Assembly (NCBI GenBank): GCA_016201505.1
Contig: JACQCQ010000013.1
Span: forward strand, 5,285-69,284
DNA length: 64,000 nt
Direction: 5' to 3'
Source: Candidatus Sungiibacteriota bacterium
GTDB lineage: Bacteria; Patescibacteriota; Minisyncoccia; Sungbacterales; JACQCQ01
Shown here: positions 1-64,000 of the stretch, in pieces
Layout of the letters: every line of letters begins with the position of its first letter
Position numbering within the stretch: position 1 is the first letter of the stretch
Notes under the pieces: model-generated
Seen by the model: the letters and a program-made list of their open reading frames with translations, nothing else
Database searches by the model: none
What the model was told of the DNA's origin: nothing
Translations under genes and position numbers: made by a program

Positions 1-552
1 ATCAAGATTGGTGCAGATCGCGGCATAAGGATGATAGTTAAGAAATGATCGGTGGTATTCATCGGCTTCTAACACCAGCCATTCAGATTTCCCGGCTCGA
101 AAATTGTTATTTTTTAATTCCGGCATGCGTGTGCCGATAATGATCGTGGGATCAAAACCGGCAGCCATTAAAATCCGAGAAACGACAGCCGTTGTTGTTG
201 ACTTGCCATGCGCGCCCGAAACAGCAATTGTTTTATACTGCTTGGTTAACTCACCTAAGGCCTCGGCGTAGGATTTTTGCGGAAGGCGGCGTCTGTCGGC
301 TTCGCGCCGCTCCGGATTATTTTTTTGAATTGCCGCACTATAAATAAGCAGATCCAGGTCTTTCGACAGGTTCGCAGCTTTCTGCGGTCCGATTGAAATT
401 TTTATGCCGCGCTTTTTAAGATCGCGGGTGATGAGAGATTGTTTGGCGTCCGACCCAAAAACCAGCCAACCCATCGAAAGATACCATTGAGCTAGCGCCG
501 ACAGGCCGATGCCGCCGATGCCGACAAAATGAACGGTCTGCATTTCTGGCAT
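1..552 (-). CDS. murC: UDP-N-acetylmuramate--L-alanine ligase, N-terminal part (gene continues beyond window start)
   Basis: Reverse translation from ATG near 543-552 gives MQTVHFVGIGGIGLSALAQ...AVSGAHGKSTTTA, i.e. the MurC N-terminal GIGG motif and Mur ligase P-loop. No stop codon before position 1. Confidence 0.8.
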   Translation of the reverse strand, partial: MPEMQTVHFVGIGGIGLSALAQWYLSMGWLVFGSDAKQSLITRDLKKRGIKISIGPQKAANLSKDLDLLIYSAAIQKNNPERREADRRRLPQKSYAEALGELTKQYKTIAVSGAHGKSTTTAVVSRILMAAGFDPTIIIGTRMPELKNNNFRAGKSEWLVLEADEYHRSFLNYHPYAAICTNLD

Positions 553-554
553 AA

Positions 555-2078
555 TTAAAAGCTACGCAAAACTTTAATTTTAGCACCCAGTTTTTGCAGC
601 CGCTCGGTTAGATCTTCATATCCCCGATTAATCGAGTAAACATTTCTCAAGATAGAAGTGCCAGTAGCAGCCAGCATAGCAATTAAAATCAAGGCCGAAG
701 GACGCAAGGCCGGCGGGCAGATGACTTCGGCCGCAGTCAATTTCGTTGGCCCCTTAATAAATACACGGTGGGGATCGGCCATGGTAACCGAAGCCCCAAG
801 TTTCGTCAGTTCTAGATAATAAACGGCGCGATTTTCAAAGACCCAGTCGTGGATTAAGGTTTCGCCGCGGGCCTGCGTCGCAATCGGCACAAAAAACGGC
901 AGGTTGTCGATATTGATCCCGGGGAAGGGGCGGGCATAAATTTTTTCGGGGAGAGCGGTAAGCCTTGATAGAAATGTTTTAATATCAACCAATTTTGTGC
1001 GCCCATTCGATGATACATAGCGCTTTAAAATTTTATACCGAAATCCCATTTCTTTTAGCTTCAGTAGTTCAAGTTCTAAAAAGTCAATCGGGCAGCGCTC
1101 GATGGTAATTGGTGAATTCGTTGTCGCCGCGATCGAAAGAAACAGCATCGATTCAATCGGATCTTCGGCCAGATGATAGCTGACATCTTTTTGAATAGTT
1201 TCTATTCCCTCAACTGTCAGCGTTGAGGTACCGATGCCCTCAATTTTGACCCCAAGAAGCTCTAAGAAAAAACAAAGCTCCTGGCCCATATAATTGGCCG
1301 AAGCGAACTTAATCATTGTTTTGCCGGGAATCCCGGCTGCGGCCATAATCGCATTTTCGGTCACCGTATCACCTGATTCGTAGAGAACCACCTCGGCCGG
1401 ATGCAAGTTTTTGGCTACCACATCATATTGGTATTCATGAGAGGAAATATTGACTCCGAACTCGCGCAGGGCTAAAAAGTGCGGCCGCGCGGTCCGGAGA
1501 CCGAGCCGGCATCCCCCGGGCTCGGGAATAGAAAACTGCCGGGCCAAATGAATCAGCGGACCCAAAAATAACAGTATGCTGCGAGTTTTTTTCGCGGCCT
1601 CGATGTTTAAATTTTTTAAATTCAGCCTTTGGGGCGGGATAATCTCAAGATCCTTCTCGTTCTGCCAGCGAACATAAACACCGAGACTTTCCAAAATTTC
1701 AATTAACCTGCGCACCTCTTCAATTTTAGGCATGGACCGAAGAACCGTCCGGCCGCGATTTAAAAGTGATGCGGCCAGCAACACCACTGCGCTGTTTTTT
1801 GCCGAATTTGTTTTAATCTTTCCTGAAAGTCTATGTCCTCCCTCGATTTCAAAATTGAGCGATGCTCCAGAAACAGAAATGATACTTTTCGCCAAGACTT
1901 TGCTGATACGCAAGAGCATCACAGTCGAAAAATTCTGATCACCGCGCTCCATGCGGGCCACGGCGCTTTGGCTGGTTTTAAGTCGCCGCGCTAGGTCTTT
2001 TTGCGTCAGGCCCAGCGTCTCGCGCCGACTCGCAATCATCGATCCGATTTTAACTCGTTCATGAGATAACGGCCGCAT
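555..2078 (-). CDS. murA: UDP-N-acetylglucosamine 1-carboxyvinyltransferase with an N-terminal XRE-type HTH domain in the same frame
   Basis: Residues 14-70 are HTH-like (LGLTQKDLARRL...SQSAVARMERG). The remainder is MurA-like (LSGKIKTNSAKNSAVVLLAASLL, PGGCRLGLRTARPH with the active-site Cys). No internal Met or stop separates the two domains. Confidence 0.8.
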   Translation of the reverse strand: MRPLSHERVKIGSMIASRRETLGLTQKDLARRLKTSQSAVARMERGDQNFSTVMLLRISKVLAKSIISVSGASLNFEIEGGHRLSGKIKTNSAKNSAVVLLAASLLNRGRTVLRSMPKIEEVRRLIEILESLGVYVRWQNEKDLEIIPPQRLNLKNLNIEAAKKTRSILLFLGPLIHLARQFSIPEPGGCRLGLRTARPHFLALREFGVNISSHEYQYDVVAKNLHPAEVVLYESGDTVTENAIMAAAGIPGKTMIKFASANYMGQELCFFLELLGVKIEGIGTSTLTVEGIETIQKDVSYHLAEDPIESMLFLSIAATTNSPITIERCPIDFLELELLKLKEMGFRYKILKRYVSSNGRTKLVDIKTFLSRLTALPEKIYARPFPGINIDNLPFFVPIATQARGETLIHDWVFENRAVYYLELTKLGASVTMADPHRVFIKGPTKLTAAEVICPPALRPSALILIAMLAATGTSILRNVYSINRGYEDLTERLQKLGAKIKVLRSF

Positions 2079-2086
2079 GAAAAAAA

Positions 2087-2106
2087 TATATCACATGTGA
2101 TATATA
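2087..2106. promoter_or_regulatory. 20-bp perfect palindrome atatatcacatgtgatatat in the divergent murA/priA promoter region; candidate operator for the HTH domain of the MurA fusion
   Basis: Seen directly in the 40-bp intergenic gap between 2078 and 2119. Coordinates are +/-1. Confidence 0.35.
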
Positions 2107-2118
2107 ATTCAATAATAG

Positions 2119-4110
2119 ATGCGCTGGCTAGATCCGCGACCTCAACGGCGAGGCCCTATTCCGTGGTATTATACTGGCGTTATTATGTATTTAATTGAAG
2201 TTGTGGCCTTAGCGCGCCTGCCCCGGACTCTCCCTCAATCATTTTCTTATTTCTCTTTGGAGTCACTCGAAGAAGGGGCGGTGGTTGAAATTGAATTAAA
2301 TCACCGCCGCCTTTTCGCCATGGTTACGCGCTCGATTGGCGTCAAACAGGCAAAACAGGATCTACGCTCTCGCGCGTTTCAACTAAAAAAAATCCAAAAC
2401 ATCATATCGCGCGCCTCTATCATCAATGCGCGTGATCGAGCTCTGCTCCAGTGGATTTCTGAATATTATCTGGCTCAGCCCTCAACCGTTTTAAAATTGA
2501 TTTTGCCTTCATTCATTACTGATACATTTGAGGTTAGCTCCTGGCCGGCTCGTCATGAAATTGAGCCGTACCCGCGAATGATTGAAGTCGTTCCCGAAGA
2601 ATATCCGATAGAACGCTACCAGAAAGCTGTCGAACATGCTTTACAAAATGGACGCCAAGCCTTAATCCTCGTCCCTGAAATCGAGCGGGCTGAGACTCTG
2701 GCTGATGTGATCAGCGAAATTGTGCCCAAAGAGCGCCTGCTTGTTGTGACAAGTTCCAAAACACCACGTGAACTCCGCACCTCCTGGCATCGAGTGAGGA
2801 ACGGCGAGCCGTTGATTATTGTAGGTACTCGGACGAGTCTCTTCTTCCCGTTTACCAATTTGGGGCTCATCATCATCGATCGGGAATCTTCACCCGCGCA
2901 TAAATCCTGGGACCAGGAGCCGCGATACGACGGCCGCGAAGTTGCGGCGAAATTGCATAGCCTCCACGGCGGCCAGATGATACTTGCCGGCTATCCTCCC
3001 TCACTTAACAGCTACCACCTCGCCAAAGACGAACAAGTAGCACGGCTTATTCCCTCCCGCGAACTCGTAACCTCTCCGCTTTCGCTGTTTGTTGACATGG
3101 CGCGCGAAATCAAAGAGCAAAACGAGTTTGTGGTTTTTTCTCAAGTCTTAAAAGATAAATTGCGAAACGTTATTCAAGATGGCGGCCGAGCTTTTTTATT
3201 CGTAAATCGAAAAGGTTTTGCGCCGTTTATTTTATGCCAGCAATGCGGCTTTATATTCCGCTGTAGCGAGTGTTCCGTACCGCTCGTCTATCACGTTCAA
3301 GAAAGCTTAGCTTCAGCCACCCTCCTCTGCCACCATTGCGGATCGAAAAATAAGCCGCCGGATGTCTGCTTAGAATGCGGCTCGCATAAATTAAAAGCCT
3401 ACGGCATCGGCATCGAACGCGTGGCCAAAGACTTAAAAAAAATGTTCCCCAATGTTCCGGTTTTATCGCTCTTACATGGCGAGCCAAAGGAAACCAAAAA
3501 CGCAAAAACTGCGCTCGAGAAGCTGAAAAAAATGTCTTGCTACATCGCCATCGGAACCGAATTTGCCATTCCACTGCGCTTGCCCCGTATGGAGCTCGCG
3601 GCTATTATAAGCATTGACAGCGCCCTGTCGCTGCCCGATTTTATGCAGACCGAGCGCCTATTTCGCTCCCTGTCGCTCATTCGGAGACTGTCGAGCAAGA
3701 TCTTTATTTTGCAAAGCTATGCCAAAGAACCTGAGATGCTGATTGATCTCTTCCACGGAAGTTTTGAACATTTTGCCGAAAAGGAATTAAAAGAAAGGAG
3801 ACGTTTTCACTATCCCCCCTTTGGCGAGCTGATTAAGCTGACCGTGCAAGATTCATCACGCGAAGAAGCCTTAACACAAGTGAAGCGCCTCTACGCGGGA
3901 CTTCGAATCGTGCCGCATTATTTCGGACCCGAAGCCGTTGAGGTCACGAATCCTTATCCCGCCTATATCGAAAAGAAAAAAGGGAATTTTATTTTCCACA
4001 TCTTGATCAAAATTATGGATGCGTCGAAATCTCGCGACATGAAATTGTTGATTGCGGAGCACACCCCCGACACGGTTCAAGTTGACGTCGGCCCGCAAAG
4101 TCTTTTATGA
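2119..4110 (+). CDS. priA: Primosomal protein N' (PriA) homolog with degenerate helicase motifs
   Basis: PriA-like core (QALILVPEIERAETL, IVGTRTSLFFPF) and Cys-rich zinc region (CQQCGFIFRCSECSVPLVYH...CHHCGS...CLECGS). The Walker A position reads VPEEYPI where GxTGSGKT is expected, and DRESS replaces the DEAH box. Confidence 0.8.
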   Translation: MRWLDPRPQRRGPIPWYYTGVIMYLIEVVALARLPRTLPQSFSYFSLESLEEGAVVEIELNHRRLFAMVTRSIGVKQAKQDLRSRAFQLKKIQNIISRASIINARDRALLQWISEYYLAQPSTVLKLILPSFITDTFEVSSWPARHEIEPYPRMIEVVPEEYPIERYQKAVEHALQNGRQALILVPEIERAETLADVISEIVPKERLLVVTSSKTPRELRTSWHRVRNGEPLIIVGTRTSLFFPFTNLGLIIIDRESSPAHKSWDQEPRYDGREVAAKLHSLHGGQMILAGYPPSLNSYHLAKDEQVARLIPSRELVTSPLSLFVDMAREIKEQNEFVVFSQVLKDKLRNVIQDGGRAFLFVNRKGFAPFILCQQCGFIFRCSECSVPLVYHVQESLASATLLCHHCGSKNKPPDVCLECGSHKLKAYGIGIERVAKDLKKMFPNVPVLSLLHGEPKETKNAKTALEKLKKMSCYIAIGTEFAIPLRLPRMELAAIISIDSALSLPDFMQTERLFRSLSLIRRLSSKIFILQSYAKEPEMLIDLFHGSFEHFAEKELKERRRFHYPPFGELIKLTVQDSSREEALTQVKRLYAGLRIVPHYFGPEAVEVTNPYPAYIEKKKGNFIFHILIKIMDASKSRDMKLLIAEHTPDTVQVDVGPQSLL

Positions 4111-4646
4111 CTATGAGCCGCAGCCGCACGATTTTAACGAACCCTAATCCCCTATTGCGAAAGCGAGCTAAGGAAGTTTCGGCGGCTGCTTTTAAGACCG
4201 CGGCATTGAAACACGCGATCCGCGATTTAATTGCGACACTCAAGGTTTCGGAAGACGGTATCGGCATCGCCGCGCCTCAAATCGGCATTGCTTGGCGGAT
4301 TTTTATTGTGTCAGAAGAAGCCAAACATTTGAGCCAGAGCCGGGCCAAAGAGAACCGCGAATGGAAACAGCTGGTGTATATTAATCCTGTCATCACCAAA
4401 TTTTCGACCAAAAAGGCGGAAGGCGTCGAAGGCTGCCTCTCTGTTCCCGGCAAATACGGCTTTGTGACAAGACCTGAAAAAGTCCAGGTCGAGGCATTCG
4501 ATGAAAAAGGAAAGAAATTCTCGCACGGCGCCTCGAAATTTTTTGCCCGCGTGATCCAACATGAAACAGACCACTTGGACGGAATTTTATTCATTGATAA
4601 AGTAACGCGCTACATTGAGCCGAAAAAAAGCGATTCGAAACTTTAG
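4107..4646 (+). CDS. def: Peptide deformylase
   Basis: Motifs GIGIAAPQIG, EGCLSVPG and QHETDHLDG. ATGA overlap with the priA stop. Confidence 0.9.
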   Translation: MTMSRSRTILTNPNPLLRKRAKEVSAAAFKTAALKHAIRDLIATLKVSEDGIGIAAPQIGIAWRIFIVSEEAKHLSQSRAKENREWKQLVYINPVITKFSTKKAEGVEGCLSVPGKYGFVTRPEKVQVEAFDEKGKKFSHGASKFFARVIQHETDHLDGILFIDKVTRYIEPKKSDSKL

Positions 4647-4648
4647 CT

Positions 4649-4978
4649 ATGCGCCTTCTTTATTTAAATCTTCTCCTGATTTCTGCGGCTGCGGTTTCAA
4701 TCACTGGCGATATATTTTCCAAAACATGGACGCTGCATAAGAGTTTTTGGTTTTTTATTGGGGCCCTTATTGCATATAACATCTCATCGATCATTTGGCT
4801 ATTTTTTCTAAAAGACTTGAGGCTTTCCATTGCCATACCCTGGTGGCAGGCTATGGTTGCCGTACCAGCAATTCTTGCAGGAATAATTTATTTTCGCGAG
4901 CGACTTTCAATTTGGGACATTTTAGCGATAGTTTTTATTGTTATCGGAGTTTTAATTCTCAATTTCAGACATGCCTAA
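4649..4978 (+). CDS. Small 4-TM membrane protein, SMR/EamA-like
   Basis: 109 aa with four hydrophobic helices. Sits between def and fmt. Confidence 0.5.
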   Translation: MRLLYLNLLLISAAAVSITGDIFSKTWTLHKSFWFFIGALIAYNISSIIWLFFLKDLRLSIAIPWWQAMVAVPAILAGIIYFRERLSIWDILAIVFIVIGVLILNFRHA

Positions 4979-5936
4979 TTTCTCTATCGTGCCGCGAATT
5001 CTTTTTTGGGGGACGCCGGAGTTTGCGGTGCCGGTGTTAAAACGACTGCTGGATGAAAAATATAATGTCATCGGTGTAGTGACGAATCCTGATCGAGCGT
5101 GGGGCCGATCAAAGACGCCGGGACCATCACCGGTTAAAATATGCGCCCTGCGTCATAACATCCCCGTCCTGCAACCCGAGACCTTGAAAGACCCTGGGTT
5201 TGTAAAGGCTCTGCGAGAACATGATCCCGATTGCTTTATCGTTGTCGCCTACGGGAAAATAATTCCTGATGAAATTTTACGGATTGCCAAACGCGGCGCA
5301 CTGAATGTTCACCCTGCGCTGCTCCCCAGATGGCGCGGCCCTTCGCCTATCGAAACTGCCATTTTGCAGGGTGAGAACATGACGGGTGTCTCCCTCATGG
5401 AGCTAGACCAGCAAATGGATCACGGACCGATTATTGCGCGCGAAGAAGTCTCCATCCAAAAAGACGAAACTGCACTCGCGCTTTCGGCAAAACTGAGTCT
5501 CGTGGGAGCTCGAATGCTTGTCCGCTTTTTGCCGGATTATCTATCGGGCAAGGCGAAGCCTCATCCGCAAAATGACGCGGAGGCCACGTTTTCCAAAATA
5601 TTAACCAAAGAAGACGGGCATCTCTTGTGGGATCGGCCGGCTACTATGCTTGAGCGCCAAATCCGCGCCTTCATCCGCTGGCCGGAGTCATACTGCTTTT
5701 GGCAACGGGGCGAAAATTCAATACGATTAAAGATAGAAAAAGCCGAGGTGTTGCCAAAAACGCAGGAGACCAAGCCCCTCGGGACCGTATATGAGACAAA
5801 GTTAAGTCCCCTGACCGTCGAGACCATAGATGGAGCGCTCGGGGTTTTGGCGCTGACCCCCGAAGCCAAGTCCTCAATGTCTGCGGCTGAATTTATCCGC
5901 GGGCATCCGGAGATTATTGGAGCAGAGCTCGTCTAG
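4971..5936 (+). CDS. fmt: Methionyl-tRNA formyltransferase
   Basis: ILFWGTPEFAVPVLKRL at the N-terminus and NVHPALLPRWRGPSPIETAIL (formyltransferase motif). Forms a def-fmt operon. Confidence 0.9.
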   Translation: MPNFSIVPRILFWGTPEFAVPVLKRLLDEKYNVIGVVTNPDRAWGRSKTPGPSPVKICALRHNIPVLQPETLKDPGFVKALREHDPDCFIVVAYGKIIPDEILRIAKRGALNVHPALLPRWRGPSPIETAILQGENMTGVSLMELDQQMDHGPIIAREEVSIQKDETALALSAKLSLVGARMLVRFLPDYLSGKAKPHPQNDAEATFSKILTKEDGHLLWDRPATMLERQIRAFIRWPESYCFWQRGENSIRLKIEKAEVLPKTQETKPLGTVYETKLSPLTVETIDGALGVLALTPEAKSSMSAAEFIRGHPEIIGAELV

Positions 5937-5965
5937 CTCCGCGAAAATCCGAAGCACGAAATCCG

Positions 5966-6050
5966 AAATCCTAAACAAATCCCAATGACTAAAATTCAAA
6001 ATACAAAACGTTTAGAATGTAACTATTCGAATTTTGAATTTGTTTAGGGT
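5966..6050 (+). terminator. Imperfect long hairpin (cctaaacaaat...aattcaaaat paired with attttgaatttgtttagg) followed by a T-rich tract; probable fmt terminator or structured intergenic element
   Basis: Inverted repeats at 5970-6002 and 6031-6048, seen directly. Confidence 0.35.
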
Positions 6051-6080
6051 TTAGTATTTTGAATTTAGAGTTTAATTAAC

Positions 6081-6974
6081 GTGAACGTCATTCTGTTTAT
6101 CATCGGTATCATTGTCGTCATCGCCATTGTGGCCACCGGCGGCTTTGGCATACTGCAAAATAATTCTTTTGGCCTTCACCTTTTCTCATCCGGACCCCTT
6201 TCTTCCGGACCGGGTAGCGGCGGATGGTTCGGCGGATTCGGTTCATATTCGGGTGGAAACATTCCTGCGACGAATGAAATAAAGTCCGGCAGTTATAATA
6301 ATTCTGCATCATCGAAAAATCTCCCGGCCGATAAAACCCGCATCAGCATCAGTTCCATCACCCATGGCGCCCAGAAGCCCAATGACGAATACGTAACGCT
6401 TTACTACAGTGCCGAATCAAACCGCGCGCCGGTTGATATCACCGGCTGGACGATTGGGAATACCCAGGGACATCGCTATGCCATTGGCGTAGGATATAAA
6501 CTCGCACTCGACTCGGCGGAAAGTTCGGTGTGGCTTTTGCCGGGAGCGACGGCTTACGTCCATTCAGGCAAAAGCCCGATCAATGAGAATTTTTTAGAGA
6601 CGGCCTGCACTGCGTATCTAAATGAAGGCCGCAGTTTCAATCCATCAATCGGCGGATCCTGTCCCAGAATTGACACCCAAAGTCTGGTCTACATGAATGA
6701 CGCCTGTCTTACATTCCTCAACGGCCTTTCGTCCTGCTATCAGGCCAGCATTTCCGGTAATAATGCCGTCGGCATTGGCGATGAGTGCTCCAACTTTGCC
6801 ACCAAGCACTATAGCTATCGCGGCTGCATCGATGATTTTCGCTTTGCCTCTGATTTTTATAAAACGACCTGGCAAGTTTATTTAGGCCGGCCCGAGACAC
6901 TTTGGCGCGCGGGACATGATTTGATTACGCTCTACGATGCCGACGGGCATATTGTCAGCACTTATCAGTATTGA
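6081..6974 (+). CDS. Hypothetical membrane-anchored, Gly/Ser-rich, Cys-rich extracytoplasmic protein
   Basis: N-terminal TM helix (ILFIIGIIVVIAIVATGG), a G/S-rich linker, and eight Cys in the C-terminal half. Confidence 0.6.
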   Translation: MNVILFIIGIIVVIAIVATGGFGILQNNSFGLHLFSSGPLSSGPGSGGWFGGFGSYSGGNIPATNEIKSGSYNNSASSKNLPADKTRISISSITHGAQKPNDEYVTLYYSAESNRAPVDITGWTIGNTQGHRYAIGVGYKLALDSAESSVWLLPGATAYVHSGKSPINENFLETACTAYLNEGRSFNPSIGGSCPRIDTQSLVYMNDACLTFLNGLSSCYQASISGNNAVGIGDECSNFATKHYSYRGCIDDFRFASDFYKTTWQVYLGRPETLWRAGHDLITLYDADGHIVSTYQY

Positions 6975-6994
6975 GATTGATTCATCAAAAAATA

Positions 6995-7050
6995 AAAACA
7001 GAGTTGTGCCATCTTCAAATCTCAAAAATAGCGCAACTCTGTTTTCTTTT
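6995..7050 (+). terminator. Hairpin (aaaacagagttg / caactctgtttt, large loop) followed by cttttaaa
   Basis: Inverted repeat at 6995-7006 and 7034-7045, downstream of the 6974 stop. Confidence 0.4.
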
Positions 7051-7061
7051 AAATGAAATGA

Positions 7062-7559
7062 TTAGGCCAGAAGCGGCGGCAAGCCGCCGCTTCTGGCCAC
7101 GGGTAGTCCACGCGGATCTTTGAAAAGACCGGCGGGACATGTTCCCTCGCCTAACTGCCGACAAAGTCGGCGCAGGCCGGGCTCGGCTTTCCTCGCGATG
7201 ACCCTTGCCTTTGCCAGGTACTCGAATGGGTCGTAGTCCTTCTGATGACTCTCGACCCAAAGAGCTCCCGCATCCCGAATCTCCTCATCGAAGACTCGGA
7301 CGGCTTCCTCGACGGCGACAGGGTCCCTGCCGTAGCGCAGCGCCATCTGCCGAATGAAAACGTCCTCCTGACCGGCGATGGCCGAGAGACTGATGAAAAC
7401 CAGCTTCTCGGTTTCCGAGAGGACGGCGGAGGCGACTTTGGACCTCTTCGGCACTTGGGGTGCTGTATAGAGCACCCAGGAGACGAAGATCATGAGACCA
7501 GCAAACCCTACAAGGACGGCCAGCATGGCTCCTCGCACTTCCTGATCTTGCTTCTTCAA
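7062..7559 (-). CDS. Hypothetical membrane-anchored protein inside a ~600-bp GC-rich patch
   Basis: N-terminal TM helix (AMLAVLVGFAGLMIFVSWVLY). The local GC is far above the flanks. Several overlapping ORFs exist here only because of the GC richness. Confidence 0.4.
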   Translation of the reverse strand: MKKQDQEVRGAMLAVLVGFAGLMIFVSWVLYTAPQVPKRSKVASAVLSETEKLVFISLSAIAGQEDVFIRQMALRYGRDPVAVEEAVRVFDEEIRDAGALWVESHQKDYDPFEYLAKARVIARKAEPGLRRLCRQLGEGTCPAGLFKDPRGLPVARSGGLPPLLA

Positions 7560-7678
7560 TGGCTCCTCCTACGCGCCCCTCGCTTGGGGCGCGTCCTGGG
7601 TTTTGACATCCAAGTCCAAGGGAAAAACGATAAAAGACCTTCATCTTCTATACTATATTATTACTAGTCCGTCAAATG

Positions 7679-8221
7679 CTACTGGCAACTTTTATCAAAT
7701 GTAACCAGAAAGTGAAGTACGGGATTTGATTGGTCGTAATAGGTCAGCTGGCTGATCCCGGTAAACCGTGGATCGAACAATTCATTCTTGCCCGGGTCGA
7801 GGCTGATATATAACGGGCTGGGGTCGGTTTTTTTGTGGTTCGGCGAAATCGCAATGGCCAGTGGCTTATCGCTTTTATTTACAATATTGACAATACAGCC
7901 TAGCCCTTTGGTAATTGAAAGGTTGAGCAAGTTAGGTATAAAGGCGTTTCTAGTATATTCAATACGATTTTCCCTGGCATTATCTTGGGCGCTGGATGGC
8001 GCCGCCGAATTATTTGCCGCGCGGCGCGAATACCACTGGAGTCCGGCATAGGTGAGTCCGGCAAGCAGAAAAATGAATACCGCAACTCCGATAAAAAGTT
8101 TTTTAGTAAACCCCGAGACCACGGGTGTAGACCCGCAGTTTTCGCCCTTCGGCTTGGCATTTTTTGACTCTTCATCCCCGTCTTTAGAAACGGGGCTTTC
8201 TGGTGTTTCGGTAAATGTCAT
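7679..8221 (-). CDS. Hypothetical membrane-anchored protein
   Basis: 180-aa ORF with an internal TM helix (IGVAVFIFLLAGLTYAGL). Confidence 0.5.
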   Translation of the reverse strand: MTFTETPESPVSKDGDEESKNAKPKGENCGSTPVVSGFTKKLFIGVAVFIFLLAGLTYAGLQWYSRRAANNSAAPSSAQDNARENRIEYTRNAFIPNLLNLSITKGLGCIVNIVNKSDKPLAIAISPNHKKTDPSPLYISLDPGKNELFDPRFTGISQLTYYDQSNPVLHFLVTFDKSCQ

Positions 8222-8223
8222 GC

Positions 8224-8562
8224 CTATTGGATGAGTGAACCTGATTCAATTTCTTGATCTGGAGTAAGGAGCGAAATAACCCCACTCGATGAAGCCGCCA
8301 AAACCATGCCCTGGCTTTCGAGCCCCATCAATATCCGCGGCTCCAAATTGGCGACGACCACGATCTCTTTTCCTATAAGATGTTCGGGATCATACGCTTT
8401 CCCGATCCCGGCGATAATTTGGCGTTTCTCGCTCCCGAGGTCAACTTCCAGCCGAATCAATTTATCCGACGCTTCCAGCCGCTCGGCAAAAATGATTTTC
8501 GCAATCTTTAGCTCAACATTCCTAAATTCGGCTATCGAAATCACATCGAATAGTATGGACAA
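8224..8562 (-). CDS. tRNA-binding domain protein (CsaA/Trbp111/MetG C-terminal-like)
   Basis: ELKIAKIIFAERLEASDKLIRLEVDLGSEKRQIIAGIGKAY...GKEIVVVANLEPRILMGLESQGMVLAA matches the OB-fold tRNA-binding domain pattern. Confidence 0.7.
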   Translation of the reverse strand: MSILFDVISIAEFRNVELKIAKIIFAERLEASDKLIRLEVDLGSEKRQIIAGIGKAYDPEHLIGKEIVVVANLEPRILMGLESQGMVLAASSSGVISLLTPDQEIESGSLIQ

Positions 8563-8655
8563 ATCCTAAAATTTTGCAATTCCTATCAATAATACGCGAA
8601 CACGTATCTATGATTGTAATATCGCAAATTAAAATCTATGATACGATAATACATA

Positions 8656-9102
8656 ATGAAAACTCTCGTGGTTCTTGCCTTCATTGTATTGGCCTTTTAC
8701 GGCTATCGCTATTTGCCTGCAAGCATCAAATCAAAAACTGATGCCTTTCTCGCCGCGTCTCATCTTGAGGCCTTCGGACCGAGCCGCTGGCTGCCCGCAC
8801 TTGGGGAAGCATCGGACCCTTACGCCGAAAAATTGCACGAAGGCAGTCCAGTGGTAAAACGCGAAAAGTTAATTCAGGATTTAAAAGGCCAGATTCAAAT
8901 TATGGCCTCAACGCATGATGCCAAAACGAACGCCGAACGCGCTCAATTTACTAAAGCCGGGACTGAAGCCAAGTCACTGCTGGATCAATTGGAGACAGAA
9001 AATCCGAACAGCGGCTTTCTGCGCGACATCGCGTTTAAAATACTAGAAGCCATTTTACCGTCAGCCTCATCAACGGCGATCTGCAACTCGCTAAAATTAT
9101 AG
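8656..9102 (+). CDS. Hypothetical exported or membrane-anchored protein
   Basis: N-terminal hydrophobic segment (MKTLVVLAFIVLAFYGY). Confidence 0.5.
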   Translation: MKTLVVLAFIVLAFYGYRYLPASIKSKTDAFLAASHLEAFGPSRWLPALGEASDPYAEKLHEGSPVVKREKLIQDLKGQIQIMASTHDAKTNAERAQFTKAGTEAKSLLDQLETENPNSGFLRDIAFKILEAILPSASSTAICNSLKL

Positions 9103-9180
9103 TCGATTTTCCTCCCAAAGATGATCCACTCCAATACTTTAAAGTATTGGAGTGGCCTGGTTTTCAAGCATTCGTTAAAT

Positions 9181-9843
9181 CTAGCCGTCACTGTAGCGGT
9201 CTTCTTTCCAGGGACGGGCAGAGTTAGAGTAGCCTCTTTCTTCCCAAAAACCAGGCTGGTCGTGAGTTAAAAACTGAATCTCGGTCAAAAACTTGCATGA
9301 TTTCCAGCCGTATAAATGCGGAATAATCATACGAATCGGCCCGCCGTGCTCCGGCGGAATCTCTTCGCCCTCGAGCAGAGTCGCCACCATTACCTTCTCT
9401 TTTAAAAGTTCAGCATAGGGAACGTTGGTCGTGTATTTATCGAAGGCGTGGAAAACAACGAACTTGGTATCAGACTTGGGGTTTGCGATTTGAATGATTT
9501 TAGAAAACGGTATCCCCTGCCAATGGAGATCAAATCGCGACCAGCGCGTCACACAATGAAAATCAGCGGTGATATTTTGATTCGCCAGTTGTTTCAATTC
9601 ATCCAGCGAGAGAGTTTTAGGGTTTTCGATATTGCCCTTCAGTTCAAGAGACCAGCGCGGGTAAAGCTCCTTTGACGGCCGGATGCCCAAATCTAAAATG
9701 GGGAATGCTTTGGTCAGCATTTGGCCCGGTGGCAAGCGGCTTTCTCCGCCCGCTGGCGGATCGTGCGAAACTGCGGCGTGCTTTTGGGCCTGCGCCTCTT
9801 TAGCTTTGATTAAGGCTTCATTATATTGCGGTTCGTCTGCCAT
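9181..9843 (-). CDS. Molybdopterin-dependent oxidoreductase, sulfite oxidase/MsrP(YedY)-like catalytic subunit
   Basis: LDELKQLANQNITADFHCVTRWSRFDLHWQGIPFSKI matches the HCV..WS molybdopterin-binding signature. Confidence 0.7.
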   Translation of the reverse strand: MADEPQYNEALIKAKEAQAQKHAAVSHDPPAGGESRLPPGQMLTKAFPILDLGIRPSKELYPRWSLELKGNIENPKTLSLDELKQLANQNITADFHCVTRWSRFDLHWQGIPFSKIIQIANPKSDTKFVVFHAFDKYTTNVPYAELLKEKVMVATLLEGEEIPPEHGGPIRMIIPHLYGWKSCKFLTEIQFLTHDQPGFWEERGYSNSARPWKEDRYSDG

Positions 9844-9860
9844 TTTTTGAGAGTAACACC

Positions 9861-11309
9861 TTAGCGAATAAAGAAAATAAGTCCGGTATTGAGACTCGGC
9901 TTTAGAGCTTCATATTGGTTTGGTAGAAGATAATGGAAATGGCGGCGGGCTTGGTCGACCGGTAAAAAGGTGTCGGTGATAAACATCACAGTTTGGGCAG
10001 GCATAGGGATGCCGCGAACCTCAACTCCCCTGGCTTGGACGACGATATATTTGTCTACATTATCCGGAAGCGAATCTAATTGACGCCCCAGTGCCACGTA
10101 ATCGGCGGCATAGGCGTCGGCTACCTCGGGGCGGCTGGCCCAATCAAGAAAATAGGATTTGAAGGTGTAGGCCGAAATGCCCAGCAAAATCAAAACTGAA
10201 ACGATGGCCAGATGACGGGCCGTCAGGCGCAGTTTTATATATTCACAGAGCCACAAGGCACCCGAGGCCGCAAATCCAAAGGCTGGCGGGATCAATAAAA
10301 TTGAGCGCAGTGCGTGTGGCAGGCCTTCGTTGGAAATGACAACCGGCAGCAGCGCCAGCAAAAACATCAGAGTCATCGTCCAGCCAAAAATATTTCTTCG
10401 TTTTACGGCAATACCGATGCCAAGCAAAAATAAAAGTCCGACCGGCCAGAAGAGTTCGGGCCGACCGGAATAATTATGCCGCCAGTTTCCGTCGCCGCGG
10501 ACATTAAACATACCGAGCGTCAGGACAATATTTTTAGCCAAGTCACGCGCAGGAGTTGGCGAATGGAAAATCGAGACCTGGGTCGTGCGGCCCAAGAAAT
10601 CGGCCGGATGCGTGCCGAAGTAATATAAGAGCGGGATAGCCACGATAAGGGCCGAAAGATAAAGGCCAAAGGCCAAATGCCAGAAGCCGCGCCGGCGCCA
10701 AAAATACGGCACAAAAACAAGAAACAAAAACGGCATGATACGGAAAGCAATATAGGTGTAGGCGCCAAGCCCAAGCATCAGGCCGGCCGCTAGACTATAA
10801 CGGAATGAATTTTTACGCAGCGAGACCAGAAAGAAATAAAGCGCGAAGATAAGAAACAGCGGCGCCATAATCGCGCGGAATCCCAGCCGCGAGAAAGTAA
10901 TGTGCCAATAACTGACCGCCAGAAAAAACGAGCCGGAGAAAGCTAAAATCAGTGGAGATTTTAATTTAGCCGAGCCGCCTAATTCAAGCAGCAAAAAGAA
11001 AAATCCTAAAACGGTCAGGACGCCAAAAATCGGGCTGGGCAGGCGCAGTGCCCAAGGCTCGCTGAGGCCAGTCACCATAAGCGAGAGGGCCTGTAGATTC
11101 ATCATCAACCCTTCGCGTCCGTTATTTTCCGGATAAAAAACTTTAAACCCGCCGGCTAGCGGACCAGTCTTGATGGCCTCCAGCGCATTGTTCCCATTCA
11201 TCGCCTCATCGGGGTAAAGGCCGGGGGGCGTCGATTCAAAATGATAAAAACGAAAAAAGATCGCAACCAGCACCACCAGAACCAGCGCCCAAAATTCAAT
11301 TCGCTTCAT
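9861..11309 (-). CDS. Glycosyltransferase family 39 (ArnT/PMT-like) polytopic membrane protein
   Basis: More than 10 TM helices. N-terminal FYHFESTPPGLYPDEAMNGNNALE loop carries the DE motif typical of ArnT/PMT. Confidence 0.7.
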   Translation of the reverse strand: MKRIEFWALVLVVLVAIFFRFYHFESTPPGLYPDEAMNGNNALEAIKTGPLAGGFKVFYPENNGREGLMMNLQALSLMVTGLSEPWALRLPSPIFGVLTVLGFFFLLLELGGSAKLKSPLILAFSGSFFLAVSYWHITFSRLGFRAIMAPLFLIFALYFFLVSLRKNSFRYSLAAGLMLGLGAYTYIAFRIMPFLFLVFVPYFWRRRGFWHLAFGLYLSALIVAIPLLYYFGTHPADFLGRTTQVSIFHSPTPARDLAKNIVLTLGMFNVRGDGNWRHNYSGRPELFWPVGLLFLLGIGIAVKRRNIFGWTMTLMFLLALLPVVISNEGLPHALRSILLIPPAFGFAASGALWLCEYIKLRLTARHLAIVSVLILLGISAYTFKSYFLDWASRPEVADAYAADYVALGRQLDSLPDNVDKYIVVQARGVEVRGIPMPAQTVMFITDTFLPVDQARRHFHYLLPNQYEALKPSLNTGLIFFIR

Positions 11310-11358
11310 TGTATGGTATGCATTGTATGCCGACGGGCGTCGACAAAAAAGGGTCGGG

Positions 11359-11568
11359 CTAGAGCCCCTGAAGATTCTGCGCGCTATAGACGTTTAAAAA
11401 TTGCGGAATAGCCACAATCAGCCCGATCGCCGGCAAGACAATAACGAGCAACGAAATAACGAGCGTCCAAAGAAAATAACGCCGCATCTTTTCGACTGAT
11501 TTCGTCATGATCGCAATTTGATTTGACTGCTCTTCTAATTTTCTTAATATTTCTTGTTCCATAAGCAA
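11359..11568 (-). CDS. Small hypothetical membrane protein
   Basis: 69 aa with one TM helix. Confidence 0.35.
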   Translation of the reverse strand: MLMEQEILRKLEEQSNQIAIMTKSVEKMRRYFLWTLVISLLVIVLPAIGLIVAIPQFLNVYSAQNLQGL

Positions 11569-11640
11569 ATTATACCAGGTACAATGTTTTCTGAATATTG
11601 CCCAAAAGCCAAAACAGGAATATAAATAATTGGGTAAGGA

Positions 11641-11889
11641 ATGAGATTATTCAAACAGTATGGTTGGCTGACGCTCGTAGCCCTGCTCCTCGTTGGGGGA
11701 AGTTTTTGGGCGGGCTTGGAATACCGCCACGCGTATCCGTCGATCAACCATCATACCGGACCCATTCGACTGGCCCAGAATGAGTATCCGCTGATTAACC
11801 CGCTGATTGCCTGCGAGGTTTCTGATCACCGGGTCACCGGGGGCTTATTGAATTCAGCGCGCTCAAGGATGATACTAGTGTCTTCATAA
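11641..11889 (+). CDS. N-terminal fragment (signal-anchor region) of a class A beta-lactamase/PBP-like serine hydrolase, probably one gene with 12009..12668 if a frameshift is real
   Basis: Signal-anchor-like N-terminus. Frame 0 is open from 11826 upstream of 12009 and reads ...ISLYFRDLNSGSWVGENENDTYNPASLLKV. Confidence 0.4.
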   Translation: MRLFKQYGWLTLVALLLVGGSFWAGLEYRHAYPSINHHTGPIRLAQNEYPLINPLIACEVSDHRVTGGLLNSARSRMILVSS

Positions 11890-12008
11890 AAAATGCGATC
11901 TCAGTAAACAAAGCGGACGATATTTCGCTCTACTTCAGGGACTTAAATTCCGGCTCCTGGGTCGGCGAAAACGAAAACGATACCTATAACCCCGCCAGCC
12001 TTTTAAAA

Positions 12009-12668
12009 GTGGCCACATTAATCAGCGTCTTAAAAGTTGCCGAGGCGGATGCGGGAATTTTGAATCGCCAATTAACCTACGATGGAAGTTTTGATGAAAA
12101 TAAGACTGAAAACATCAAGCCGCAAAAAAGCCTTGAGCCGGGGGTAACCTATAGTGTGGATGAACTGCTCACCTATCTGATCGCCTACTCGGACAACAAT
12201 GCGTGCCATTTAATCCACGAGGTATTGGACGACAAAGTCCTGCTTGAGGTCTATTCTGATCTTGGTCTGCCCGTCCCTCCGCAATCAGCCAATGGGCTCA
12301 CGGTTGACTACATGTCGGCTAAGTCATACTCGTTCATGTTTCGCGTGCTATTCTCCAGCACCTATCTTTCCCGAGCTATGTCAGAAAAAGCGCTCGAGCT
12401 CTTGACGACACCTGATTTCCCTCAAGGCATTGAGGCCGGCGTGCCAAAAAACATAACGACCGCGCAGAAATTCGGCGAACGCGGGGTCGTCTCCCCGACC
12501 GGCCAATTGCTTTCGGCCGAACTGCATGACTGCGGTATTATCTATTATCCGAGCCATCCCTATCTTCTTTGTATTATGACGAAAGGAGCTAAATTTGATG
12601 ATTTAACGCGCCTAATCCGCGATCTTTCAACGCTAGTCTATCATGATATAGATTCAAAATATAAATGA
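12009..12668 (+). CDS. Class A beta-lactamase/D-Ala-D-Ala carboxypeptidase-like serine hydrolase (C-terminal part; reading frame is open upstream to 11826)
   Basis: SxxK (SLLK) motif just upstream in the same frame, SDN motif (AYSDNNA), and a KG-containing motif (TKGAK). The GTG start in the ORF track is probably not the true start. Confidence 0.6.
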   Translation: MATLISVLKVAEADAGILNRQLTYDGSFDENKTENIKPQKSLEPGVTYSVDELLTYLIAYSDNNACHLIHEVLDDKVLLEVYSDLGLPVPPQSANGLTVDYMSAKSYSFMFRVLFSSTYLSRAMSEKALELLTTPDFPQGIEAGVPKNITTAQKFGERGVVSPTGQLLSAELHDCGIIYYPSHPYLLCIMTKGAKFDDLTRLIRDLSTLVYHDIDSKYK

Positions 12669-12674
12669 TCAATC

Positions 12675-12698
12675 AAAAAGCCGCGTACGCGGCTTTTT
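12675..12698 (+). terminator. Rho-independent terminator aaaaagccgcgtacgcggcttttt
   Basis: Perfect GC-rich hairpin flanked by A and T runs, immediately after the 12668 stop. Confidence 0.65.
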
Positions 12699-12767
12699 GA
12701 TTGGATCTCTCGGCTGGCGCGTCCGCTAAAAATAAGAAATAGAAGAGGCCTCCACCGAGCGGAGGCC

Positions 12768-13187
12768 TCATGGGAGGGTCATACAGCAACTTGGTACCGG
12801 AACGAACGCGCCCGGCGCCTGGCAAATCAGGAAGAAACTAAAATGCCGACTCGGCCGCGCGTAGCGCCAGGGGAGCTCGTACCACACAACCACAGCATCC
12901 GCAGGCGCTTTTAGTTCAGCCAGCATATGACGAATCGCCTTATGCTTCAGGCAACCGACATGCTCGATAGCGACTACGCGCGAACCTTGCGGGACATTCT
13001 TCACCGTGAAGCGATGAGGAGCGCTTGACGACGAGCTGCCATCAGCCGCAAGATGCCCTGCGTCCACAACAAACGAATAATCACTCGCACGCTGATAGCC
13101 GAGAGTCCGCCGTGCCAGTGGCTGCAATCGGATGACTTCGCTCTCGTCTCTCACCACCAGTTTCTCGGCTCGGCGATAGGGGCTCAT
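12768..13187 (-). CDS. Hypothetical protein in the GC-rich island
   Basis: ORF only. GC-rich DNA generates many overlapping ORFs here. Confidence 0.3.
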   Translation of the reverse strand: MSPYRRAEKLVVRDESEVIRLQPLARRTLGYQRASDYSFVVDAGHLAADGSSSSSAPHRFTVKNVPQGSRVVAIEHVGCLKHKAIRHMLAELKAPADAVVVWYELPWRYARPSRHFSFFLICQAPGAFVPVPSCCMTLP

Positions 13188-14071
13188 CTCCCTCTCCTCC
13201 TTAATTACGAAGTATAGAATGCCAGAAAATAAAAGACCATCACAAAAAATTTGGGAATATCAATTCGGCCGCCGCGAATACGCGGCGGCCCGAGTGCGAG
13301 ACCCTCATCCCCGGGAGAGCACTTCCTCCATTTCGCGATAGCACTCAAGCGCGAATTCACGAACGGTCGGAGCCTTATAGCGTACCGTCCTCGGAACACC
13401 GCGTCCGGGAAGGGCGCGCCAGACGCGTTCGATAGTCTTGACACCCGGAGAATCGGCTCGAATCATCGTTGCCGATGAAATGCCGCTCGGACTGACTCCC
13501 CTTTCTTCGGCCAGGACCCGGCGGATGACAGAGACAATACGCGCTATGGCTTGGCTTTGCATCGCGTCTCCTTTTTCGTTTCTGACTTATGTAACGCCAG
13601 CCAAATAAAAAAGTTTCCAGAGCGATTCCGGCGAAAAAAAGAAACGCCGCGGCCGCGTCATATGCGGCCGCGGCCTGAAAGCCCCGCCTGTTAGCCTCCT
13701 TCCCGAGGCTTTTTTGACTTCCGATAACGGTTGAGATAATCCCCGTGAAGAACTGCGCACCAGGCGCGATTGGAATCGCCGCCTGCTTCCGAACTGCCGG
13801 AAAGAAAGGCTTCCGAATCGACTGCGCCGTCATCGGCGCCCTCACGCGGGGGCTGATGTGCCTCGCACCACCTCGTGTCAAGGATCTCACTGAAAGGATC
13901 TGCATCCGGTTCGCAGCCCGGGCAGTAGGCGCGAACAAATGTTGCGACTGGCGGTGGAAACACGGACATGGGTTCCTCCTTTCAGTCTGGTCTCAAATAC
14001 TGCTCGGACTCATCTACCTTTGAGACTATCGAACATTGGCTCCAGACGCAATGTGCCTTTCTCTCATAAAA

Positions 14072-14260
14072 TCAATTTGAAATTTTAAACGCCAGCCAGA
14101 CGCCGAGAATTGTCCCCACGGCACTTCCAAGAGTTCCGGAGAAAGAAAATATACCGGCGCCCCACAATTCGGGAATAAAACCACCGATCATCGAGCCCAC
14201 AAACAAACCGATCCAAATCAACGATTTCCGACTCATATCACTAGTATAGGCCATATCCAA
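14072..14260 (-). CDS. GlsB/YeaQ/YmgE-family small membrane protein (transglycosylase-associated)
   Basis: 62 aa, two TM helices with glycine-zipper motifs (GSMIGGFIPELWGAG, GTLGSAVGTILG). Confidence 0.65.
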   Translation of the reverse strand: MDMAYTSDMSRKSLIWIGLFVGSMIGGFIPELWGAGIFSFSGTLGSAVGTILGVWLAFKISN

Positions 14261-14305
14261 ATCAAAAAACCGCTCCGACGAATGCCGAGAGCGGTTTTTT
14301 GTAAT

Positions 14306-14506
14306 TTAGGCTTTCGAGACGTTGACGGCATTCGGCCCCTTGGGGCTGTCCTGCACTTCAAACGTTACGCGATCGCCTTCCTGAAGTTCATCAAAGGTTA
14401 CTCCCTTTAATTCCTTCGAGTGGAAAAAGAGATCTTTTTCCTGCCCTTCAACCTTGATGAAGCCGAAGCCTCGATCAGTCTTGCGGGCGACAGTTCCTTC
14501 TTGCAT
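14306..14506 (-). CDS. cspA: Cold-shock protein
   Basis: MQEGTVARKTDRGFGFIKVEGQEKDLFFHSKEL...GDRVTFEVQDSPKGPNAVNV, with RNP1-like GFGFI. The ORF extends upstream, but the internal Met gives a canonical ~66-aa CSP. Confidence 0.85.
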   Translation of the reverse strand: MQEGTVARKTDRGFGFIKVEGQEKDLFFHSKELKGVTFDELQEGDRVTFEVQDSPKGPNAVNVSKA

Positions 14507-14656
14507 GTAACAAAAGAAATATTCGCTTAGTAATGTATCAGTCAGTACCCTGATCTGAAGCCTCGAACATTGGCTCATTTCAGCACTTGATGTGATTTCG
14601 CAACAATATCATACATATTTTTCGTTGTCAATAGATTCATTTTAGCCCTAACAAGG

Positions 14657-15229
14657 CTACTTTCCCACAAGCTTCATCATCTCGCGAATGAAGGCCGCGA
14701 TGTCCATCGGCCAGCGCGAGGTAACTAAATTCCCGTCCACGACCACGTCCTTATCTTCCCAGATGCCGCCGGCTTTTTTAATGTCCTCCGGCACGCCGTC
14801 CCCCCAAAATGAGGCGAGTCGCCTCCCCTTAACCAGGCCAGCCGAAACCAAAAGCCAGGGTCCGTGACAAATCGCAGCCACCGGTTTGTTGCGCGCAAAA
14901 AATGATTTGGCGATGGCCTGCGCTTTTTTTGAATTCTGCACAACCGTTGGCGCCCCGCCCGGCCGGCCACCCGGAATCAAAAGTAAATCGTATTCATCGG
15001 GATTTATTTCATCAATGGTTTTATTCGCCGCGATATAGTACCAGCCGCTTTCGCCGGTGATTTTCCCTTTTTTGGGTGCGGCGATGTCGACGCGCCAGCC
15101 TGCGGCGATTAAACAAAAGACCGGGACGTACAATTCCATATCCTCGAATTTATCGGCGCTTAAAACAAGGGCTTGCTTCGCTCCTTCGCGCGCATCTTGC
15201 GGTATCACTCCATATTCCGGTTCGGGCAT
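14657..15229 (-). CDS. DJ-1/PfpI-family protein (class I glutamine amidotransferase-like)
   Basis: AAICHGPWLL nucleophile-elbow motif plus LLIPGGRPG. Confidence 0.85.
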   Translation of the reverse strand: MPEPEYGVIPQDAREGAKQALVLSADKFEDMELYVPVFCLIAAGWRVDIAAPKKGKITGESGWYYIAANKTIDEINPDEYDLLLIPGGRPGGAPTVVQNSKKAQAIAKSFFARNKPVAAICHGPWLLVSAGLVKGRRLASFWGDGVPEDIKKAGGIWEDKDVVVDGNLVTSRWPMDIAAFIREMMKLVGK

Positions 15230-15336
15230 ACTGTTTCCACATTATACACGAAGCCTCGCATCCCAACCAAAAAAGAAACCGCCCCGTGCCATTTGTAGCA
15301 CACGGGGCGGAGAAACCCTTCTGGCTGCGGGTATCA

Positions 15337-16086
15337 TCACCACACAGCCAGCCGAGCAGTGATCCGTAGCAGCCGCAGGGACGCGAGGACCTTGATCACC
15401 GGCCATGACGGATCGACCTCACCGCGCCGTACGGCAAATCGCGGTGAACGCTGATGCGCGTGATGATTGTTGTGCAGACTCTCGCCGGCGGTAAACCAGG
15501 CGAGGAGTTTTGAGTTCGTCGCCGTCTGGTCCAGGTAATTCCGTGCGCCGTTGCGCCGATGGCCGACGGCATTGATCAGTGGCGCCACGACAAAGACGTA
15601 GAGCACCCCATGCAGAAACGCGATGGAAATGGCCGGCCAGAGGCCGAAGATCCAGCAAAGGCCGAGGGTGCCGAGCACCGGCCCAGCCAGATCAAACAGA
15701 GAACCGACTATCGGTTTTGCCAGCAGCCGATCCCACCAGTCGACCCGCATTCCCTTGGTGTACTTTGCGATAGTCTCGTGATTTCGCGCCTCGCGGATGT
15801 AGTAGTAAACATTCCACAACTGCACGCGCCAGAATCCGAGGAGCAGCGGACTATGCGGATCGCCGGGCACATCGGTGAATGCGTGGTGCTTCCGATGCAC
15901 AGCAACCCACTCACGCCGATCCTGCCCCGTGGTGACCCACAGAATGACCCGAAATACGGCGCTCATGAATCGGCCGACTTTGAGCGAACCGTGCGTCAGA
16001 CCGCGATGCAGATAGATCGACGTTGTGAAGGTTGCAATCGTAGTGATCGAGAGTGCAACCAGGATTACGACAAGCGCCGTAGCCAT
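15337..16086 (-). CDS. Membrane fatty-acid (acyl-CoA/acyl-lipid) desaturase
   Basis: Histidine boxes HRGLTH, HRKHHAF and HNNHHAHQ, with TM segments. Confidence 0.8.
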   Translation of the reverse strand: MATALVVILVALSITTIATFTTSIYLHRGLTHGSLKVGRFMSAVFRVILWVTTGQDRREWVAVHRKHHAFTDVPGDPHSPLLLGFWRVQLWNVYYYIREARNHETIAKYTKGMRVDWWDRLLAKPIVGSLFDLAGPVLGTLGLCWIFGLWPAISIAFLHGVLYVFVVAPLINAVGHRRNGARNYLDQTATNSKLLAWFTAGESLHNNHHAHQRSPRFAVRRGEVDPSWPVIKVLASLRLLRITARLAVW

Positions 16087-16231
16087 GTGCCACCCCTCCC
16101 TCCAGCGAACTTCGTTTTGAAAAAGAACTGCGACTTCTATTTAGTATAGCACTGAAATGAAGATTCTTTTTTAAGACACTGTTTTTGATATTTTTCTCGT
16201 GTCTTTCTGTATAATTGATGAAGTCAAACTA

Positions 16232-16269
16232 CCTATAACGTACTACAGTACGTTATAGGTAGTACGGAC
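16232..16269. repeat. Palindrome cctataacgtact-ac-agtacgttatagg followed by tagtacggac; boundary motif shared with 63873-63900
   Basis: 13-bp inverted arms seen directly. The 16-nt string tataggtagtacggac recurs at 63885-63900. It sits at the junction between GC-rich and AT-rich DNA. Confidence 0.5.
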
Positions 16270-16350
16270 CTATGTATTACGGAATTTCTTTCCTCGTGTT
16301 TAGTTGCATCACATATAATAAGAAGGGGCGCCGCAGACTCGAGCGGCGCC

Positions 16351-16728
16351 CTAGGGGGACGCTCTCCCCTTCTTGATGAGGTGGAGGACGACGCCCTGGA
16401 TATCTTGCTTGTGCCGCAAGGTCTCGTAGACCAGCACTGTGCCCAAGAAAAGCGCCCCAACCTTGATGAGCCTCTTCAAGGTAATGGGCTGGTGATCATC
16501 GCGCTCCGGTTCGTAGACCTCCATACCGTCGAGCAGACCGGCTCGCTGCAACTCGGTGATACTGTCCCCGAACCTTCCCATCTCTGTGCGACTGTTGAGA
16601 ATGTTATTTTTATCTCGGCAGAGATCACAGTAGAGCGAAAAACCGCCATGCTTGCAGGCCGCATAGGCTTCAAATGCCCTGCGCGCTTTGCGGAGACGAT
16701 CCGGATCATGAGCTTCCACGGTCTTCAC
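16351..16728 (-). CDS. Hypothetical protein (C-terminal TM) in the GC-rich island
   Basis: ORF only. Confidence 0.3.
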   Translation of the reverse strand: MKTVEAHDPDRLRKARRAFEAYAACKHGGFSLYCDLCRDKNNILNSRTEMGRFGDSITELQRAGLLDGMEVYEPERDDHQPITLKRLIKVGALFLGTVLVYETLRHKQDIQGVVLHLIKKGRASP

Positions 16729-17035
16729 CTCCTTAAAGAACGTATCTGATTGGTGCTTTATTGTATACCTCTAATAAAAATTAGCCAGTTGTTGAAGCTT
16801 TACGTGGCGGAGGAGGTTACTGTGTCCGTCCAAAGCCTTGGCGAAGGAGGAAAACCTATGCCGAGGAAGCGCTTTGGCTGGAGGACGCCATTAGAAGTTT
16901 TTGCCGACAGTGTTGCACTTACTTGTTGAACCTAATCCTTTGAGAGACAAAACGAGTATATTTACATACCAGATTCAATAACTTGCTCAAACGCATAAAT
17001 TTTTATCTCACCTCGCTACTCACTATTGTTTGGAA

Positions 17036-17066
17036 ACAAAAAGCTCCCATCATGGGAGCTTTTTTG
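17036..17066. terminator. Bidirectional rho-independent terminator aaaaagctcccatcatgggagcttttttg
   Basis: Perfect hairpin with A-run and T-run flanks, 20 bp downstream of the minus-strand gene ending at 17088. Confidence 0.7.
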
Positions 17067-17087
17067 CGGAAGTAGCAAGCAAGAGGC

Positions 17088-17630
17088 TTAGGGATTTAAG
17101 CCGACCTCTATCGGAAGCCCGGTTATAGTATCTACCATTTCTGTTACTCCACCGTCATTGCTCAAGAATACCTTACCGCTATCTTCGGCCAGGGTTACAT
17201 CATCAACTGGCGTGAAGTCAGCTTCACATAAGTTATTTGTTTCTGCAGACAAGTCGAATGCAACATTCCAAAGATATCCTGTATTTTTACCAGGTTTATT
17301 TAACCTTGGATTATAAGCATCAACCTCTTTGTTGGTGTTTACGACAGCTTTCTTATCAACAGTGATAGTTTTTGTACCTTTTTTAGTTATAATGTCCTTT
17401 TGACAGGTTTGCTCGTATTTGGCTTGAGCGTGGAGAAATACCCTCGCTCCATTTTTGTAGGTACCTTTGCCAACAAACCCATTAGCGAATCCATTGCTAT
17501 CTGGTGCGGCTAAGCTGGAAGCATAAACTAAGAGGTCATTTTGAACTGCAGCAAAGACCGCAGTTGTCGTGAGAGCCAAAACCATAGCTGTGATTCCTAA
17601 ACTAGCAGGTATTTTTTGTAATTTTTTCAT
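17088..17630 (-). CDS. Hypothetical secreted protein
   Basis: Signal peptide MKKLQKIPASLGITAMVLALTTTAVFA. Confidence 0.6.
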   Translation of the reverse strand: MKKLQKIPASLGITAMVLALTTTAVFAAVQNDLLVYASSLAAPDSNGFANGFVGKGTYKNGARVFLHAQAKYEQTCQKDIITKKGTKTITVDKKAVVNTNKEVDAYNPRLNKPGKNTGYLWNVAFDLSAETNNLCEADFTPVDDVTLAEDSGKVFLSNDGGVTEMVDTITGLPIEVGLNP

Positions 17631-17840
17631 GATATTTTTCCCAATATTAATGTTTTAGCAAGCTCGACCTTATTATTGGAAGACTATCCAAACTCACTTA
17701 AATTATTAGTAAGAAATATAGCATAAACAATTATTAAGTCAATTTTTTTACCGCACTTTTTCTACCACGCTCCGCCACTCACTATTATTTTCGGAAGGTT
17801 CTAATCCCGCAATGGGTCACGAAAATAACCCCTATAAAAT

Positions 17841-18155
17841 CAGGCTATTTTAAGTGCTCCATACCCTGAACGAAATCCGAACGCATTTTCGGGAAACCCC
17901 CGACGAATGAAGCCGCCCCGCCGCCGCTCGCTACCACTCGCCGCACCACAGAAAAATACTCTTTGCTCTTTTCGTTTTGCGCGCGCCCGATTTTTTCTTC
18001 TCTTAATGAAAAGAGTATTTTTCTGTGGTGCATTGCTTTGACAAGCAAGGCGGCGGGGCTGGCCTCTATTTTTTGCAAGAACACGGCGGAATTCCCCCCA
18101 CACCCCCCTTCCGCCGTGTTCTTGCGGGGACGGACGGAATTTTTGGCGGCGGCTA
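17841..18155. repeat. GC-rich repeat R1 copy A (inverted partner at 21998..22203), carrying a nested 107-bp insertion
   Basis: Sequence from 17841 onward equals the reverse complement of 22203 downward, except for an insert at 17926-18032. Contains long internal hairpins (gcaagaacacggcggaa...ttccgccgtgttcttgc and ccgccgccttgc-tttgacaa-gcaaggcggcgg). Confidence 0.75.
17946..18028. mobile_element. MITE-like 83-bp element with 19-bp terminal inverted repeats (ccacagaaaaatactcttt ... aaagagtatttttctgtgg), nested in R1 copy A only
   Basis: Perfect terminal inverted repeats seen directly. Absent from R1 copy B. Confidence 0.45.
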
Positions 18156-18163
18156 ATCAAGTA

Positions 18164-19222
18164 TTAAGATTGCTTAAAATACTCATTCAACTGATTGACA
18201 AATTCCTTTGTGTCTAAAAAATAATTTGGGTATGCTTTCCTTAACTCTTTTGCTGTGTCTGCAGATACAAGCACTATATCCCTATCTTCTTTATTTTTTA
18301 ACATCCTCTCTTCAAGCTTTGAGTATTCTGAGTTTGCAAATTCTTCTTGAGATTTTTTAAAAGCTGAAATTTTCAATTCTCTTGTTGTGAGGTCTAGGTT
18401 TAGAAGATAGAAATCAAATTTATCTTTAGCCTCTTTCTCAAAGTTCTCGATTATTTTATGAATTCTCGCCCACTCGTTCATTTTTTTAACAACTTTTAAT
18501 TGTCTCGCCAATGCCTGGACTTGTTCTCGTAACTCGGCTTTATCGGTGGGTGTATTCGGCACCGAGGGCGTGTTTTCCATATTCGCAAATGCAGAGCTAA
18601 CCAATCTGAAGAAATCCATCCACTCTTTTTGACCTTCGTTTGATTTAATTGCTTGTCTAGTAAAATGGTCAACTGTTTCAACGGCTGTAGCCCAATAGTG
18701 CTGTAAATATGTTCTTATTTGTATTTCAATTAGTAGTCCATCATATGCATTACTTTTATCGCTGTAATATTTATAAACAAAATGGAAACTTCTATATCCG
18801 TCAGGTTTTGGATTCGTTATATAATCTTTCTTATTTGATAATTTATGTTTCAGGCCCCTGCTTTTTTCGTAAAGTCCAACAAGTTCATTAACTTTCTGAA
18901 GGTTTGGCAAAACCGATCTGCAGCCGCCAACATCTTGCATTCTTGACATCTTCATTTTGCTAGTCTGATCACGCTTGAGCTTCTTAATTATTGATGAGAC
19001 GCGCTTGAGCCGCCGCGTAACTATTGCCGATGAATCAACTCGTTTTGAAATTCGTTTTAGTCTCACGGCAAACGTATGCAGTGGAAAACTATGAGATGAA
19101 CGCCAATTAGTCAAGATATCGAGAGCATTGCTTATTTCTTCGGACGAGCTACTCGAAGAAATAAGCACATCTCCCGCTTTATTTACCTGATTCTTCGAAA
19201 AATTTAATTTGGTCCATCCCAT
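18164..19222 (-). CDS. RelA/SpoT-domain nucleotide pyrophosphokinase (toxSAS-like) with a ~150-aa C-terminal helical extension; candidate CapRel-type fused toxin-antitoxin
   Basis: RelA/SpoT synthetase motifs: ISNALDILTNWRSSHSFPL, RLKRISKRVDSSAIVTRRLKR, MQDVGGCRSVL (DxxGxR), PKPDGYRSFHFV, EIQIRTYLQHYWATAVE. 352 aa, versus ~210 aa for housekeeping SAS. Confidence 0.7.
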   Translation of the reverse strand: MGWTKLNFSKNQVNKAGDVLISSSSSSEEISNALDILTNWRSSHSFPLHTFAVRLKRISKRVDSSAIVTRRLKRVSSIIKKLKRDQTSKMKMSRMQDVGGCRSVLPNLQKVNELVGLYEKSRGLKHKLSNKKDYITNPKPDGYRSFHFVYKYYSDKSNAYDGLLIEIQIRTYLQHYWATAVETVDHFTRQAIKSNEGQKEWMDFFRLVSSAFANMENTPSVPNTPTDKAELREQVQALARQLKVVKKMNEWARIHKIIENFEKEAKDKFDFYLLNLDLTTRELKISAFKKSQEEFANSEYSKLEERMLKNKEDRDIVLVSADTAKELRKAYPNYFLDTKEFVNQLNEYFKQS

Positions 19223-19261
19223 AACATTACTTTATTTTCCAGTTTTAATTCGGTTAGCTTT

Positions 19262-20431
19262 TTACCGATTTCCTTTTGCTCGATTGTGGGTCTTGCACAA
19301 CATCTCACAATTTTTCGTTGAAGTAGCACCACCCTTACTCCACGCTGATACATGATCTGCTTCCATTTCGCTAAAACTCCAAACCTTGCTCTTATTGGCG
19401 TCATGTCCTATCGCGCAATGTGAACAATTTGATTTCTCTTTAGTTTCCGCCTCACTTGTTTGTTTCGCGTAGACAGATCTCTTGGTCGCCTCATCAAAAA
19501 TTCGGACATCTAGCAATTTCGTATCAACTGAGCCGCCGAAAATATATTCAAAAATACCTTTTCGGTTTTTTACATACGGATCGCTATAAAGTTTTTGCAC
19601 CGCCTTTGAAATTTTAGCTGGGTCGTAAGACTTCTTGTGATACTCCTCATACAAGCGCCCCCACTCTAGGCCGCACATCTCGCTCTCTACATCTGTAAAT
19701 ACACTCGAAACCCAATCAATCACGCTATTGAAATATGTTTTTAGCTCTTTAATGTTTGTATCTTTGCGGTGACGACTCATGTAATCGTCAATATTCCCCT
19801 TACTTACCCAATCTAGCGCTCTCTCAAAAAATGCCTGTCGAGCCGCACTACCCTTTATGTATACGCTCCATTTTTGGATATTGGCATTTTGACTATTACT
19901 AAACTCCTCCTTGCCGAGCGTAACGAATGGCCCAGAATAGATAGCATTTAACAACTCTTGTGGAACGAGAGGTACTCCAGCGATATTTATAGTTTTGAAC
20001 CACTCCTTTATTTCACTTTCTGCGCCCTCGCATTCGTAAATAAGCAAAGGAGTTTTCAAAATTCTACTCTGCTTGTCTTTTGCCATGCCGCTAAAATATT
20101 GTTCCATTCCATTTTCGTCTTTTATGGCAAACTTGTCAGTTACAAACCGTCCGAGACTAGTGATGCGTTGTTGGCCGTCTAAAACTTCTAGATTGTCGGC
20201 AGAAACTTTATTGAAATAAATTAATCCTATCGGGTATTCTTTGAGGACTGATTCAATAACAGCTATTTCTCTTTTACCGCCATCAGACGCATAAATATAA
20301 TTTCGCTGGTACTCCGGCTGAATGGTGAGTTTGCCAGACAAACCAAATAAACCCTTGCCCTCGAGTTGGTTATAGATAAATCCATCGCAGATCTCTTTGA
20401 CAGTTATATTAGTTTTTAAAATTGTCTTCAT
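19262..20431 (-). CDS. DUF262 (ParB/GmrS-like NTPase) fused to a C-terminal HNH/His-Me finger nuclease; GmrSD-family type IV-like restriction endonuclease
   Basis: [15 protein letters not shown] motif. C-terminal CSHCAIGH...[11 protein letters not shown]...[18 protein letters not shown] motif. Confidence 0.75.
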
Positions 20432-20432
20432 A

Positions 20433-21647
20433 CTATTTTTTCTTATGTCTTATAAAAATTCTTTGGTAAGCAGACTGGACGATTCGACCTTCTTTGTTAA
20501 TAAAGTAGTTCTTTTTTTCATCATTTCCAACTAAATTAGCATTTTCATTTGTCTTTCCTCCAGATGATCCTGTTTTCATGCCATCCTGCCTTACCTCCCA
20601 ATAATCATAATAATTTTTTGTGTCAGGAACCTCATCATGGCACCCTCTTTGGGTCGCTCCTAAAATTTCAAACTGGTCCGGATTATATTTATTCAAAAAA
20701 CTAATCGGCACGCCCATCACACCTTTATAGTCGCTGGGAATATTTTTCACTAATGACACTTCTATTACATCATAATTGTCATACTTTTCGAATGGTTTTT
20801 TTGTTACAAACTTTATAACATCAGATTTAGTCATTAGCGGTAGTGACTGATGTCTGCGCCCATGGTCAAGATTCGTAAACCATAAGCAACCTTTCACAAA
20901 TAAAAATTTCTTTCCTTCCTCTATTTTTGAATTTGCGACATTTTCTCTTATCGGGTAATCGTCTGGTACTTGGAACCACTTATTTCGCCCGTCCATTGTG
21001 ACTCCTAGCCACAACTTATTATTCTTGATGAGTGGAAAAATTTCTTTATAAGTAATCGCATTTAAATTACCGATAATGATAAAATTTCTATTGTAATCAA
21101 AAAGCTGCTTAATATATGGTCGAAACAAGCTGAATGGTGGATTTGTTACTACAATGTCTGATTGTTTAAGAAGATTTATACATTCATCACCACGAAAGTC
21201 GCCATCGCCGTCTAGAGGCGTCCATTCGTTGTGTTTGTTTGCCTTTAACTGCTTGGCAACATCTTTCAAATTAAACTCGCCGTCTCCGTCTATATCATGC
21301 ACTTCGTTGATAATAAATTTGTTGGCAGTCACCTTTGGACGGCCTTTTGATTTTGTGAGCGTTTTGTCATCACCAAATAATCCTAGTTGTGTGTTGGCTA
21401 CGGGCGAGGGCTTGTAGCTGGTGGTAATAAGCTGTTTCAATCCGAGCTTGTTGAAATTGAGTACAAAATAGCGAAAGAAATTGCTCTCAAACGGATCGTC
21501 GCAGTTGCAATATACTACCTTACCGCGGAATGTATTAGCATTATATTCTAAATACGCTTCAATTTCTTTTTGAATATCGTCGTACTGAGTATAAAACTCA
21601 TCACTCTTTGCTTTTTTTGCTTTGTTAAAACTACTGCTGTTTGCCAT
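20433..21647 (-). CDS. N6-adenine (or N4-cytosine) DNA methyltransferase, EcoRI-methylase-like family
   Basis: N-terminal [14 protein letters not shown] and catalytic VVTNPPFS (NPPF) motif. Confidence 0.7.
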
Positions 21648-21649
21648 AA

Positions 21650-21865
21650 CTATTTCTGTATTAAATCATCAACGCCAACATTCAATGCCTTTGCAATTTT
21701 AGACATCGTTTCAATGGTCGGATTGATGTTTGCTCCCGATTCAATCTTAATGATTGTATTGTAGGTAACATCAGCAAGTTTCGAGAGCTTATCTTGCGAA
21801 ATACCGAGTTTGTTTCGGTATTTTTTGATATTATCAGCAATTTTTGAGTTGTTGCTTGCGCTCAT
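21650..21865 (-). CDS. XRE/Cro-type HTH regulator (RM controller C-protein-like)
   Basis: 71 aa with KKYRNKLGISQDKLSKLADVTYNTIIKIESG. First gene of the minus-strand cassette. Confidence 0.7.
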   Translation of the reverse strand: MSASNNSKIADNIKKYRNKLGISQDKLSKLADVTYNTIIKIESGANINPTIETMSKIAKALNVGVDDLIQK

Positions 21866-21997
21866 AGTAATATAATACTATAATCAAAGTAATGGCGATT
21901 AAAATTGATTATTATATTACTATGGTATCAAAAAATAACGAATTAGTAAATCTCAAAGGGAGCTCCTTAGCCTTTTCCGCGCACGGGTGGTGGGGCA

Positions 21998-22203
21998 AGG
22001 AAAAGAAATTAGCCGCCGCCAAAAATTCCGTCCGTCCCCGCAAGAACACGGCGGAAGGGGGGTGTGGGGGGAATTCCGCCGTGTTCTTGCAAAAAATAGA
22101 GGCCAGCCCCGCCGCCTTGCTTTGACAAGCAAGGCGGCGGGGCGGCTTCATTCGTCGGGGGTTTCCCGAAAATGCGTTCGGATTTCGTTCAGGGTATGGA
22201 GCC
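21998..22203. repeat. GC-rich repeat R1 copy B (inverted relative to copy A)
   Basis: Reverse complement matches 17841-17925 plus 18033-18155. Confidence 0.75.
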
Positions 22204-22337
22204 AAATTGGATGATACGAGTTCACCGCCTCGTCCCTCGACTTTGCTCGGGACTCGGCGGGCAAATCGGCAAGAATTTTCCACGACTTTTTGGGTTCAAA
22301 ACAAATCGCTTGCGGGCGCAAAACGTGGTTCGCCGCG
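22198..22337. repeat. Inverted repeat IR2, left copy (~140 bp, ~96% identical to the reverse complement of 23804-23940)
   Basis: Alignment done by eye. The ORF-track peptides share MIRVHRLVPRLCSGLGGQIGKNFPRLFGFK on opposite strands. Confidence 0.75.
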
Positions 22338-22451
22338 CGAAGCGCGGAGTAAATGGAAATTTACAGCCAATTCTTTTTCTTCCGCCTTCGGCGGAAAGCA
22401 AAGCGATAATTTTTAGCCCAAAAGCGATAGTTCAATAAATTCACTACAAGT

Positions 22452-24011
22452 ATGAAATACTTTTTATACATCAGAAAATCAACGGACGAGGACGATAGAC
22501 AAGTTTTGTCGCTGGAAGCACAGGAGACGGAACTGAAGGAATTTGCCTTGCGGGAAAATCTTTTTATCGCCGCGACTTTCCGCGAATCGCAAACCGCCAA
22601 AGAGCCAGGCAGACCGATTTTCAACGACATGCTCAAACGAATGGAACGCGGCGAAGCCGAGGGGATTTTAGCGTGGCACCCCGATAGATTGGCGAGAAAC
22701 AGCATAGACGGCGGACGGATAATTTTCTTGATTGATACTGGAAAAATCAAAGCGCTAAAATCCCCGACATTCTGGTTTGAGCCGACCCCGCAAGGCAAAT
22801 TCATGTTGAATATCGCTTTTGGGCAGTCCAAATACTTTGTGGATAATCTTTCAGAGAATACCAAACGAGGGTTGCGTCAAAAATTGCGCCGAGGCGAATT
22901 GCCAGGCTACGCGCCACTTGGCTATTTGAATGACTTGCTAAAGCACACGATGTATAAAGACCCCGAAAGATTTCGCCTCGTTCGCAAGCTTTTTGAATTA
23001 TACGCAACCGGAAATTATTCTCTGAAAGATTTGCGGAAGTTGATAACTTCCGCCGGATTGTTGAGCCGCAAAGGAAATATGCTTTCCGTCTCCAATATCC
23101 AAAGTATACTCTCTACCTCATTTTATTACGGCGTATTCAAATACAACGGCGAACTTTATGACGGAAAGCATGAGCCAATGATTGCAAAGAAACTTTTTGA
23201 AGCGTGCCAAAAAGTGATGGCGGATCGTTCGCGCCCGAAAAAGCCGAGCCAAAAAGAATATCCGTTTAGAAATTTGCTCAAATGCGGCGAATGCGGATGC
23301 GCCATCACTTCTGAAACGCAAAAGGGGCATAACTATTATCGCTGTACGAAAAAGAAAGACAAACAATGTTCGCAAAAATATATCCGGGAGGAAGTTTTGG
23401 CACGCCAGATTTTGGACGAGATTCAAAAAGTTTCTTTGCCTCCCGCTTGGGCGGAATGGATGCTTACGGAATTGAACAAGGAAGAAGCGGAAGCCGCCCA
23501 AGCGGGTGTCGTTTTCGCTCAAAATCTCAAGGACAAAATAAAAGAGCTTGAAGGAAAGCTCGACCTGCTTTTAGACGCTCATTTGGACGGCACGATTTCG
23601 CGCGAGGAATACACCGCCAAGAAAGAAAAATTCATCACCGAAAAGGCCGAGCTTTCCGAAAAATTGAAGGATTTTGAGCGAAGCGGCAATCATTGGCTCG
23701 AACCGGCCCGGCAATTCATTTTAGCGGCTCTACAAGCCAAAAATATCGCTTTGCAAGAAAATCCCGTCGCGGGACGGGATTTTCTCAAAAGAATTGGCTC
23801 GAACCACGTTTTGCGCTCGCAAGCGATATGCTTTGAACCCAAAAAGTCGTGGAAAATTCTTGCCGATTTGCCCGCCGAGTCCCGAGCAAAGTCGAGGGAC
23901 GAGGCGGTGAACTCGTATCATCCAATTTGGCTCCGCGCCTTGACCGACGTTAGAACCGCCTTGATGAGCCTAACGGGCTACTCGCCGTTTACGATTGTGA
24001 GAGGATGGTAA
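22452..24011 (+). CDS. Large serine recombinase (resolvase N-terminal domain, recombinase domain, zinc ribbon, coiled coil)
   Basis: Catalytic YIRKSTDEDDRQ with the Ser nucleophile, CGECGCAITSE...YYRCTKKK zinc ribbon, 519 aa. Confidence 0.85.
   Translation: MKYFLYIRKSTDEDDRQVLSLEAQETELKEFALRENLFIAATFRESQTAKEPGRPIFNDMLKRMERGEAEGILAWHPDRLARNSIDGGRIIFLIDTGKIKALKSPTFWFEPTPQGKFMLNIAFGQSKYFVDNLSENTKRGLRQKLRRGELPGYAPLGYLNDLLKHTMYKDPERFRLVRKLFELYATGNYSLKDLRKLITSAGLLSRKGNMLSVSNIQSILSTSFYYGVFKYNGELYDGKHEPMIAKKLFEACQKVMADRSRPKKPSQKEYPFRNLLKCGECGCAITSETQKGHNYYRCTKKKDKQCSQKYIREEVLARQILDEIQKVSLPPAWAEWMLTELNKEEAEAAQAGVVFAQNLKDKIKELEGKLDLLLDAHLDGTISREEYTAKKEKFITEKAELSEKLKDFERSGNHWLEPARQFILAALQAKNIALQENPVAGRDFLKRIGSNHVLRSQAICFEPKKSWKILADLPAESRAKSRDEAVNSYHPIWLRALTDVRTALMSLTGYSPFTIVRGW
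23804..23940. repeat. Inverted repeat IR2, right copy, lying inside the 3' coding end of recombinase 1
   Basis: Reverse complement of 22198-22337. Confidence 0.75.
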
Positions 24012-24021
24012 ACAGACAATT

Positions 24022-24306
24022 TTAACTAGCGTTGGCTTTAACCAACTTTATAGCTTCGAGGGTCTCCGAAACAGCAGCAGATTTGGCATTAACAATCTTT
24101 ACTTTATCCATACCATATTTCTCATTGAGTTGAGACAATAACTCGTCGGCAAATGATGGGGAGAGAACCTCAACAGCAGAGAAATCTAACACAACATCTT
24201 CTTTGTCAGCACTCCCATTGATAATCTGAAACATTCTCAAAACAGCCTCTCTAGCCGAAGGTCTGCCATTCAGTACAGTTCCAAATTTGGATATTTGAAT
24301 AATCAC
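24022..24306 (-). CDS. STAS-fold (DUF4325-like) small protein, anti-sigma-antagonist-like
   Basis: 94 aa with VVLDFSAVEVLSPSFADELLSQL, resembling SpoIIAA/STAS. Paired with the upstream GHKL ATPase. Confidence 0.55.
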   Translation of the reverse strand: MIIQISKFGTVLNGRPSAREAVLRMFQIINGSADKEDVVLDFSAVEVLSPSFADELLSQLNEKYGMDKVKIVNAKSAAVSETLEAIKLVKANAS

Positions 24307-24314
24307 CGATGTGT

Positions 24315-25178
24315 TTAGTTATATTCTACCACTAACGAGGCTATAGTTCCTAAGGTACGCTTAGCCTGCCTACTTCTTTTACCATCCTTGTCTACCACCA
24401 CAAGACCTGCCCCCGAATGAATCCTTACACTGCCATGAAACTTATTAAGAGTCCAGTCCTGCACCACAAGCAATCCGTTACCACGCTTCTCTGGCATTCT
24501 CCCCGTAATACCGCTTAACCCCAACTCTATTGCTTCTATATCATCCTTAAGATCGGGTTTACTAAGTCTTAGCGAACCGAGGAACCCTCCCCCTGGGTCT
24601 GCCACAGAAATCTCTATGCGCTTTTTCGTGGGATAGTTTTGCGCGGTTATGATAGCTCCTCGAATCTCCGTCGGCCAGAGACCCTCGTTATGATCGAATA
24701 CATTATTCCCTAACTCTCCTACCATAGCCGTAGCTCTTGCCTCATCATCGGCATTCATCCCAAAATTTGTAAACATTTTCCTAATCCTAGACTGTAGTCT
24801 CGCATTGAAGTCATCCCGAAAAGAACAGTGGAGAATTTCATGCAGATTTGGGTTGTCCAACTCATTCATTAGAAGGTCGCTCATTGGCCTCATATCTTCT
24901 GCATACCCTAAATTAGTCATTAGTGAATCAAAGTGCATTCTTTTTAGATAGGCAAGAACATCAGGGCTGTCTGGCAATATAATCTTCTTATTCTGTAGAC
25001 TCTTATTCTCAATAGCTTTTAAGCAAACCAGCCCTATTATCCAAGGATCGCACCAAGTGCATGAACTCAAATCAATAATTTTATCTAGAAATGATTCAGT
25101 CTCCCCGATAGTCTCAAATGTGAAATCCATATCTTCTATAAATGGGCGGCTACTCGCCTCAAACCCCAAAACAATCAA
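24315..25178 (-). CDS. GHKL-family HATPase_c protein (SpoIIAB/RsbW-like kinase fold) with an N-terminal domain of unknown function
   Basis: N-box ELGNNVFDHN, G1 ADPGGGF, G2 GITGRMPEKRGNGL. Confidence 0.65.
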   Translation of the reverse strand: MIVLGFEASSRPFIEDMDFTFETIGETESFLDKIIDLSSCTWCDPWIIGLVCLKAIENKSLQNKKIILPDSPDVLAYLKRMHFDSLMTNLGYAEDMRPMSDLLMNELDNPNLHEILHCSFRDDFNARLQSRIRKMFTNFGMNADDEARATAMVGELGNNVFDHNEGLWPTEIRGAIITAQNYPTKKRIEISVADPGGGFLGSLRLSKPDLKDDIEAIELGLSGITGRMPEKRGNGLLVVQDWTLNKFHGSVRIHSGAGLVVVDKDGKRSRQAKRTLGTIASLVVEYN

Positions 25179-25261
25179 TATAGCTAATTCAATAGCATTC
25201 TATCAGTATTCCCCAAGCTGATCGAAAACATCTTCCAGATTTTGACCGCAGAGCTTAGGTT

Positions 25262-26674
25262 TTACGCCAAAATCATTCTCTCAACTCGCTTTTGCGCGTT
25301 TGCTAAAACTTCGGTCGCCTGAATGCGCAAGGTTCGCATTTTTGAGTAAGACGACCGAACACCGTCTACTATTTTTTCCTGAACTGGCATGGGCGGTAAC
25401 GGGAATTTGAATGATTTGAATTCTTCAGAGTTTATATTTGGCTGACCAGCTGGTCTCTGAATGAGATTTTTCCACAATTCATAATATCGCGTTTGAGTGA
25501 GACAAAAAACGTAATCTGGGATTGCCTTCTGCGAATTTATTTTGAAACGGATCATATAACCAGCAAAAATAGCTTTACCCACCTCGTCCTTATAGATATA
25601 CGTTTTTCCTGCGGTTGCTCCGCTTCTGGCAAACAGTAAATCGTCTTGCTGCAGAATATATCTATCTTCAATTTTCTCTGCTGTTTTCCAGCTATCCGCT
25701 CGTAATTCTCCGTCATCTTCAATATCGGTAATTCTTATATAGCGCATGTCGCGCAATGGATTGCCATCAACAGCTCTCTCGTTTGCACCATATTGTGGTG
25801 GCTCGGATAAAACTTCTTCAAGCGTGGACAAAGAGTATTTCGACTCTAAGTGTGAATAAATGGAATAATCGCGCAAGTAGATCGGGTCGAGACGATTTGT
25901 AACCTCATCACTCCAGACCTCAAATACTCGCCGTACCCCCCCCTCTGGGATTTCTATACCAAGCTCGCCAAGAACGAAGCCGTCAATCGAGGCGATGATT
26001 TTTTGGATTTCTGTTTCTTTCTTTCGTTTTTCTGCATATGCCACTCGTATTGTTTCTACTACTTCCTTTTGAATTTTGATAGACGGAATAGGAAGTTTGA
26101 CTGATCTGATTTCGTCAAGATTGATGTTTGCTTGGACAGATGGCCGAGAAAGGCGATTGGTTTGGATTTTTCCGATTTTTGAATTCAAAACTGTTGCAAT
26201 ATAGTTGTTATCATACCCGTCTTTCAAAACAATTCGGGCAAGCGCCTGATTTATATTTGCTTCGCCTATACCATCTTGAACTATTGCGACTAACCCTATC
26301 GTACCGGCCATCGAGAGTAATAAATCACCCTCTTTGAGTTGTGTTCTTTTAAGAATTCCACTATGAATCTCCGGTTTGATGTAAAGCACATCCGATAAAT
26401 CAATATGCCCATCTTCGAGATTGGTAACACGAATAAAAGGGATGCCACCTTCTTCTTTGGAGATGTAAGCATCGCCACCCGCTAAAGGCGTTGCACCACT
26501 TCCGATATAATTCGCAATTTCTCCGAGTGTTTTTACATCTTTTCTGTTCGAGATTTTTTGTTCGAACTCTGTGAAATATGGCAAATAAAAACGTGGGTCA
26601 AGTCGTTTTTCAACCTTATCGCTCCAAATCGAAAATACCTGTGTCGCTAAATTATTATTTTCTGAATTTTTCAT
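25262..26674 (-). CDS. hsdS: Type I restriction-modification specificity subunit HsdS (two target-recognition domains)
   Basis: Two repeated TRD halves with conserved linker helices (LGEIANYIGSGATP..., LEEVLSEPPQYGAN...). ORF runs to 26749; start chosen at the internal Met closest to the hsdM stop. Confidence 0.8.
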   Translation of the reverse strand: MKNSENNNLATQVFSIWSDKVEKRLDPRFYLPYFTEFEQKISNRKDVKTLGEIANYIGSGATPLAGGDAYISKEEGGIPFIRVTNLEDGHIDLSDVLYIKPEIHSGILKRTQLKEGDLLLSMAGTIGLVAIVQDGIGEANINQALARIVLKDGYDNNYIATVLNSKIGKIQTNRLSRPSVQANINLDEIRSVKLPIPSIKIQKEVVETIRVAYAEKRKKETEIQKIIASIDGFVLGELGIEIPEGGVRRVFEVWSDEVTNRLDPIYLRDYSIYSHLESKYSLSTLEEVLSEPPQYGANERAVDGNPLRDMRYIRITDIEDDGELRADSWKTAEKIEDRYILQQDDLLFARSGATAGKTYIYKDEVGKAIFAGYMIRFKINSQKAIPDYVFCLTQTRYYELWKNLIQRPAGQPNINSEEFKSFKFPLPPMPVQEKIVDGVRSSYSKMRTLRIQATEVLANAQKRVERMILA

Positions 26675-28427
26675 ATTCTTCCAAAATTTTATACAGGTCA
26701 TTTTGTGTTTCGGTTCGTCCTGTCGCGTCATAGCCGATATGCTCAGCAATTGCCATAAAAATTTTATAACGCTTTAGTTTCTCCTTCATACCATTGCGCC
26801 TCACGAAAACAAGCGACGACTTCACGCCCGCGCCAAAGTGAGTAAAAGCAAATTGTGGAAGCGAAACAACGGCTAGAATCTGACATCGCTCCATAAGAAA
26901 ATCGCGGACATATTGGAGTGATGAGTTGGTCAAAATCCCATCCGGCAAAACAATCGCCATTTGGCCAGTTTCCGGCTTCAAAAAATCTACACACCTCTCG
27001 ATGAACAATATCTCGGTTTTTTGGTTGTCGCGGATTTTTTTGCCATTTTGAGCAAGCACAAATTTTTCGAGATAAGGGTGTTCGCTCCGCTTAACCGTAG
27101 CACCGAATGGCGGATTGGTAACGATGAAGTCAAAACGATTTCGTGCAAAGCCAGGATTTTTTGCCTTCATCTTTTCAATATCATTGAGCGCGTCATGGCC
27201 GATGACGTTCGTGTGGCCATCGTCGTGAATAATCATATTCATTTTGGCTACACGCGCGATGGAGTCATTTATTTCAATACCGAAAAGATTGTTTTGCGCA
27301 AAATCATGCCAATACCGCCACTGCTCTTTTTCCTCATTGGGGTAATACTCCGCCGCCTGATGTCGGACTTCGTCGAGCGTATGCAAAAGAAAGCCGCCAG
27401 AACCGCACGCAGGGTCAAGCACAAGGTCGTCATTCTTTATGCTCATCATTTTGACGGCAAAACTAACGATATTGCGCGGGGTGAAAAATTGACCGCTTTT
27501 GCCCTTGAAAAAATCCTCCATAAAATGCTCAAAGGCGACACCTTTGGTATCAAGGTCGGTTTTATCAAGAGAAATGCCCTGTAAGTGCTCGACGACGGTA
27601 TACAATTCTTCCGGCTCGATTTTCAAATCTTCCTTAAAGACTTCGGGATCAATCTTTTTCGCTTCAAGATAAATGGCGTTGATACGCTTATAGACGCTCT
27701 CCGCACTCTCGTGTGTTTTGATCTGAAAATCATAAGGGTCGCCCGTGCGGCGTCCCTTTTTTTCATCGCGAATTTTTACAAAAATAATTTTGGCGAATTC
27801 ATCAAACGCGGTGGTTGGCGCACGCTTGCCGCCCGCCCAAAGTGTATCGTGGCACTTTTGGAATGCCCGTTTTAAGTCCTCTTGGTCAATCGGCTTCAAA
27901 TCCCAATGCTGATCGCCTTTTTTGTAGCGAAATTCCTCAACTTTGCCGTAGGAAATCGGAATATCAGTGATAGTTGCCTTTTCTGGCTCTTTGTCGTTCC
28001 AAACGCCGGTTTCCATCGCGCGACGAGTATTGCCCGCTACACAATTCGAGAATGGAGCACGAAGAACGCGTGCATTGGCAATGGCTTGTTTTGTTGCTTG
28101 TTCAAATTCCGCATCGGAAATGCCATCTTTTTTACACTCAACGACGATGTAGGGCTTACGTTGAGCATTATCTTCATAAATAACAATGTCCGCGTAGCGT
28201 TCTGGTGTGCGGTCTGGCATTTCCACTTCAAGTCCGATACGCGCAGCAGGATAGTTGTATTTTTCGATAAGGTCAAAATAGTATTCAGCACGAACTTTTT
28301 CTTCGGGATCGCTTAGGTTTTCCTTGTGTCCAGACGGCAAGTATTCAATCTTCGCCCCACCGTTATGCAAACGGAAGTACCCCTTTCGTTCTCCATCTTT
28401 TAGAATTTTTTCAAATGCGGACTGCAT
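26655..28427 (-). CDS. hsdM: Type I restriction-modification N6-adenine methyltransferase HsdM
   Basis: LVLDPACGSGGFL (motif I), TNPPFG (motif IV), HsdM N-terminal domain. Confidence 0.85.
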   Translation of the reverse strand: MQSAFEKILKDGERKGYFRLHNGGAKIEYLPSGHKENLSDPEEKVRAEYYFDLIEKYNYPAARIGLEVEMPDRTPERYADIVIYEDNAQRKPYIVVECKKDGISDAEFEQATKQAIANARVLRAPFSNCVAGNTRRAMETGVWNDKEPEKATITDIPISYGKVEEFRYKKGDQHWDLKPIDQEDLKRAFQKCHDTLWAGGKRAPTTAFDEFAKIIFVKIRDEKKGRRTGDPYDFQIKTHESAESVYKRINAIYLEAKKIDPEVFKEDLKIEPEELYTVVEHLQGISLDKTDLDTKGVAFEHFMEDFFKGKSGQFFTPRNIVSFAVKMMSIKNDDLVLDPACGSGGFLLHTLDEVRHQAAEYYPNEEKEQWRYWHDFAQNNLFGIEINDSIARVAKMNMIIHDDGHTNVIGHDALNDIEKMKAKNPGFARNRFDFIVTNPPFGATVKRSEHPYLEKFVLAQNGKKIRDNQKTEILFIERCVDFLKPETGQMAIVLPDGILTNSSLQYVRDFLMERCQILAVVSLPQFAFTHFGAGVKSSLVFVRRNGMKEKLKRYKIFMAIAEHIGYDATGRTETQNDLYKILEEYEKFRK

Positions 28428-28428
28428 A

Positions 28429-28653
28429 TTATTTCTTTTTTAAGAGTTTCAGAATGTCATCTTTTTGATAGCGTCTATCCTTCCTAATTCCAATACGAAT
28501 AGCTTTAAGAATCCCTTTTGTATCCCATTGGCGAAGCGTATTCGGATGACATTTCAGAACGGCGCAAGCCTCTTTAAGCGTTAGAAGTTCGGGGATACCC
28601 CTCTTCTCCTGTTTAGTCCTAGGCATTGATTCTAACTTAACATTTGCTAACAT
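28429..28653 (-). CDS. Excisionase-family/MerR-like HTH DNA-binding protein (Xis-like)
   Basis: IPELLTLKEACAVLKCHPNTLRQWDTKGILKAIRIG. Confidence 0.5.
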   Translation of the reverse strand: MLANVKLESMPRTKQEKRGIPELLTLKEACAVLKCHPNTLRQWDTKGILKAIRIGIRKDRRYQKDDILKLLKKK

Positions 28654-28682
28654 AGGCCGTAAATAGCATCATACCTTAGAAA

Positions 28683-29396
28683 ATGGCCAACGAAGTAGCC
28701 CCTATAGAGAAACTTAGCCAAATAAACTTCCTTAGCGTCTGCGATGTCGCTATGGATATTTTAGAACAGCTCCAGCTTTCTACTGAAGATAAAGTAACTA
28801 TTAAGCTGATACGAAATCTAATAAGATTCTCTATCCTGCTGCCAGCCAAAGCGCCGAACCTTATGGACGAATATGGCGACAACCGGATGAGGGCAGTAAT
28901 TTATCTGGAAGAAATTGGTGTTATTGCACACTATAAAGTCCTTAGTGACTATAACCACTACGAAGCAGAAATCTTAATAGACTTAAATCGAGGATCATTC
29001 AATTCATTCTATGACAAGTTGGGAGAAGTATACGAAAAAAGAGTTGTGGAGCCAGCCAAGAAGAACGAAAGCCAAGGCGATACCTCGCGAATTAAATCCT
29101 CTGATTTCTCATACTCCAAAGATGATGAAGTATGCTTTCGTGGACTTAAGGCAAAAATACCAGGCAATACCAACCAGTCAGGAATATGTAAATTCCTGTT
29201 TGGGCAAAACCTCGGCAGTTGGTTTGATTGGGATACCGTTTATCAAGAGATTAAGGGTGCCGAACCTATGAAAAATGAGAGCAAGGTCATCGCAGATGCA
29301 GTCGAAGCGATAAACCAAAAGACTGAACAAACAATCGGTCTCAAAATTATTGAATTTAAGGATAAAAAGTTGAGATTGAACCCACGATTATCTTGA
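28683..29396 (+). CDS. Hypothetical protein
   Basis: 237-aa ORF with no recognisable motif. Confidence 0.45.
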   Translation: MANEVAPIEKLSQINFLSVCDVAMDILEQLQLSTEDKVTIKLIRNLIRFSILLPAKAPNLMDEYGDNRMRAVIYLEEIGVIAHYKVLSDYNHYEAEILIDLNRGSFNSFYDKLGEVYEKRVVEPAKKNESQGDTSRIKSSDFSYSKDDEVCFRGLKAKIPGNTNQSGICKFLFGQNLGSWFDWDTVYQEIKGAEPMKNESKVIADAVEAINQKTEQTIGLKIIEFKDKKLRLNPRLS

Positions 29397-29459
29397 GTCG
29401 CAAATGACTCACCCGTGAGTCATTTAGCTAAGGAATAGGCTGAAAAAGGCCTATTTTTT

Positions 29460-29642
29460 ATGCTGCCAAAAGTCGCAATCGAAGAATTTAAGAAGCTCTA
29501 TCACGCTAGATTCAAGGTTGAATTAAGCGACGAAGAAGCATCATACCGAGCCAATAACTTGGTGAATTTGTATTCCGCAGTCTATGGCCAGCCCGTCCCT
29601 GGCCGTATCCAGCCGCCCACAAAGGATTCCAAGAAATTTTAG
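29460..29642 (+). CDS. Small hypothetical protein
   Basis: ORF only; its 3' end runs into an 18-bp tandem repeat. Confidence 0.3.
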   Translation: MLPKVAIEEFKKLYHARFKVELSDEEASYRANNLVNLYSAVYGQPVPGRIQPPTKDSKKF

Positions 29643-29662
29643 GATTCCAAGAAATTTTAGGA
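29624..29662 (+). repeat. Tandem direct repeat ggattccaagaaatttta, 2 copies plus a partial third
   Basis: Seen directly. Confidence 0.6.
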
Positions 29663-29678
29663 CAACAAGTTTTAGCAT

Positions 29679-30908
29679 ATGGACACTGTTCAAATACGAA
29701 TCCGAGGACTTAACAAATTCCATGTAGCGACTTGGGCGTTGTTTAACCAGGATTTTCATCCTCGAAAGTTTGCCGAACTCTCGCGCAACGAATTGACCCA
29801 AGCGAGGAACCCAAGAGTCCCGTACTTGCGGCATTTTGTCTTGCACGGAGGAGATGGCGAGCTTTTCCGCCCGAAAGTGGAGATATTTGAATCGGCAAAC
29901 GTAGAAAAAGGCCTAACCGAATATGACCTCGTAATCACGTTCTCTATCCCCCAATTGCTTAATGAGAACAGCCTCCAAGAAATTGCTCCCAGCGATAGTT
30001 ACCGAGTTTTCGATACTCTCCGCGAACGGCTAAGCAACCTTGGAATCTCGACATTAACAGAACATATCAAGAATGGGACTGTATCGGTAGCCCATTTCTG
30101 CAAGAATATCATCCTGCCGCCGGAAATCCGATTCAGGAGTGTCTCGGCGGAACTCTCAAAAACCGACATGGGAAAAGCATACGATACGTCCGAAGAAATC
30201 ATGCAAAGAGGGACTAATAACAACGAAATCGTGCGGATACGTTGCGGCACACGGGAATGGATTTGTTATAACAAGATCGAGGACTTAAAAAACCATAAGG
30301 GCAAAGGCGCGGGGAGAAGGCGCACGCAACTTGAAAAAGACCTTTTTGCGGTTTACGCCCTTGATGGCCTAGAAGTCTTCCGATACGAGTACCGGCTCAA
30401 TAAAGCCCAAACCATAAAAAGCGAAATCAATAGCATCCTCGGAAGGCCATACCCGACGCCAATAGTGTTTAACGATTTATTTACAGAAGGACTTTGGAAA
30501 ACAGTTTTGCTTAACTCTTGGGAAAAGCTAATTATGCGTCCAGAAAACCAGCTTGCCCTCCTTGGGGGCGATGACAAGCTGGCACTATTGCATCACATAC
30601 TCCACAAGGCAGAATCGAAAGAAAGAAGTGCGCATAGCCAAAACCAAGCACTCGTAAGCTACTCACTTGCTGTAGCCATCAAAGACCACGGAGTTAAGAC
30701 GATAAGGCAAGAGCTGGCTAGAGGGTGGTCAAATAAAGCCGATGACAGGCTTACGGAGAAGCTAGAAGCAGCGGCGAGCGCAATGGAGGATTTATCTTTT
30801 TCGGATGGGTTATCTTTTATAGACCGCGAGCTTAGGCGATTTAACAGCACTACCTTGGATTCGTTTCCCAAGAAAATGGCGCTTGATAAGTCCAAAAGAA
30901 CCCTGTAA
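29679..30908 (+). CDS. Hypothetical 409-aa protein of the island; possibly an element replication/maintenance protein (unsupported guess)
   Basis: ORF only; no confident motif. Confidence 0.45.
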   Translation: MDTVQIRIRGLNKFHVATWALFNQDFHPRKFAELSRNELTQARNPRVPYLRHFVLHGGDGELFRPKVEIFESANVEKGLTEYDLVITFSIPQLLNENSLQEIAPSDSYRVFDTLRERLSNLGISTLTEHIKNGTVSVAHFCKNIILPPEIRFRSVSAELSKTDMGKAYDTSEEIMQRGTNNNEIVRIRCGTREWICYNKIEDLKNHKGKGAGRRRTQLEKDLFAVYALDGLEVFRYEYRLNKAQTIKSEINSILGRPYPTPIVFNDLFTEGLWKTVLLNSWEKLIMRPENQLALLGGDDKLALLHHILHKAESKERSAHSQNQALVSYSLAVAIKDHGVKTIRQELARGWSNKADDRLTEKLEAAASAMEDLSFSDGLSFIDRELRRFNSTTLDSFPKKMALDKSKRTL

Positions 30909-31049
30909 AATGATGATGTTGACCCGTCCAAAAGCTATCCGCCACAAAGGTATTTTTATTGGTTTTAGTGTCCCAAAAGGGGCGGTTTCAGCCGGTAGAG
31001 CTACTTCCTTTGTGGAGCAAGCGGACTGGGTCAACCTGAACCGTCCCTT

Positions 31050-32684
31050 TTGTGTTTTATGAAAGAAAATCTTAATAAAATTTCATATTTTATTTATCCC
31101 AGAAAATCTTCCGAGCAGGAAGATAGGCAGGTTGTTTCCATTGAGTCTCAAACTAGAGAACTTCAAGAAGTTGTTGTGAGAGAATCTTTGGCTGTCAAAG
31201 ACACGCTCCCCGAATCTCATTCAGCGAAATCTCCAGGCCGCCCGATTTTTAACAAAATGGTTCAAAGAATCCAGGAGGGAGAGGCAAACGGCCTCTTAGT
31301 CTGGAACGCAAGCCGTATCGCCCGTAATGCGGTTGATACAGGCCAAATTATCCATCTTCTTGATACGGGAAAGCTACTTGAGGTAAGAACCCCTAGCCAG
31401 ATATTCAGAAACACCCCAAATGATAAATTCTTACTCAATCTCTTTTGTAGCCAAGCGAAACTTGAAAATGACAATAAGGGCGTGGATGTAAAACGGGGGC
31501 TTAAAACAAAAGCGCAAATGGGTATGTATCCCTGTCACGCGACGGCAGGATATATGAACGATAAGACTGCCGAGAAGGGCTTTAAGCAATTGCATCCAGA
31601 CCCCGAACGCTTTGAGCTAGTCCGAAAGATTTTTGACCTAATCCTTACCGGAGCGTATTCGCCGATGCACGCCTTAAGAATCGCAAACGAGGATTGGAAA
31701 TTCAAAATGCCGAGCGGCAAACCTATGGGGCGCAGTACCCTGTATAACATTTTGACCCGCCCGATTTATTACGGGATGTACGAATACCCTATCGGTAGTG
31801 GGAATTGGCATCGGGGCATCCACAAGCCAATGATTACGGAAGATGAATATGACAGGATTCAAATGCTCTTAGGCAGGCAGGGTAAGCCGCGCCCTAAGAG
31901 CCACATCTTTGATTTTGCCGGAATGATGCGATGCGGAGAATGCAATGCGATGATTACGGTTGAAGAAAAATACAAACACCAAAAGAACGGAAAAATCCAT
32001 CACTATATTTATTACCATTGCACCAAGCGAAAAAATCCTAACTGCTCTCAAGGCTCAATTGAAGAAGCGGAGCTAAATAGGCAGATAAATGCGGCCATTG
32101 ATAAACTCGTTATCCCGCCCGAATTTCACGATTTTGGCATGAGGTGGTTCAGGGCGCAGAACGAGAATGAGTCATCGAGCAGAAATGCTATCCTCGCTAC
32201 CCGTCAGGAAGCCTATAAGCTCTGTATCAAGAAAATTGACGGGTATATTGATATGCGAGCGGCCAAGGAAATTACAGCAGAGCAGTATGCCCAAAGGATA
32301 GCCCCCTTGGAACGCGAGAAAGCTCAACACGAGGAGTTTTTTGCCGATATGGGTCAAAGGATAGACCAATGGATTCAAACAGCAGACGAGATGTTCACTT
32401 TTTTGGACGATGCAAAGGAAAAGTTCAAAACCGGAACCCTGGAGACAAAAAGGCAGATACTTTCGACTCTTGGTTCGAACCTCGTGATAAAAGACAAAAT
32501 ACTCACACTGGACGTGCAAAATACGCTCTTGCCAATGGAAGTCGTCTCGGAAGAGGCTAAAAAGATTTATGCACGGTTCGAACCTGTCAAAAGTGCCATA
32601 GATAAAAGGAAACTGGAGCTTGCTTACTCCAAGAGTCCACGAATGCTCCGGCGGCAGGACTCGAACCTGCGACCTGGGGATTAA
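31050..32684 (+). CDS. Large serine recombinase, paralog of 22452..24011; its 3' end overlaps tRNA-Asn in antisense
   Basis: YFIYPRKSSEQEDRQVVSIESQ catalytic region, CGECNAMITVEEK...YYHCTKRKNPNC zinc ribbon, 544 aa. Confidence 0.85.
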   Translation: MCFMKENLNKISYFIYPRKSSEQEDRQVVSIESQTRELQEVVVRESLAVKDTLPESHSAKSPGRPIFNKMVQRIQEGEANGLLVWNASRIARNAVDTGQIIHLLDTGKLLEVRTPSQIFRNTPNDKFLLNLFCSQAKLENDNKGVDVKRGLKTKAQMGMYPCHATAGYMNDKTAEKGFKQLHPDPERFELVRKIFDLILTGAYSPMHALRIANEDWKFKMPSGKPMGRSTLYNILTRPIYYGMYEYPIGSGNWHRGIHKPMITEDEYDRIQMLLGRQGKPRPKSHIFDFAGMMRCGECNAMITVEEKYKHQKNGKIHHYIYYHCTKRKNPNCSQGSIEEAELNRQINAAIDKLVIPPEFHDFGMRWFRAQNENESSSRNAILATRQEAYKLCIKKIDGYIDMRAAKEITAEQYAQRIAPLEREKAQHEEFFADMGQRIDQWIQTADEMFTFLDDAKEKFKTGTLETKRQILSTLGSNLVIKDKILTLDVQNTLLPMEVVSEEAKKIYARFEPVKSAIDKRKLELAYSKSPRMLRRQDSNLRPGD

Positions 32685-32717
32685 CAGTCCCTCGCTCTAC
32701 CACTGAGCTACGCCGGA
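32646..32717 (-). tRNA. tRNA-Asn (anticodon GTT)
   Basis: Manual fold: acceptor TCCGGCG/CGCCGGA, D arm GCTCAGTGGTAGAGC, anticodon loop CTGTTAA, T arm GCAGGTTCGAGTCCTGC, discriminator G. Confidence 0.8.
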
Positions 32718-32959
32718 ATATATTTCTTTATAAATTCTCGGCCTCGGAAGCTTTTCAATTGCTTTTCACGCCTTAAAGCCTCCCGTCGAGTAGTTAGATG
32801 TTCAGAGTATATAAGATCCCAATGGCCGTCAAATCTTGAAGTAAAGCTATTTTTAAAAGTTTTTTCCTCATGCAAAGTAAGCCTCTTTTCTAAGTTTTCT
32901 GTTTGACCAACATAAATCTTATCAAACTTTTTATTGTAGAGTGCGTAAACGAAGTACAT
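32708..32959 (-). CDS. GIY-YIG nuclease-superfamily small protein
   Basis: MYFVYALYNKKFDKIYVGQTENLEKRLTLHEE shows the GIY...YIG, R and E motifs. Confidence 0.75.
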   Translation of the reverse strand: MYFVYALYNKKFDKIYVGQTENLEKRLTLHEEKTFKNSFTSRFDGHWDLIYSEHLTTRREALRREKQLKSFRGREFIKKYIPA

Positions 32960-33003
32960 AAGCCCGCTCTACCTCCGCCGGCTGGCGGAGAGCTACGCCG
33001 GAA
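32960..33003. repeat. Partial duplicate of the tRNA-Asn 5' segment (gagctacgccggaata) preceded by the hairpin ctccgccggctggcggag
   Basis: A 16-nt direct repeat lies at 32705-32720 and 32987-33002; the two copies flank the GIY-YIG gene. Confidence 0.5.
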
Positions 33004-33053
33004 TACCAAAAAAGTATAGCCTCAAAGCAAGCTCAAATCAAATCTGGATTTAT

Positions 33054-34271
33054 CTAATACCCTTCTAACTTTCGCGCTAGCGAATGGCCGCGCATTTTTT
33101 CGATGGCTTTGGCTTCAATCTGACGGATGCGTTCGCGCGTCACGCCGAATTCCTTGCCAACTTCTTCCAAGGTATGCGTGATGCCGTCATCCAGCCCGAA
33201 ACGCATGCGCAGGATTCTTTGCTCGCGCGGCGTTAAATCGGAAATAATCCCGCTGACTTGCTCCCGAAGTAATCTCCGCGCGGCCGACTGCACCGGCGAA
33301 AGAGTTTTTTCATCCACGATAAATTCGCCGAGCACCGAATCCCCCTCATCGCTGTCATCCCCCACTGGCGCTTCGAGGCTCACCGTCTCTTGCGAAATCT
33401 TTTGAATGTAATGCACCTTTTCGACATCTACCCCCATTTCAGAGGCGATCTCCTCCGGCAACGGTTCGCGGCCCAAATCTTGCAGGAGCCTTCGTTTTAC
33501 CTGCTGGAACTTTGAGATAGTTTCAACCATATGCACCGGGATGCGAATAGTGCGCGCCTGATCGGCAAGCGCCCGCGTGATGGCTTGCCTAATCCACCAA
33601 GTGGCATAGGTGGAAAATTTAAATCCTTTGCGATAATCGAATTTTTCGACCGCCTTAAAGAGACCGATATTCCCCTCCTGAATTAAATCAAGCAATGTTA
33701 AATGCGGCGATCGGCCGACATATTTTTTGGCGAGCGAAACCACCAGCCGGAGGTTGGCTTGGGTTAACTTTTTTTTAGCCTCCTCATCGCCTTTTTCAAT
33801 TTTTCGCGCCAGATCTTTTTCCTCATCGCCCGTCAGCAAAGAGATCCGGCCAATTTCACGCAGATACATCTGAACCGAGTCAGAGGATAATTGCTCCAAG
33901 TCGGCTTCTTGCTCTCTGCGGCGGCGCTTCATATCGGGTTCTTTTGGCTGCGGAGCGTCTAAAAATTCACGCGCTTCCAAGACTTCAATATTTGCCGCCT
34001 CAAATTTTTGATAGAGCCGTTCTAAGGTCTCCAAATCAGTCTCAATTTGGGGAAATTCAGCCATAATTTCGGCATAGGTCACGAACTCGCGATCACCGCC
34101 CTTCTTCAGCAAATGCTGGATTTTTAATTCAGTTGCGTCTTTTGATTTCGCCGCTTTTCTGAATTTTGATTTCTTTTTGCCAAAACGCGCCGACTTTCTT
34201 TTTTTCAGCTTTTGCGTTTTCCTCATTTTTCTTATTTTTACTTTCTTTCGTTTGATTTTCCTTTTCTTCAT
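33054..34271 (-). CDS. rpoD: RNA polymerase sigma-70 factor
   Basis: Region 2 [39 protein letters not shown] and region 4 [20 protein letters not shown]. Confidence 0.9.
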
Positions 34272-34423
34272 CCCGTTAGAACTATATATTATTTAAAAGC
34301 AATTTAACAAAATTCGATAACAGGTCTTGAGCCACATTGAGTCTTTGCGAAATCAAGTTCTAACGGGACTCATAGAAAAAGTCTCTCAAGTGTGGGATTA
34401 TGATAAAACAGATATAAAAATCG

Positions 34424-36187
34424 CTATCTCTTTTCAAGAGATCGCAACTTTTCAGATGCATCTTTAAAATCATGGAGCAACGCCCCGACGCGCTCCTCGT
34501 CACCGGACCGTTCAGCCTCATTGATCGATTCGGCAATCAATGTCAGGCGCTCTTTTAGGCGTTCTCGTTCAACTTCGCGAATACAAGCGGCAATTTCAAC
34601 CCGGGAGTCTTTAATATTCGAAAAAAGAGACTCAACCTCGAAAATAATCCGATCCACGTACGTTCGCCATTCCTCCGGCAGGCGCTCCAGCATATCCGAA
34701 ACCTCATCTTGAGGCCCAGTCTCGAAGACCTTGATAATTTCGCCGTGCGGACTGATAGCAAAGAGGAGCGAAGTATCATGTTCTTTTAACATGACTCTCG
34801 CCTCGGGGTAGAGGAATAGTGCGCCCAAAATGCGCTCTTCGAGTTGTTGCGTTTTTAACCTTCCGGGCTTCGTTGACTCTATCCTGTTTGACGCGTTTCC
34901 GTCAATTGCCAACAGATAGCGCCGTAACTCAGCCCAGACCGCTTCTTCTTTAATCCCCAAAGTGCCGGCAATTTTTGAAATCCAATGAGCACGCTCAATT
35001 TCATTTTCAATCTTGGCAACTTCCGGAAGCAAGTAACGGCTAAAATCTTTTTTTGATTCGGCCGTTTTCAGATTATATTTTTGTGTGGCTCGCTCACAGT
35101 AAAAATCCATCAAGGATTTTGACCCCTCTACCGCCGCTTGCCAAATTTTCGGATCTTCAAGAATTGCATCCGCCGGATCTTTGCCTTTAGGAATAACCGC
35201 CACCCGCCGGTTAAAATCGTAGGCCGCAGCAAGATCCAAGCTTCGGCGCGTCGCTGTCTCCCCAGCTTCGTCGGCATCAAAGGATGAAATCAGCGTATCG
35301 GTATAGCGCTTTAAATTGATTAAATGTTTATCCGTCATGGCGGTGCCCGAGACGGCGATAGTTTCAGTCAGGCCAGCTTGATGCGACATGATCAAATCCA
35401 TCTGGCCCTCAACCACAATACAGCGATTTTTTTTGCGGATGGCGTCCTTTGCCCTATCGAGGCCAAACAAAACGCGTGACTTATCATAGACCATAGTCTG
35501 CGGCGAGTTCACATACTTGGCCTCATCGGTTTTTCTGCCGCTTTCAAAGATGCGGCCGGAAAAAGCGATGACTTTCCCGTTTACATCAAAAATCGGAAAC
35601 ATGATGCGATTGCGGAATCGGTCATAATAGGAATCGCGCCGCTTTTCGCTCCTGATGCAAAGCCCGGCCGAGACCATCTCAGCAAAAGTATAATTCTTGG
35701 CGCGCAGGTGGTAGGAAAGCTCATCCCAGGCATCGGGCGCATAGCCGATGCGAAAATTGCTCATTGTCTCATCTTTCAGTCCGCGCAGGCGCAAATATTG
35801 AACCACCGCAGGCACTTTTTTTAACTGGCTTTGGTAGAATTTTGTAGCTTCTTCCATGACGGCATACATCCGCTCGCGCTCGGTGCGAAGCCGCGGGTCT
35901 TCGCGCACGAGTTCCACGCCGGTTCGTTCAGCCAGCGTTTTTAAGGCATCGCGAAACTCCACGTTCTCAAGTTCCATCACAAACTTAAACGCATCGCCGC
36001 CTTTTGAACAGCCGAAGCAGTGCCAGGTTTGTCTGGTTGGCGAGACAATAAACGAGGGCGTCTTTTCCGAATGAAACGGGCAGAGCCCCTTCCAATTAAT
36101 CCCGGCGCGCGACAGCTTCACATAGCCTTGGATGAAAGGCACGATATCAAGCCTTGATTTAATTTCCTGGATGACTGGGTCAGACAT
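34424..36187 (-). CDS. dnaG: DNA primase
   Basis: Zinc finger CPFHSEKTPSFIVSPTRQTWHCFGCSKGGD and TOPRIM CIVVEGQMDLI. ORF track runs to 36226; the likely start is the internal Met (MSDPVIQEIKSRLDIV). Confidence 0.85.
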   Translation of the reverse strand: MSDPVIQEIKSRLDIVPFIQGYVKLSRAGINWKGLCPFHSEKTPSFIVSPTRQTWHCFGCSKGGDAFKFVMELENVEFRDALKTLAERTGVELVREDPRLRTERERMYAVMEEATKFYQSQLKKVPAVVQYLRLRGLKDETMSNFRIGYAPDAWDELSYHLRAKNYTFAEMVSAGLCIRSEKRRDSYYDRFRNRIMFPIFDVNGKVIAFSGRIFESGRKTDEAKYVNSPQTMVYDKSRVLFGLDRAKDAIRKKNRCIVVEGQMDLIMSHQAGLTETIAVSGTAMTDKHLINLKRYTDTLISSFDADEAGETATRRSLDLAAAYDFNRRVAVIPKGKDPADAILEDPKIWQAAVEGSKSLMDFYCERATQKYNLKTAESKKDFSRYLLPEVAKIENEIERAHWISKIAGTLGIKEEAVWAELRRYLLAIDGNASNRIESTKPGRLKTQQLEERILGALFLYPEARVMLKEHDTSLLFAISPHGEIIKVFETGPQDEVSDMLERLPEEWRTYVDRIIFEVESLFSNIKDSRVEIAACIREVERERLKERLTLIAESINEAERSGDEERVGALLHDFKDASEKLRSLEKR

Positions 36188-36620
36188 GAGAAGTAATGAG
36201 ATTGCTATCAGTATAAATTTTCCCACTAAGCCAATTATCTATAACGCGCTGGCTGTGCGGAAAAACTGGCACCGGAAGTTTATCGAGAGCGTACCAACGC
36301 CAATTTCTCGAATGCTCGGGCTCGGCGTCGTACGACTCGCCCGAGTGACATTCTGCCAAAAGCCCAATGGAAACATAATGTTTGTCATATAAAATATCAT
36401 TTCCAATCGAGACAACACCACAAAGCGTAATATCCTGGAGTCCGGTTTCTTCAAGCACCTCGCGTTTGGCCGCTTCTTCAAACGTCTCGCCAAATTCTAA
36501 ATGGCCGCCCGGAATTTCAAACGTGCCGGCTCCGTGATTCGAAAGACGTTCGCCCAATAAAATTTTATTGCCGCGCTTTACAATAATCCCAATCCCAACT
36601 TTTGGTCGGTCGCCCTCCAT
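36180..36620 (-). CDS. NUDIX hydrolase
   Basis: Nudix box GGHLEFGETFEEAAKREVLEETGL. ORF track extends to 36848, overlapping the upstream sigma gene; start placed at the internal MEGDRPKV. Confidence 0.75.
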   Translation of the reverse strand: MEGDRPKVGIGIIVKRGNKILLGERLSNHGAGTFEIPGGHLEFGETFEEAAKREVLEETGLQDITLCGVVSIGNDILYDKHYVSIGLLAECHSGESYDAEPEHSRNWRWYALDKLPVPVFPHSQRVIDNWLSGKIYTDSNLITSHV

Positions 36621-36712
36621 AGGTGAGATTATTGTAATCCCCTGCCGCAAACTGTCGAGACTGGAATATGTGCGATAAAAAATGACGCGCCCCGATTCGA
36701 TAGCGGTGCGCG

Positions 36713-37306
36713 TCAACGGGCGGTGAGCCTCCTTAAAAGACGAGCCACATGCATGCGACCGCGAAACAGCCGCGACTTTACAGTGCCTACCGGGATCTTG
36801 AGCCCTCGGGCGATTTCTTCGAGCCCGAGATCGTCCCAATACCGGCATTGCATAACGGACTCGTACTCGCGCGGGAGAAGTGCGAGTATCTTCTCGCCCA
36901 GCTGTCTTAACTCGACTGATTTATCTTCAGGTTCTCTGCCGCCGATTAAGTCCTCCAGCCGCCCATCTTCATACGGCACTTGGCGGGCAGCTTTTTCGAC
37001 ATGCGTGAGCGCAGAATTTCTTACGACCATCCAAGCCCAGTTGAGAAATGAGCTGCCGGGATAGCTATGGAAGCGATGATGAAAAGTCATCATCCGCACG
37101 AAGGCATCCTGCAGTACATCTTCGGCATTCTGATACCCAGCGATGCGGGCAGCCAGACCGAGGAATTTCCCATGATGCCGCACCACAAGCTCCGCGAAAC
37201 ATTCCCGCTCCTTCTCCGACCGAAAGAACAAATCCTCATCCGAGACCCCGAGAAACTGATTCTCAAGGCCGTTTGTTCCAGCCGAGTTCAGTTTCACTAT
37301 GAGCAC
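36713..37306 (-). CDS. ECF-type RNA polymerase sigma factor (sigma-70 regions 2 and 4)
   Basis: DVLQDAFVRMMTFHHRF...FLNWAWMVVRN (region 2) and LGLEEIARGLKIPVGTVKSRLFRGR (region 4). Confidence 0.75.
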   Translation of the reverse strand: MLIVKLNSAGTNGLENQFLGVSDEDLFFRSEKERECFAELVVRHHGKFLGLAARIAGYQNAEDVLQDAFVRMMTFHHRFHSYPGSSFLNWAWMVVRNSALTHVEKAARQVPYEDGRLEDLIGGREPEDKSVELRQLGEKILALLPREYESVMQCRYWDDLGLEEIARGLKIPVGTVKSRLFRGRMHVARLLRRLTAR

Positions 37307-37385
37307 TCCTCGTCTTCAGATTATCGGCATACTAGCGGGCAGAGCCACCGAAGTCAACAAATCTAGGCTGATACAACACTCACCC

Positions 37386-37421
37386 AAACATTCTCATGTT
37401 CTTAAGAACATGAGAATGTTT
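37386..37421. promoter_or_regulatory. 36-bp perfect palindrome aaacattctcatgttcttaagaacatgagaatgttt upstream of the ECF sigma gene; shares its core with the two palindromes flanking the ArsR gene
   Basis: Seen directly. Core gttcttaagaac recurs at 38138-38169 and 38437-38476. Confidence 0.55.
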
Positions 37422-37725
37422 GTTTAATTTCCTTGCGGGAAACCCCGTACGGAGTAAAGCGGAGTGCGGGGAGGACGTCATTTCTATAATATGAAAAGCA
37501 CGAATAAGTTCGATAGACTAGTCTATCGAACTTATAGGATTTTGCTTGCGCATACATTCCGCCAGAAAACGGATCGTGGGTGTACGATCATCGGGCGTTT
37601 CGGCCGTGTAATCGGCTCGGTTGAGGTGGTCTCTTGATAAAAAATGCCTAACACTAGTGGGGATTCTTTAACGGGCAAGCGAACCTATGATACCCGTTAA
37701 AAATATCGAGCCCCCTCCCGCCCAA

Positions 37726-37790
37726 AACGGAAGCGAGAGGATTCGAACCTCTGATACCATTTCTGGTATACCTGCTTTCTCCCGCGCATA
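37726..37790 (-). pseudogene. tRNA 3'-half-like fragment (anticodon-stem-like segment, T arm AGAGGTTCGAATCCTCT, acceptor 3' strand CGCTTCC, discriminator G) lacking a 5' acceptor strand and D arm
   Basis: Manual folding finds no partner for CGCTTCC. The fragment abuts the 3' end of tRNA-Ser. Confidence 0.35.
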
Positions 37791-37876
37791 GCGGAAAGGG
37801 AGGGATTCGAACCCTCGGTGTCATTTCTGGCACACAGTCTTTCCAGGACTGCCGTTTAAACCACTCACGCACCTTT
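37790..37876 (-). tRNA. tRNA-Ser (anticodon GGA), class II with a long variable arm
   Basis: Acceptor GGAAAGG/CCTTTCC, anticodon stem-loop CAGTC-CTGGAAA-GACTG, long variable arm, T arm GAGGGTTCGAATCCCTC, discriminator G. Confidence 0.75.
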
Positions 37877-38137
37877 CCGCTATAAGCGGGATTGCGATTT
37901 GTTCCTCAAAATTCTACGCGGACTTGAATTTTTAGACAAATCGGGAACAAGCTTTCGCACTAGATTTATCCGCCTAATTTTAGCAAACAAATCAGGCGGG
38001 CCACGTCGCCTGCCCCGTAGCCAGCGCGAAGCATTGTGGTACTGGGGCGACCCCCTCCGTCAAACTATGAAGAATAAAGCTACCGTAACCTAACCCCAAG
38101 CTCAAGCAAAGATCTACTCAACTTTAAATAAAAACGT

Positions 38138-38169
38138 TTATTCTAATGTTCTTAAGAACTTGAGAATAA
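38138..38169. promoter_or_regulatory. Imperfect palindrome ttattctaatgttcttaagaacttgagaataa at the 3' side of the ArsR gene
   Basis: Two mismatches relative to perfect symmetry; same core as 37386-37421. Confidence 0.45.
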
Positions 38170-38422
38170 GCTTCCCGCGAGAGGTGAGAGTATGCTCCAC
38201 GGCCGCTCCCCTATTTCGTTTAGAAACAAGACCGGCGATTGCGAGCCGCCTTAAATGGTCGGACACTGTTTTAAAGTTAATCCCAAGGTTCTCGGAAGTC
38301 TGCTGCAGAGTTAACCCGGGCACTCTTTCAAGCAAGGCCATAATCTCAATTCTCCTGTGATTAGAATATCCCTTTGTAATTGTTTCCAATTCTTTAAACA
38401 TCTTCATATGTTTATAACCCAA
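38138..38422 (-). CDS. ArsR/SmtB-family HTH transcriptional regulator
   Basis: HRRIEIMALLERVPGLTLQQTSENLGINFKTVSDHLRRLAIAGLV. Confidence 0.8.
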   Translation of the reverse strand: MGYKHMKMFKELETITKGYSNHRRIEIMALLERVPGLTLQQTSENLGINFKTVSDHLRRLAIAGLVSKRNRGAAVEHTLTSRGKLILKFLRTLE

Positions 38423-38436
38423 GTTTAGTGCACAAA

Positions 38437-38476
38437 GACTTTATTCTCAAGTTCTTAAGAACTTGAGAATAAAGTC
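38437..38476. promoter_or_regulatory. 40-bp perfect palindrome gactttattctcaagttcttaagaacttgagaataaagtc immediately upstream of the ArsR gene; probable autoregulatory operator
   Basis: Seen directly, 15 bp upstream of the ArsR start codon. Confidence 0.6.
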
Positions 38477-38593
38477 TTACATAAAACCCCGAAGTAATGA
38501 ACGAGTAATGAACGAATGGACGGCGGTATTGATTTTCAGTCAAACCCGCTCTACCCCTCACCTTGCGCTAAGGCCGCGATTCTATCCTCCACC

Positions 38594-38813
38594 GGCGGGT
38601 GGGTCACACCCTTCCATTTGGAAAAAACAAGGTCGGGTGCGAGACGTGGTAGTTCCAGCTATTTTACTATCTGCCCTCAAGCGCTTTAATTCGGTCTTCT
38701 ACTGGCGGGTGGGTCACACCCTTCCATTTGGAAAAAACAAGGTCGGGTGCGAGACGTGGTAGTTCCAGCTATTTTACTATCTGCCCTCAAGCGCTTTAAT
38801 TCGGTCTTCTACT
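38594..38813. repeat. Exact 110-bp tandem duplication (2 copies) of the htpX 3' end plus downstream sequence, followed by a diverged native copy
   Basis: Unit ggcgggtgggtcacaccc...cgctttaattcggtcttctact occurs twice. Copy 2 supplies the last ~12 htpX codons and the stop at 38777. Confidence 0.8.
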
Positions 38814-39715
38814 GGTGGATGGGTCATAAACAATTTTACAATCCAGGCGGTTTTGCGCGGGACATGCGAATCGGCTTTGAATGGATTCTCAAAGAAAAGA
38901 TGGGCGGTGGCGTTTGTCGCAGTAGACAAGGGCCGCGGATCGGCGGAGATTTTTTTGAGCGCGGAGATCAGCCCCTCGGGGTATCGAGTCAATAAAGCGC
39001 CGGATGAGTCGGCTAAGAACTCGCGGCGGCGCGAAATGGCGAGTTGCAAAAGCATTGCAATAATCGGCGCCAGGACCGAAAGAATAATGCCAATCAAAAC
39101 CAACGCTCCTCCGCCCTCGCGTTCATCGCTCCGCCGGCTGGCGGACGCAAACCACATCGATCGCAAAAAGATATCGGAAACGATTGAGATAAAACCAACA
39201 AGCACTACTGCGACAGTTGAGACAAGCATGTCGCGGTTGCCTATATGCATCAGCTCATGCGCCAAAACACCCTCCATTTCTGACCTGTCCAGCCGTTCCA
39301 TGATGCCGGTGGTGATACATACGACGGCATGCTTGGGATTTCGACCCGTCGAGAAAGCATTCGGCGCTGGATCATTTATGATATAGAACTTCGGCATGGG
39401 CAGGCCAGCGGCAATGGTCAAGTTTTCTAAGATGCGATAGAGCTCGGGATTGGATTGCATGTTGACGGGTTTGGCGCGGTGCAAGGCCAGCACGATTTTA
39501 TCGGAGAACCAATAGCTGGTGATACTCATCAGAACCGAGAATATGACCGCAACATACAGAATCGAGGGGTTTTGATAAATTTGGGTGAAGATAAACCCGA
39601 TGCCGATGACGATACCGAAAAAAGCCGTCATTAAAAGCCAGGTGCGCCAGATATTTTTTGAGGTTTCGGTGTAGAGGGTCGCCATAGCGGTAAACGCGAG
39701 AACAGTATGAATCAA
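38777..39715 (-). CDS. htpX: M48-family zinc metalloprotease HtpX
   Basis: HELMHIGNRD (HExxH), multiple TM helices, 312 aa. Confidence 0.85.
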   Translation of the reverse strand: MIHTVLAFTAMATLYTETSKNIWRTWLLMTAFFGIVIGIGFIFTQIYQNPSILYVAVIFSVLMSITSYWFSDKIVLALHRAKPVNMQSNPELYRILENLTIAAGLPMPKFYIINDPAPNAFSTGRNPKHAVVCITTGIMERLDRSEMEGVLAHELMHIGNRDMLVSTVAVVLVGFISIVSDIFLRSMWFASASRRSDEREGGGALVLIGIILSVLAPIIAMLLQLAISRRREFLADSSGALLTRYPEGLISALKKISADPRPLSTATNATAHLFFENPFKADSHVPRKTAWIVKLFMTHPPVEDRIKALEGR

Positions 39716-39760
39716 AATTCGCCTTTTTTCAAGCCGGCGCGGCCCGAGGATTGTGCGAGC

Positions 39761-40858
39761 TTATTCTACAGTCATCGGCAGTTGGATCAGATCCGTCACC
39801 GAGCCGGTTCTCGGCGTATACTGGAAGAGCCGCAGCTGAAGTCTTGTCGGAGCCGATGTCGGAATATGAATTTGCGTCTCAAAGGTGCCGAAGCGCTCAC
39901 CAGCACTAGCGGATACGGGAATATTTTTTGAAATAATTTTTGTGCCCTGGTCGGTTACCACGGCAAGCTGAATCGTGCCGTCATAGCTTGCCGCGGTCCC
40001 GCGCAAAATAAAATCCTCGTCCACCGGGACATGCAAAGGAATTTTCGGTGTCAGCAATAATATTCTGGCCGAGCCATTCCGCAGCATAAACGTCACAAGG
40101 ACATCATCGACCGCGCGGATGCAGTTAGTCAGATCTCCACCGGCCAAAGGATTTTTATACTGCGAGACGAAGTCAAATGATGCCCGTTCCAGTTCGCCTC
40201 TGGCGCCATACTTTTCTGCGGCGTCTTCCAGCGTCATCACCCGCAGGACATGCTTGCCATTTATGGTATAGCGGATATCCGCAAAAATATTTCCGCCGAT
40301 GCGGCGCTCGGTCGTGCTTTTGACCCAACTTTGATCAACCCGCGGCGGATTGCCCGAGACATCGAGCGTACACGCTCCTATATCACGCAATTGTAAAACT
40401 TGAGCACCATTCGGTGACCAACGGGCCGGATTATACTGTAGCGAAAAATAATTCCGGCCGATAGTATCTTGCGCTCCCGAAATATTGCCCTGGTCGGCAA
40501 ACGTGAGACTTACCGTAATCAGCGAAGGAATAACCACATTGTTTTTAACACTGCGAATGCCGGCCGCCGATATCGGCATGCCAACTTTAATATCCGAATA
40601 AAATAAGTCCTCGCCGAGTTCGTCGGTAATGGTGGAAGCGTCATTTAAAGATAAAAAAATCTCTGTCCCGTCTGGCTTATGCACTACGACTACCTTGCCC
40701 GAGGGCAAGGTAGTCGAGACCACGCCCCGGATGGTTTCTTGGTCATTTTGATTCTGGCTTTGGCCTATTTTTTGGCTAAAAAACTTATCAAAACCAAAAA
40801 CACCCCCGATAAAGATGAGGACCAGTACAGCTATAAAACCGAGCCTTTTCCCGCTCAT
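39761..40858 (-). CDS. Hypothetical membrane-anchored extracytoplasmic protein
   Basis: N-terminal TM helix (LGFIAVLVLIFIGGVFGF). Confidence 0.5.
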   Translation of the reverse strand: MSGKRLGFIAVLVLIFIGGVFGFDKFFSQKIGQSQNQNDQETIRGVVSTTLPSGKVVVVHKPDGTEIFLSLNDASTITDELGEDLFYSDIKVGMPISAAGIRSVKNNVVIPSLITVSLTFADQGNISGAQDTIGRNYFSLQYNPARWSPNGAQVLQLRDIGACTLDVSGNPPRVDQSWVKSTTERRIGGNIFADIRYTINGKHVLRVMTLEDAAEKYGARGELERASFDFVSQYKNPLAGGDLTNCIRAVDDVLVTFMLRNGSARILLLTPKIPLHVPVDEDFILRGTAASYDGTIQLAVVTDQGTKIISKNIPVSASAGERFGTFETQIHIPTSAPTRLQLRLFQYTPRTGSVTDLIQLPMTVE

Positions 40859-40943
40859 TGCGCTTTATACTAATAGATATATATAAAAACAAAAGGGGTG
40901 AGCCAGATTACTCGTCATGAGAATCCGTCAAGCCATCCCCGGT

Positions 40944-41510
40944 TTATTTGGTAAAGGCGAATGAAGAGAGCATCAGGAAATATACGCGCTTATAATCCGC
41001 GACTGTTGGCTCTATGTAATCAATCGAGACTAAACGGCCAGCTTGGGCGAGCATCGTAAATATCGCATACGAATCTTTGCCGCCCGAAACATCTGCATTT
41101 AAATAACCTGCGATTTGGATACCCGCGAGGCCGCCAATTCGAACCGCAGTTTTTGAGGAGCTGGAGAAACTGGAACCAATCGCGTCGGTGGCTTCTTTAT
41201 AGGGTTCGGCTCCCGTCAAATCGACAGAAATAGGCGCCTGATCCGAGTTCTTCCCATCCGGCGGCAGGAACACATTGACCCCGTCTTGGGTCACGGCGTG
41301 GCTCCAATCGCCGGGGTAGCGAATTAAAAACTGATACTGGCTCGACGTATAGGTTTTCCAATCAGCCGGAATTTGCATCGTTTGATTTGATTCCGATGAC
41401 AAAGACTTCTGGCTGGCAATATCGACGGAAATTTGCGAGGCCGGTTGCAACAGGAAATACCCTCCGACCGCAATAATGGCTAAACACAAAACAGTAATTA
41501 TCCGTTTCAT
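40944..41510 (-). CDS. Hypothetical membrane-anchored extracytoplasmic protein
   Basis: N-terminal TM helix (IITVLCLAIIAVGGYFLL). Confidence 0.5.
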   Translation of the reverse strand: MKRIITVLCLAIIAVGGYFLLQPASQISVDIASQKSLSSESNQTMQIPADWKTYTSSQYQFLIRYPGDWSHAVTQDGVNVFLPPDGKNSDQAPISVDLTGAEPYKEATDAIGSSFSSSSKTAVRIGGLAGIQIAGYLNADVSGGKDSYAIFTMLAQAGRLVSIDYIEPTVADYKRVYFLMLSSFAFTK

Positions 41511-41604
41511 CCCGTTAGAGAATTAATTTGTGTAACTTTTACCAGACTGCGAAGCATATTCTATATACTATTCTCTTTGTCTTTTTGAGATGCAGTTTAA
41601 TTCT

Positions 41605-42465
41605 CTAACGGGATCGGACAAACAGTGAATGCAATATTTCGATATTTTTCTTGTCCGGCCCCGTACCGTCAAACCCGGGAACTTCTAAAATCCAAGCGGC
41701 ATCCGCGAATAGCTTCTCGCGGGCCAAGACTTTAAAACCCTCGAGTCCGATATGGCCCTGGCCGATATTCTCATGCCGGTCGTGGCGCGAATTAAAAGCG
41801 GTTTTTGAATCATTGATATGCATGGCAACCAGCGCGTCCATGCCAAAGGCTTGATCGAGCCGTTTTGCCATTCCTTTGGTTCTTTTGGCATCATACTCCT
41901 CGATGATTCCCGACTCAAAGGCGTGCGCCGTATCCCAACAGACCTTAAGCCGACTGGATTTCACGCGAGATAAAATCTCGCCAATCTCCTCGGGATTTCC
42001 ACCGATCTTCTGTCCCCCGCCGGCAGAGTTTTCAATCACCAACTGTGCGAGACCGGGCACATGTAAAAGAATGCGCTGGATGGATTCGACGACAATGGCG
42101 AGGGCTTTGTCTTTGGGCATTTCTTTGCCGGACCCGATATGAAAAATTAATCCCTCCGCGCCGATGGCTGAAGCAATTTTTAAATGGTCGGCTAAGTTTA
42201 CTTCCGATTTTTGCCGACTCGATGAATCAGGTGAACACAAATTAACCAGATAGGCCGCGTGCAAATAGACCGGGCCGATACCGGCCGCCTCGCGGGCTTT
42301 TTTAAAATCTTCAATGTCACGCGCCTCGTGTCCACGGACTGCCCATTGCTTAGGCGAGGCGCCGAAAATCTGAATGCATTCGGCGCCAATCGATTGTGCC
42401 CGCTCTATCCCGTTTGATAATTTCCCCGCAACCGAGACATGTGCTCCTAGTTTTGGCCGTTTCAT
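41605..42465 (-). CDS. nfo: Endonuclease IV (AP endonuclease family 2)
   Basis: MKRPKLGAHVSVAG...GAECIQIF, HAAYLVNL, CWDTAHAF, HINDSK, all consistent with Nfo metal ligands. Confidence 0.85.
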   Translation of the reverse strand: MKRPKLGAHVSVAGKLSNGIERAQSIGAECIQIFGASPKQWAVRGHEARDIEDFKKAREAAGIGPVYLHAAYLVNLCSPDSSSRQKSEVNLADHLKIASAIGAEGLIFHIGSGKEMPKDKALAIVVESIQRILLHVPGLAQLVIENSAGGGQKIGGNPEEIGEILSRVKSSRLKVCWDTAHAFESGIIEEYDAKRTKGMAKRLDQAFGMDALVAMHINDSKTAFNSRHDRHENIGQGHIGLEGFKVLAREKLFADAAWILEVPGFDGTGPDKKNIEILHSLFVRSR

Positions 42466-42506
42466 CCCTCGTAGCGTACCGCTTTGGGCCGAGAGCGGCT
42501 AGCGGC

Positions 42507-43064
42507 TTATAACTGCATCGCAATCAAAAAGAGTGTGACAACAAAAAGTGAACCCAGCCAGCCAAGCAGAATCATCCATGAAAGATGACGTTCGCGCGCC
42601 TCAACTTCGCGCATGTTGCGTCCGGCCAAAATAAAATAGGCATTATTTTTTGCCGAGGTAATGACGGAGGCAATCCGAACACCGCCTCTTGGCTCCCAGG
42701 TGATGCGATCTTCGCCGTAATTTTTTACATATTCAAATACCCCGTCGGGGGGTTTTGGCGTAGCGCCGTCTAAAATGGCTGACGCAGCAGCCACATTGCC
42801 GCCTGGGTTATAAATAATTAAAAACGGCTTAAGACTCTGCGAGACATCGACTACCGAGGCGGTATCGACAAGGCTCACGGGATCTGCTCCCGTCTCAATC
42901 GCCCGCGCGGCGTCTTCGGCCATTTGAATTTGCGGGTCATTCAAGGTCTGGCGATAGTTTTGCTGGACGGTAGCATAAATAGTAAGAAAAATACCAGAAA
43001 TAAGTGCAGCCAAAAGCCCCCAGCGGATTAAAAAGAGAATCAGTCTCATAGAATCTAGAACCAA
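42507..43064 (-). CDS. Hypothetical membrane protein (TM helices at both ends)
   Basis: ORF with terminal hydrophobic segments. Confidence 0.45.
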   Translation of the reverse strand: MVLDSMRLILFLIRWGLLAALISGIFLTIYATVQQNYRQTLNDPQIQMAEDAARAIETGADPVSLVDTASVVDVSQSLKPFLIIYNPGGNVAAASAILDGATPKPPDGVFEYVKNYGEDRITWEPRGGVRIASVITSAKNNAYFILAGRNMREVEARERHLSWMILLGWLGSLFVVTLFLIAMQL

Positions 43065-43087
43065 TAAGCTAAGACTTCAGTTGCTAG

Positions 43088-43714
43088 TTAAAGACCGCGC
43101 AGAAATATAGCCCGATCTTTTTTGAAAAGAGCGGCAGATATTTTATAGATCGAATAGGTAATGAAAAACGCGGATAACACGTCGATTGAATAATGCAGAT
43201 GGCCGAGCAAGACTACGACCCCGAAAACAAGAGAAAGCAGAATGAAGGTCCAGTGGAGCAAGGGCGTTTCCCAAAAAATTAAAGCCATTAAAAACGGCAG
43301 CCCGGTATGCCCCGAGAAAAAGAGATCACCCCCAAACGACACGCGGCTGATAAGACTGGAGGCGATTTCGGTGTGCGTGGGAAACGGGCCGATATGCGTC
43401 AAGGTTATGAAAATTGACCGAATCAGAATGAATAGGCTAATACTCTTTAGAGTAAAAGGAATTCTCTGCGGCCGGTGCAGACAAACAAGCCCGATAAAAA
43501 TCCAGAAAAGAAACGCGCCGTAAATAAAGACGCCATCGACATCGTAGACACGAATATTATCAAGCACGATATCCGTCACCGGGTTTGAGGCTTCTCTTGT
43601 CGCATATGTTCCGGCATAGAAGTTAATCACCAGCATCAAGAGCAACAGACAAAGCGAAAAAAACGCCGAAAGCAGAAAACTCTTGTCTCGTAAATAGGCT
43701 TGATAGCCTTTCAT
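43088..43714 (-). CDS. PAP2-superfamily integral membrane protein (SGH and HxxxD motifs)
   Basis: FFSGHTGLPF and HLHYSIDVL motifs; six TM helices. Confidence 0.55.
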   Translation of the reverse strand: MKGYQAYLRDKSFLLSAFFSLCLLLLMLVINFYAGTYATREASNPVTDIVLDNIRVYDVDGVFIYGAFLFWIFIGLVCLHRPQRIPFTLKSISLFILIRSIFITLTHIGPFPTHTEIASSLISRVSFGGDLFFSGHTGLPFLMALIFWETPLLHWTFILLSLVFGVVVLLGHLHYSIDVLSAFFITYSIYKISAALFKKDRAIFLRGL

Positions 43715-43829
43715 GTCTGGTCTAATTCTAACACAGGATAGAGCGGCCGCAGCAGGAGAAGGAAAGGAAGAACCAACTCGTCACGACACTTTGAAGCCTA
43801 AGAATCAGAGGAGACAAAGCCGCAGATAT

Positions 43830-44579
43830 TTAGCGAATATCTTTATAGCTTTGCGTAAATGGCCGCCTCAAAAACATTGTCCATAGATAATTCAAGGCGT
43901 AGCGCGCACCCATTGTCAATACGCCTTCGTGAGCCAGACGCCTGCCGGATGAATAAATCGAGAATCGCATATTGAATTTTACTTTGCCGACTTTATGAAG
44001 TCTGCGCGCAAGATCCGTATCCTCTCCATAAAAATAAAAGCGCGGATCAAACCCGCCGATTTTTGTAAGTGCTTCTCGGCACACGATAAAATTTCCTCCT
44101 TGGATCATCGAGCCGACGCGAAAGACGAATCGATTTAAAAGATACAGGATGTACCCAAGCCAGTAAAAGAATCTAACGAAAATATTATGCCAGAGAGAAA
44201 GATCATGATAGATATACGGCCCCGAGAGTGCGACGAGCCTTCTGTCATGCTCAAATTCTTTTAGCGCCATTTCAATCCAGCCAGGCCGCAGAATGGTATC
44301 AGCATCGATATTGGCAATGAGTTCCCCTAAAGATGCAGTAAATCCAGCCTGTCGCGCTCGCGCAAGACCCTTCCCTGGCTCATCGACGACCCTAACGCCA
44401 TGAAATGACCGTGCGATTTCTCCTGTCCGATCACGGCTCGCATTATTTACGACAATGACTTCAACCTTGACATCCACACTCTGCAGTTCCACGAGAACTG
44501 ACCGCAAACACTCACTAATATAATGTTCTTCATTATAGGCTGGAATGACAAAGCTGATTTTGGGTGACATATTACTCAA
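43830..44579 (-). CDS. Family 2 glycosyltransferase
   Basis: SFVIPAYNEE, NNASRDRT, IDADT. Confidence 0.75.
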   Translation of the reverse strand: MSNMSPKISFVIPAYNEEHYISECLRSVLVELQSVDVKVEVIVVNNASRDRTGEIARSFHGVRVVDEPGKGLARARQAGFTASLGELIANIDADTILRPGWIEMALKEFEHDRRLVALSGPYIYHDLSLWHNIFVRFFYWLGYILYLLNRFVFRVGSMIQGGNFIVCREALTKIGGFDPRFYFYGEDTDLARRLHKVGKVKFNMRFSIYSSGRRLAHEGVLTMGARYALNYLWTMFLRRPFTQSYKDIR

Positions 44580-45249
44580 CCCGTAGGATACGCATCAAAA
44601 ATATCTGGCGCAGTACCCCAAGGGGCGATACTGTCTGAAAGATATTCCGCATCATGCGAATATCACCGCGAAGGCCGGACCATAACCCGTATTTTTTATA
44701 TTTATAGGGGCTGGCCACATTCGGCCAGGAAACAATTTTAATCCGAAAGGATTTTTCTACAATAATCGTATTTAAAAAAACTTCCAGTCCAAATCCCGGC
44801 AAGGCCGAAATTTCATTAAGGTGATCTGTCAACATCTGCCGCGGCAGAACTCTTTCGCCTGAAATGTAGTCAAGTCCAATCAGCCGCCAAAGAAAAGGAG
44901 TATTGCCGCGCAGACTGATGCTGACATCGGCGGAATTTGACAGAATTGGCTCTATCAAATCAGTTATATTCTTCTCGGTTAGATTGAGTAAATCGGCATC
45001 AAGAAACAAAATGCATTCGCCGGAAGATGCTCTAACCCCCGTACATACCGCCACATTTTTGCCGCGGTTTAGCGGATGAACGATCAGATGAACATTTGCA
45101 AACTTAGCGGCAACATCCTTCGTGTCGTCTTGAGATCCATCATCAACAACAATTGTCTCGCTAATGAGCGGATGTCTTGAGGCAATCTCAAGAACCGAAC
45201 CGATTCGCTTGTCTTCGTTATAGGCCGGGATGACGCAAGAAATTTTCAT
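44572..45249 (-). CDS. Family 2 glycosyltransferase (polyprenyl-phosphate sugar transferase-like)
   Basis: SCVIPAYNED, VVDDGSQDDT, LDADL. Confidence 0.75.
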   Translation of the reverse strand: MKISCVIPAYNEDKRIGSVLEIASRHPLISETIVVDDGSQDDTKDVAAKFANVHLIVHPLNRGKNVAVCTGVRASSGECILFLDADLLNLTEKNITDLIEPILSNSADVSISLRGNTPFLWRLIGLDYISGERVLPRQMLTDHLNEISALPGFGLEVFLNTIIVEKSFRIKIVSWPNVASPYKYKKYGLWSGLRGDIRMMRNIFQTVSPLGVLRQIFLMRILRVE

Positions 45250-45252
45250 AGC

Positions 45253-45858
45253 TCAATCATTATCACCTTTTCTCCACTTTGCAACGAGCCCTCGAATATA
45301 GCGGGTTAGACCAAAATACGCCCCTGCAAATAGCAGTACGGCAAACGCCATGAAGTAGTAAAACAGGTGAACGTATTGCGCGGCAAGCAGATATGAACTC
45401 CCGACATAATAGCCGATCCCCATAATAACGCCGTACTGAAAAATTGTGACAGGAACAGCATAGATGATAAATTTGCGAAACTGGACGCGGGCAAGCCCGG
45501 CGCTGATTAAAAACGGGATACTCAATCCATAGGCCAACTTACCAAAAATCATCATCTTTCGCGGATGATTTATCCAAAGTTTTTCAACAAATTCAAAATC
45601 AAGCGAAACTGCTTTGAGACTTGATCTGTATTTTTCAATTAATTTTCTTTGGTTCCCGAAGCGCCCCAAATAGTAATACACACTATCAGGAATAAGATCG
45701 CCTAAGATCATAATCCCAAACGCCGGGAGAACTTTGAAATATCCTAAAGACAGCAGAAATCCAACCGCCAAAGCGACAATGGGCCCTTCAAAAAAAGCCA
45801 ACGGAAAAAGCGCCAAATAACGATAGGTGATGAGAATATGCAGCAGGGTGTTAGGCAT
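45253..45858 (-). CDS. DedA/VTT-family membrane protein
   Basis: FFEGPIVALAVGFL...ILGDLIPDSVYYYLGRFG. Confidence 0.7.
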   Translation of the reverse strand: MPNTLLHILITYRYLALFPLAFFEGPIVALAVGFLLSLGYFKVLPAFGIMILGDLIPDSVYYYLGRFGNQRKLIEKYRSSLKAVSLDFEFVEKLWINHPRKMMIFGKLAYGLSIPFLISAGLARVQFRKFIIYAVPVTIFQYGVIMGIGYYVGSSYLLAAQYVHLFYYFMAFAVLLFAGAYFGLTRYIRGLVAKWRKGDND

Positions 45859-45862
45859 ACTA

Positions 45863-47638
45863 TCAATCGATTGACTGACTTTCCAAAAATTTCATGATAG
45901 CGGCGCTTACTTCTTCGATGTTATTTAAGACAAGAATATGATTCGCCTTCTCAAGCAGTGCGATCTTTACTGCGGGAATAAGTTCTTTCGCCTTCAGAGA
46001 ATTCTCTGCGGGAATAATAGTATCTTTCCCTCCATGCATGAGCAAAACAGGTACTTTAATATTTGAGAGACAGTCCTGACAATCAAATTTATACATCTGC
46101 CCAAGGGAGTAGAAATAGACGTGAAAACCCGTGTTTGGGATATCTGCGGCCATTCGGTGGAGATCCCAATCCCCCGTGTTCCTGTATTGCTCATAATGTA
46201 CCTGATAACCGGGGCGGGTTCGAGCGGGCAGGAACTTCAGTAAAACACAAATTGCAGAAATAAATGGGTGAATCACCGCGGCCATCGGCACTCTTTTTAT
46301 GCCAAAAATTGGCGCAAGGAATATCGCCGAAGAAACTTTACTTTGATTCCGTGAAAGAAAATCTAGAGCAATGAGTGTATCGAGAGAATGACTGACCAAT
46401 ATAAATCGGCTGATGTTTAGATATTGAATCAGACCCTCGATATCTCTGACGAAATCCTTTATTTCGTAGTCGTTATAGTTTGGGCGCTTAACAGACTTAC
46501 CATGTCCGCGCAAATCAAAAACGAGCGTATTATATTTATTCTGAAATATTTTTTCGTAGGGAAGCCAGGCTGATGAACTACCGGAAAGTCCATGAACGAA
46601 GATGAGTGTAGGATGCTCGAGCCTAAATTGATTCGTTCGAAAATAAATGCCCCTTCCGGAAATAGACTCCATGCTATCCTTGCGTCTCTGCCCGCCGCTC
46701 GCGTTCTTTTTCTTTTTTTTTTCTAAATCAGCCAGTGATTGATCCAACAGCCTGGCAAACGCTTTCGGATTTTTAAACATCTGATTATGTGTCCCGGCAA
46801 CTGCTAAGGCGCCATCTATTTTCAACGGCCGGCCGGCTTCTCTATCTTCTTTTGATCGAATCGTCTTTGACATGCGGGTAGCCGGAAAGGTTTTATCTTC
46901 AGCGCCGTAAATAACTGTGATGCCGATTCCGTTGTCATGCAGACTTTCGAGCATCGAAACGACGTCCGTGGCGCTAATAGCGCCTATTTCTTTTGCCGAT
47001 CGGATCGGACTTCCGCTAACAGTCAGAATGGCATTTAGTGGGGATGGCTCTTTTGATTTGGCCGTGCCCTCGATTTTAGCGTAGGCTGCTTTTTTCTCTT
47101 TTGACATACCAGTATTCAGCACATGATGAATCATATCTGCACCAAATCGGGCCACAAGAGATAAAGGGTTGTCTTTACCAATCATGCCTGCCGGATTTAC
47201 AAAGACAATATTTCTAAATTTTTCCGGATGCAAACTTGCGGCTATGGCTGTAAAAACTGCCCCCTCGGAATGCGCCACCACATCAACCTTCTCAATTTCC
47301 TTGGTCTCCAGTGTCTGCATCAATCCGGTCATTTTTCTTAGTTCAGCCATGTTATAGTCGAGACCCTCCTCATTCGTCTCGAGGCCGTGCGGCGTATCAG
47401 AAGCAATCACGTGCCTGCCTTCTTCTGCCAGACCAATCAGATTTTCACGAAGCGCCGTTGGAGTTTCTGACCAACCCATGGCAAAATACGTCGGAACTTG
47501 GCTTTTAGGCTGTTCCGGCTTTAAATCATAGATTTTGACCTGACTGCCGGACCCCTCGAGGTCGTAAACCTCCGGATGCAGAAACTGATCCTCAAATGAC
47601 TCTCGCTTGCTTCTGCCGGCTTCCTGAAATTTTTCCAT
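45863..47638 (-). CDS. Protein with two tandem alpha/beta-hydrolase-fold domains
   Basis: Nucleophile-elbow-like VAHSEGA in the first half and LVSHSLD in the second half; 591 aa. Confidence 0.55.
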   Translation of the reverse strand: MEKFQEAGRSKRESFEDQFLHPEVYDLEGSGSQVKIYDLKPEQPKSQVPTYFAMGWSETPTALRENLIGLAEEGRHVIASDTPHGLETNEEGLDYNMAELRKMTGLMQTLETKEIEKVDVVAHSEGAVFTAIAASLHPEKFRNIVFVNPAGMIGKDNPLSLVARFGADMIHHVLNTGMSKEKKAAYAKIEGTAKSKEPSPLNAILTVSGSPIRSAKEIGAISATDVVSMLESLHDNGIGITVIYGAEDKTFPATRMSKTIRSKEDREAGRPLKIDGALAVAGTHNQMFKNPKAFARLLDQSLADLEKKKKKNASGGQRRKDSMESISGRGIYFRTNQFRLEHPTLIFVHGLSGSSSAWLPYEKIFQNKYNTLVFDLRGHGKSVKRPNYNDYEIKDFVRDIEGLIQYLNISRFILVSHSLDTLIALDFLSRNQSKVSSAIFLAPIFGIKRVPMAAVIHPFISAICVLLKFLPARTRPGYQVHYEQYRNTGDWDLHRMAADIPNTGFHVYFYSLGQMYKFDCQDCLSNIKVPVLLMHGGKDTIIPAENSLKAKELIPAVKIALLEKANHILVLNNIEEVSAAIMKFLESQSID

Positions 47639-47660
47639 GGTGATACGCCTTTAGTCTACA

Positions 47661-48317
47661 TCATTTTTTGGTTACCAAGAAATATTCTTTTTTGGGGAAT
47701 CGCTCGACAAACTTTAGCATATATTTGACGTCGCCGATTTGGGACTGGTGCGCCATCATGGCGCGGACTTTTTGATCCCAAACAGAAGAGACATCAACTA
47801 CCAAACCAATATCTTTCTTTTGATACCCCGGCGGGACGTAAATAAAGTAATCTTGCCGGGCCCGATCGCGCTCCGACGGCCGGCATAACTGCAAAATAGT
47901 TTTAATAAACGGCAGACGATGAAACAGATACAGCGAAACCATGGCGATCGTCATGTGATCAATGTGGCCCGAGATGCCGCGCGGCTCGTAGGTCAAAATC
48001 GTCTCCGGTTTTAGTTTTCGCAGTATGACCTCGGTTGTTTGCGCGATTTGGTGGTATAGATTATTGGAGAGGTCGCCGTCTCTAAACCCGAGAAAGAAAA
48101 CTTTTTTAATGCCCAAAATCTTTGCCGCGCGAAGCAGTTCTTGTTCACGGATTTTAGGCAAGTTTTTTGAGGCCTTCCTCCCCTTTTCCAATCCGACCTC
48201 GCCTTTGGTGGCGCAAATTAAATAGACCTCGCTGGTTTTAGCGAGTTTTGCGATCGTGCCTCCCGGCCCGAAGGCCTCATCATCGGGATGCGCGAATATC
48301 GCGACAATGCGTTTCAT
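47661..48317 (-). CDS. PIG-L/LmbE-family N-acetylglucosaminyl deacetylase
   Basis: IVAIFAHPDDEAFGPGGT and HIDH motifs. Confidence 0.75.
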   Translation of the reverse strand: MKRIVAIFAHPDDEAFGPGGTIAKLAKTSEVYLICATKGEVGLEKGRKASKNLPKIREQELLRAAKILGIKKVFFLGFRDGDLSNNLYHQIAQTTEVILRKLKPETILTYEPRGISGHIDHMTIAMVSLYLFHRLPFIKTILQLCRPSERDRARQDYFIYVPPGYQKKDIGLVVDVSSVWDQKVRAMMAHQSQIGDVKYMLKFVERFPKKEYFLVTKK

Positions 48318-48332
48318 ACATGTCTATTTGGT

Positions 48333-48830
48333 TTATAGTTTTAAACTCCCAACAACGGCCGCGGCCATCAAGAGAAGCTGAAGCGAGACGCCAAAAATCG
48401 GCCGATGATCGAGATCGCGGCGCGCATGAATCCAGATATGGAATCTTTGCAGTGTTGTCAGCGGTTGATACCGCCATTTCCAATAGACGAACTGCAGCGG
48501 GTCCGGCAAAATCCCGGCCATCGCGCCAAGCAAAACAATGAATGAGGCACTATGCAACCAGGAATGAAATAACAGGAAACTGATTAGGATCCCGAAAATC
48601 ACATCTAGCCCGATTTTGGCGAAGTCGAATGGAAAGTCGCGGCCAATCTGCATATCGCTTTTTCTAAAATCTTGTTTATTTATTTCAAATGAAGCCACCG
48701 GATAATGCCAATGCGGCATGGCATCAATCATAAAATGCGACAGAAAGCCGGCGGAAAATGCCAGGACAGGGTGCGTGGGGAAGATACTGGCGGCGGCCGC
48801 GCCGACAACGGCGTGAGTCGTAAGCGTCAT
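48333..48830 (-). CDS. Membrane-bound metal-dependent hydrolase, YdjM/DUF457-like
   Basis: MTLTTHAVVGAAAA...SHFMIDAMPHWHYP. Confidence 0.55.
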   Translation of the reverse strand: MTLTTHAVVGAAAASIFPTHPVLAFSAGFLSHFMIDAMPHWHYPVASFEINKQDFRKSDMQIGRDFPFDFAKIGLDVIFGILISFLLFHSWLHSASFIVLLGAMAGILPDPLQFVYWKWRYQPLTTLQRFHIWIHARRDLDHRPIFGVSLQLLLMAAAVVGSLKL

Positions 48831-48920
48831 ATCTTAGATAACGCGTGCTTCATAATAACAAAATAATAAACGAGGAGGCTCTTATCTTTTTCTGGCTCGC
48901 GAGCCGCCAGCCAATAGATT

Positions 48921-50360
48921 TTAAAAGTCTTTGAGACCATTTAACTTGGCGCGGGTTTTAACGCCGACCGACCCGTAGCCCGTGTCGCCTTTTTTGGCGA
49001 TGCCGTATCGCGCCTGGAACCGAATCACCGCGGCTTGAGTCGCCGGGCCGTAATAACCGGAAACTGTTTTTTCCGGATAGAGTGTCGGGTCCTGGCGCAA
49101 GAGCTGCTGCAGGGCCGTTACTTGCTTATTGGATGAGCCCTTTGAAAGATAGAGCGTGAAGGGAATCGTATGGACGACTTTGATTGAACCCTGACTGGCA
49201 GTCCCCGCTCCGGCAGCTCCTGAAGCCTGGCTGGTAGTTGAACTTACAGCGGAAGAGGGGCTCGATCCCGGCGGTAAAATTGTAAGCACAATAGTTTTTG
49301 ACTTCAGGGGGTCATAGGTTCCGGTCAGACTTTCTGGGAGAAGCATAAAAGAGACAGTTTGCGGGATACCGGTGTGATTGGAAAACGCGATTGTGCTGCT
49401 TCCGGTAACCGAAAGGGGCTGGGGGAGAGCAAGCCCGACGCAATGAAGAGCGATGACCGGATCCCAGAGACTGCTGGTCGCAGTGACGGCGTCACTGCAG
49501 GGCAGCTGGATATTCGTGCCCGAGGCGTTTCTCGCATCCCAAGAAAAATAAATCGGCTCACCGGAGAGAGCGATAGTTTTGGAACTGGTAAATGAGAAAA
49601 TAGATTCTGACTGCGGCGGCAGAGCGCCGCCGACTGTGAGTGAAAGCGAGATGCCGTGCGTGCCGTCATAGACGCCGGGTACAATGGCCGGCAAAACACG
49701 AACGCCAAGAGTGGCAGAGGAGTAGGACGCATTGGAAAATGAAATCGTAACCGAGCCCGAACCGGCGAGATCCGAGGTATAGGCCAGGCCGTTGCAGGGC
49801 AGGGCGTTGGTGACTGAAGGACTTTGCGAGAAAACCTGAATACCCGATACGCAATCAAACTGGAGATTGGCGCCTCCAATATCAATCCCCGTCCAGGTGA
49901 GCGTCAGCGCCGTTCCCGGAATCGGATATTGGGTTGAGGCGGAAAAATTACTAATCGGATGCGGTATGGGGCCGACTGTAATGGTTGTACTGACGCCTCC
50001 CGCGTCATAATCGGCGCCGCTCGCGTCCTTTGGAGTCACACGGACAGTTACGGATTGTGTGGCCCCTGTGGCGTTAATGATTTGAAACCCGGCCGAGTCT
50101 GAAGCATAGGAACTTACAGATTGTTTCGTATTGCAGGGGAAGGCCGCGCCCGCGTCGGTCTTTAGACTGATCCCCTGATTACAGAAAAAATAAAGATTAT
50201 GTCCGCTGCCGTTGGTGATAGCCCATGACAGGGCCGTGAACTGGCCGTAGCTGATTGAGGAAGGAGTCGCAGAAAAAGACGTGACTGCCGGATTATCGGC
50301 GCTCGCCACCGCCGGCAGGACACCAAAGATGGTAAACAGAAGCAAAAGATAAAATTTCTT
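48921..50360 (-). CDS. Secreted protein with repeated Ig-like regions and a C-terminal peptidoglycan-binding domain
   Basis: Signal peptide MKKFYLLLLFTIFGVLPAVASA, starting at the internal Met of the ORF that runs to 50420. C-terminal QVTALQQLL...YYGPATQAAVIRFQ (PG_binding_1-like). Confidence 0.6.
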   Translation of the reverse strand, partial: KKFYLLLLFTIFGVLPAVASADNPAVTSFSATPSSISYGQFTALSWAITNGSGHNLYFFCNQGISLKTDAGAAFPCNTKQSVSSYASDSAGFQIINATGATQSVTVRVTPKDASGADYDAGGVSTTITVGPIPHPISNFSASTQYPIPGTALTLTWTGIDIGGANLQFDCVSGIQVFSQSPSVTNALPCNGLAYTSDLAGSGSVTISFSNASYSSATLGVRVLPAIVPGVYDGTHGISLSLTVGGALPPQSESIFSFTSSKTIALSGEPIYFSWDARNASGTNIQLPCSDAVTATSSLWDPVIALHCVGLALPQPLSVTGSSTIAFSNHTGIPQTVSFMLLPESLTGTYDPLKSKTIVLTILPPGSSPSSAVSSTTSQASGAAGAGTASQGSIKVVHTIPFTLYLSKGSSNKQVTALQQLLRQDPTLYPEKTVSGYYGPATQAAVIRFQARYGIAKKGDTGYGSVGVKTRAKLNGLKDF

Positions 50361-50411
50361 CATACTATTATTATATTGATGGTACCATATCAGCCAATCA
50401 TCAAATTTATG

Positions 50412-51059
50412 TATAAGCATGTCAAAACAATAACGGCAGCAGGATTAATGGTTCTCTTCGCAGGAGTTACTGCCTTTATTTTGACAAAGTACCCGACTTT
50501 TTCAACCTCGCCCTCGAGCCGCTCCGCGCAAGGACTGGCGGGATCAAACGCTCTACCTAAAGGGTTACTGCCGCCGATCGATAATGCCCTTTTACGCATC
50601 ACCAAAAAATCATTTGGTGTCTATGTTGCGCCGGCTAACTCGCCGGTAAGCCCCGAGCGATTTAAGGGATACCACACCGGAGTCGATTTTGAAACCTATC
50701 CCGCAGAAAAAGATTTAGATGTTTCAATATACGCCGCCTGCACCGGGCTGCTCCGTCTAAAAAAATGGGCCGCGGGATATGGCGGCGTTTTGCGGGAAGA
50801 ATGCAGGCTCGATAATCAGGCTGTTACGATTGTGTACGGACACGTCAAACTTTCAAGCGTGACAAGCGATGTTGGGAGAACCTTAACCGCGGGAGAAAAA
50901 ATCGCGATTCTTGGCGCGGGATACAGCAGCGAAACTGACGGCGAGCGAAAACATCTGCATTTTGGCATTCACCGAGGTACTGCAATTGATATTCGCGGCT
51001 ACGTACAAAACGAAACTGAATTAAAAAATTGGCTTGATCCGCAAATATTTTTTAGATAA
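50412..51059 (+). CDS. M23-family metallopeptidase, membrane-anchored
   Basis: GYHTGVDF (HxxxD) and HLHFGIH (HxH) motifs. ORF track starts at 50376; an internal Met after it is the more likely start. Confidence 0.75.
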   Translation, partial: YKHVKTITAAGLMVLFAGVTAFILTKYPTFSTSPSSRSAQGLAGSNALPKGLLPPIDNALLRITKKSFGVYVAPANSPVSPERFKGYHTGVDFETYPAEKDLDVSIYAACTGLLRLKKWAAGYGGVLREECRLDNQAVTIVYGHVKLSSVTSDVGRTLTAGEKIAILGAGYSSETDGERKHLHFGIHRGTAIDIRGYVQNETELKNWLDPQIFFR

Positions 51060-51101
51060 TCAGTTAAGCTGAACCTGTTTCAGTCGGAGTTGCAAGTTTG
51101 T

Positions 51102-51177
51102 TGGCTGGGGAGCTAGGGCTCGAACCTAGAGTTTCCTGCTCCAAAGGCAGGCGTGTTGCCAATTACACTACTCCCCA
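51102..51177 (-). tRNA. tRNA-Gln (anticodon TTG), CCA encoded
   Basis: Acceptor TGGGGAG/CTCCCCA with a U1:A72 pair, anticodon stem-loop CCTGC-CTTTGGA-GCAGG, T arm CTAGGTTCGAGCCCTAG, and 3' GCCA. Confidence 0.8.
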
Positions 51178-51184
51178 AATATAT

Positions 51185-51451
51185 TTATTTTCCTTTCTTT
51201 TTTGGCAACGGGCCGATCATAGTTTCGATCTCCTTTACACCCTCGCGTGATAACCAGTATTGTTCCTTCATTTTAACCTGCTTAAAGGACTTTACCGACT
51301 CCTTATGGACCAACTGCATGGGAAGCCTGTATTTTGTACCGCGCTTCGCGCCGGCTTCATGCTCGGCCATGGCAAGAGACAAGTCTTCCGTATGCCCAAT
51401 GTATATACCACCATCGCGCTCGCTTTTCAAAATGTAGACGATGTATTTCAT
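51185..51451 (-). CDS. GIY-YIG nuclease-superfamily small protein (second copy), immediately 5' of tRNA-Gln
   Basis: MKYIVYILKSERDGGIYIGHTEDLSLAMAEHE. Confidence 0.75.
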   Translation of the reverse strand: MKYIVYILKSERDGGIYIGHTEDLSLAMAEHEAGAKRGTKYRLPMQLVHKESVKSFKQVKMKEQYWLSREGVKEIETMIGPLPKKKGK

Positions 51452-51508
51452 ACAATTCCAAATTCCTAATTTCTAATATCTAATGAAAATACGGAAAGAT
51501 TCATGCCC

Positions 51509-51871
51509 TTACTTTAACTGATTCAGTCTAGAATTTTTTATTATTGTAATGAGAATAAGTTGCAATTCATGAGCTTCCTGCGAAAGCCTCTTCGATTTTC
51601 CATCGAGCTCTGGACTAGCCTTAATTACCATTCTCAACCAATGTCTCGACTCCTTAGCTTCTTTCTTTGAAATCCCGAGTTTGTGCTCAAAATCTTTTCT
51701 GGATTCAGCTGAATCGGCTTCGCAATAATTAGCACCCACGCTGGTTCCGGCCCTTATGAGCTGACTAATGAGCGGAATAGTAACAACATTTTTTGGAATT
51801 TCTTTGGCAAACTCAATAATATCTTCACCGAATTTAGCTGTTCTTTCTTCTAGATCATAGTTTCTAGGCAT
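51509..51871 (-). CDS. Four-helix-bundle protein (23S rRNA intervening-sequence protein family)
   Basis: RAGTSVGANYCEADSAESRKDFEHKLGISKKEAKESRHWL. Confidence 0.7.
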   Translation of the reverse strand: MPRNYDLEERTAKFGEDIIEFAKEIPKNVVTIPLISQLIRAGTSVGANYCEADSAESRKDFEHKLGISKKEAKESRHWLRMVIKASPELDGKSKRLSQEAHELQLILITIIKNSRLNQLK

Positions 51872-51882
51872 TGAATTTGGAA

Positions 51883-52629
51883 TTAGAAATTAGATATTAG
51901 TCGTTGAGATTTGGCTTGCCCAAATCTATAAATCACATCTTTCCGCTCAACGACCACTTCCCAATTGTGGGCTCTCGCATAACGAAACAGTTTCATCGAG
52001 GGATTGAAGACTACCGGACGGTCTACCATTTTAAGGAACGGGATGTCAGACTCCGTATCCCCCACCCCGACCGAATTTTTGAGCGTTAAATTATTTTTCT
52101 TCATCGCGCGGCGCAAAGTTTCGGCTTTATTCAAAATAGTCGCCTCATAGAGCACTTTTCCGGTGAAGCGAACCTGACTGTCAACCTCGTAAACCATCGA
52201 ATAGGTTTTATCGAAATGTAGCGACTTGGCAAAGGGTGCGACAATTTCGTAGGGCGAATGTGAAATGGCCAGCAAAAAATGCGTGCGGCGCAGTTTTTGC
52301 ACCAGATCGCGGGTATAGCGATAGAGCCGCACGCGATGAAAGGCCAAAACCTTAGCCGCCACCTTCCAGACATCGGCCCGCCGCACGCCCCGGATATGAT
52401 GTTCGTAGGCCGAGACGACCTTTGAAATATATTCATAATAGGAAAAGCCGGTTTTGACATTGCCTTCGCGGGCGATCCAGCGATTGTAAGCGTCGCTATA
52501 GCTTCGTTTGGCGCCCGGCGGGAAGATGCCCTCTTGAATTAAGGCTTCAACGAGTTCAATCAACAGCGAGGAACGAAAAATTGTGCCGTCGATGTCGAAG
52601 ACCGCAACTTGCAGAGGAGGCTTCGCCAT
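51883..52629 (-). CDS. HAD-superfamily hydrolase
   Basis: VAVFDIDGTIF (DxDGT motif I) and VGVGDTESD (motif IV-like). Confidence 0.7.
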   Translation of the reverse strand: MAKPPLQVAVFDIDGTIFRSSLLIELVEALIQEGIFPPGAKRSYSDAYNRWIAREGNVKTGFSYYEYISKVVSAYEHHIRGVRRADVWKVAAKVLAFHRVRLYRYTRDLVQKLRRTHFLLAISHSPYEIVAPFAKSLHFDKTYSMVYEVDSQVRFTGKVLYEATILNKAETLRRAMKKNNLTLKNSVGVGDTESDIPFLKMVDRPVVFNPSMKLFRYARAHNWEVVVERKDVIYRFGQAKSQRLISNF

Positions 52630-52649
52630 ATTATTTTTCTGCTCTCATC

Positions 52650-53804
52650 TTATGCGGTGATTTCAAGCGCGGCCAATTCAAGCGGCAATCCCGGAACCGG
52701 CGAACGGCGGTATTTTTGCGCAATATCCGAGAGGACCATTAAAATTCGTTTTAAGTGAATGCCGTCCGTAGCGCTGATGACCACATCCAGCGCCTTCATT
52801 TCTTCATCCAAAAGCTCATCGGCGACTGCGGCTTTTAATGCCGGATCGATTTTAGCGAGTATCCCGTTCCGCGCAAGACGCACCAGCGACTTTAAAATCT
52901 GGTGCGCGTCATAACCGGCTTCAACCGCGTTTTTAATCAACTCGATGGCCTTTTTGGCCTCGCGGGCCGCTAGTGCTTGATACATTGATACTATGATTTC
53001 TCTTCTGGGGAGACCTAAAATTTCCTCAACCAGCTCTTTGGTGACGGTACGCTCCTCGATGGCTAAAATTTTTCCCAAAATGCTTTCGGCGTCACGGAGT
53101 GACCCTTCGGCGGAAATGGCGACGAGTCTTGCGGCATCCGAATCCAGTTTTACTTTTTCCTTGGCCGCGATGGATGCGAGTCGTTCTGAAATGACAGCCA
53201 CCGACGGCCGCTTGAATTGATAGTGCTGGGTGCGCGAGATAATCGTCGCGGGCACTTTGTCAATTTCGGTTGTAGCCAAGACAAAAATGGCGTGCTCCGG
53301 CGGCTCCTCGAGCGTTTTCAAAAGCGCATTAAAAGCCGGCGGGGTCAGCATATGCACCTCGTCAATAATGTAGGTTTTCTTGCCGCCTTCGGCCGGAACG
53401 TATCGCACCGCCTCCCTTAACTCGCGGATTTCATCGATGCCGCGATTGGAGGCCGCGTCGATTTCTATAATGTCAAACGACGCGCCGTCATTATAGCGGA
53501 TGCAGGAATCGCAGGTGTTACAAGGGATTTCCAGCCCGCCTTCGCCAAGGCTGCGGCGGGTGCTTAATTTGTCAGCAGAATTTACCATGCGGGACAAATT
53601 GGCACAATTAACGGCTTTGGCAATCAGTCGCGCGACCGTCGTTTTCCCCACGCCATGCGGACCGGAAAATAAATAGGCGTGCGCCACGCGCCCAGTCTCG
53701 ACGGCATTTAAAATCGCGCGCACCGTCGGCTCCTGGCCCACGACTTCAAGAAAACTGGTCGGGCGGTATTTTCGATAGAGTACGAGGTGATCTTGCCGGT
53801 TCAT
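52650..53804 (-). CDS. dnaX: DNA polymerase III subunit gamma/tau
   Basis: YRKYRPTSFLEVVGQEPTV, FSGPHGVGKTT, IDEVHML, and a Cys cluster CNTCDSC. Confidence 0.85.
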   Translation of the reverse strand: MNRQDHLVLYRKYRPTSFLEVVGQEPTVRAILNAVETGRVAHAYLFSGPHGVGKTTVARLIAKAVNCANLSRMVNSADKLSTRRSLGEGGLEIPCNTCDSCIRYNDGASFDIIEIDAASNRGIDEIRELREAVRYVPAEGGKKTYIIDEVHMLTPPAFNALLKTLEEPPEHAIFVLATTEIDKVPATIISRTQHYQFKRPSVAVISERLASIAAKEKVKLDSDAARLVAISAEGSLRDAESILGKILAIEERTVTKELVEEILGLPRREIIVSMYQALAAREAKKAIELIKNAVEAGYDAHQILKSLVRLARNGILAKIDPALKAAVADELLDEEMKALDVVISATDGIHLKRILMVLSDIAQKYRRSPVPGLPLELAALEITA

Positions 53805-53807
53805 CGG

Positions 53808-54419
53808 CTACATCTTCTCACGAAATACCACAAATTTGTAGCCCACAAAATTCCAAACAAAAGAGAATGCGATGGCCATTATTTTAGCAACATTGGCCCA
53901 TTGCGCGGCGGAGACGCCGCCGGGCGGCGCAATATAGCCGGTAAAGAGACCGACAATCAAGCTTGAAATAATGGCCGCCACCACGCTGACCGTCAAGAAC
54001 TCAAAAAACTGTGTGCGGCTCCTTCGCGCTTTACCCTCAAAAACCCATTTTTTATTCCATATGTAACTATTCACAACTGCCACTGTAAAGGAAACGGCGT
54101 TAATCAGGGCAAGCTGCAAACCCTTGTCATAGCCAGTGGCATAAATCAAAACATTATAGACGCCGAGGTCAAGCGCCGTATTCAAAACACCGATGAGCCC
54201 GAATTTAGCAATCTGCCAAATGATAGGCACCATTCGGCCGATGAGACTGGCGACAAAAACGCCCGCGGCCGAGAGAATTGGCAACAAAATCAAAAATGCC
54301 AGATACGGCGAAGGAATTTTAGCGATTAAATTTGTATTCGACAAAATGGGCAGCAAAAGCGCCCCGATGACGACGCCGATTACAAGACCGATAACAATAT
54401 CCCGCCAGACAATACGCAT
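53808..54419 (-). CDS. GtrA-family membrane protein with an N-terminal extension
   Basis: FGLIGVLNTALDLGVYNVL...VWNFVGYKFVVF. Confidence 0.6.
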   Translation of the reverse strand: MRIVWRDIVIGLVIGVVIGALLLPILSNTNLIAKIPSPYLAFLILLPILSAAGVFVASLIGRMVPIIWQIAKFGLIGVLNTALDLGVYNVLIYATGYDKGLQLALINAVSFTVAVVNSYIWNKKWVFEGKARRSRTQFFEFLTVSVVAAIISSLIVGLFTGYIAPPGGVSAAQWANVAKIMAIAFSFVWNFVGYKFVVFREKM

Positions 54420-54491
54420 AAACTTGACAAATTATTTAATAAATGTAAGATGTAACTCCTCAATTCCATCTTACACGAAAGGAGGCGGAGC

Positions 54492-54791
54492 ATGCTCTTT
54501 CTGGGATTGCCGCTGCATGATGAATCAAGAAAAGAACTCTTGCCATTTATTGTAGCTGAAGTCCGAAAATATTTCCCAGGCCTTATCCGCATCGAGCCCA
54601 TGGAGCCGAAGCAAAATTCGGAGAAAACGGGCCCTTCCGGCGAAGTGATGTGCTTTTTCCAGGGTGATCCACCAGCCTGTAAGGCGTACCTAAGAGATTA
54701 TGCCGGATACATCCATGTCTATCTCCTGGGACGGCCGCCGGTCATTCTGCGAAATCCCTATGAAGAGCTCGAGGACCGCCTTGCTGGCTAG
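54492..54791 (+). CDS. Hypothetical small protein
   Basis: ORF in a 385-bp gap between minus-strand genes. Confidence 0.3.
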   Translation: MLFLGLPLHDESRKELLPFIVAEVRKYFPGLIRIEPMEPKQNSEKTGPSGEVMCFFQGDPPACKAYLRDYAGYIHVYLLGRPPVILRNPYEELEDRLAG

Positions 54792-54804
54792 CAGCGCGGT
54801 CCTT

Positions 54805-55560
54805 TTACTTCCCAAAGGGCACGTGCTTCTTTGAACCTTCTGCGATTACCCGATGCCGCACCAGATCATACATTTCTCGGCGTGAATCAGGACGTCCCGC
54901 GGACTCTTCGGCGATTTTTTTTATTTGCTCATCAATCACATCCCGGGCCTTTTTGAAATTTTCCTTGTATTGGGGAAATTTCTCGACTTCATACACCAGA
55001 CTCCGATAGAGACCGGCTAAAATGTTAATCTTGACCGCCAGCTGGTCCTCAACCCAATCGCCAATTTTTCCCTTCTTGCCATTTTCCAGCCAGGCTTTTT
55101 CTGCCTTCTTCCATTCGGCTTCGGCTTTGGGCGCATAGAGCAGCGTAACATGAGGAATTTGTTTCTGGATGACTTTACCCTCTTTATCGTGAACATCTAC
55201 CAGCGGACGTTTGCCGGTAAAATCGATGGATGCATCAAGGTCGCGCATGCGCTTTAACTTGGAAAACTCCTCTTCAGGCGAATGAGTATCGCTGACATCG
55301 ATTGCCATCCAGGCTCCGTTCCCCCAGCGCACGGCAAAATCAAATCCGTGCTGATGATAGGGTTTTCCCAGGTCGTCGTTTCTCTCGGCCTGCCTAATTT
55401 CTTTCACCCCCTCAAAGTGCTCCATCATAAATTCGGCTGTCATCTGCTCCAGGGCGAGACTAAAGTCTTCCGCATACCCGGGGGAATCTTCAAGGGGTTC
55501 GATGCGGGGGTTAATTTCTCTGGCCGCTTGTTCCTCCGGAGACCATTCTACGGATTTCAT
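54805..55560 (-). CDS. Hypothetical protein, first gene upstream of the ATPase
   Basis: ORF, acidic, no motif. Confidence 0.45.
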   Translation of the reverse strand: MKSVEWSPEEQAAREINPRIEPLEDSPGYAEDFSLALEQMTAEFMMEHFEGVKEIRQAERNDDLGKPYHQHGFDFAVRWGNGAWMAIDVSDTHSPEEEFSKLKRMRDLDASIDFTGKRPLVDVHDKEGKVIQKQIPHVTLLYAPKAEAEWKKAEKAWLENGKKGKIGDWVEDQLAVKINILAGLYRSLVYEVEKFPQYKENFKKARDVIDEQIKKIAEESAGRPDSRREMYDLVRHRVIAEGSKKHVPFGK

Positions 55561-57971
55561 ATTTTTGCGTGACGCGCCATAATTTCGGCTTCAACGGCCT
55601 CACGCGACCGGCCGTATTTTGCGCGATTAATTTCTTTAATATGCTCGGCTCGTTCGCGGTCCGGCTTGGGTGCGGGATAGGTGCGCATGGAAAACGGGCG
55701 CGAAGTCTTGCCGGCGATAAGCAGCCTCACGTAGGCCTTGAAATTATCCAGTGAGATCAAATCGCGGCGCGAAAATTCAGGCGCGAATTGGTGTTCCATA
55801 AACTCGCCGTCTTCGGTGCCAATGCGAAATGAGGCCATCGAGCCGACGTTGCCGAATACCGCCTTTTTAATCTCCTCTTCCAATTGACCAATGTACTGAT
55901 GCGTCATGGTCAGGTTTAAACGATACTTTCTGGCTTCCGATAAAATCGTGGCGATGGATCTCGTGGTTACGTTATGGAACTCGTCAATGTACAGGAAAAA
56001 ATCGGGACGCGTTTCTTCAGAGGCGTTGGTCCGCGACAGCGCGGCAATCAAGAGCTTCCCGACTAAAATTAACCCGAGGAGAGAGGAATTTAACTCGCCG
56101 AGCCGGCCCTTGGATAAATTAATCAGCAGAATCTTTTTTTGATCCATCACGTCGCGGAAATTAAATGACGAGGTCTGCTGGACAATAATCGGCCGCATGA
56201 TGTCATTGGAAAGAAAGCCGTCGAACTTGGATGAAATGTAGGGCACCATATTGGCGAGCGAGGATTCGCCGCCGGCTTTTTCCGCTACCTCGGTCCAAAA
56301 GGATTTAACCAGAATATTTTGTGATTTCTCCAATTTCATTTGGCGGAACTCCTTATCGGCCAGCACGCGCCGGATTTCAAGCAAGGTATTGCCTGATGCC
56401 GGATCGTCCATCACGAGGAGCGCCGCATTCCGGAAATACTGCTCAAACTGCGGGCCGCCGGCAATCGACATATTAAAAAGTTTTTCAAAAATTTGCAGCA
56501 GTTCATTGACGAGCAACGTTTTCTGTTCGGGGAAGCGCGCGTCATACTCGAGCATATTAAGCCCCATCGGCCGCGCGATATCGCCCGGGTCGAAATAAAT
56601 CACGTCATCGATCCGTTCATTCGGGATAAAGCCTAAGGCATACTCGGGCAACTCCCCATGCGGGTCAATCACGCAGACGCCCTCGCCGGCTAAAATGTCT
56701 TGGACAATCAGGTTTTTTAAAAACACCGATTTTCCGGTTCCGGTCTGGCCCACGATATAAAAGTGGCGCCTGCGATCTTCGCGGCCAAATCGGATTTCGG
56801 TTTCAACGCCGCGAAAAAGATTATAGCCGAGCAATGTGCCGGTCTTTGGCAAATCAGACGGCGGCGAGGCCTCCTTGGCTTTTACAATTTCAAGCCCCGG
56901 CACATCCAGCGGCGTATTCGGAAAATGGAAAATACTGGTTAATTCAGCGGCAGACAATACCATGAGATGCGCTTGGCTAAAAAGGCGGAACGAATACTCA
57001 AAAATTTCCTCTTTTTGGTGAGACCGTTTGGCTCGGATAAAACGCAGGCTGTTTAGATTGGGGCTCGCGAGCTGGGTAAATGACTGCTCGAGGCTTTGCA
57101 AAATAGTCTCGGCGCGCTCATCAGTCGGCGCGGAGGCGACAATGCGGAGATTCGTTTCAAAAAGAGGCTTACCGGCTTTTTCTTCGAGAATCCGAGCCTT
57201 GTTTTCATCGAGCGGAGAACGAACCACTGGCAACTCCGCTTCTTTTTTGGGGTCCTTTTTCGAGCCCACCAACGCCTCCTTAAGCATACCTCCAACCCCC
57301 GGCGGCTTAGCCTTGCCTTGGTAGTAATTATCCGCCTGTGAAAGCAAAGCCTTTCTCCAGCGTTTGGCAGCCGGGCGAAAAAGGACTTGGATCGCCGCGC
57401 CCTCCGAGACTTCATCCAATTTCGTAAATACCGAGGCGGTTGTTTTTAAGGGATCGGTCTCCAATTCGCGGTAAGTCTTAATCGGCAAGACCTTGTCTTC
57501 GGCAAGTCGTGCATAGGCGATGGCCGAATGACCCGCGGGGGAAAAGATATTATAGTCGGGAGCTTCTGCGACATCTGCCGTCGGGTAATAGGCATGGATT
57601 AGTTTTTCCGCCGTATCTTTAAATTTTTTCGGCACGGCCGCATAAAATGAAAGTTCGGCGTCTTTGGCCGGCACTGTCAACTCAAAGGCGATCCAGGGAC
57701 GTGCAGAAAACCAACCGCGACTCTTCAGATTCGCGAAATTGGCATAGAGCTGTTCCATCACGCCAATTTGCTCACGGATGCGCTCCTGCGGCAGATTCTC
57801 TTCTTTTATTTCCGCCAGCGGTAAGCGCACCAGGAGGAGCGCTAAATTGAGCCCTCGTTCAAGCCTTTTTTTCCGTTTCAACCAGGATACCCCGATGATG
57901 AAAAAACCCGCTGAAAGAAGAAGCAGCAGGATGACGGCAAAAAGCGTGAGCGGAAATAACGAATCATTCAT
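55557..57971 (-). CDS. Membrane-anchored P-loop ATPase of the VirB4/VirD4(TraG)/HerA-FtsK (DUF87-like) superfamily; candidate type IV secretion / DNA translocation ATPase
   Basis: N-terminal TM helix, Walker A YIVGQTGTGKS, Walker B FFLYIDEFH, sensor TMTHQ. Confidence 0.65.
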   Translation of the reverse strand: MNDSLFPLTLFAVILLLLLSAGFFIIGVSWLKRKKRLERGLNLALLLVRLPLAEIKEENLPQERIREQIGVMEQLYANFANLKSRGWFSARPWIAFELTVPAKDAELSFYAAVPKKFKDTAEKLIHAYYPTADVAEAPDYNIFSPAGHSAIAYARLAEDKVLPIKTYRELETDPLKTTASVFTKLDEVSEGAAIQVLFRPAAKRWRKALLSQADNYYQGKAKPPGVGGMLKEALVGSKKDPKKEAELPVVRSPLDENKARILEEKAGKPLFETNLRIVASAPTDERAETILQSLEQSFTQLASPNLNSLRFIRAKRSHQKEEIFEYSFRLFSQAHLMVLSAAELTSIFHFPNTPLDVPGLEIVKAKEASPPSDLPKTGTLLGYNLFRGVETEIRFGREDRRRHFYIVGQTGTGKSVFLKNLIVQDILAGEGVCVIDPHGELPEYALGFIPNERIDDVIYFDPGDIARPMGLNMLEYDARFPEQKTLLVNELLQIFEKLFNMSIAGGPQFEQYFRNAALLVMDDPASGNTLLEIRRVLADKEFRQMKLEKSQNILVKSFWTEVAEKAGGESSLANMVPYISSKFDGFLSNDIMRPIIVQQTSSFNFRDVMDQKKILLINLSKGRLGELNSSLLGLILVGKLLIAALSRTNASEETRPDFFLYIDEFHNVTTRSIATILSEARKYRLNLTMTHQYIGQLEEEIKKAVFGNVGSMASFRIGTEDGEFMEHQFAPEFSRRDLISLDNFKAYVRLLIAGKTSRPFSMRTYPAPKPDRERAEHIKEINRAKYGRSREAVEAEIMARHAKI

Positions 57972-57981
57972 AGAAATAAAT

Positions 57982-58368
57982 CTAAAGGGCGCGAATTTTA
58001 CCCGATGCCACTAACTTATCGAAATAATGATCGGACAGAGCGTCGTGTAAAGAATCGACGAGATACGGCGATTCGGCCGCGGCCTTTTTTACTGCAGACA
58101 TAATTCCCCGACGCAAGGCGATATCAACCAGAATTTTCACAGCTTGATCACTGGCGTCATCATCGGCTTTTTTTATAACCAGGGGCTTGGCGTCTGGGAT
58201 TGGTGCTTGCGGCTGATGCCTGACCGTTTCGCGAAAGGCCTCACGGAATATTTCTTTTCCTTCTCTCTCTTCGCCGGATCCTTCTAAAAGACGCTTTTTT
58301 TCTTCATAGCGGCGAATAACCTCCGCTTCGTCTAATTCCATCCGGGGTTCACCTCCATGTTCAGCCAT
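57982..58368 (-). CDS. Hypothetical protein
   Basis: ORF in an operon arrangement with the ATPase. Confidence 0.4.
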   Translation of the reverse strand: MAEHGGEPRMELDEAEVIRRYEEKKRLLEGSGEEREGKEIFREAFRETVRHQPQAPIPDAKPLVIKKADDDASDQAVKILVDIALRRGIMSAVKKAAAESPYLVDSLHDALSDHYFDKLVASGKIRAL

Positions 58369-58377
58369 ACGAAAGTC

Positions 58378-58698
58378 TTAACTAGATTTTTCCGCTCTTT
58401 CGATCAATTGGGCTTTCACTTTTGCGATCTCTCGGACGAGAAGGTCAGAAAAGGAAATTCCCCGCTGTTCGAGCCAGCCCATAGCTTCGACCTCATTTTG
58501 GTTAAGCACCCGGTCAAACTCGCTCCGCTCTGCTTTTGATAATTTTTCGCCGATATAGACCATGAGCCGCGCCTCAACGAGATCCGCCATCGATTCGAGC
58601 AATGCCTCTTTTTTTTCAAGCGACAGAGATTCGAGCCCGAGCTCTTCGATAATATTTCCCTGAAGCGCCTGACGAAGAGTTTTTTGATCAATGGTCAT
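58378..58698 (-). CDS. Hypothetical protein
   Basis: ORF; 4-bp overlap with the upstream giant gene. Confidence 0.4.
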   Translation of the reverse strand: MTIDQKTLRQALQGNIIEELGLESLSLEKKEALLESMADLVEARLMVYIGEKLSKAERSEFDRVLNQNEVEAMGWLEQRGISFSDLLVREIAKVKAQLIERAEKSS

Positions 58699-61600
58699 AT
58701 CCCAGGAGAAAGTTTAGAAAAATAATGTTTCATAAAATCATTGACAGAAAATTGTCCCGCCGTTTTTCGCTCATCGGCGTCGAGAGACTCAATGGTTTTC
58801 GCAATCAGATTCCGCAGTTTAACGTAGCGCATGGTATCGGCATGATTGGGCCGCACCCCCTCCGGCCAGGGCCATTGCTCGACTTCCTTCAATGGAATAA
58901 ATCTCTTTTTTAAGATATCTTCGACCTTCATACCCTTCACCAGCCGATAGTATCGTTCCGGCATATGGGCCGTCTCGAGCGCCCATTGATCTGCCATTTG
59001 ATGCGCAACTTCTACCGGAGAACCAATCACATTATGCGGTAGGGCTGTCTCGACGATCACTTGACTGTCGGCATTTACGTGAACTGCCTCCGAGATCTCG
59101 CCGAGCACAGACCGATCCGATATCTCCCCTATCGCCCCATTCCGCAATACTTTATCAAAATCGAGACCCTCGCGAAAACTGGCGACAGGAATTTTCGCGC
59201 GAACGCGAACCCCGCTGTCCAATTCCCAGGCGCCATGGCCATTTTGCACGGCATATCGATCCCAGTTTACGTTTTTCGAACCGGCGTAATCTTTCAAATT
59301 TTCAGAAAGTCCCGCAATTTTTTCGGGCGTATTGAATCGTCCTTTCATTTTAGAAAGCACGTCTTCAATTGTCTGATTCTTAAATTCAATCGTATCGCCG
59401 GGATGATAGACGCTTTGGGCTTTGCCCTCACTGACTAACTCTTTGGCTGTTTCTTCCCAAAGTTTTGTCTCGGCATAGACTTTTTCCGCGGGTGAGAGCG
59501 AATCAAAATCCTTATGCGAATCAAAATAGAGCGCCAGCGCCTTTCGTGCTTCATGGATTGGCCCTTCGCCGGATTTTACCGGAATAGAAATCGAGTCTTT
59601 GGCGGACTCAATTGTGCCGCCGGGGACATTTTTCGCCAGCGCAGGTTCTTTGACTGATGCGGCATTGGGATAGTCAAATGGTTCTTGAGGCGTACCAGCG
59701 AGAGACTCTCTAATAAGATTCGGCTCATCTGAAGCGAGCGGATAGTCTGGATAAAATTCACCGCTCGTTTTGGGTGCTACTGGTATAGGGATTGACGCCT
59801 CTTTGAAGCCGAAAAAAACTTTTATGCCAGCCCAGCCGGCCTTCATCTTCGAATCTAAGTCATAGATATGCTTTTCAAAAATAAGATGGCGCAGGGCCGC
59901 GAGCCCGACAAATGTTCCGGCACCCACACCTGCCGCCATGCCGATGCGTTTTAGTCTCTCTCGATTTTCTTCTTTTGCTTTGGCCTCTTTGGTGAGATGG
60001 CCCTCACGAGTCAAGGATCCTGCGGCTTCATGAAAATTTCCTTGAAAGCCCATGGCAATCGCAATCATTTGCTCGCGTTTTTCTTTCAATCTCTGAAAAG
60101 TCGGATCAATCCCCTCCCAGGAATTCGACATGCGAGCCAGAACCGCAAGATGCGTCATGCGCTCTTCCAGTTCCGGATAATTTAAATTCTCCAGCGTTTC
60201 ACCGCTTAGTTCAGTCAGTTTTTTCCCGCGTCTGCCTTCAAGCCAGCGATAGGTGCCGAACGCGGCGCCAATCGAACCAAGAGCTCGCCGCGCTCCCATA
60301 AAAGCCGTACCCAGAACCGGTGTAAGCGTCGTGGCGCCTAATCCGACGAGAGATCCAAGAATAATATTCCGCAGACTTTTTTTAACAAACCCTTCACGTT
60401 TCAAACCGAAATACGTTCCGATGGTCGATTCCCTAAACCGATCCCAAGTTTTTCCCCACGCTGAAACAAAGTCCGGCCCGACGGATTCGGTTCGGGCTTT
60501 CATCAGTGCGATCTCCTCTGCGGCAAATTTTAACGCATCATTACCCGCCCATTCTGCACGGAGTGTATTGTAACTAGTGAGCAGCTTCTCGTAATCCGCC
60601 GTGACGTGCGCTCGCGCCGCATCGATCGGACCGATATCCAAATATTTTTCATGCTCTTTCAAAGCTTCGCGCGCCGCATCTAATTTTTCTTTAAGGGCCG
60701 TCTCTTTTCCGGGACCCAGCATCTCGGCCGTAGGCGCCGCTTCCGACGCGCCGCCGTAGGTTTCAGCCAAGCGTTCGCCATAAAGCTTATCCATCGCCTT
60801 GGCTCGCTCTTTGGCCTCTGTCTCAGCTAAATCTTCAAGTGACTTGGCCTGTTCGGCCACATCGGGCGGCCTGCCTTTCGGCGCTTTTTCCGCCAGCTCT
60901 GTTTCGAATTCTTTAATCTTCCGAGCTTCATCTTCGGGCCCGGTTTTTTCCAGAATGGCTTTGGCCTGATCTTCTAAAAATGCTTCTAAATCGGCCTCCG
61001 CGGTACTTCGCGTTCCGGCCGATACCGGCTCGTCCCTTCTCGCCGTTCGAGCTCGTTCTGCCTCAACCTCTCTCGCAATCAAAGTTGCAGAGTTAGCCGG
61101 ATGATCTTCCAGAAATTGCGGGCGCAGACCAGCTATGGTTTCCCGTGTTCTGTCCCGCCGCTCGTCTTTTGCCTGCTTGCGACGTTCAGCTTTTAAAGAA
61201 CGTTCGGTTTCGCCTGTCGGTTCCTTTCCAGCCTCTCTAGTTGCCGTAGGCTTTTCCGCTTCTTCTGCGAGCGATCCCCAGTAGGCATTCATTGATTGGT
61301 CGGAAATGCCGGCTTCCCGTAGTAGATCGTCTTCAAAAGCTTTAACTTCGCCAGATGATTTTAAATTCATTCGTTCGGTTATTTCTCGAATTTGAAGCGC
61401 CGCGGGAGACCGTAAAATGCGGCGCACGTCATCAGCGCTCATCTCGCCCCCGCGTTTGCCGGCGTTTACCCGTGCTTCTTGGAGAGCCACCATTAAACTA
61501 GTACGCAACTGCGGCAGTACGCCGCCCTGCCGAACTATAGCTTCTAGAGCCCGGCCAAGGAGCTTCTGGTCTTCGGGAGGTAATTGGTCATAAAATGCTG

Positions 61601-62579
61601 TTGCTTTTTGACGAGTAATTTCTACTTGTTCTGGCGTCTTTTTATCTTCGACGGACTTTTCGGGAAGTATTCCACTTTGTCTTTCGACTTCGCGAGCACG
61701 AGCTTCAAGCAAGCCATTTATGGCTGACTCCGGAACTCCGAGTTTTTTTAGTATCTCAATTTCTGTAGCCTGAATCACTCCAGAAGATTTTTTTGCTAAT
61801 TTCTCGCCAACCTCTCGAATGTCACGCGACCAACGAGACCGCGTAATCATTCGCAAGTCTTTGGCATCTAACTGGCTTATTTCTTTGCCTTGATTTTTAA
61901 GATTCTTATGAAGTGCACTTGCCAGAGCACCTCCGAGTTGTTCGCTCAAGGTTTTTCCCCTATCGGCAAGCCGTAAAATCGGACCTATCCGATTTTGATC
62001 CTCCGGCGAAAGGCTTTCAAAATAATCACTTGCCTGCTCGGCAGTATAATCTAATGGTCCCCTGGCTTTTTCAGCTGCTTCACGAGCCTCTTTTCTTACC
62101 TTCGCTTCTTCTCGCCTGCGATCTTTTTCTGCGTCTTCTTTTTGAACTTGTTCCGCTAATTTTTTTGTTCGTTCTTTCCCCGATAATTCCTTGCCCCAAT
62201 CGGGGGCTTGGGGTTCATCATCTTTTTTGGTGGTGTCATCGACTGTCGGTTTTTTTACTTTCTGTCTTTTTTCTTTCGCGCGCTTCTTTTTTTCCGCCGC
62301 TTCGGCTTTCTTCCGGTCAAATGCTGTATTTTCTGCTTTCGCGTCGTCAATCAAAGTTGACTCGGCGCCCACCAGATTCCAGTCGCCAAGCCCTGCTTCA
62401 GGTTTAGCTTTAATCTTGCCTTTATGCTTCCTGATCTCGGCATTCCGGGATCGAGAAAGTTCCTCCTCGGTCGGGAGAGTCATTTCTGCCATTTTGCGCT
62501 TTAATTTGGCTAATTCACTTGGCGGCAAACCTCCAGGCAATTGCTCTTTGCCCGGCTCGCCATTTTTTTGTTCAGCCAC
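58695..62579 (-). CDS. Giant (1294 aa) K/E-rich coiled-coil protein with central TM segments
   Basis: N-terminal ~650 aa are extremely charged. Gly-rich TM helices at LGSLVGLGATTLTPVLGTAFMGA and MAAGVGAGTFVGLAAL. Confidence 0.55.
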   Translation of the reverse strand: MAEQKNGEPGKEQLPGGLPPSELAKLKRKMAEMTLPTEEELSRSRNAEIRKHKGKIKAKPEAGLGDWNLVGAESTLIDDAKAENTAFDRKKAEAAEKKKRAKEKRQKVKKPTVDDTTKKDDEPQAPDWGKELSGKERTKKLAEQVQKEDAEKDRRREEAKVRKEAREAAEKARGPLDYTAEQASDYFESLSPEDQNRIGPILRLADRGKTLSEQLGGALASALHKNLKNQGKEISQLDAKDLRMITRSRWSRDIREVGEKLAKKSSGVIQATEIEILKKLGVPESAINGLLEARAREVERQSGILPEKSVEDKKTPEQVEITRQKATAFYDQLPPEDQKLLGRALEAIVRQGGVLPQLRTSLMVALQEARVNAGKRGGEMSADDVRRILRSPAALQIREITERMNLKSSGEVKAFEDDLLREAGISDQSMNAYWGSLAEEAEKPTATREAGKEPTGETERSLKAERRKQAKDERRDRTRETIAGLRPQFLEDHPANSATLIAREVEAERARTARRDEPVSAGTRSTAEADLEAFLEDQAKAILEKTGPEDEARKIKEFETELAEKAPKGRPPDVAEQAKSLEDLAETEAKERAKAMDKLYGERLAETYGGASEAAPTAEMLGPGKETALKEKLDAAREALKEHEKYLDIGPIDAARAHVTADYEKLLTSYNTLRAEWAGNDALKFAAEEIALMKARTESVGPDFVSAWGKTWDRFRESTIGTYFGLKREGFVKKSLRNIILGSLVGLGATTLTPVLGTAFMGARRALGSIGAAFGTYRWLEGRRGKKLTELSGETLENLNYPELEERMTHLAVLARMSNSWEGIDPTFQRLKEKREQMIAIAMGFQGNFHEAAGSLTREGHLTKEAKAKEENRERLKRIGMAAGVGAGTFVGLAALRHLIFEKHIYDLDSKMKAGWAGIKVFFGFKEASIPIPVAPKTSGEFYPDYPLASDEPNLIRESLAGTPQEPFDYPNAASVKEPALAKNVPGGTIESAKDSISIPVKSGEGPIHEARKALALYFDSHKDFDSLSPAEKVYAETKLWEETAKELVSEGKAQSVYHPGDTIEFKNQTIEDVLSKMKGRFNTPEKIAGLSENLKDYAGSKNVNWDRYAVQNGHGAWELDSGVRVRAKIPVASFREGLDFDKVLRNGAIGEISDRSVLGEISEAVHVNADSQVIVETALPHNVIGSPVEVAHQMADQWALETAHMPERYYRLVKGMKVEDILKKRFIPLKEVEQWPWPEGVRPNHADTMRYVKLRNLIAKTIESLDADERKTAGQFSVNDFMKHYFSKLSPGI

Positions 62580-62642
62580 AGGTTCATGATACTAAAACTA
62601 GCCGATAGGTAACAGTAAACGAGTCCCCCAGATAATAAAACC

Positions 62643-62678
62643 CCAGCCAGGATTTCGGGCCTCCGAAATCCTGGCTGG
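62643..62678 (-). terminator. Perfect 16-bp-stem hairpin ccagccaggatttcgg-gcct-ccgaaatcctggctgg followed (minus strand) by GGGGTTTTATTAT
   Basis: Seen directly, downstream of the minus-strand ORF ending at 62703. Confidence 0.55.
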
Positions 62679-62702
62679 TGATGTGCGTGCCGACAGCGGG
62701 TC

Positions 62703-63374
62703 CTAGACGAGCGAGGCCTCGCGCCGCGGACGCAGGTTATTGTTGAGAGCCCAAGCTCGCGCCTCGGTGACACGAGCCCGGCTGATGGCGCCTGCGGCAG
62801 ACTTCCGGAAGACCCGCTCTCGGATGACAAGGAAGTACTCGGCATCGATCCGGACCGGCATCTTCCGCCCGTCGGAAAAGGTCCAGACCGTGAACGACCG
62901 CTCGGTGTTGAATTCCGAACCGAAACGGTGGCCTCGGGCAAAGTTAGCCGGCAGCCAGTCGTCCCAGTTCGGCTTGGTCTTGACGAACGGCGAGGGGGGC
63001 GGGCAGACGAATTGACGTACTGCTCCCCTCCAGACAAAACCGAACGTCCGAGCGAGCGCCGGATTGGCTTCGCGGCTGGCGGCGAGCGCTTGCTCGACTT
63101 CCGCCAGCATCTGACTTACTGGGATTTTCTCGATCACCGCGAGTAACCGATCCCCCGCCATTAGGCCAGCCTTCAGCTCTTCAGCAGTGATTCCCTCGCA
63201 TTGAGCGTAACCGTCATTCTCGACCAGCGACCCAAATTTCCTTAAGAAGGTAGTCAACTCTGGCTTCTCCAGTCTGGAGTTACGATCTCCAACTGCATTG
63301 GTTATACCTTTAATACTGCAAAAAGGCTTTTGAGTCAATCTAGAAATAGAAGAGGCCGGGAGAGGAACGTACAT
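62703..63374 (-). CDS. Hypothetical protein in the second GC-rich patch
   Basis: 223-aa ORF; the region is ~62% GC, unlike flanking DNA. Confidence 0.4.
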   Translation of the reverse strand: MYVPLPASSISRLTQKPFCSIKGITNAVGDRNSRLEKPELTTFLRKFGSLVENDGYAQCEGITAEELKAGLMAGDRLLAVIEKIPVSQMLAEVEQALAASREANPALARTFGFVWRGAVRQFVCPPPSPFVKTKPNWDDWLPANFARGHRFGSEFNTERSFTVWTFSDGRKMPVRIDAEYFLVIRERVFRKSAAGAISRARVTEARAWALNNNLRPRREASLV

Positions 63375-63399
63375 CGCTCTCTCAACCGGCCTCGGTGCC

Positions 63400-63561
63400 G
63401 CTAGCGGCGAGGAACGCGGACCAGCGCATCGCAGCCCGTTTGGGCCTTGCCGCAGTGGCCCTGGTCATCGCACCGCTTGCACGGGCAGTCGCAGACCCGA
63501 CTGGGTAGCTTCGTCGCGTCGCGGCTACCAAACGTCATGGCGTTAATCTCTTTCTTCGCCA
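63400..63561 (-). CDS. Small Cys-rich protein (53 aa; CDCPCKRC...HCGKAQTGC)
   Basis: Hand-translated short ORF below the ORF-track cutoff; eight Cys residues. Confidence 0.3.
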
Positions 63562-63585
63562 TCTCATCTCCTTCTCATCTCCTTA

Positions 63586-63801
63586 TTATCGGATTGGCGT
63601 TCCTTCGACACACCAGCAGGAATCTTGCGATACCCCGCAGTGCGTCGGACTCCGGTCGCAGTGAAGGCAGCGGCAGATTGGAAACTCCGAGTCTGCCTCG
63701 GCCACGTATGACTCCGTGTCTTTGATGTCATCCCCCACGGTATTCCTCCACGTGTAAATTTCTAGCAGCATTTTATCACAAAATAAAATAAAGTCAAGCA
63801 T
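63586..63801 (-). CDS. Small Cys-rich protein (71 aa; CRCLHCDRSPTHCGVSQDSCWC)
   Basis: ORF track; Cys cluster. Confidence 0.35.
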   Translation of the reverse strand: MLDFILFCDKMLLEIYTWRNTVGDDIKDTESYVAEADSEFPICRCLHCDRSPTHCGVSQDSCWCVEGTPIR

Positions 63802-63872
63802 ACCTGATAATGGTTGAGTAGCTTCGCAATGGTCTACCCGAATGTAACTCCCCCCATGCCTACCGATATCTC

Positions 63873-63900
63873 CCTATAGTACAATATAGGTAGTACGGAC
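63873..63900. repeat. Second copy of the boundary motif cctatagtacaatatagg-tagtacggac
   Basis: Shares tataggtagtacggac with 16254-16269 and has the same palindromic cctata...tatagg arms. Confidence 0.5.
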
Positions 63901-64000
63901 TGACGAGCTGGCGAACGTTAAAAAAATATCCGATTATTGGGTATTCTCAATCAGGCAGGCAGTTGTGCACACGGTCGTGGGTCATCTGGTCTATACTGGA

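Follow-up and report, generated by a model that had tools for sequence, protein, structure and literature searches.

Is the GC-rich stretch at 12700-16270 of this DNA a single recent import from a high-GC bacterium, a product of faulty assembly or binning, or a neighborhood of genes with different pasts? The initial annotation had described it as a ~60 % GC island encoding PfpI, CspA and a fatty-acid desaturase within a ~45 % GC genome. The window, by which we mean the whole 64,000-nucleotide stretch that was analyzed, is part of an NCBI contig of 157,758 bp, from the MAG of an ultra-small groundwater bacterium, Candidatus Sungbacteria (CPR); the proteins of 12700-16270 are entries MBI3627813-18. 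In our judgment this stretch is probably a mosaic of independently transcribed genes with differing histories (the desaturase laterally acquired, PfpI from a family that moves between phyla, the rest native-like) and forms the left part of a ~21-kb accessory region of the chromosome. The three named genes are all present (Pfam CSD, DJ-1_PfpI and FA_desaturase), but they share the interval with four more ORFs of 139, 85, 92 and 62 aa. All seven genes lie on the minus strand, separated by AT-rich spacers, and almost every one ends in a terminator of its own. These features, with others discussed below, are as follows.

12735..12769, minus strand: terminator hairpin of ORF-139, GAGGCCTCC...GGAGGCCTC then TTCTATTTCT
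12768..13187, minus strand: ORF-139, Gly/Ala/Arg/Pro-rich orphan with a GGAGG ribosome-binding site; 58 % GC
13305..13562, minus strand: ORF-85 (MBI3627813), basic orphan
13691..13969, minus strand: ORF-92 (MBI3627814), orphan with Cys; own terminator at 13646-13674
14072..14260, minus strand: predicted membrane ORF, 62 aa; 46 % GC, native-like
14306..14506, minus strand: csp (MBI3627816), cold-shock domain protein, 66 aa; Pfam CSD, native-like codons
14657..15229, minus strand: PfpI, DJ-1/PfpI family by Pfam, 190 aa; 54 % GC, inside the native codon range
15337..16086, minus strand: desaturase, membrane di-iron fatty-acid type by Pfam, 249 aa; terminator at ~15270-15312
16228..16269, no strand: motif R, a perfect palindrome of 17+17 nt with 6 additional nt; the desaturase starts ~150-170 nt downstream of it
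16351..16728, minus strand: ORF-125, outside the proposed island; C-terminal hydrophobic helix, terminator at 16326-16351
63342..63900, minus strand: second unit, with motifs L and R at its ends; sigma-70-like promoter and two small ORFs rich in Cys (63586-63738, 63401-63562)

The base composition is less extreme than had been proposed, with 53.7 % GC across 12700-16270 and 47.1 % in the rest of the window. This is the highest-GC 3.5-kb stretch of the window, yet it lies just ~2 SD over the mean. Internally, blocks of 56.9 % (12700-14000) and 57.1 % (14657-16100) flank one of 44.8 % (14001-14656) that holds csp and the small membrane ORF, the latter absent from the gene calls on the corresponding Logan contig. 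An abrupt shift had been claimed for both ends. The left one stands, GC rising from 41 % to 58.5 % within 200 bp, but on the right an intergenic spacer of 36 % GC is followed by ORF-125 at 56 % GC, and the proposed right end is no compositional boundary.

Codon usage separates the genes further. We compared each gene with the GC expected for its protein under the window's own codon usage (reference sd 1.9), and six of the seven genes fit with |z| <= 2: ORF-139, ORF-85, ORF-92, Csp, PfpI and the membrane ORF. Of all genes in the window the desaturase deviates most in codon usage, at 59.7 % GC observed against 52.8 % expected (z 6.2) and a GC3 of 0.70 against 0.55; ORF-125 reaches z 3.6, with a GC3 of ~0.70 (0.69-0.70) against 0.51. 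The Karlin dinucleotide signature is typical over 12.7-14.5 kb and rises to z 2.0-2.8 solely in windows covering 15.25-17.7 kb. Atypical composition thus does not extend over the whole element: only the desaturase and ORF-125 deviate, and 12.7-14.6 kb is native both in codon usage and in dinucleotide signature. The encoded proteins had been called Arg/Ala-rich, which fits the three orphans and, mildly, the desaturase, but not Csp or the membrane ORF. Gly, Ala, Arg and Pro together make up 33-38 % of the three orphans against 25 +/- 3 %, and ORF-139, ORF-85 and ORF-92 are GC-rich because of this protein composition rather than through foreign codon choice. GC alone overcalled the island, since amino-acid composition accounts for half of it.

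The desaturase matches Pfam FA_desaturase (PF00487) at 66.5 bits (cut-off 29.7; E 4.2e-18), with three His boxes (H27-x4-H32, H64-x2-H67H68 and H205-x2-H208H209) that are all invariant in a 25-sequence family alignment. It falls below the DesA equivalog NF049918, at 169 bits against a cut-off of 400, with positions 7-240 of 385 matched. The three His boxes, hydrophobic segments and Pfam match are shared with Delta9 desaturases (SCD1, PDB 4YMK, and bacterial DesA-type enzymes), sequence similarity to SCD1 being weak but specific. Unlike the Delta9 acyl-lipid and acyl-CoA desaturases, the Sungbacteria enzyme has only 249 aa and belongs to a CPR host with no known fatty-acid synthesis.

Its nearest relatives lie outside CPR. 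Among 5.8 billion clusters there is no homologue above 61 % identity. In a GTDB species-genome scan 26 of the 29 best loci were from Methylomirabilota/Rokubacteria, at 52-59 % identity, and homologues from these groups overall share 52-61 %, as compared with 49-50 % for two other CPR desaturases. In a neighbor-joining tree the nearest clade is at least 70 % Methylomirabilota in 79 of 100 bootstraps, and the desaturase sits on a long branch near the base of the Methylomirabilota/Rokubacteria clade. The donor can therefore be named as a lineage and not as an identified genome, given the 52-61 % identity and the long, near-basal branch. Desaturases of the donor clade have a mean GC3 of 0.89, so the value of 0.70 lies between host and donor, at ~44 % of the distance counted from the host. 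Contrary to what had been suggested, the transfer was not recent, because identity never exceeds 61 % and GC3 is about half ameliorated. These observations support acquisition of the desaturase, a short Delta9-type membrane enzyme, from a Methylomirabilota/Rokubacteria-like high-GC lineage, with apparent partial amelioration.

Could the genes instead be native, their GC intrinsic to amino-acid composition or codon selection, with no transfer at all? The orphans' GC is accounted for by their amino acids, and three CPR desaturases all lie near 59-60 % GC. ORF-125 points the same way: its homologue in a relative is also elevated, at 54.7 % GC against 44-47 %, so that high GC3 can persist without recent transfer; a further homologue, 64 % identical, lies on a low-GC CPR-like JGI contig. 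Against this, the desaturase gene tracks host GC in low-GC non-CPR genomes (gene/locus GC 0.49/0.50, 0.52/0.52 and 0.53/0.51), and in each of the other two CPR genomes this gene alone stands out, at 0.585-0.60 in loci of 0.485-0.505, with a GC3 of 0.74-0.75. High GC is not intrinsic to the desaturase gene. The CPR desaturases are also nearer to different non-CPR phyla than to one another, that of Doudnabacteria grouping with Acidobacteria in 96 of 100 bootstraps, and PfpI is nearer to non-CPR than to CPR sequences. The incongruent tree argues against a native origin of the desaturase, not of the orphans or ORF-125, and for the stretch as a whole we regard an entirely native origin as unlikely.

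PfpI matches PF01965 at 165 bits (cut-off 26.6; E 1.6e-48) and, at 156.7 against a cut-off of 139.05, the DJ-1/PfpI/YhbO deglycase-protease subfamily TIGR01382, with which it shares the Cys-His nucleophile elbow (AICHGP); it is below the PfpI equivalog cut-off (158.5 vs 330). Copies at 81-83 % identity lie on a contig with the archaeal ribosomal protein L15e and on a contig of a Chloroflexi-labelled MAG; Sinomonas/Arthrobacter sequences reach 73-75 %, and the best Patescibacteria-named match 69 %. Judged from these sequence affinities, PfpI has probably also moved between phyla, within a family that appears mobile in groundwater, and its composition is native-like. Taxonomic affinity, assessed for the best matches of two of the seven genes, therefore places both the desaturase and PfpI nearer to non-CPR lineages, while the GT39 gene in the flank has best matches that are all CPR, at up to 60 % identity.

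These affinities bear on the reading of 12700-16270 as a single recent 3.5-kb block from one high-GC donor. Such a block would account for the window's most GC-rich 3.5 kb, with all genes on the same strand, a sharp left step and several Gly/Ala/Arg/Pro-rich proteins. It would not account for the 650-bp segment at 45 % GC with csp in mid-stretch, for native codon usage in six of seven genes, for the native dinucleotide signature of 12.7-14.5 kb, or for AT-rich spacers and a separate terminator for nearly every gene. The desaturase leads to Methylomirabilota, and PfpI to archaeal, actinobacterial and Chloroflexi-labelled contigs; in 80 genome loci the desaturase has neither a PfpI nor an orphan homologue beside it, and no protein of the stretch has a relative at >=90 % identity anywhere. 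The proposed transfer from a high-GC bacterium is supported for the desaturase alone (a codon and dinucleotide outlier with Methylomirabilota/Rokubacteria kin) and not for the block. Since only this gene is supported as a high-GC transfer, and the others have no codon or signature anomaly, 12700-16270 is not one block from one donor, an origin that we consider very improbable.

Among the remaining genes, csp matches PF00313 (CSD) at 69.6 bits (cut-off 27; E 2.1e-19), with the motifs RNP1 (RGFGFI) and an RNP2-like LFFHS, and falls below every equivalog cut-off tested. Its consensus-like promoter lies at 14603-14631, and the gene is followed by a bidirectional terminator (14265-14300). The AF2 model of ORF-85 is a helical bundle (pLDDT 83) with Asp37-Ser38 just ahead of helix 2. 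Its best PDB matches by Foldseek are nearly all carrier proteins, but weak (E 0.04-1, TM 0.5-0.7), and there is no PP-binding sequence match in Pfam up to E <= 10 and no significant PDB sequence match. In predicted fold ORF-85 may resemble acyl/peptidyl carrier proteins.

A chimera, in which GC-rich DNA of another organism was joined into a Sungbacteria contig, had been offered as the alternative to transfer. Logan contigs from two runs (SRR12113409 and SRR12113410) match at 100 % over 5958-12699, 12674-14339 and 14445-17785, the last spanning the right junction, as it takes in PfpI and the desaturase and continues into DNA of 40 % GC. The Logan contigs leave 12.67-12.70 kb uncrossed, and also 105 bp inside csp, where two of them stop at 14339 and 14445; csp is a conceivable false join because it is the most conserved sequence in the stretch. 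The left break coincides with the hairpin that had been noted there, a perfect 34-nt palindrome (12670-12703) with A/T runs on both flanks, which marks the left compositional step and reads as a bidirectional terminator after a frameshifted beta-lactamase-like gene. The contigs end at 12699 and 12674, each 13 nt beyond the palindrome center, and a k-mer graph would be expected to break symmetrically in this way at a perfect palindrome. GC-rich segments alternate with native-like ones, and motif L at 12735 and 63342, together with a NUDIX gene at 36 kb that is 70 % identical to one in a syntenic relative, ties both sides to one lineage. With independent assemblies of two runs reproducing the sequence, right junction included, a chimera is very unlikely.

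The ends of the stretch carry two motifs that invite another reading. The palindrome reported at the right end is present (16228-16263, 17-nt arms, 2-nt spacer) and motif R does recur, at 63860-63900, with the exact core TATAGGTAGTACGGAC and 33/41 identity overall. Motif L is the 3' part of the ORF-139 terminator (12735-12750, plus strand AGAAATAGAAGAGGCC), repeated exactly at 63342-63357, where the terminator of the 63342-63900 unit ends in it. L and R could delimit a mobile or recombination unit of cassette type with GC-rich cargo, in copies at 12735-16269 and 63342-63900. Two 16-mers are each present as two exact copies, collinear and equally oriented, and are 2 of just ~5 exact repeats of >=16 nt that lie far apart in the window, a count that leaves out the inverted repeats at 17.8-24 kb, around the defence island and the recombinase gene. 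R extends to 33/41 identity, and what is conserved in it is a single half-site with its flank, as would be seen at a recombination junction; two large serine recombinases lie within the same accessory region. However, L and R are neither att-like direct repeats nor terminal inverted repeats, target duplications are absent and L is merely part of a terminator. GC-rich genes lie beyond R at the first copy and beyond L at the second, so the edges of the composition shift do not coincide with the motifs. The first-copy cargo includes genes with native-type codon usage, and searches of JGI metagenomes, IMG/VR and the fetched loci gave no further copies. Mobile-unit ends of this kind are decidedly unlikely. 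Very doubtful, too, is the more specific idea of an undescribed recombination-delimited CPR gene cassette, with an upstream half-site and a terminator end between which foreign, often GC-rich genes are captured and exchanged; on that reading the 3.5-kb stretch and the 0.56-kb Cys-rich-peptide unit would be two instances.

The mosaic that we favor fits its setting. The window is collinear with two relatives over 2.1-11.6 kb and has nothing in common with them beyond ~11.6 kb, so that the stretch is the left edge of a ~21-kb non-syntenic accessory region (~11.6-32.7 kb). To its right lie a low-GC defence island, two large serine recombinases and tRNA-Asn, the recombinases and tRNA 6-16 kb from the stretch, with RpoD/DnaG again from 33 kb. 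The relatives are too distant (58-60 % identity in GT39) for an empty site to be defined. Within the collinear part, a GC-rich single gene at 7062-7559 is an insertion relative to both relatives and absent from their site. Atypical composition, phylogenetic incongruence and nearby recombinases and tRNA recall genomic islands and 'moron'-like single-gene insertions, and like the latter the genes of the stretch are autonomous promoter-gene-terminator units. Unlike genomic islands, the stretch has no att pair and no integrase (none within 12.7-16.9 kb), its composition and affinities vary by gene and most of its genes are compositionally native. The laterally acquired desaturase is an ordinary case of gene transfer, and the practical lesson is that of an ordinary compositional mosaic in which GC by itself overcalls islands.

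Cold-inducible des and csp genes are familiar from free-living bacteria, Bacillus subtilis des being under DesK/DesR control and E. coli having cspA. Here too the desaturase and cold-shock genes lie near each other, as they do in four Methylomirabilota loci with csp <=350 bp from the desaturase. Unlike Bacillus subtilis des, however, the stretch has no DesK/DesR-type regulator, and unlike such pairs it has PfpI between desaturase and csp, each gene with its own promoter or terminator. Desaturase, Csp and PfpI may together form a stress toolkit. The O2-dependent desaturase would introduce cis double bonds into acyl chains, which the organism must scavenge, fatty-acid synthesis being absent from CPR; at low temperature Csp would keep RNA in a translatable state; and PfpI would repair or degrade damaged proteins. 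By published accounts CPR are unable to synthesize fatty acids, are believed to obtain lipids from other cells and seem to alter what they scavenge (PMC7906910, PMC7242380).

An O2-dependent desaturase would give a CPR organism direct control over its membrane fluidity. The Parcubacteria-labelled and Doudnabacteria desaturases have the same foreign signature, each nearest a different high-GC phylum. It is tempting to speculate that the Methylomirabilota/Rokubacteria donor lineage could hint at a physical partner of this Sungbacterium.

The stretch at 12700-16270 is an ordinary mosaic accessory region, in which a lipid desaturase gained by lateral transfer is the most clearly foreign element. 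The features that drew attention to it are real, but it is neither a uniform island of 60 % GC nor the product of one transfer event. Its proteins are NCBI entries MBI3627813-MBI3627818, from a 157,758-bp contig of a metagenome-assembled 'Candidatus Sungbacteria bacterium' (locus tags HY220_03690 and HY220_03695 were returned for two of them). Family models confirmed the genes for the cold-shock protein (Csp), PfpI and the desaturase named in the initial annotation. Four more minus-strand ORFs, of 139, 85, 92 and 62 aa, lie in the stretch, the last a membrane ORF. ORF-139, ORF-85 and ORF-92 have GGAGG-type ribosome-binding sites, nearly every gene has its own terminator, and Rfam gave no RNA family in 12.5-17.1 kb (gathering threshold and E <= 1).

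The GC content is 53.7 % rather than about 60 %, and that of the remaining window is 47.1 % rather than about 45 % (whole-window mean 47.5 %). This is the highest 3.5-kb value within the window, yet only ~2 SD over the mean, and it is composed of unlike blocks.

12700-14000, sub-block, 56.9 % GC
14001-14656, sub-block, 44.8 % GC
14657-16100, sub-block, 57.1 % GC
16101-16340, spacer, 36 % GC
16351-16728, next gene (ORF-125), 56 % GC

Of the two abrupt ends proposed, the left one stands: GC rises sharply there, at a perfect palindromic terminator of 34 nt (12670-12703). The right palindrome exists, at 16228-16263, but sits in a promoter-type spacer with a GC-rich gene on either side, including 16351-16728 beyond it, so there is no compositional boundary there.

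We compared the GC of each gene with that expected for its protein under the window's own codon frequencies. ORF-139, ORF-85 and ORF-92 reach 58.5-59.7 % against 55.6-58.5 % expected (z 0.7-2.0); their high GC follows from amino-acid content, Gly, Ala, Arg and Pro making up 33-38 % of residues against 25 +/- 3 % in reference genes. The same test places Csp, PfpI and the membrane ORF among native values. The codon outliers are the desaturase, with 59.7 % GC against 52.8 % expected (z 6.2; GC3 0.70 against 0.55), and ORF-125 (GC3 0.69 against 0.51 expected). The GC-independent dinucleotide signature agrees, bearing out a compositional anomaly for only part of the stretch: windows in 12.7-14.5 kb are typical, whereas those in 15.25-17.7 kb are among the window's most deviant.

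The alternative proposed, an assembly chimera, we consider unlikely. Contigs from two sequencing runs in Logan (SRR12113409, SRR12113410) match the window at 100 % over 5958-12699, 8835-12699, 12674-14339, 12751-13673 and 14445-17785, and the last of these runs from PfpI through the desaturase and ORF-125 into 40 % GC DNA. Contigs that approach the left junction from either side end 13 nt beyond the centre of the perfect 34-nt palindrome, a symmetric stop that a k-mer graph predicts at palindromes. A chimera has in its favor that no Logan contig crosses 12.67-12.70 kb and that none closes a 105-bp gap inside csp in exact-protein look-ups with Csp and the membrane ORF. Overall, we regard the stretch as probably not an artefact.

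The surroundings place the stretch in a wider context. The left 11 kb of the window encodes MurA, PriA, Def, Fmt and a family-39 glycosyltransferase (GT39), and GCA_016203635.1 and one Logan contig are collinear with the window over 2.1-11.6 kb, with nothing in common to the right. There, the flagged genes are followed in order by a defence island, a recombinase, restriction-modification genes, a second recombinase with tRNA-Asn, and the RpoD/DnaG backbone, which resumes at 33 kb. The end of synteny and this content make the flagged stretch the left edge of a ~21-kb accessory region.

17856-22202, defence island, 36-40 % GC, flanked by long inverted repeats; PDC-S33 RelA/SpoT-like gene (PADLOC E 4e-124), GmrSD/HNH-type type II restriction enzyme, EcoRI-type methylase
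17856-17925 and 22133-22202, inverted-repeat arms of the defence island, 70 nt, exact
18030-18157 and 22008-22135, inverted-repeat arms of the defence island, 128 nt at 96 %
22452-24011, large serine recombinase gene, with 148-nt inverted repeats, 94.6 % identical, at 22185-22332 and 23800-23947
within 25262-32717, further restriction-modification system: type I-like specificity subunit and N6-methylase with HsdR N-terminal domain, followed by unknown ORFs
31050-32684, second large serine recombinase, its 3' end overlapping the 3' end of tRNA-Asn (32645-32717)

With long inverted repeats at both sides, the defence island may be an invertible or mobile segment. The right 148-nt arm falls within the 3' end of the first recombinase gene, and gene and repeats could form a switch that inverts itself or a pair of recombination sites. 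Integrated elements typically show the overlap of recombinase and tRNA 3' ends seen in the second case. Two direct copies of a 16-nt sequence from the tRNA-Asn 5' end, GAGCTACGCCGGAATA, at 32705 and 32990, enclose a small low-GC ORF (32708-32959) that looks like a tiny insertion beside the tRNA. Near tRNA-Ser, a 33-nt palindromic repeat occurs three times within 37385-38800 (37387, 38137, 38440), accompanied by a 110-nt tandem duplication at 38579-38798 whose copies are 95 % identical. On the left, a frameshift near 11830-11890 splits a beta-lactamase-like serine hydrolase gene (11641-12668), placing an N-terminal 82-aa ORF in a different frame from the C-terminal part with its SxxK motif (S-L-L-K); either the gene is a pseudogene or the frameshift is an error of sequencing. 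Within the syntenic block, the single orphan at 7062-7559 (minus strand; span 6975-7678) has 60 % GC, GC3 0.68 and a promoter and terminator of its own. Compared with both syntenic relatives (L089 and L091), in which the flanking genes lie 155 bp and 11 bp apart, it is a clean insertion, so GC-rich single-gene insertions do happen in this genome.

ORF-139, ORF-85, ORF-92 and ORF-125 have no match in PHROGs, PADLOC or NCBIfam. Among 1.84 billion representative proteins, ORF-139 matched only itself and, weakly, repeat-rich or compositionally biased giant proteins, and we treat it as an orphan; its AF2 model is unusable (pLDDT 45). The single-sequence model of ORF-85 is confident (pLDDT 83). Acyl or peptidyl carrier proteins account for nearly all of its best PDB structural matches, which have weak Foldseek E-values; in the model Asp37-Ser38 occupy the position of the would-be phosphopantetheine serine. 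There is no PP-binding sequence signal, and a carrier-protein-like ORF-85 is offered as a lead only. ORF-125 had no tblastn match in plasmids or phages. Its 64 % identical homologue on a low-GC JGI contig is GC-elevated there too and adjoins a protein read from sequence alone as SWIB-like; ORF-125 therefore looks like a lineage gene with persistent composition bias. Downstream of the homologue's terminator, at 930-1000 of locus L092 (JGI contig C687J35174_10207081), is a perfect 40-nt palindrome, CATCCTCACTTCGATACTGCGCAGTATCGAAGTGAGGATG, unrelated to the palindrome motif R of the window (16228-16269) and in the same relative position.

The motif said to recur near 63873-63900 does so: R has a second copy at 63860-63900, with an exact 16/16 core and 33/41 identity overall. 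A second motif, L, is an exact 16-mer at 12735 and 63342. Once the inverted repeats that surround the defence island and the recombinase gene (17.8-24 kb) are set aside, only ~5 distant exact repeats of at least 16 nt are left in the window. L and R account for two of them, and their pairs are collinear and share one orientation. On the minus (coding) strand, R lies ~150-170 nt upstream of a unit's first gene, and L is the stem end and U-tract of the last gene's terminator. Neither marks a compositional boundary in both of its copies. We rejected R as a conserved hairpin: only the first copy forms a strong hairpin, the second folding no better than shuffled sequence, which leaves a half-site and flank as the conserved part. 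A version of R with 21 specified bases matched nothing in JGI metagenomes or IMG/VR, no degenerate L or R copies (up to 2-4 mismatches, by sub-pattern) occur elsewhere in the window, and no others were found in any sequences searched. The proteins of the two GC-rich patches lack mutual similarity, and the two 16-mers are their only DNA similarity. The second patch (62600-63740) holds an orphan ORF at 62703-63374, where GC locally reaches 68 %, together with two short Cys-rich ORFs (50 and 53 aa) whose codons are strongly biased (GC3 0.67-0.79). L and R may represent an operator common to both units together with related terminators, the remains of a duplication, or cassette ends.

The desaturase has all three His boxes that characterize membrane di-iron desaturases, and these do not vary in a 25-sequence alignment; it is weakly similar to stearoyl-CoA desaturase 4YMK. 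Self-matches aside, its best homologues among 5.8 billion clusters share 55-61 % identity with it. When one genome per GTDB species was scanned, Methylomirabilota/Rokubacteria provided 26 of the 29 top loci (52-59 % identity), followed by Acidobacteriota. Copies in two other CPR genomes, one labelled Parcubacteria (L037) and one Doudnabacteria (L044), are only 49-50 % identical to it and 57 % to one another, and each is nearer some non-CPR sequence. Across 100 neighbor-joining bootstraps, the clade nearest to the window's desaturase was at least 70 % Methylomirabilota in 79, and the Doudnabacteria copy grouped with Acidobacteria in 96. We conclude that the desaturase was acquired laterally from a Methylomirabilota-like lineage; other CPR appear to have made similar acquisitions in separate events.

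High GC is not intrinsic to the gene, which equals its locus in low-GC non-CPR hosts (0.49/0.50, 0.52/0.52, 0.53/0.51). In L037 and L044 (GC3 0.74-0.75), as here, it is a single-gene GC spike. The same holds for the homologue in L078, a ~50 % GC contig in a bin labelled Gammaproteobacteria; over L037, L044 and L078, the gene has 0.585-0.60 GC and a GC3 of 0.70-0.75, against 0.485-0.505 GC for the loci. Donor-clade GC3 averages 0.89, which places our gene (0.70) ~44 % along the host-to-donor range. The proposed high-GC transfer thus holds for this gene, although we conclude that it was not recent, or else that the true donor is unsampled.

Best matches outside the CPR were also found for PfpI, in different lineages, whereas the flanking GT39 has CPR top matches throughout, at <=60 % identity. 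PfpI exceeds the TIGR01382 subfamily cut-off, and its closest relatives (81-83 %) lie on a 40 % GC contig beside archaeal ribosomal protein L15e and on a groundwater MAG contig labelled Chloroflexi; Sinomonas/Arthrobacter reach 73-75 % and the best match named as Patescibacteria 69 %. Since native genes of the Sungbacteria host have no match >60 %, this similarity suggests that PfpI moved between phyla. Its codon usage is native-like, and its homologues drift to mid-range GC in every host. Co-transfer of the desaturase with PfpI, the orphans or ORF-125 was rejected, as 80 desaturase loci held no homologue of these. Csp (66 aa) has native-range composition and a consensus-like promoter. In four Methylomirabilota loci csp lies <=350 bp from the desaturase, which supports a functional pairing of the two; those csp genes are only 46-50 % identical to the one here, and so co-transfer finds no support.

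CPR bacteria are reported to lack fatty-acid synthesis (PMC7906910, PMC7242380). The acquired lipid desaturase thus resides in a bacterium unable to make its own fatty acids.

Follow-up and report, generated by a model that had tools for sequence, protein, structure and literature searches.

The window analysed here, 64,000 nt from a metagenome-assembled genome of the Patescibacteria, contains a composite region of 14.8 kb at the 3′ end of a tRNA-Asn gene (17856–32649, counted from the first letter of the window). Two segments can be distinguished. E1 (17856–23934) encodes the large serine recombinase LSR1 along with a restriction-modification pair of type II and a candidate defence gene of RelA/SpoT-like type, and E2 (23930–32649) carries a second large serine recombinase, LSR2, together with a type I-like methylase, its specificity subunit and a Rep-like gene. 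The features are as follows.

17856–18157, plus strand: distal junction of E1, attR-type; core at 17856–17860, then a P-type x arm (repeats I2/I3)
18164–19222, minus strand: RelA/SpoT-domain protein, candidate defence gene PDC-S33 (Pfam RelA_SpoT, 1.5e-20; PADLOC PDC-S33, 3.8e-124)
19262–20431, minus strand: type II restriction endonuclease, GmrSD_N + HNH (PADLOC REase_II, 6.9e-80)
20433–21647, minus strand: EcoRI-like adenine methyltransferase (Pfam EcoRI_methylase, 1.8e-127; PADLOC MTase_II)
21650–21865, minus strand: Cro/C1-type HTH protein, a backbone gene of LSR1-type elements, divergent from the recombinase (Pfam HTH_3, 2.2e-16)
22008–22332, minus strand: internal inverted attP-like site of E1; x′ 22008–22197, GGAGC core 22198–22202, y′ 22203–22332 (repeats I1–I3)
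22452–24011, plus strand: LSR1, large serine recombinase, 519 aa (Pfam Resolvase, Recombinase, Zn_ribbon_recom)
23800–23956, plus strand: E1/E2 junction; y arm 23800–23929 (LSR1 3′ end), core 23930–23934, then the P-type R arm that starts E2
24022–25178, minus strand: DUF4325 (STAS-like) protein and 287-aa partner (phrog_3364), E2 cargo
25262–26749, minus strand: type I-like specificity subunit (Pfam/PADLOC)
26655–28427, minus strand: N6-adenine methyltransferase, type I-like (Pfam/PADLOC)
28429–28653, minus strand: HTH_17/MerR-like, excisionase-like protein (Pfam HTH_17, 2.5e-10; PHROG excisionase families)
28683–29396, plus strand: p237, E2 backbone
29460–29642, plus strand: p60, E2 backbone; homologues precede the recombinase elsewhere
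29679–30908, plus strand: p409, G2P/Phage_CRI-like
31050–32684, plus strand: LSR2, large serine recombinase, 544 aa (Pfam Resolvase, Recombinase, Zn_ribbon_recom)
32645–32717, minus strand: tRNA-Asn(GTT), the integration target (ARAGORN and Rfam, 72 bits)

The two recombinases share 33% identity. Both contain PF07508 and PF13408 in addition to the Resolvase domain (3.1e-19 for LSR1, 3e-20 for LSR2); the catalytic serine is present in each near the N-terminus, in the motif IRKST of LSR1 and PRKSS of LSR2, and the coiled-coil insert was judged by eye only. They are the only resolvase-domain proteins of the island, with no small second serine recombinase beside them, and a Phage_integrase domain was found in none of the island ORFs. 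As described in a first-pass annotation of this DNA, LSR1 lies about 7 kb upstream of LSR2 in the same orientation (its start precedes that of LSR2 by 8.6 kb), and LSR2 ends within the antisense tRNA-Asn: the ORF crosses the 3′ half of the tRNA, takes its last 13 codons from the antisense strand and stops at a TAA formed by the anticodon-loop TTAA.

The whole of 16232–33003 had been read as accessory DNA that included defence genes, a secreted protein, an Xis-like HTH protein and a rep-like ORF. The defence genes are borne out by PADLOC and Pfam (PDC-S33, the type II restriction endonuclease, the EcoRI-like methyltransferase and the type I-like M and S subunits); the secreted protein is encoded by ORF 17088–17630, which falls outside the left end. 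No R subunit for the M/S pair was seen in 25262–28427, and a homologous S/M pair occupies the equivalent position in another locus (L169). The Xis-like protein corresponds to the product of 28429–28653, a candidate directionality factor or regulator. The rep-like label for p409 can be kept only as that of a candidate rolling-circle Rep, Phage_CRI being detected in 4/32 family members with a best E of 8.7e-6. The AF2 model of p409 (pLDDT 88) matches three viral proteins, and a comparison of p409 with the tyrosine recombinase that takes its place in L082 revealed no similarity. L171–174 all keep p60, p409 and the recombinase in this order, and a p60 homologue also precedes the recombinase in L082–090 and L045. 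A scan of viral contigs with LSR2 returned one distant match. Homologues of the Cro/C1-type protein of E1 are present in 31 LSR1-type loci, and in 29 of these the gene is divergently oriented to the recombinase, which starts 380–870 nt away, with the HTH gene on the upstream side.

The pentanucleotide GCTCC, which is the tRNA 3′ end GGAGC in reverse complement, is the sole sequence common to four sites in the window, and every homology breakpoint falls on this core. Read along the plus strand, the sites comprise left flank, core and x arm at 17856; an inverted y-core-x arrangement at 22008–22332; the LSR1 3′ end (y), core and R arm at 23930; and the LSR2 3′ end, core and tRNA body at 32645, where the terminal GGAGC of the tRNA constitutes the core (32645–32649). 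In the x and R arms, 15 nt separate the core from a motif resembling the T-loop (YYMGAAC); the T-loop motif of the tRNA itself, CTCGAAC, stands 10 nt from the core, the B-type spacing. The pattern GCTCC-N15-YYMGAAC has three matches in the window, versus 0.08 expected. The offset between P and B arms is exactly 5 bp in 32/32 related loci with a tRNA, and it is 0 in five loci, this window included, that have a non-tRNA arm after the recombinase. In serine integrases the zinc-ribbon motif is positioned 5 bp nearer the centre in attB than in attP half-sites (Rutherford et al. 2013, PMC3783163), and the offset in the window and related loci matches this rule.

At the distal junction of E1 the arm starting at 17856 pairs with 22008–22202 (inverted repeats I2 and I3), and homology to arm B begins exactly at GCTCC; the x arm bears a 104-nt hairpin-containing insertion (17926–18029) that is absent from its inverted partner. 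At the E1/E2 junction, the similarity shared with arm B and with over 20 loci of related recombinases ends at the core, and the R arm that follows has P-type spacing. R-class arms begin units in direct arrays elsewhere (three in L145, two in L051 and one each in L076 and L115), but searching with the R motif did not reveal the distal ends of the LSR2-type elements in L171, L045 and L021. From two tandem cases and the spacing rule we infer that the R arm probably belongs to LSR2. A palindromic attP made by joining the terminal repeats was also considered and rejected, the displaced GGAGCCA that it predicts after the inner core being absent.

The boundaries of the region differ from those first proposed, 16232 and 33003. 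The left end defined by the recombinase is the GCTCC core at 17856–17860. The preceding 1.77 kb (16087–17855) has a GC content of 0.433, which resembles E1 (0.416) and E2 (0.435) rather than the flanks (0.49–0.50); no att site or recombinase remnant was detected in it, and given its composition the accessory region may be longer than 17856–32649. The palindrome at 16228–16263, with perfect 17-nt arms, has a second copy (80%) at 63860–63900, both being upstream of minus-strand genes and neither showing an att-like feature; with this second copy, a promoter-like position and neither core nor T-loop motif, it was discarded as an att site. The duplicated tRNA segment at 32965–33002 corresponds to the 5′ part of the tRNA (positions 1–13 and 17–25, with a hairpin in place of the D-loop) and is part of a distinct GIY-YIG unit located across the tRNA from the island, on its upstream side, a layout shared by six other loci. 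As a 5′ rather than a 3′ part of the tRNA, in a GIY-YIG unit, it was rejected as the island end.

A partial copy of the tRNA-Asn 3′ end had been anticipated as attR in the left part of the island. None is present in the window by a 29-mer search with up to 3 mismatches and by blastn-short, which gave only chance-level matches of 11–13 nt; the 5-bp core is all that is common. Two of these short matches, at 9347 and 30112, lie within ORFs. A low-threshold Rfam scan of 15000–33200 for tRNA-like remnants recovered only the real tRNA. The window has no long tRNA duplication, with no direct tRNA repeat above 5 bp. Large serine recombinases characteristically use a short common core with a 2-bp crossover and leave no long copy of the target, and a boundary that shares only the 5-bp core is what they, unlike tyrosine integrases, would be expected to produce.

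The synteny of rpoD and tRNA-Asn is retained in relatives. The first-pass annotation had named relatives with the same gene order, and with neither empty-site alleles nor an att duplication, as evidence that would count against an island; about 11 relatives in fact keep rpoD-tRNA-Asn with no recombinase downstream, and the island's gene order occurs in none of them. An empty-site allele of this species was not found by exact-protein look-ups (RpoD, the desaturase, the 180-aa ORF, the GIY-YIG protein and P0032), which yielded nothing or short Logan contigs colinear with the window. The left flank shows no synteny with the rpoD loci of 80 relatives, the nearest having 80–82% RpoD identity, and the original attB is therefore reconstructed, not observed.

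More broadly, the recombinase family is large, with over 3000 proteins in the database at E ≤ 1e-20 and over 500 loci in metagenomes. In a set of 80 metagenomic loci of the LSR1 type, nearly all that extend past the gene have an antisense tRNA (Asn, Gln or Ser) at the stop codon, and relatives 87–94% identical to LSR1 are situated on tRNA-Asn. Relatives of LSR2, at 43–62% identity, likewise adjoin tRNA-Asn (L045, L021, L171–173) or tRNA-Glu (L082–090, L174). Complete single elements are found for both the LSR1 type (L051, L099, L136) and the LSR2 type (L171, L082, L174). Other loci contain tandem recombinase pairs (L114, L162–164, L169), and L169 has the same order as here: an LSR1-type element, an R arm, HsdS/HsdM and a second recombinase. 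The accretion of units in tandem at an RNA 3′ end, two in this window, extends to arrays in L145, L051, L114, L164 and L169. No paper on serine recombinases at tRNA genes in Patescibacteria was found in the literature searched, which is not proof of absence from the literature.

We consider 17856–32649 to be a tandem array of two integrative elements with unrelated cargo, each brought in by its own large serine recombinase, with the 3′ end of the tRNA-Asn gene behind rpoD as the chromosomal target, and give this reading a probability of about 0.75. The composite island with two recombinases proposed at the outset is upheld by the same geometry at tRNA 3′ ends in dozens of independent loci, and serial accretion at one tRNA by the recurrence of tandem recombinase pairs. 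Each recombinase would bind the tRNA acceptor and T-arm as B half-site, with the T-arm mimic of its own element serving as P half-site. Strand exchange would occur within GGAGC, from which we infer that no long repeat would arise and the tRNA would stay intact. E1, with LSR1, its restriction-modification system and PDC-S33, would be the first arrival; E2, with LSR2, the type I-like M/S pair and the Rep-like gene, would have come in later on the tRNA side of E1, with the tRNA arm and core as its site, and left the hybrid junction y1-core-R at 23930. With later insertion next to the tRNA, newcomers would push older units away from it. The source is a metagenome-assembled genome, in which repeats of 70–157 nt can mislead assemblers; the R arm and both flanks are unique sequence.

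Inverted repeats around LSR1 and the E1 cargo had been overlooked by the earlier reader. The pairs are 17856–18157 with 22008–22202 and 22176–22332 with 23800–23956, each repeat terminating on a core. The y′ arm repeats the 3′ end of LSR1 in inverted orientation, and residues 449–502 of LSR1 match it at 85% identity on the minus strand (tblastn). By virtue of the internal attP-like site, y repeats flank the recombinase gene on both sides, and x repeats do the same for the cargo. Both bracketings, by near-perfect inverted repeats, recur in 55/60 LSR1-type loci; the layout is kept across recombinases only about 50% identical, with copies within an element mostly 97–100% identical. We found no earlier description of this layout in the literature searched. 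In E1 the repeats are only 92–96% identical and one carries the 104-nt insertion, and the element may no longer be mobile. Inversion of the cargo between the x arms has occurred in related elements: 2/31 from other samples (L098, L105) have it reversed with respect to their relatives. The join of the recombinase 3′ end to an x arm in L092 was not taken as proof of an excised or flipped form, as a 127-nt repeat could cause it in assembly.

In a different reading, E1 is not, or no longer, mobile but an invertible defence module, and the island is a single one; the main role of LSR1 would be to invert the RM/PDC-S33 cassette or its own gene, and LSR2 would be the sole integrase. The bracketing of both cargo and LSR1, its recurrence with highly similar copies and the inverted homologous cargo in L098 and L105 are all compatible with this. 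However, LSR1-type genes stand directly on tRNA-Asn in L099, L136 and L051, where a distal core site closes a complete element, and recombinases of this type therefore do integrate. The recombinase gene was never seen flipped, with no tRNA on its upstream side in any of about 50 loci, and the inversion could equally be RecA-mediated. Integrase and invertase roles are, moreover, not mutually exclusive, and we regard LSR1 as mainly an invertase as unlikely.

Less probable still is a single element spanning 17856–32649 with two cooperating serine recombinases, as in SCCmec (CcrA/CcrB) or the Dehalococcoides ssrA islands (DsiA/DsiB). Both genes do point in one direction and belong to one broad family, and same-orientation pairs recur in other loci. 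LSR1 and LSR2 nevertheless terminate at separate core sites that differ in arm type, and both have relatives that are the only recombinase of a complete element. Two full-length three-domain enzymes 7 kb apart are also unlike the adjacent small-plus-large pair (PMC3146451). That the proximity of recombinases and tRNA is incidental, the island being ancestral or integrated otherwise and the recombinases being resolvases or invertases with unrelated functions, is barely credible: in its favour, the window has no direct tRNA repeat longer than 5 bp, but comparative data already contradict it, namely the recombinase stop codons inside tRNA 3′ halves at dozens of independent loci, breakpoints exactly at the tRNA 3′ end, the invariant 5-bp spacing and relatives with the same tRNA and no island.

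Beyond the tandem array of two elements, a wider proposal can be offered tentatively, as a possibility that we think somewhat doubtful. LSR1-type elements could form a distinct, undescribed class of integrative element in Patescibacteria, in which the recombinase would read the universal tRNA T-loop as its distal DNA motif and small changes near the core could retarget it among tRNAs (Asn, Gln, Ser). The circle would hold two inverted attP sites separating recombinase and cargo arcs, in a 2-micron-like manner; recombinase-driven inversion would serve switching or amplification, and with LSR2-type units these elements would build integron-like defence arrays.

Serine integrases are valued for genome engineering, as their sites are short and they need no host factors. 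Here nature seems to provide a very large family of them whose attB is the acceptor and T-arm of a tRNA, with an attP arm that is a T-arm mimic shifted by 5 bp. The family offers a sequence-readable test of the published 5-bp directionality rule, and the presence of related enzymes on tRNA-Asn, -Gln, -Ser and -Glu suggests a route to reprogrammed target choice. In Patescibacteria, whose genomes are tiny and in which few mobile elements have been recognised, the arrays show how defence genes, restriction-modification systems among them, are gained and stacked. The conservation of the inverted layout across recombinases that have diverged widely, yet with copies that are usually nearly identical inside each element, hints that the life cycle of these elements includes a step not recognised so far.

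Phage serine integrases (Listeria A118/LI, phiC31, Bxb1, SPbeta SprA) resemble LSR1 and LSR2 in their three domains, short core and 5-bp motif rule; SprA is the best full-length solved match (E about 1e-6), and identity to solved enzymes is very low. The phage enzymes mostly target protein-coding genes or intergenic DNA, whereas in this window the acceptor and T-arm of a tRNA serve as the B arm, the recombinase ORF crosses the site into the tRNA, and the elements are small cargo islands lacking phage structural genes. SCCmec targets rlmH (orfX) in a Firmicute host, with 15–18-bp direct repeats and two cooperating recombinases. It is similar in that serine-recombinase cassettes insert at the 3′ end of one conserved gene and build composite tandem arrays (compared in PMC3146451). 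Classical tRNA islands and tycheposons share the tRNA 3′ end target, the intact tRNA, defence or adaptation cargo and tandem arrays. Tyrosine recombinases account for 910/937 in the tycheposon preprint and partial tRNA copies form the boundaries, whereas the window has neither a tyrosine recombinase nor a partial copy. A direct tRNA 3′ repeat of at least 15 nt at the far end is likewise absent here; a 19-nt repeat of the tRNA-Asn 3′ end does bound L070, a complete 7.4-kb island with a more distant recombinase. The yeast 2-micron FLP/FRT system and bacterial invertible segments provide an analogy for two inverted sites defining two arcs, one with the recombinase, and for one arc occurring in both orientations; the 2-micron enzyme is of another class, the element here is chromosomal, and its inversion is possibly the work of homologous recombination.

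In the Dehalococcoides ssrA islands (DsiB; McMurdie et al. 2011, PMC3146451), a serine recombinase of about 540 aa adjoins the 3′ end of a small structured RNA, and different islands are stacked in tandem by accretion, some units having no integrase. The target there is tmRNA instead of tRNA, the module includes the small DsiA, which has no counterpart here, and 20-bp direct repeats take the place of a 5-bp core with a T-arm mimic shifted by 5 bp; boundary repeats of 15–20 bp, as in ssrA islands and SCC-like elements, are absent from the window. An internal inverted att site is not mentioned in that paper (0 matches for 'inverted repeat'). What the two systems have in common is a recombinase beside the 3′ end of an RNA gene, accessory cargo and tandem stacking.

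The two large serine recombinases of the window, LSR1 and LSR2, are 33% identical to each other, and both contain Resolvase, Recombinase and Zn_ribbon_recom domains together with the catalytic serine motif. They lie in a region of a Patescibacteria genome bounded on the left by genes for a fatty-acid desaturase and a DJ-1/PfpI protein and on the right by tRNA-Asn, rpoD and dnaG; RpoD shares 80–82% identity with its best relatives among species-representative genomes.

Genes of the recombinase region and its flanks
15337–16086: fatty-acid desaturase, left flank, with the DJ-1/PfpI protein gene
22452–24011: LSR1
31050–32684: LSR2
32645–32717, minus strand: tRNA-Asn(GTT), identified by ARAGORN and Rfam
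33054–34271, minus strand: rpoD, right flank
34424–36226, minus strand: dnaG, right flank

The LSR2 ORF reads the 3′ half of the tRNA in antisense, with a TAA stop taken from the invariant TTAA of the anticodon loop. In the public record LSR2 is represented only by a 302-aa C-terminal protein ('recombinase zinc beta ribbon domain-containing protein'); the ORF in the window is intact and encodes 544 aa.

Related loci from other genomes and metagenomes (L numbers) were compared with the window. The tRNA-Asn gene is found just after rpoD in 22 of 80 rpoD loci from other species, and approximately 11 of these 22 run more than 2 kb further without a recombinase. Five rpoD–tRNA-Asn loci have a recombinase relative downstream of the tRNA, with the ORF ending inside the tRNA 3′ half in four (L045, L021, L051 and L070) and about 140 nt away in the fifth (L016). 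A protein search with LSR2 returned over 3000 relatives at E ≤ 1e-20; the small number with a source name have been assigned to Patescibacteria groups, and in every genomic context examined the gene ends in tRNA-Asn or tRNA-Glu. Scanning metagenomes with LSR1 yielded 80 loci at 51–94% identity; in nearly all of those extending beyond the gene, an antisense tRNA (Asn, Gln or Ser, by recombinase clade) is found at the stop codon. Judged from these sequence comparisons, the recombinase–tRNA geometry is meaningful. In the closest relative, L002 (5886–6190), a group I intron (Rfam RF00028, 63.5 bits) interrupts the anticodon loop of tRNA-Asn, so that the gene was missed by ARAGORN, and no recombinase follows it.

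A repeat search identified three long inverted repeats.

Inverted repeats
17856–17925 with 22133–22202: 100%
18030–18157 with 22008–22135: 96%
22176–22332 with 23800–23956: 92%

Alignment of the repeat segments, the LSR2/tRNA junction and locus L051 places every homology switch on GCTCC, the reverse complement of the tRNA 3′ end GGAGC, and breakpoints fall likewise on GCTCC in L091, L092 and some twenty Asn-clade junctions. The window thus has four sites, in which E1 and E2 are the elements carrying LSR1 and LSR2, x and R are the element arms beyond the core (x in E1, R at the start of E2), and y and y2 are the 3′ end arms of LSR1 and LSR2.

Sites sharing the GCTCC core, read on the plus strand
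17856: site 1, left flank, GCTCC, x arm
22198–22202 (core): site 2, inverted copy of y, GCTCC, x
23930: site 3, y (LSR1 3′ end), GCTCC, R arm
32645: site 4, LSR2 3′ end, GCTCC, tRNA

The left x arm contains a 104-nt insertion (17926–18029) with a 22-bp perfect hairpin, missing from the inverted partner. In L070, a more distant recombinase (23% identity to LSR2) is found on tRNA-Asn, and the ends of its 7.4-kb island are perfect 19-nt direct repeats of the tRNA 3′ end (9269–9287 and 16638–16656); the shared core is therefore much longer in some branches of the family.

A T-loop-like heptamer, YYMGAAC, is located 15 nt after the core in the x and R arms, and the T-loop heptamer of the tRNA 10 nt after it; the combination GCTCC-N15-YYMGAAC occurs three times in the window versus 0.08 expected. 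In all 32 LSR1-type loci with a tRNA, the distance from the repeat end to the heptamer is exactly 5 bp greater in the element arm than in the tRNA arm, and the offset is zero in the five loci, the window included, in which the recombinase is followed by sequence other than a tRNA. For a Listeria integrase, the zinc-ribbon motif lies 5 bp nearer the centre in attB than in attP, a difference that underlies directionality (Rutherford et al. 2013, PMC3783163). Under this rule, the 5-bp offset indicates that the tRNA arm behaves as a B half-site and x and R as P half-sites, and we infer that the tRNA T-loop is likely to correspond to the zinc-ribbon motif. The x arm also holds repeated motifs of the AAATCCGAAC type. 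The first-pass annotation had anticipated a partial copy of the tRNA-Asn 3′ end as attR; none was found anywhere in the window, and a 5-bp core with a T-arm mimic takes the place of that expectation.

From the composition of their arms, the sites can be assigned as attR-type at 17856 (flank and P arm), complete attP-type in inverted orientation at 22008–22332, a hybrid of the E1 P′ arm and the P arm of the next unit at 23930, and attL-type at 32645 (P′ arm and tRNA). The assignments at 17856, 23930 and 32645 delimit E1 as 17856–23934 and E2 as 23930–32649. The comparative sequence evidence upholds the earlier proposal of a composite island formed at tRNA-Asn by serial accretion; the island is real, and its limits are corrected from 16232–33003 to 17856–32649. 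The integration mechanism, as reconstructed from sequence, appears well supported.

In the simplest history, E1 would have integrated first into tRNA-Asn, and E2 would then have recombined with the tRNA-proximal junction of E1 to give y1-core-R and y2-core-tRNA. The bases beside the cores fit this order, in that the E1-derived junctions read GGAGCCA, with the encoded CCA seen at other LSR1-type loci, and the tRNA and distal junctions read GGAGCA, as in the unoccupied tRNA-Asn of L002. The model would predict CTATTTTAAGT GCTCC GGCGGCAGGACTCGAACC for the empty attB junction, GAGTCCACGAAT GCTCC GCGCCTTGACCGACGTTAGAACC for the E2 circle junction, and CATCCAATTTG GCTCC ATACCCTGAACG (direct orientation) and CATCCAATTTG GCTCC GGCGGCAGG for the E1 circle or restored site.

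R-class arms (GCTCC GCG..GACGACGTTMGAACC) form the unit starts in direct arrays, with three in L145 (1956, 11476 and 18931), two in L051 (14993 and 15610) and one in L076 (12355). These arrays comprise recombinase-less units divided by direct-orientation R-class arms downstream of tRNA-Asn, which suggests that long cassette arrays were built, and then decayed, at this site. An R-class arm also follows the LSR1-type gene in L115 and L169, and the whole order in L169 is that of the window: LSR1-type gene, R arm, leftward HsdS/HsdM, rightward backbone genes and second recombinase. The E2 backbone, composed of the recombinase and the upstream proteins p60 and p409, is kept in L171–174, and a p60 homologue is also found upstream of the recombinase in L082–090 and L045. 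The distal site of those LSR2-type elements was sought and not found, which is a weak point for the placement of the E2 start at R.

Of the 60 LSR1-type loci that could be evaluated, 55 have an inverted copy (68–178 nt) of the recombinase 3′ end 27–170 nt ahead of the start codon; it is usually 97–100% identical, and its terminus coincides exactly with the tRNA junction. The x arm, which is conserved in all three clades (Asn, Gln and Ser), follows on the far side of this copy, and the far end of the cargo is closed by a second, inverted x arm in L099, L108, L136, L105, L051 and L145. The copies and x arms together define the LSR1-type order as core-x, cargo, x′-core-y′, spacer, recombinase, y-core, tRNA, from which excision by the two outer sites would generate a circle with two inverted attP sites. 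A Cro/C1-type HTH gene (21650–21865 in the window) is part of this backbone and adjoins the inner site, divergent from the recombinase, in 29 of the 31 loci that have it; in the other two, L098 and L105, it lies at the far end and is reversed in orientation. By blastn, the homologous cargo ends of L098 are inverted relative to those of L094, L099 and L102, and those of L105 relative to those of L115, L118 and L121, from which it follows that cargo inversion between the x arms occurs, whether through the recombinase or through homologous recombination. A flipped recombinase segment was never seen among the LSR1-type loci examined. The spacer between inverted copy and recombinase is only 27–41 nt in several loci, which makes it probable that transcription of the recombinase gene begins inside the inverted copy or on its far side; pairing of such a transcript with its own 3′ end could conceivably be regulatory.

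Neither of the boundaries first proposed is an end of the recombinase island. The perfect palindrome at the left (16228–16263, 17-nt arms) has a second, 80% similar copy 47.6 kb away at 63860–63900, with TATAGGTAGTACGGAC common to both; since the copies lie 60–140 nt upstream of minus-strand genes, in promoter-like positions, the palindrome is probably an operator or promoter element. At the right, the 'duplicated tRNA segment' does exist (32965–33002), and it corresponds to the tRNA 5′ end: positions 1–13, a GC hairpin in place of the D-loop, then GGTAGAGCG. Downstream of it is a GIY-YIG ORF (32708–32959) with a TAG stop inside the acceptor stem of the real tRNA. The same layout was found in all six other loci checked (L027, L038, L003, L116, L099 and L149; seven of seven with the window), one of the seven being at tRNA-Ser. 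The layout represents a small unit in its own right, located 5′ of the tRNA (32708–33002 in the window), and resembles a homing-type unit that targets tRNAs.

The segment 16087–17855, which separates the desaturase gene from the first att-type site, has a GC content of 0.433, similar to the 0.416 and 0.435 of the island elements and below the 0.497 and 0.488 of the flanks. It encodes two ORFs (125 aa, and 180 aa earlier called secreted) that have no family match and no counterpart at the loci of relatives, and neither a core-plus-arm site nor a recombinase remnant was found in it. The segment may be what is left of an older, decayed unit, or just a variable part of the chromosome, and is placed outside the defined composite.

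The cargo is as the first-pass annotation described. It includes a RelA/SpoT-domain protein matching PADLOC candidate PDC-S33 (3.8e-124), a type II endonuclease (GmrSD_N and HNH) with an EcoRI-like methylase, a type I-like methylase with a specificity subunit, a DUF4325 pair and an excisionase-like HTH_17 protein (28429–28653). The 'rep-like' ORF, p409 (29679–30908), has no Pfam match of its own; four of 32 members of its family match Phage_CRI (G2P N-terminal, rolling-circle initiator; best E 8.7e-6), and its AlphaFold model is confident (pLDDT 88), with a predicted fold resembling three unnamed viral proteins.

Further repeats are seen to the right of dnaG. A fragment of about 55 nt (37729–37783) resembling the 3′ part of tRNA-Ser (acceptor, T arm and variable arm) lies directly 3′ of an intact tRNA-Ser(GGA) (37791–37878) and may have been left behind by a further integration event. 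A 33-nt near-perfect palindrome (TTTATTCTCAAGTTCTTAAGAACTTGAGAATAA) occurs three times around a small ORF (37387–37419, 38137–38169 and 38440–38472), beside a 110-nt unit present twice in tandem at 95% identity (38579–38798).

The closest described system is that of the Dehalococcoides ssrA islands, in which a serine recombinase (about 540 aa) adjoins the tmRNA 3′ end and units are stacked in tandem, some without an integrase; those units differ in having 20-bp repeats and a second small recombinase (PMC3146451). Within the library searched, a full-text literature search returned no paper on serine recombinases at Patescibacteria tRNA genes, nor any on recombinase genes that lie between inverted att copies. 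The logic of SCCmec is similar. The enzyme and the 5-bp rule are common to the window and to phage serine integrases, which differ in target; tRNA islands and tycheposons share the target but mostly use tyrosine recombinases. What is new within the class is a set of serine-recombinase elements that target tRNA 3′ ends, one type having an inverted att site in its interior.

Follow-up and report, generated by a model that had tools for sequence, protein, structure and literature searches.

CapRel, a one-protein toxin-antitoxin against phage that stops translation through the modification of tRNA, is among the best-understood of the bacterial immune proteins that sense a phage structural protein directly. 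The paradigm is CapRel-SJ46, a fused toxSAS of Salmonella phage SJ46 (PDB 7ZTB, 9ERV; Zhang et al. Nature 2022, 2024; PMC9712102, PMC11578894), for which the trigger is a major capsid protein. The pseudo-ZFD of CapRel is a three-stranded sheet with a connecting helix, the ATP adenine is coordinated by the arginines R79 and R116, and the substitutions Y352A and Y355A in SJ46 yield a constitutively toxic protein (PMC9712102). In the bicistronic pairs CapRel/ATcapRel and PhRel/ATphRel (Phrann gp29/gp30; Jimmy et al. PNAS 2020, PMC7229694), the separate antitoxin and the C-terminal region of fused CapRels are homologous (PMC9712102). PANGU type I (the NAP Pag1A with the GRel toxSAS Pag1B) is also bicistronic, has a nucleoid-associated sensor protein and an acidic DNA-mimic domain, makes pppGpp and acts by abortive infection (bioRxiv 10.64898/2026.04.06.716658). 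Restriction-modification (R-M) genes, for their part, have been described in transposon-like units with long imperfect inverted repeats (Furuta, Abe and Kobayashi, NAR 2010, PMC2853133).

The window, by which we mean the whole analysed stretch of 64,000 nucleotides, belongs to a MAG of Ca. Sungbacteria, a member of the Candidate Phyla Radiation (CPR), and contains a complete gene of the CapRel type (Table 1). CPR and DPANN lineages, whose genomes are tiny, have few known defences and hardly any known viruses, and we know of no phage of this host. The protein belongs to a known family and a known kind of system; what is unusual is its ultra-small CPR host and its position at the end of an R-M operon. 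A literature search found no paper naming CapRel together with Patescibacteria.

Table 1. Coordinates of the features of the CapRel locus within the window
Feature	Position	Strand	Basis or remark
Left inverted-repeat arm	17856..18157		Ends 6 nt from CapRel stop
Fused CapRel-type toxSAS gene	18164..19222	-	ATG-to-stop ORF, 352 aa plus stop
C-terminal antitoxin/sensor region, residues 191-352	18167..18652	-	AF2, Foldseek, C-terminus-only searches
YXXY autoinhibitory motif Y331-P-N-Y334, within A-Y-P-N-Y-F (A330-F335)	18221..18232	-	Aligns to SJ46 Y352-P-N-Y355
N-terminal toxSYNTH (toxin) domain, residues 1-190	18653..19222	-	Pfam RelA_SpoT and residue conservation
G-loop Y143 codon	18794-18796	-	Maps onto SJ46 Y155
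R102 codon	18917-18919	-	Maps onto SJ46 R116
R71 codon	19010-19012	-	Maps onto SJ46 R79
Restriction endonuclease, GmrSD_N/DUF262-type N-domain and HNH	19262..20431	-	Pfam GmrSD_N 5.4e-19, HNH 1e-06; PADLOC REase_II 6.9e-80, full length
EcoRI-like adenine DNA methyltransferase	20433..21647	-	Pfam EcoRI_methylase 1.8e-127; PADLOC MTase_II 1.7e-105
HTH_3 controller (C) protein, 71 aa, first cassette gene	21650..21865	-	Pfam HTH_3 2.2e-16; PADLOC Control_protein 3.9e-08
Promoter-like site of cassette	21869-21898		Consensus match only
Right inverted-repeat arm	22008..22332		22008-22202 complementary to left arm, 96-100%
Large serine recombinase adjoining cassette	22452..24011	+	Pfam Resolvase, Recombinase, Zn_ribbon_recom

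Homology of both domains to CapRel-SJ46

An earlier reading of the sequence alone (the sequence-only reading) had delimited the gene correctly, leaving its strand unstated, and the four motifs that it quoted are all found in the translation: RRLKRVSSIIKK, which is the R71-x-K73-xxx-S...K motif; MQDVGGCRSVL, which carries D97, G100 and R102; PKPDGYRSFH, with the G-loop Y143; and EIQIRTYLQHYWA, with E166, Q168, R170 and H175. Among 85 homologues, R71, D97, G100, R102, Y143, E166, Q168, R170 and H175 are invariant; R71, K73, Y143, E166 and Q168 are likewise invariant in all 141 family representatives, and R102 in 140 of the 141. The Pfam RelA_SpoT model matches residues 71-179 far beyond chance (E 1.5e-20, 74 bits; cut-off 27). 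Whole-gene dN/dS relative to close relatives, where computable, is approximately 0.03-0.05, indicating that the protein is functional; saturation of synonymous sites (dS above 1.3 or undefined) limits the domain-wise comparison to dN and a few omega values.

The proposal of a CapRel-like fused toxSAS was supported by comparisons that cover both domains. In a phmmer search of the PDB, the best matches were the CapRel-SJ46 chains 7ztb_A and 9erv_A (E 1.6e-45), with residues 5-347 aligned to chain positions 12-368, and BLASTP against the SJ46 gene product gave 32% identity over 357 columns (E 1e-50); overall identity to SJ46 CapRel is only 32-33%. Foldseek with the AF2 model as query also placed 7ztb_B/A and 9erv_A at the top (E 6.6e-23 to about 1e-22, TM 0.69-0.71, 361-364 columns), whereas RelQ and RelP structures cover only some 180-200 columns, corresponding to the N-terminal ~190 residues. 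Of these entries, 9ERV shows CapRel in complex with Bas11 Gp54, and 7ZTB bears the title 'Salmonella tRNA pyrophosphokinase CapRel'. The model of the PADLOC candidate system PDC-S33 matches the protein end to end (E 3.8e-124, residues 1-350 of 352), and this family is tied to CapRel because CapRel-SJ46 matches the same model (E 7e-87). PHROG 4773 also matches (E 3.4e-104, residues 5-351). PDC-S33 and PHROG 4773 are the database families of this protein, both of them unnamed or of 'unknown function' in their libraries, and the literature search found no paper on PDC-S33.

The C-terminal region was modelled with good scores (AF2, pLDDT 88.6, pTM 0.87 for the model) as three anchor helices (residues 199-251), a strand-strand-helix-strand unit (254-322) and then a hinge and a terminal helix. 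Within residues 254-322, the predicted strands 271-277, 282-288 and 314-320 and the helix 290-310 agree with the described pseudo-ZFD, apart from one extra short strand. Superposed on the open crystal form (rmsd 9.6 A, TM 0.69), the model differs in its domain arrangement; the comparison shows no more than that. The region had been described from sequence as a K/E-rich helical domain; the enrichment stands (K plus E make up 24% of residues 191-352 and 14% of residues 1-190), whereas the predicted strands contradict a purely helical fold. When the C-terminal 149 aa were searched alone, the sole PDB match was CapRel-SJ46 (E 1.4e-3) and PDC-S33 was matched at positions 201-343 (E 2.6e-35), which identifies the region as the CapRel antitoxin/sensor domain, without any housekeeping regulatory identity. 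The sequence-only reading might have failed on two points, a loss of catalytic residues or a housekeeping domain at the C-terminus, and neither is the case: the catalytic set is complete, and no housekeeping domain is matched by the C-terminus.

Eight of the ten experimentally defined residues of SJ46 (functional roles in PMC9712102) are kept in the alignment: R79 as R71, R116 as R102, Y155 as Y143, V338 as V317, L339 as L318, A351 as A330, Y352 as Y331 and Y355 as Y334. Most of these are invariant or nearly so in the 141 representatives; for the two tyrosines of the autoinhibitory motif, Y is found in 138 (Y331) and 128 (Y334) of them. The two interface residues that are changed are A77 (T69) and A341 (S320), and serine is the commonest family residue at the latter position. 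The trigger-contact residue L307 of SJ46 corresponds to E282 at a variable position, as would be expected of a position that determines specificity.

The restriction-modification cassette and its relatives

The genes for the controller protein, the EcoRI-like methylase, the restriction enzyme and CapRel follow one another in this order on one strand, with gaps of 2, 1 and 39 nt, the last of these separating the restriction endonuclease gene from CapRel. The cassette, which had been taken to have three genes, has four, the controller gene standing ahead of the methylase gene. CapRel had been placed last in this defence cassette, and it remains so, a 106-aa ORF downstream (17840..18160, starting 3 nt past the CapRel stop) being rejected as an antitoxin or accessory gene: it has no family match in Pfam, PADLOC, NCBIfam or PHROGs, and is judged spurious because, besides this, it is Arg-rich, lies inside the GC-rich inverted repeat and has an equivalent on the other arm. 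No separate antitoxin gene was found among the neighbouring ORFs with Pfam, PADLOC, NCBIfam and PHROGs; toxin and antitoxin are contained in the single ORF. The low-GC island in which CapRel is located also contains two serine recombinases and another R-M cluster.

A long inverted repeat brackets the cassette. The left arm is interrupted by a 104-nt insertion (17926-18029) and contains a perfect hairpin of 17 bp (18075-18125), a possible terminator of the operon. The right arm runs on into an inverted copy (~150 nt, 92-95% identical) of the 3' end of the coding sequence of the adjoining serine recombinase, and this 3' end (23800-23956) is the source or a paralogue of the repeat material. The possibility that the repeat is a multicopy MITE was rejected within the window, where the only matches are the two arms and the recombinase 3' end. 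[quoted passage not shown] An apparent IS30-type transposase remnant at 16750..16929 was dropped for lack of Pfam support.

The closest relatives of the protein are found in CPR bacteria and DPANN archaea, the nearest mostly in DPANN archaea. In seven of ten close relatives, CapRel lies behind a type II R-M system, and these systems are of at least five different kinds. Linkage to R-M genes as a property of the whole family was rejected on 59 loci of relatives that are more distant, at 41-55% identity: among the 115 upstream-neighbour ORFs, no two matched the same PADLOC family, the 25 PADLOC families listed for these ORFs include no R-M model, and the genes mostly stand alone, with upstream gaps of 150-400 nt. 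Within the close CPR clade, the sensor domain is conserved to the same degree as the catalytic core (77-90% identity, low dN), a pattern that does not bear the signature of an arms race against a variable trigger.

These observations raise the possibility, which we rate at rather less than an even chance, that in a CPR/DPANN-specific CapRel subfamily the fused toxSAS is now fixed as a module at the 3' end of type II R-M operons, co-transcribed under the controller protein and moving as an inverted-repeat-bounded, recombinase-associated cassette. If so, ultra-small episymbionts would use restriction together with abortive infection directed at tRNA as a single two-layer unit and would exchange it horizontally as such; relatives would have crossed into DPANN archaea, and this would be the first toxSAS immunity described for CPR/DPANN lineages. 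A complete CapRel in the CPR, with catalytic and autoinhibitory residues largely kept and under strong purifying selection, extends the system to CPR/DPANN, and its recurrence behind different type II R-M systems offers a concrete, testable case of layered defence in one operon.

Proposed mechanism and alternative readings

The preferred reading, to which we assign a probability of roughly 80%, is that the ORF encodes a fused CapRel-type toxin-antitoxin, a putative autoinhibited tRNA pyrophosphokinase that would be freed by a phage protein. By analogy with CapRel-SJ46, the N-terminal toxSYNTH domain (approximately residues 1-190) would be an ATP-dependent pyrophosphokinase, kept off by the C-terminal region, which would fold back, hinged at Y331-P-N-Y334, to cover the ATP site between R71 and R102. 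A phage protein, freshly synthesised, would then bind the C-terminal domain and hold it open, and the released toxin would pyrophosphorylate the 3'-CCA of tRNA, so that translation would be blocked and the infection aborted. The position of CapRel as the last cistron of an R-M operon in a low-GC island suggests that it may serve as a second, abortive-infection layer behind restriction. The defence-island setting lends indirect support to a role triggered by phage; against the preferred reading stand the low identity to SJ46, the two changed interface residues and the conserved sensor domain of the close clade.

A toxin with the same fused, autoinhibited architecture might instead make (pp)pApp, as do FaRel and Tas1, or (p)ppGpp, as does GRel/Pag1B of PANGU. 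The toxSYNTH fold and the G-loop tyrosine are common to all toxSAS (bioRxiv 10.64898/2026.04.06.716658), and the substrate is not readable from sequence by the methods applied here. Yet of the full-length relatives, only CapRel proteins have a known chemistry, the pyrophosphorylation of tRNA, and no Tas1, FaRel or FaRel2 chain is present among 20 PDB sequence matches with E<=1, so that a toxic nucleotide seems an unlikely product. For the PANGU type in particular, a partner gene for a nucleoid protein and an acidic DNA-mimic C-terminal domain would be needed, and both are absent; the C-terminal domain here is the CapRel pseudo-ZFD with YXXY, is not acidic in composition (K20/E19/R8/D9), and the neighbours are R-M genes and a non-coding repeat, which rules out identity with PANGU type I.

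Somewhat less probable still is the idea that CapRel serves mainly as an addiction module, stabilising a mobile R-M cassette by post-segregational killing rather than sensing phage. Its location inside the inverted-repeat-bounded cassette beside a serine recombinase, its recurrence at the 3' end of different R-M units and the lack of any sign of diversifying selection in the conserved sensor domain would all suit such a role. Classical post-segregational killing is hard to envisage, however, for a fused toxin-antitoxin without a separately degradable antitoxin; moreover, R-M systems stabilise themselves in any case, those fused CapRels that have been characterised respond to phage triggers, and relatives are encoded on 250 viral contigs.

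A housekeeping small alarmone synthetase, that is, a RelQ/RelP-like (p)ppGpp synthetase with an unrelated tail, would account for the Pfam RelA_SpoT match and for RelQ/RelP chains being the next-best PDB matches (E 1e-15 to 1e-9), but is effectively refuted: the protein reaches 70.7 bits with the NCBIfam RelQ equivalog GTPPhKinYjbM, whose cut-off is 320, RelQ and RelP, proteins of ~200-230 aa that lack such a C-terminal domain, align to residues ~65-185 only, the additional ~160-aa tail is specifically the CapRel antitoxin domain, and the gene lies in a low-GC mobile island rather than at a core locus.

Comparison with described systems

The fused CapRel-type protein read here is most like CapRel-SJ46, with which it shares a single ORF of ~350-370 aa, the order of domains (toxSYNTH, anchors, pseudo-ZFD, YXXY hinge, terminal helix) and the fold recognised by Foldseek. 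Missing from it are several small loops of SJ46 and an 8-residue insertion that SJ46 has behind its first beta-strand/helix. It comes from a CPR bacterium, whereas SJ46 CapRel resides in a P1-like prophage of enterobacteria; its gene shares an operon with an R-M system, whereas that of SJ46 stands alone; and the sensor domain is not hypervariable within the close clade, in contrast to the enterobacterial SJ46/Ebc pair. The bicistronic CapRel and PhRel pairs have a homologous toxin, but their toxin and antitoxin are separate genes, whereas here the two are fused, with no adjacent antitoxin gene. PANGU type I is similar in combining a toxSYNTH effector with a C-terminal regulatory domain. With the transposon-like R-M units of Furuta and co-workers, the cassette has in common a bracketed type II R-M set, repeats unique to the unit, mobility genes nearby and an island beside a tRNA gene; it differs from them in carrying CapRel as a passenger and in the nature of its repeats, which are 195-302 nt long and originate in the 3' flank of a serine recombinase gene.

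A full-length fused CapRel

The 352-aa protein is homologous to fused CapRel across its whole length, beyond the synthetase core. When all PDB sequences were searched with phmmer, the top matches were 7ztb_A and 9erv_A (E 1.6e-45, residues 5-347 against chain residues 12-368), both of the CapRel toxin-antitoxin of Salmonella phage SJ46 (CapRel-SJ46), followed at 1e-15 to 1e-9 by RelQ/RelP-type enzymes over residues of about 65-185 only. BLASTP against the SJ46 gene product gave 32% identity over 357 columns (E 1e-50). Residues 1-350 match PDC-S33, a candidate single-gene system of PADLOC (3.8e-124), and residues 5-351 match PHROG 4773 (3.4e-104). The PDC-S33 model is also matched end to end by CapRel-SJ46 (7e-87) and by an archaeal relative, and therefore PDC-S33 is the fused-CapRel family under another name. 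Pfam RelA_SpoT covers residues 71-179 (E 1.5e-20, 74 bits against a gathering score of 27), and the synthetase motifs listed in the sequence-only reading (RRLKRVSSIIKK, MQDVGGCRSVL, PKPDGYRSFH and EIQIRTYLQHYWA) are all present in the translation. The conserved CapRel start, M-x-W-T-K, opens the homologues, and an identical protein is on deposit from a 'Candidatus Sungbacteria bacterium' MAG.

On their own, the C-terminal 149 residues match PDC-S33 (2.6e-35) and, in the PDB, only CapRel-SJ46 (E 1.4e-3, in an alignment that runs through the AYPNYF motif), so that a housekeeping regulatory tail is ruled out. The earlier proposal of a CapRel-like fused toxSAS is thus upheld by full-length homology to CapRel-SJ46 in phmmer, BLASTP, Foldseek and PDC-S33 comparisons, and the alignment with CapRel-SJ46 retains the catalytic residues. 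The family to which it adds a member is known, has been characterised structurally and is already covered in defence databases (as PDC-S33), so that specialists would not find the protein surprising.

With 85 homologues as input, AF2 gave a confident model (pLDDT 88.6, pTM 0.87). After the synthetase fold it places helices 199-215, 228-242 and 244-251 (the anchors), a short strand (256-259), strands 271-277 and 282-288, helix 290-310 and strand 314-320, and it ends with a short helix (324-330), the YPNY hinge and a terminal helix (339-350). The layout is that of the pseudo-zinc-finger-like unit (pseudo-ZFD) of CapRel, a 'three-stranded sheet with a connecting helix' (PMC9712102), except for the one additional short strand at 256-259. 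The first Foldseek matches in the PDB were 7ztb_B, 7ztb_A and 9erv_A (E 6.6e-23 to 2.1e-21, TM 0.68-0.71, 361-364 columns), titled 'Structure of the Salmonella tRNA pyrophosphokinase CapRel' and 'Salmonella CapRel bound to Bas11 Gp54', and all remaining matches were RelQ/RelP over about 180-200 columns. The rmsd to the crystal ('open') state was 9.6 A at that TM score, indicating that the domains in the model are placed relative to each other unlike those in the crystal.

Residue roles in CapRel-SJ46 were taken from Zhang et al. 2022 (PMC9712102) in native SJ46 numbering, confirmed by alignment (GGCR116, PKPSGY155), and conservation was counted in 141 sequences (the present protein, SJ46 and 139 family representatives). 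The position of SJ46 L307 is highly variable, as expected of a specificity position. Residues D97, E166, Q168, R170 and H175 do not vary across the alignment of 85 sequences.

Functional residues of CapRel-SJ46 and their counterparts, with conservation among 141 sequences
SJ46	Window protein	Role in SJ46	Conservation
R79	R71	ATP adenine coordination	141/141
R116	R102	ATP adenine coordination	140/141
Y155	Y143	G-loop Tyr (catalytic mutant Y155A)	141/141
V338	V317	autoinhibitory interface	V 135/141
L339	L318	autoinhibitory interface	L 139/141
A351	A330	autoinhibitory interface	A 124/141
Y352	Y331	YXXY motif	Y 138/141
Y355	Y334	YXXY motif	Y 128/141, F 12
A77	T69 (differs)	interface	A 93/141; also V, S, G
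A341	S320 (differs)	interface	S 86/141 (commonest residue)
L307	E282	capsid-binding residue

A restriction-modification cassette between inverted repeats

The GC content drops from about 0.49 to 0.37-0.40 at roughly 17 to 22 kb of the window. CapRel is there the fourth minus-strand gene, 39 nt beyond the endonuclease of a restriction-modification (R-M) system. No terminator-like site was found between the four cassette genes and a 17-bp perfect hairpin lies 3' of CapRel, which therefore closes the defence cassette, as the sequence-only reading had stated.

The 3,850-bp cassette is bounded by inverted repeats, of which the left arm contains a 104-nt insertion with a separate 22-bp perfect hairpin. 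A 17-bp perfect hairpin (GCAAGAACACGGCGGAA/TTCCGCCGTGTTCTTGC) occurs in both arms, and the same terminal base stands beside the cassette in both (...GGCGGCGGCTAAT). The right arm continues into roughly 150 nt that match the neighbouring serine recombinase gene at its 3' coding end, in inverted orientation and at 92-95%; this stretch is the remnant of a second recombinase copy, and the repeats thus consist of the 3' end of a recombinase paralogue and the sequence that followed it.

The wider island (about 16.9-32.7 kb) carries two large serine recombinases and a type I-like methylase with a specificity subunit, ends at tRNA-Asn, and is flanked by the core genes rpoD, dnaG and priA. Two further ORFs of its second defence/mobility block have no family match.

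Features of the window
Feature	Position	Strand	Remarks
507-aa protein	555..2078	minus	N-terminal HTH_3 (residues 15-66), full EPSP-synthase/MurA-type domain (79-494)
32-nt direct repeat	17000-17031, 17759-17790		75% identity; AATAGTGAGT-GCG-type motif; flanks next gene
180-aa protein	17088..17630		N-terminal hydrophobic, signal-peptide-like segment; no convincing family match (FlgC sub-threshold only)
Inverted repeat, 70 nt	17856-17925, 22133-22202		100%
Inverted repeat, 128 nt	18030-18157, 22008-22135		96%
Cassette	18158-22007
CapRel	18164..19222	minus	ATG-initiated, 352 codons
GmrSD_N+HNH endonuclease	19262..20431	minus	full-length PADLOC type II REase match, 6.9e-80
EcoRI-like methyltransferase	20433..21647	minus	E 1.8e-127
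Controller protein, 71 aa	21650..21865	minus	HTH_3 domain
ORF	22148..22321		repeats recombinase C-terminal peptide
Recombinase 3'-end inverted copy	22176-22332		matches 23800-23956 in the recombinase gene; upstream of that gene, contiguous with right arm
Serine recombinase	22452..24011
Second defence/mobility block	24315-32717
287-aa ORF	within 24315-32717		weak DrmA-like match
Type I specificity subunit	25262..26749		overlaps methylase 3' end
Type I-like methylase	26655..28427		HSDR_N_2 domain
Second large serine recombinase	31050..32684		3' end overlaps tRNA-Asn
tRNA-Asn	32645-32717		opposite strand to recombinase

Relatives, linkage and distribution

Ten close loci were compared, the window included, with CapRel proteins 72-100% identical to that of the window. 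A type II R-M system lies directly upstream on the same strand in seven of them, and at least five different kinds are represented: the EcoRI-like methylase and GmrSD_N/HNH pair of the window and of a Ca. Buchananbacteria locus (L004 = L008); C5-methylase, R.HinP1I and Vsr (L003, 23-nt gap); N6_N4 methylase and a MutH-like nuclease (L088, 22-nt gap); N6_N4 methylase and DUF6996/DUF6997 (L089/L090); R.BsaWI and N6_N4 methylase (L010, 54-nt gap); and R.Pab1 (L011). The other three have a glycosyltransferase operon, ychF or a NUDIX gene upstream. Similarity to the window DNA is limited to the CapRel coding sequence, except in L008, where it covers methylase, endonuclease and CapRel. A VTT-domain gene is found downstream in both L003 and L088, which differ in their upstream R-M genes. 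In L011, from a Patescibacteria MAG, CapRel (1238-1444, 2681-3534) is interrupted by about 1.2 kb of inserted DNA, which may be an uncharacterised insertion element and carries a 279-aa ORF, opposite in strand, without a Pfam match. At 59 loci of less closely related CapRels, the 115 upstream ORFs showed no recurring defence family, so that the linkage to R-M systems belongs to this CPR sub-clade.

Against six close relatives, dN was 0.05-0.17 with dS saturated, and whole-gene omega, where computable, was about 0.03-0.05; thus the gene is maintained by selection. The pseudo-ZFD is the most variable segment among 84 homologues of 51-88% identity (mean 47%, against 65% for the core). SJ46 and Ebc, a second enterobacterial CapRel, are 47% identical in the C-terminal region and 70% overall (PMC9712102), whereas in the close CPR clade (at least 70% identity) the pseudo-ZFD is conserved equally to the core (77-90%, low dN).

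An exhaustive HMMER search returned 5,914 clusters (50% identity) at E<=1e-3 and 1,506 at E<=1e-30, nearly all of 340-380 aa and aligning end to end, and IMG/VR holds relatives on 250 viral contigs (best, 49% identity). Named close homologues are from Sungbacteria, Moranbacteria, Buchananbacteria, Komeilibacteria and Parcubacteria. Of the best 80 loci in species-representative genomes, six are CPR and 42 archaeal (45-54% identity), mostly Woese-, Pace-, Nano- and Micrarchaeota with Methanoperedens/Methanosarcinales (L013-L060, L081), the remainder being diverse bacteria at 41-45%; the archaeal relatives are thus closer to the window protein than are most bacterial ones. In an unbootstrapped NJ tree the CPR clade of the window protein stood next to a large clade of DPANN sequences among which a few from CPR were scattered, which is no more than suggestive of cross-domain transfer; this grouping lay apart from other bacteria and far from SJ46. 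The CapRel papers name Cyanobacteria, Actinobacteria, Proteobacteria, Spirochaetes, Bacteroidetes and Firmicutes as hosts, archaea are not mentioned in Jimmy et al. 2020 (PMC7229694), and a literature search for CapRel together with Patescibacteria found no paper.

Predicted mechanism and known systems

Judged from homology, the best-supported reading (probability about 0.8) is a CapRel-type protein with the general mechanism of that class, an autoinhibited tRNA pyrophosphokinase switched by a phage protein; tRNA as the substrate and the nature of the trigger are held with less confidence. The protein would be kept off by autoinhibition until a phage protein switched on the tRNA pyrophosphokinase, and, once active, would act as an abortive-infection backstop to the R-M system with which it would be co-transcribed. 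A nucleotide-producing toxSAS would have the same architecture and is an unlikely alternative, a role in stabilising the cassette is slightly less likely still, and a housekeeping SAS is highly improbable, as the NCBIfam equivalog scores only 70.7 bits against a cut-off of 320.

Of some interest are the CPR/DPANN distribution, the repeated attachment of CapRel to the 3' end of type II R-M operons of various kinds, the conservation of the sensor domain and the bounding of the cassette by inverted repeats. The orthologous methylase-endonuclease-CapRel cassette of L008, which adjoins fusA-rpsG-rpsL, likewise lies between imperfect inverted repeats of about 75 nt (501-575, 4139-4213) that are AT-rich and unrelated in sequence to those of the window, with a small central hairpin in each arm, differing in sequence. 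Both cassettes fit the 'transposon-like R-M units flanked by long inverted repeats' described by Furuta et al. 2010 (PMC2853133), which they resemble in having R-M genes within long inverted repeats, here with CapRel as cargo.
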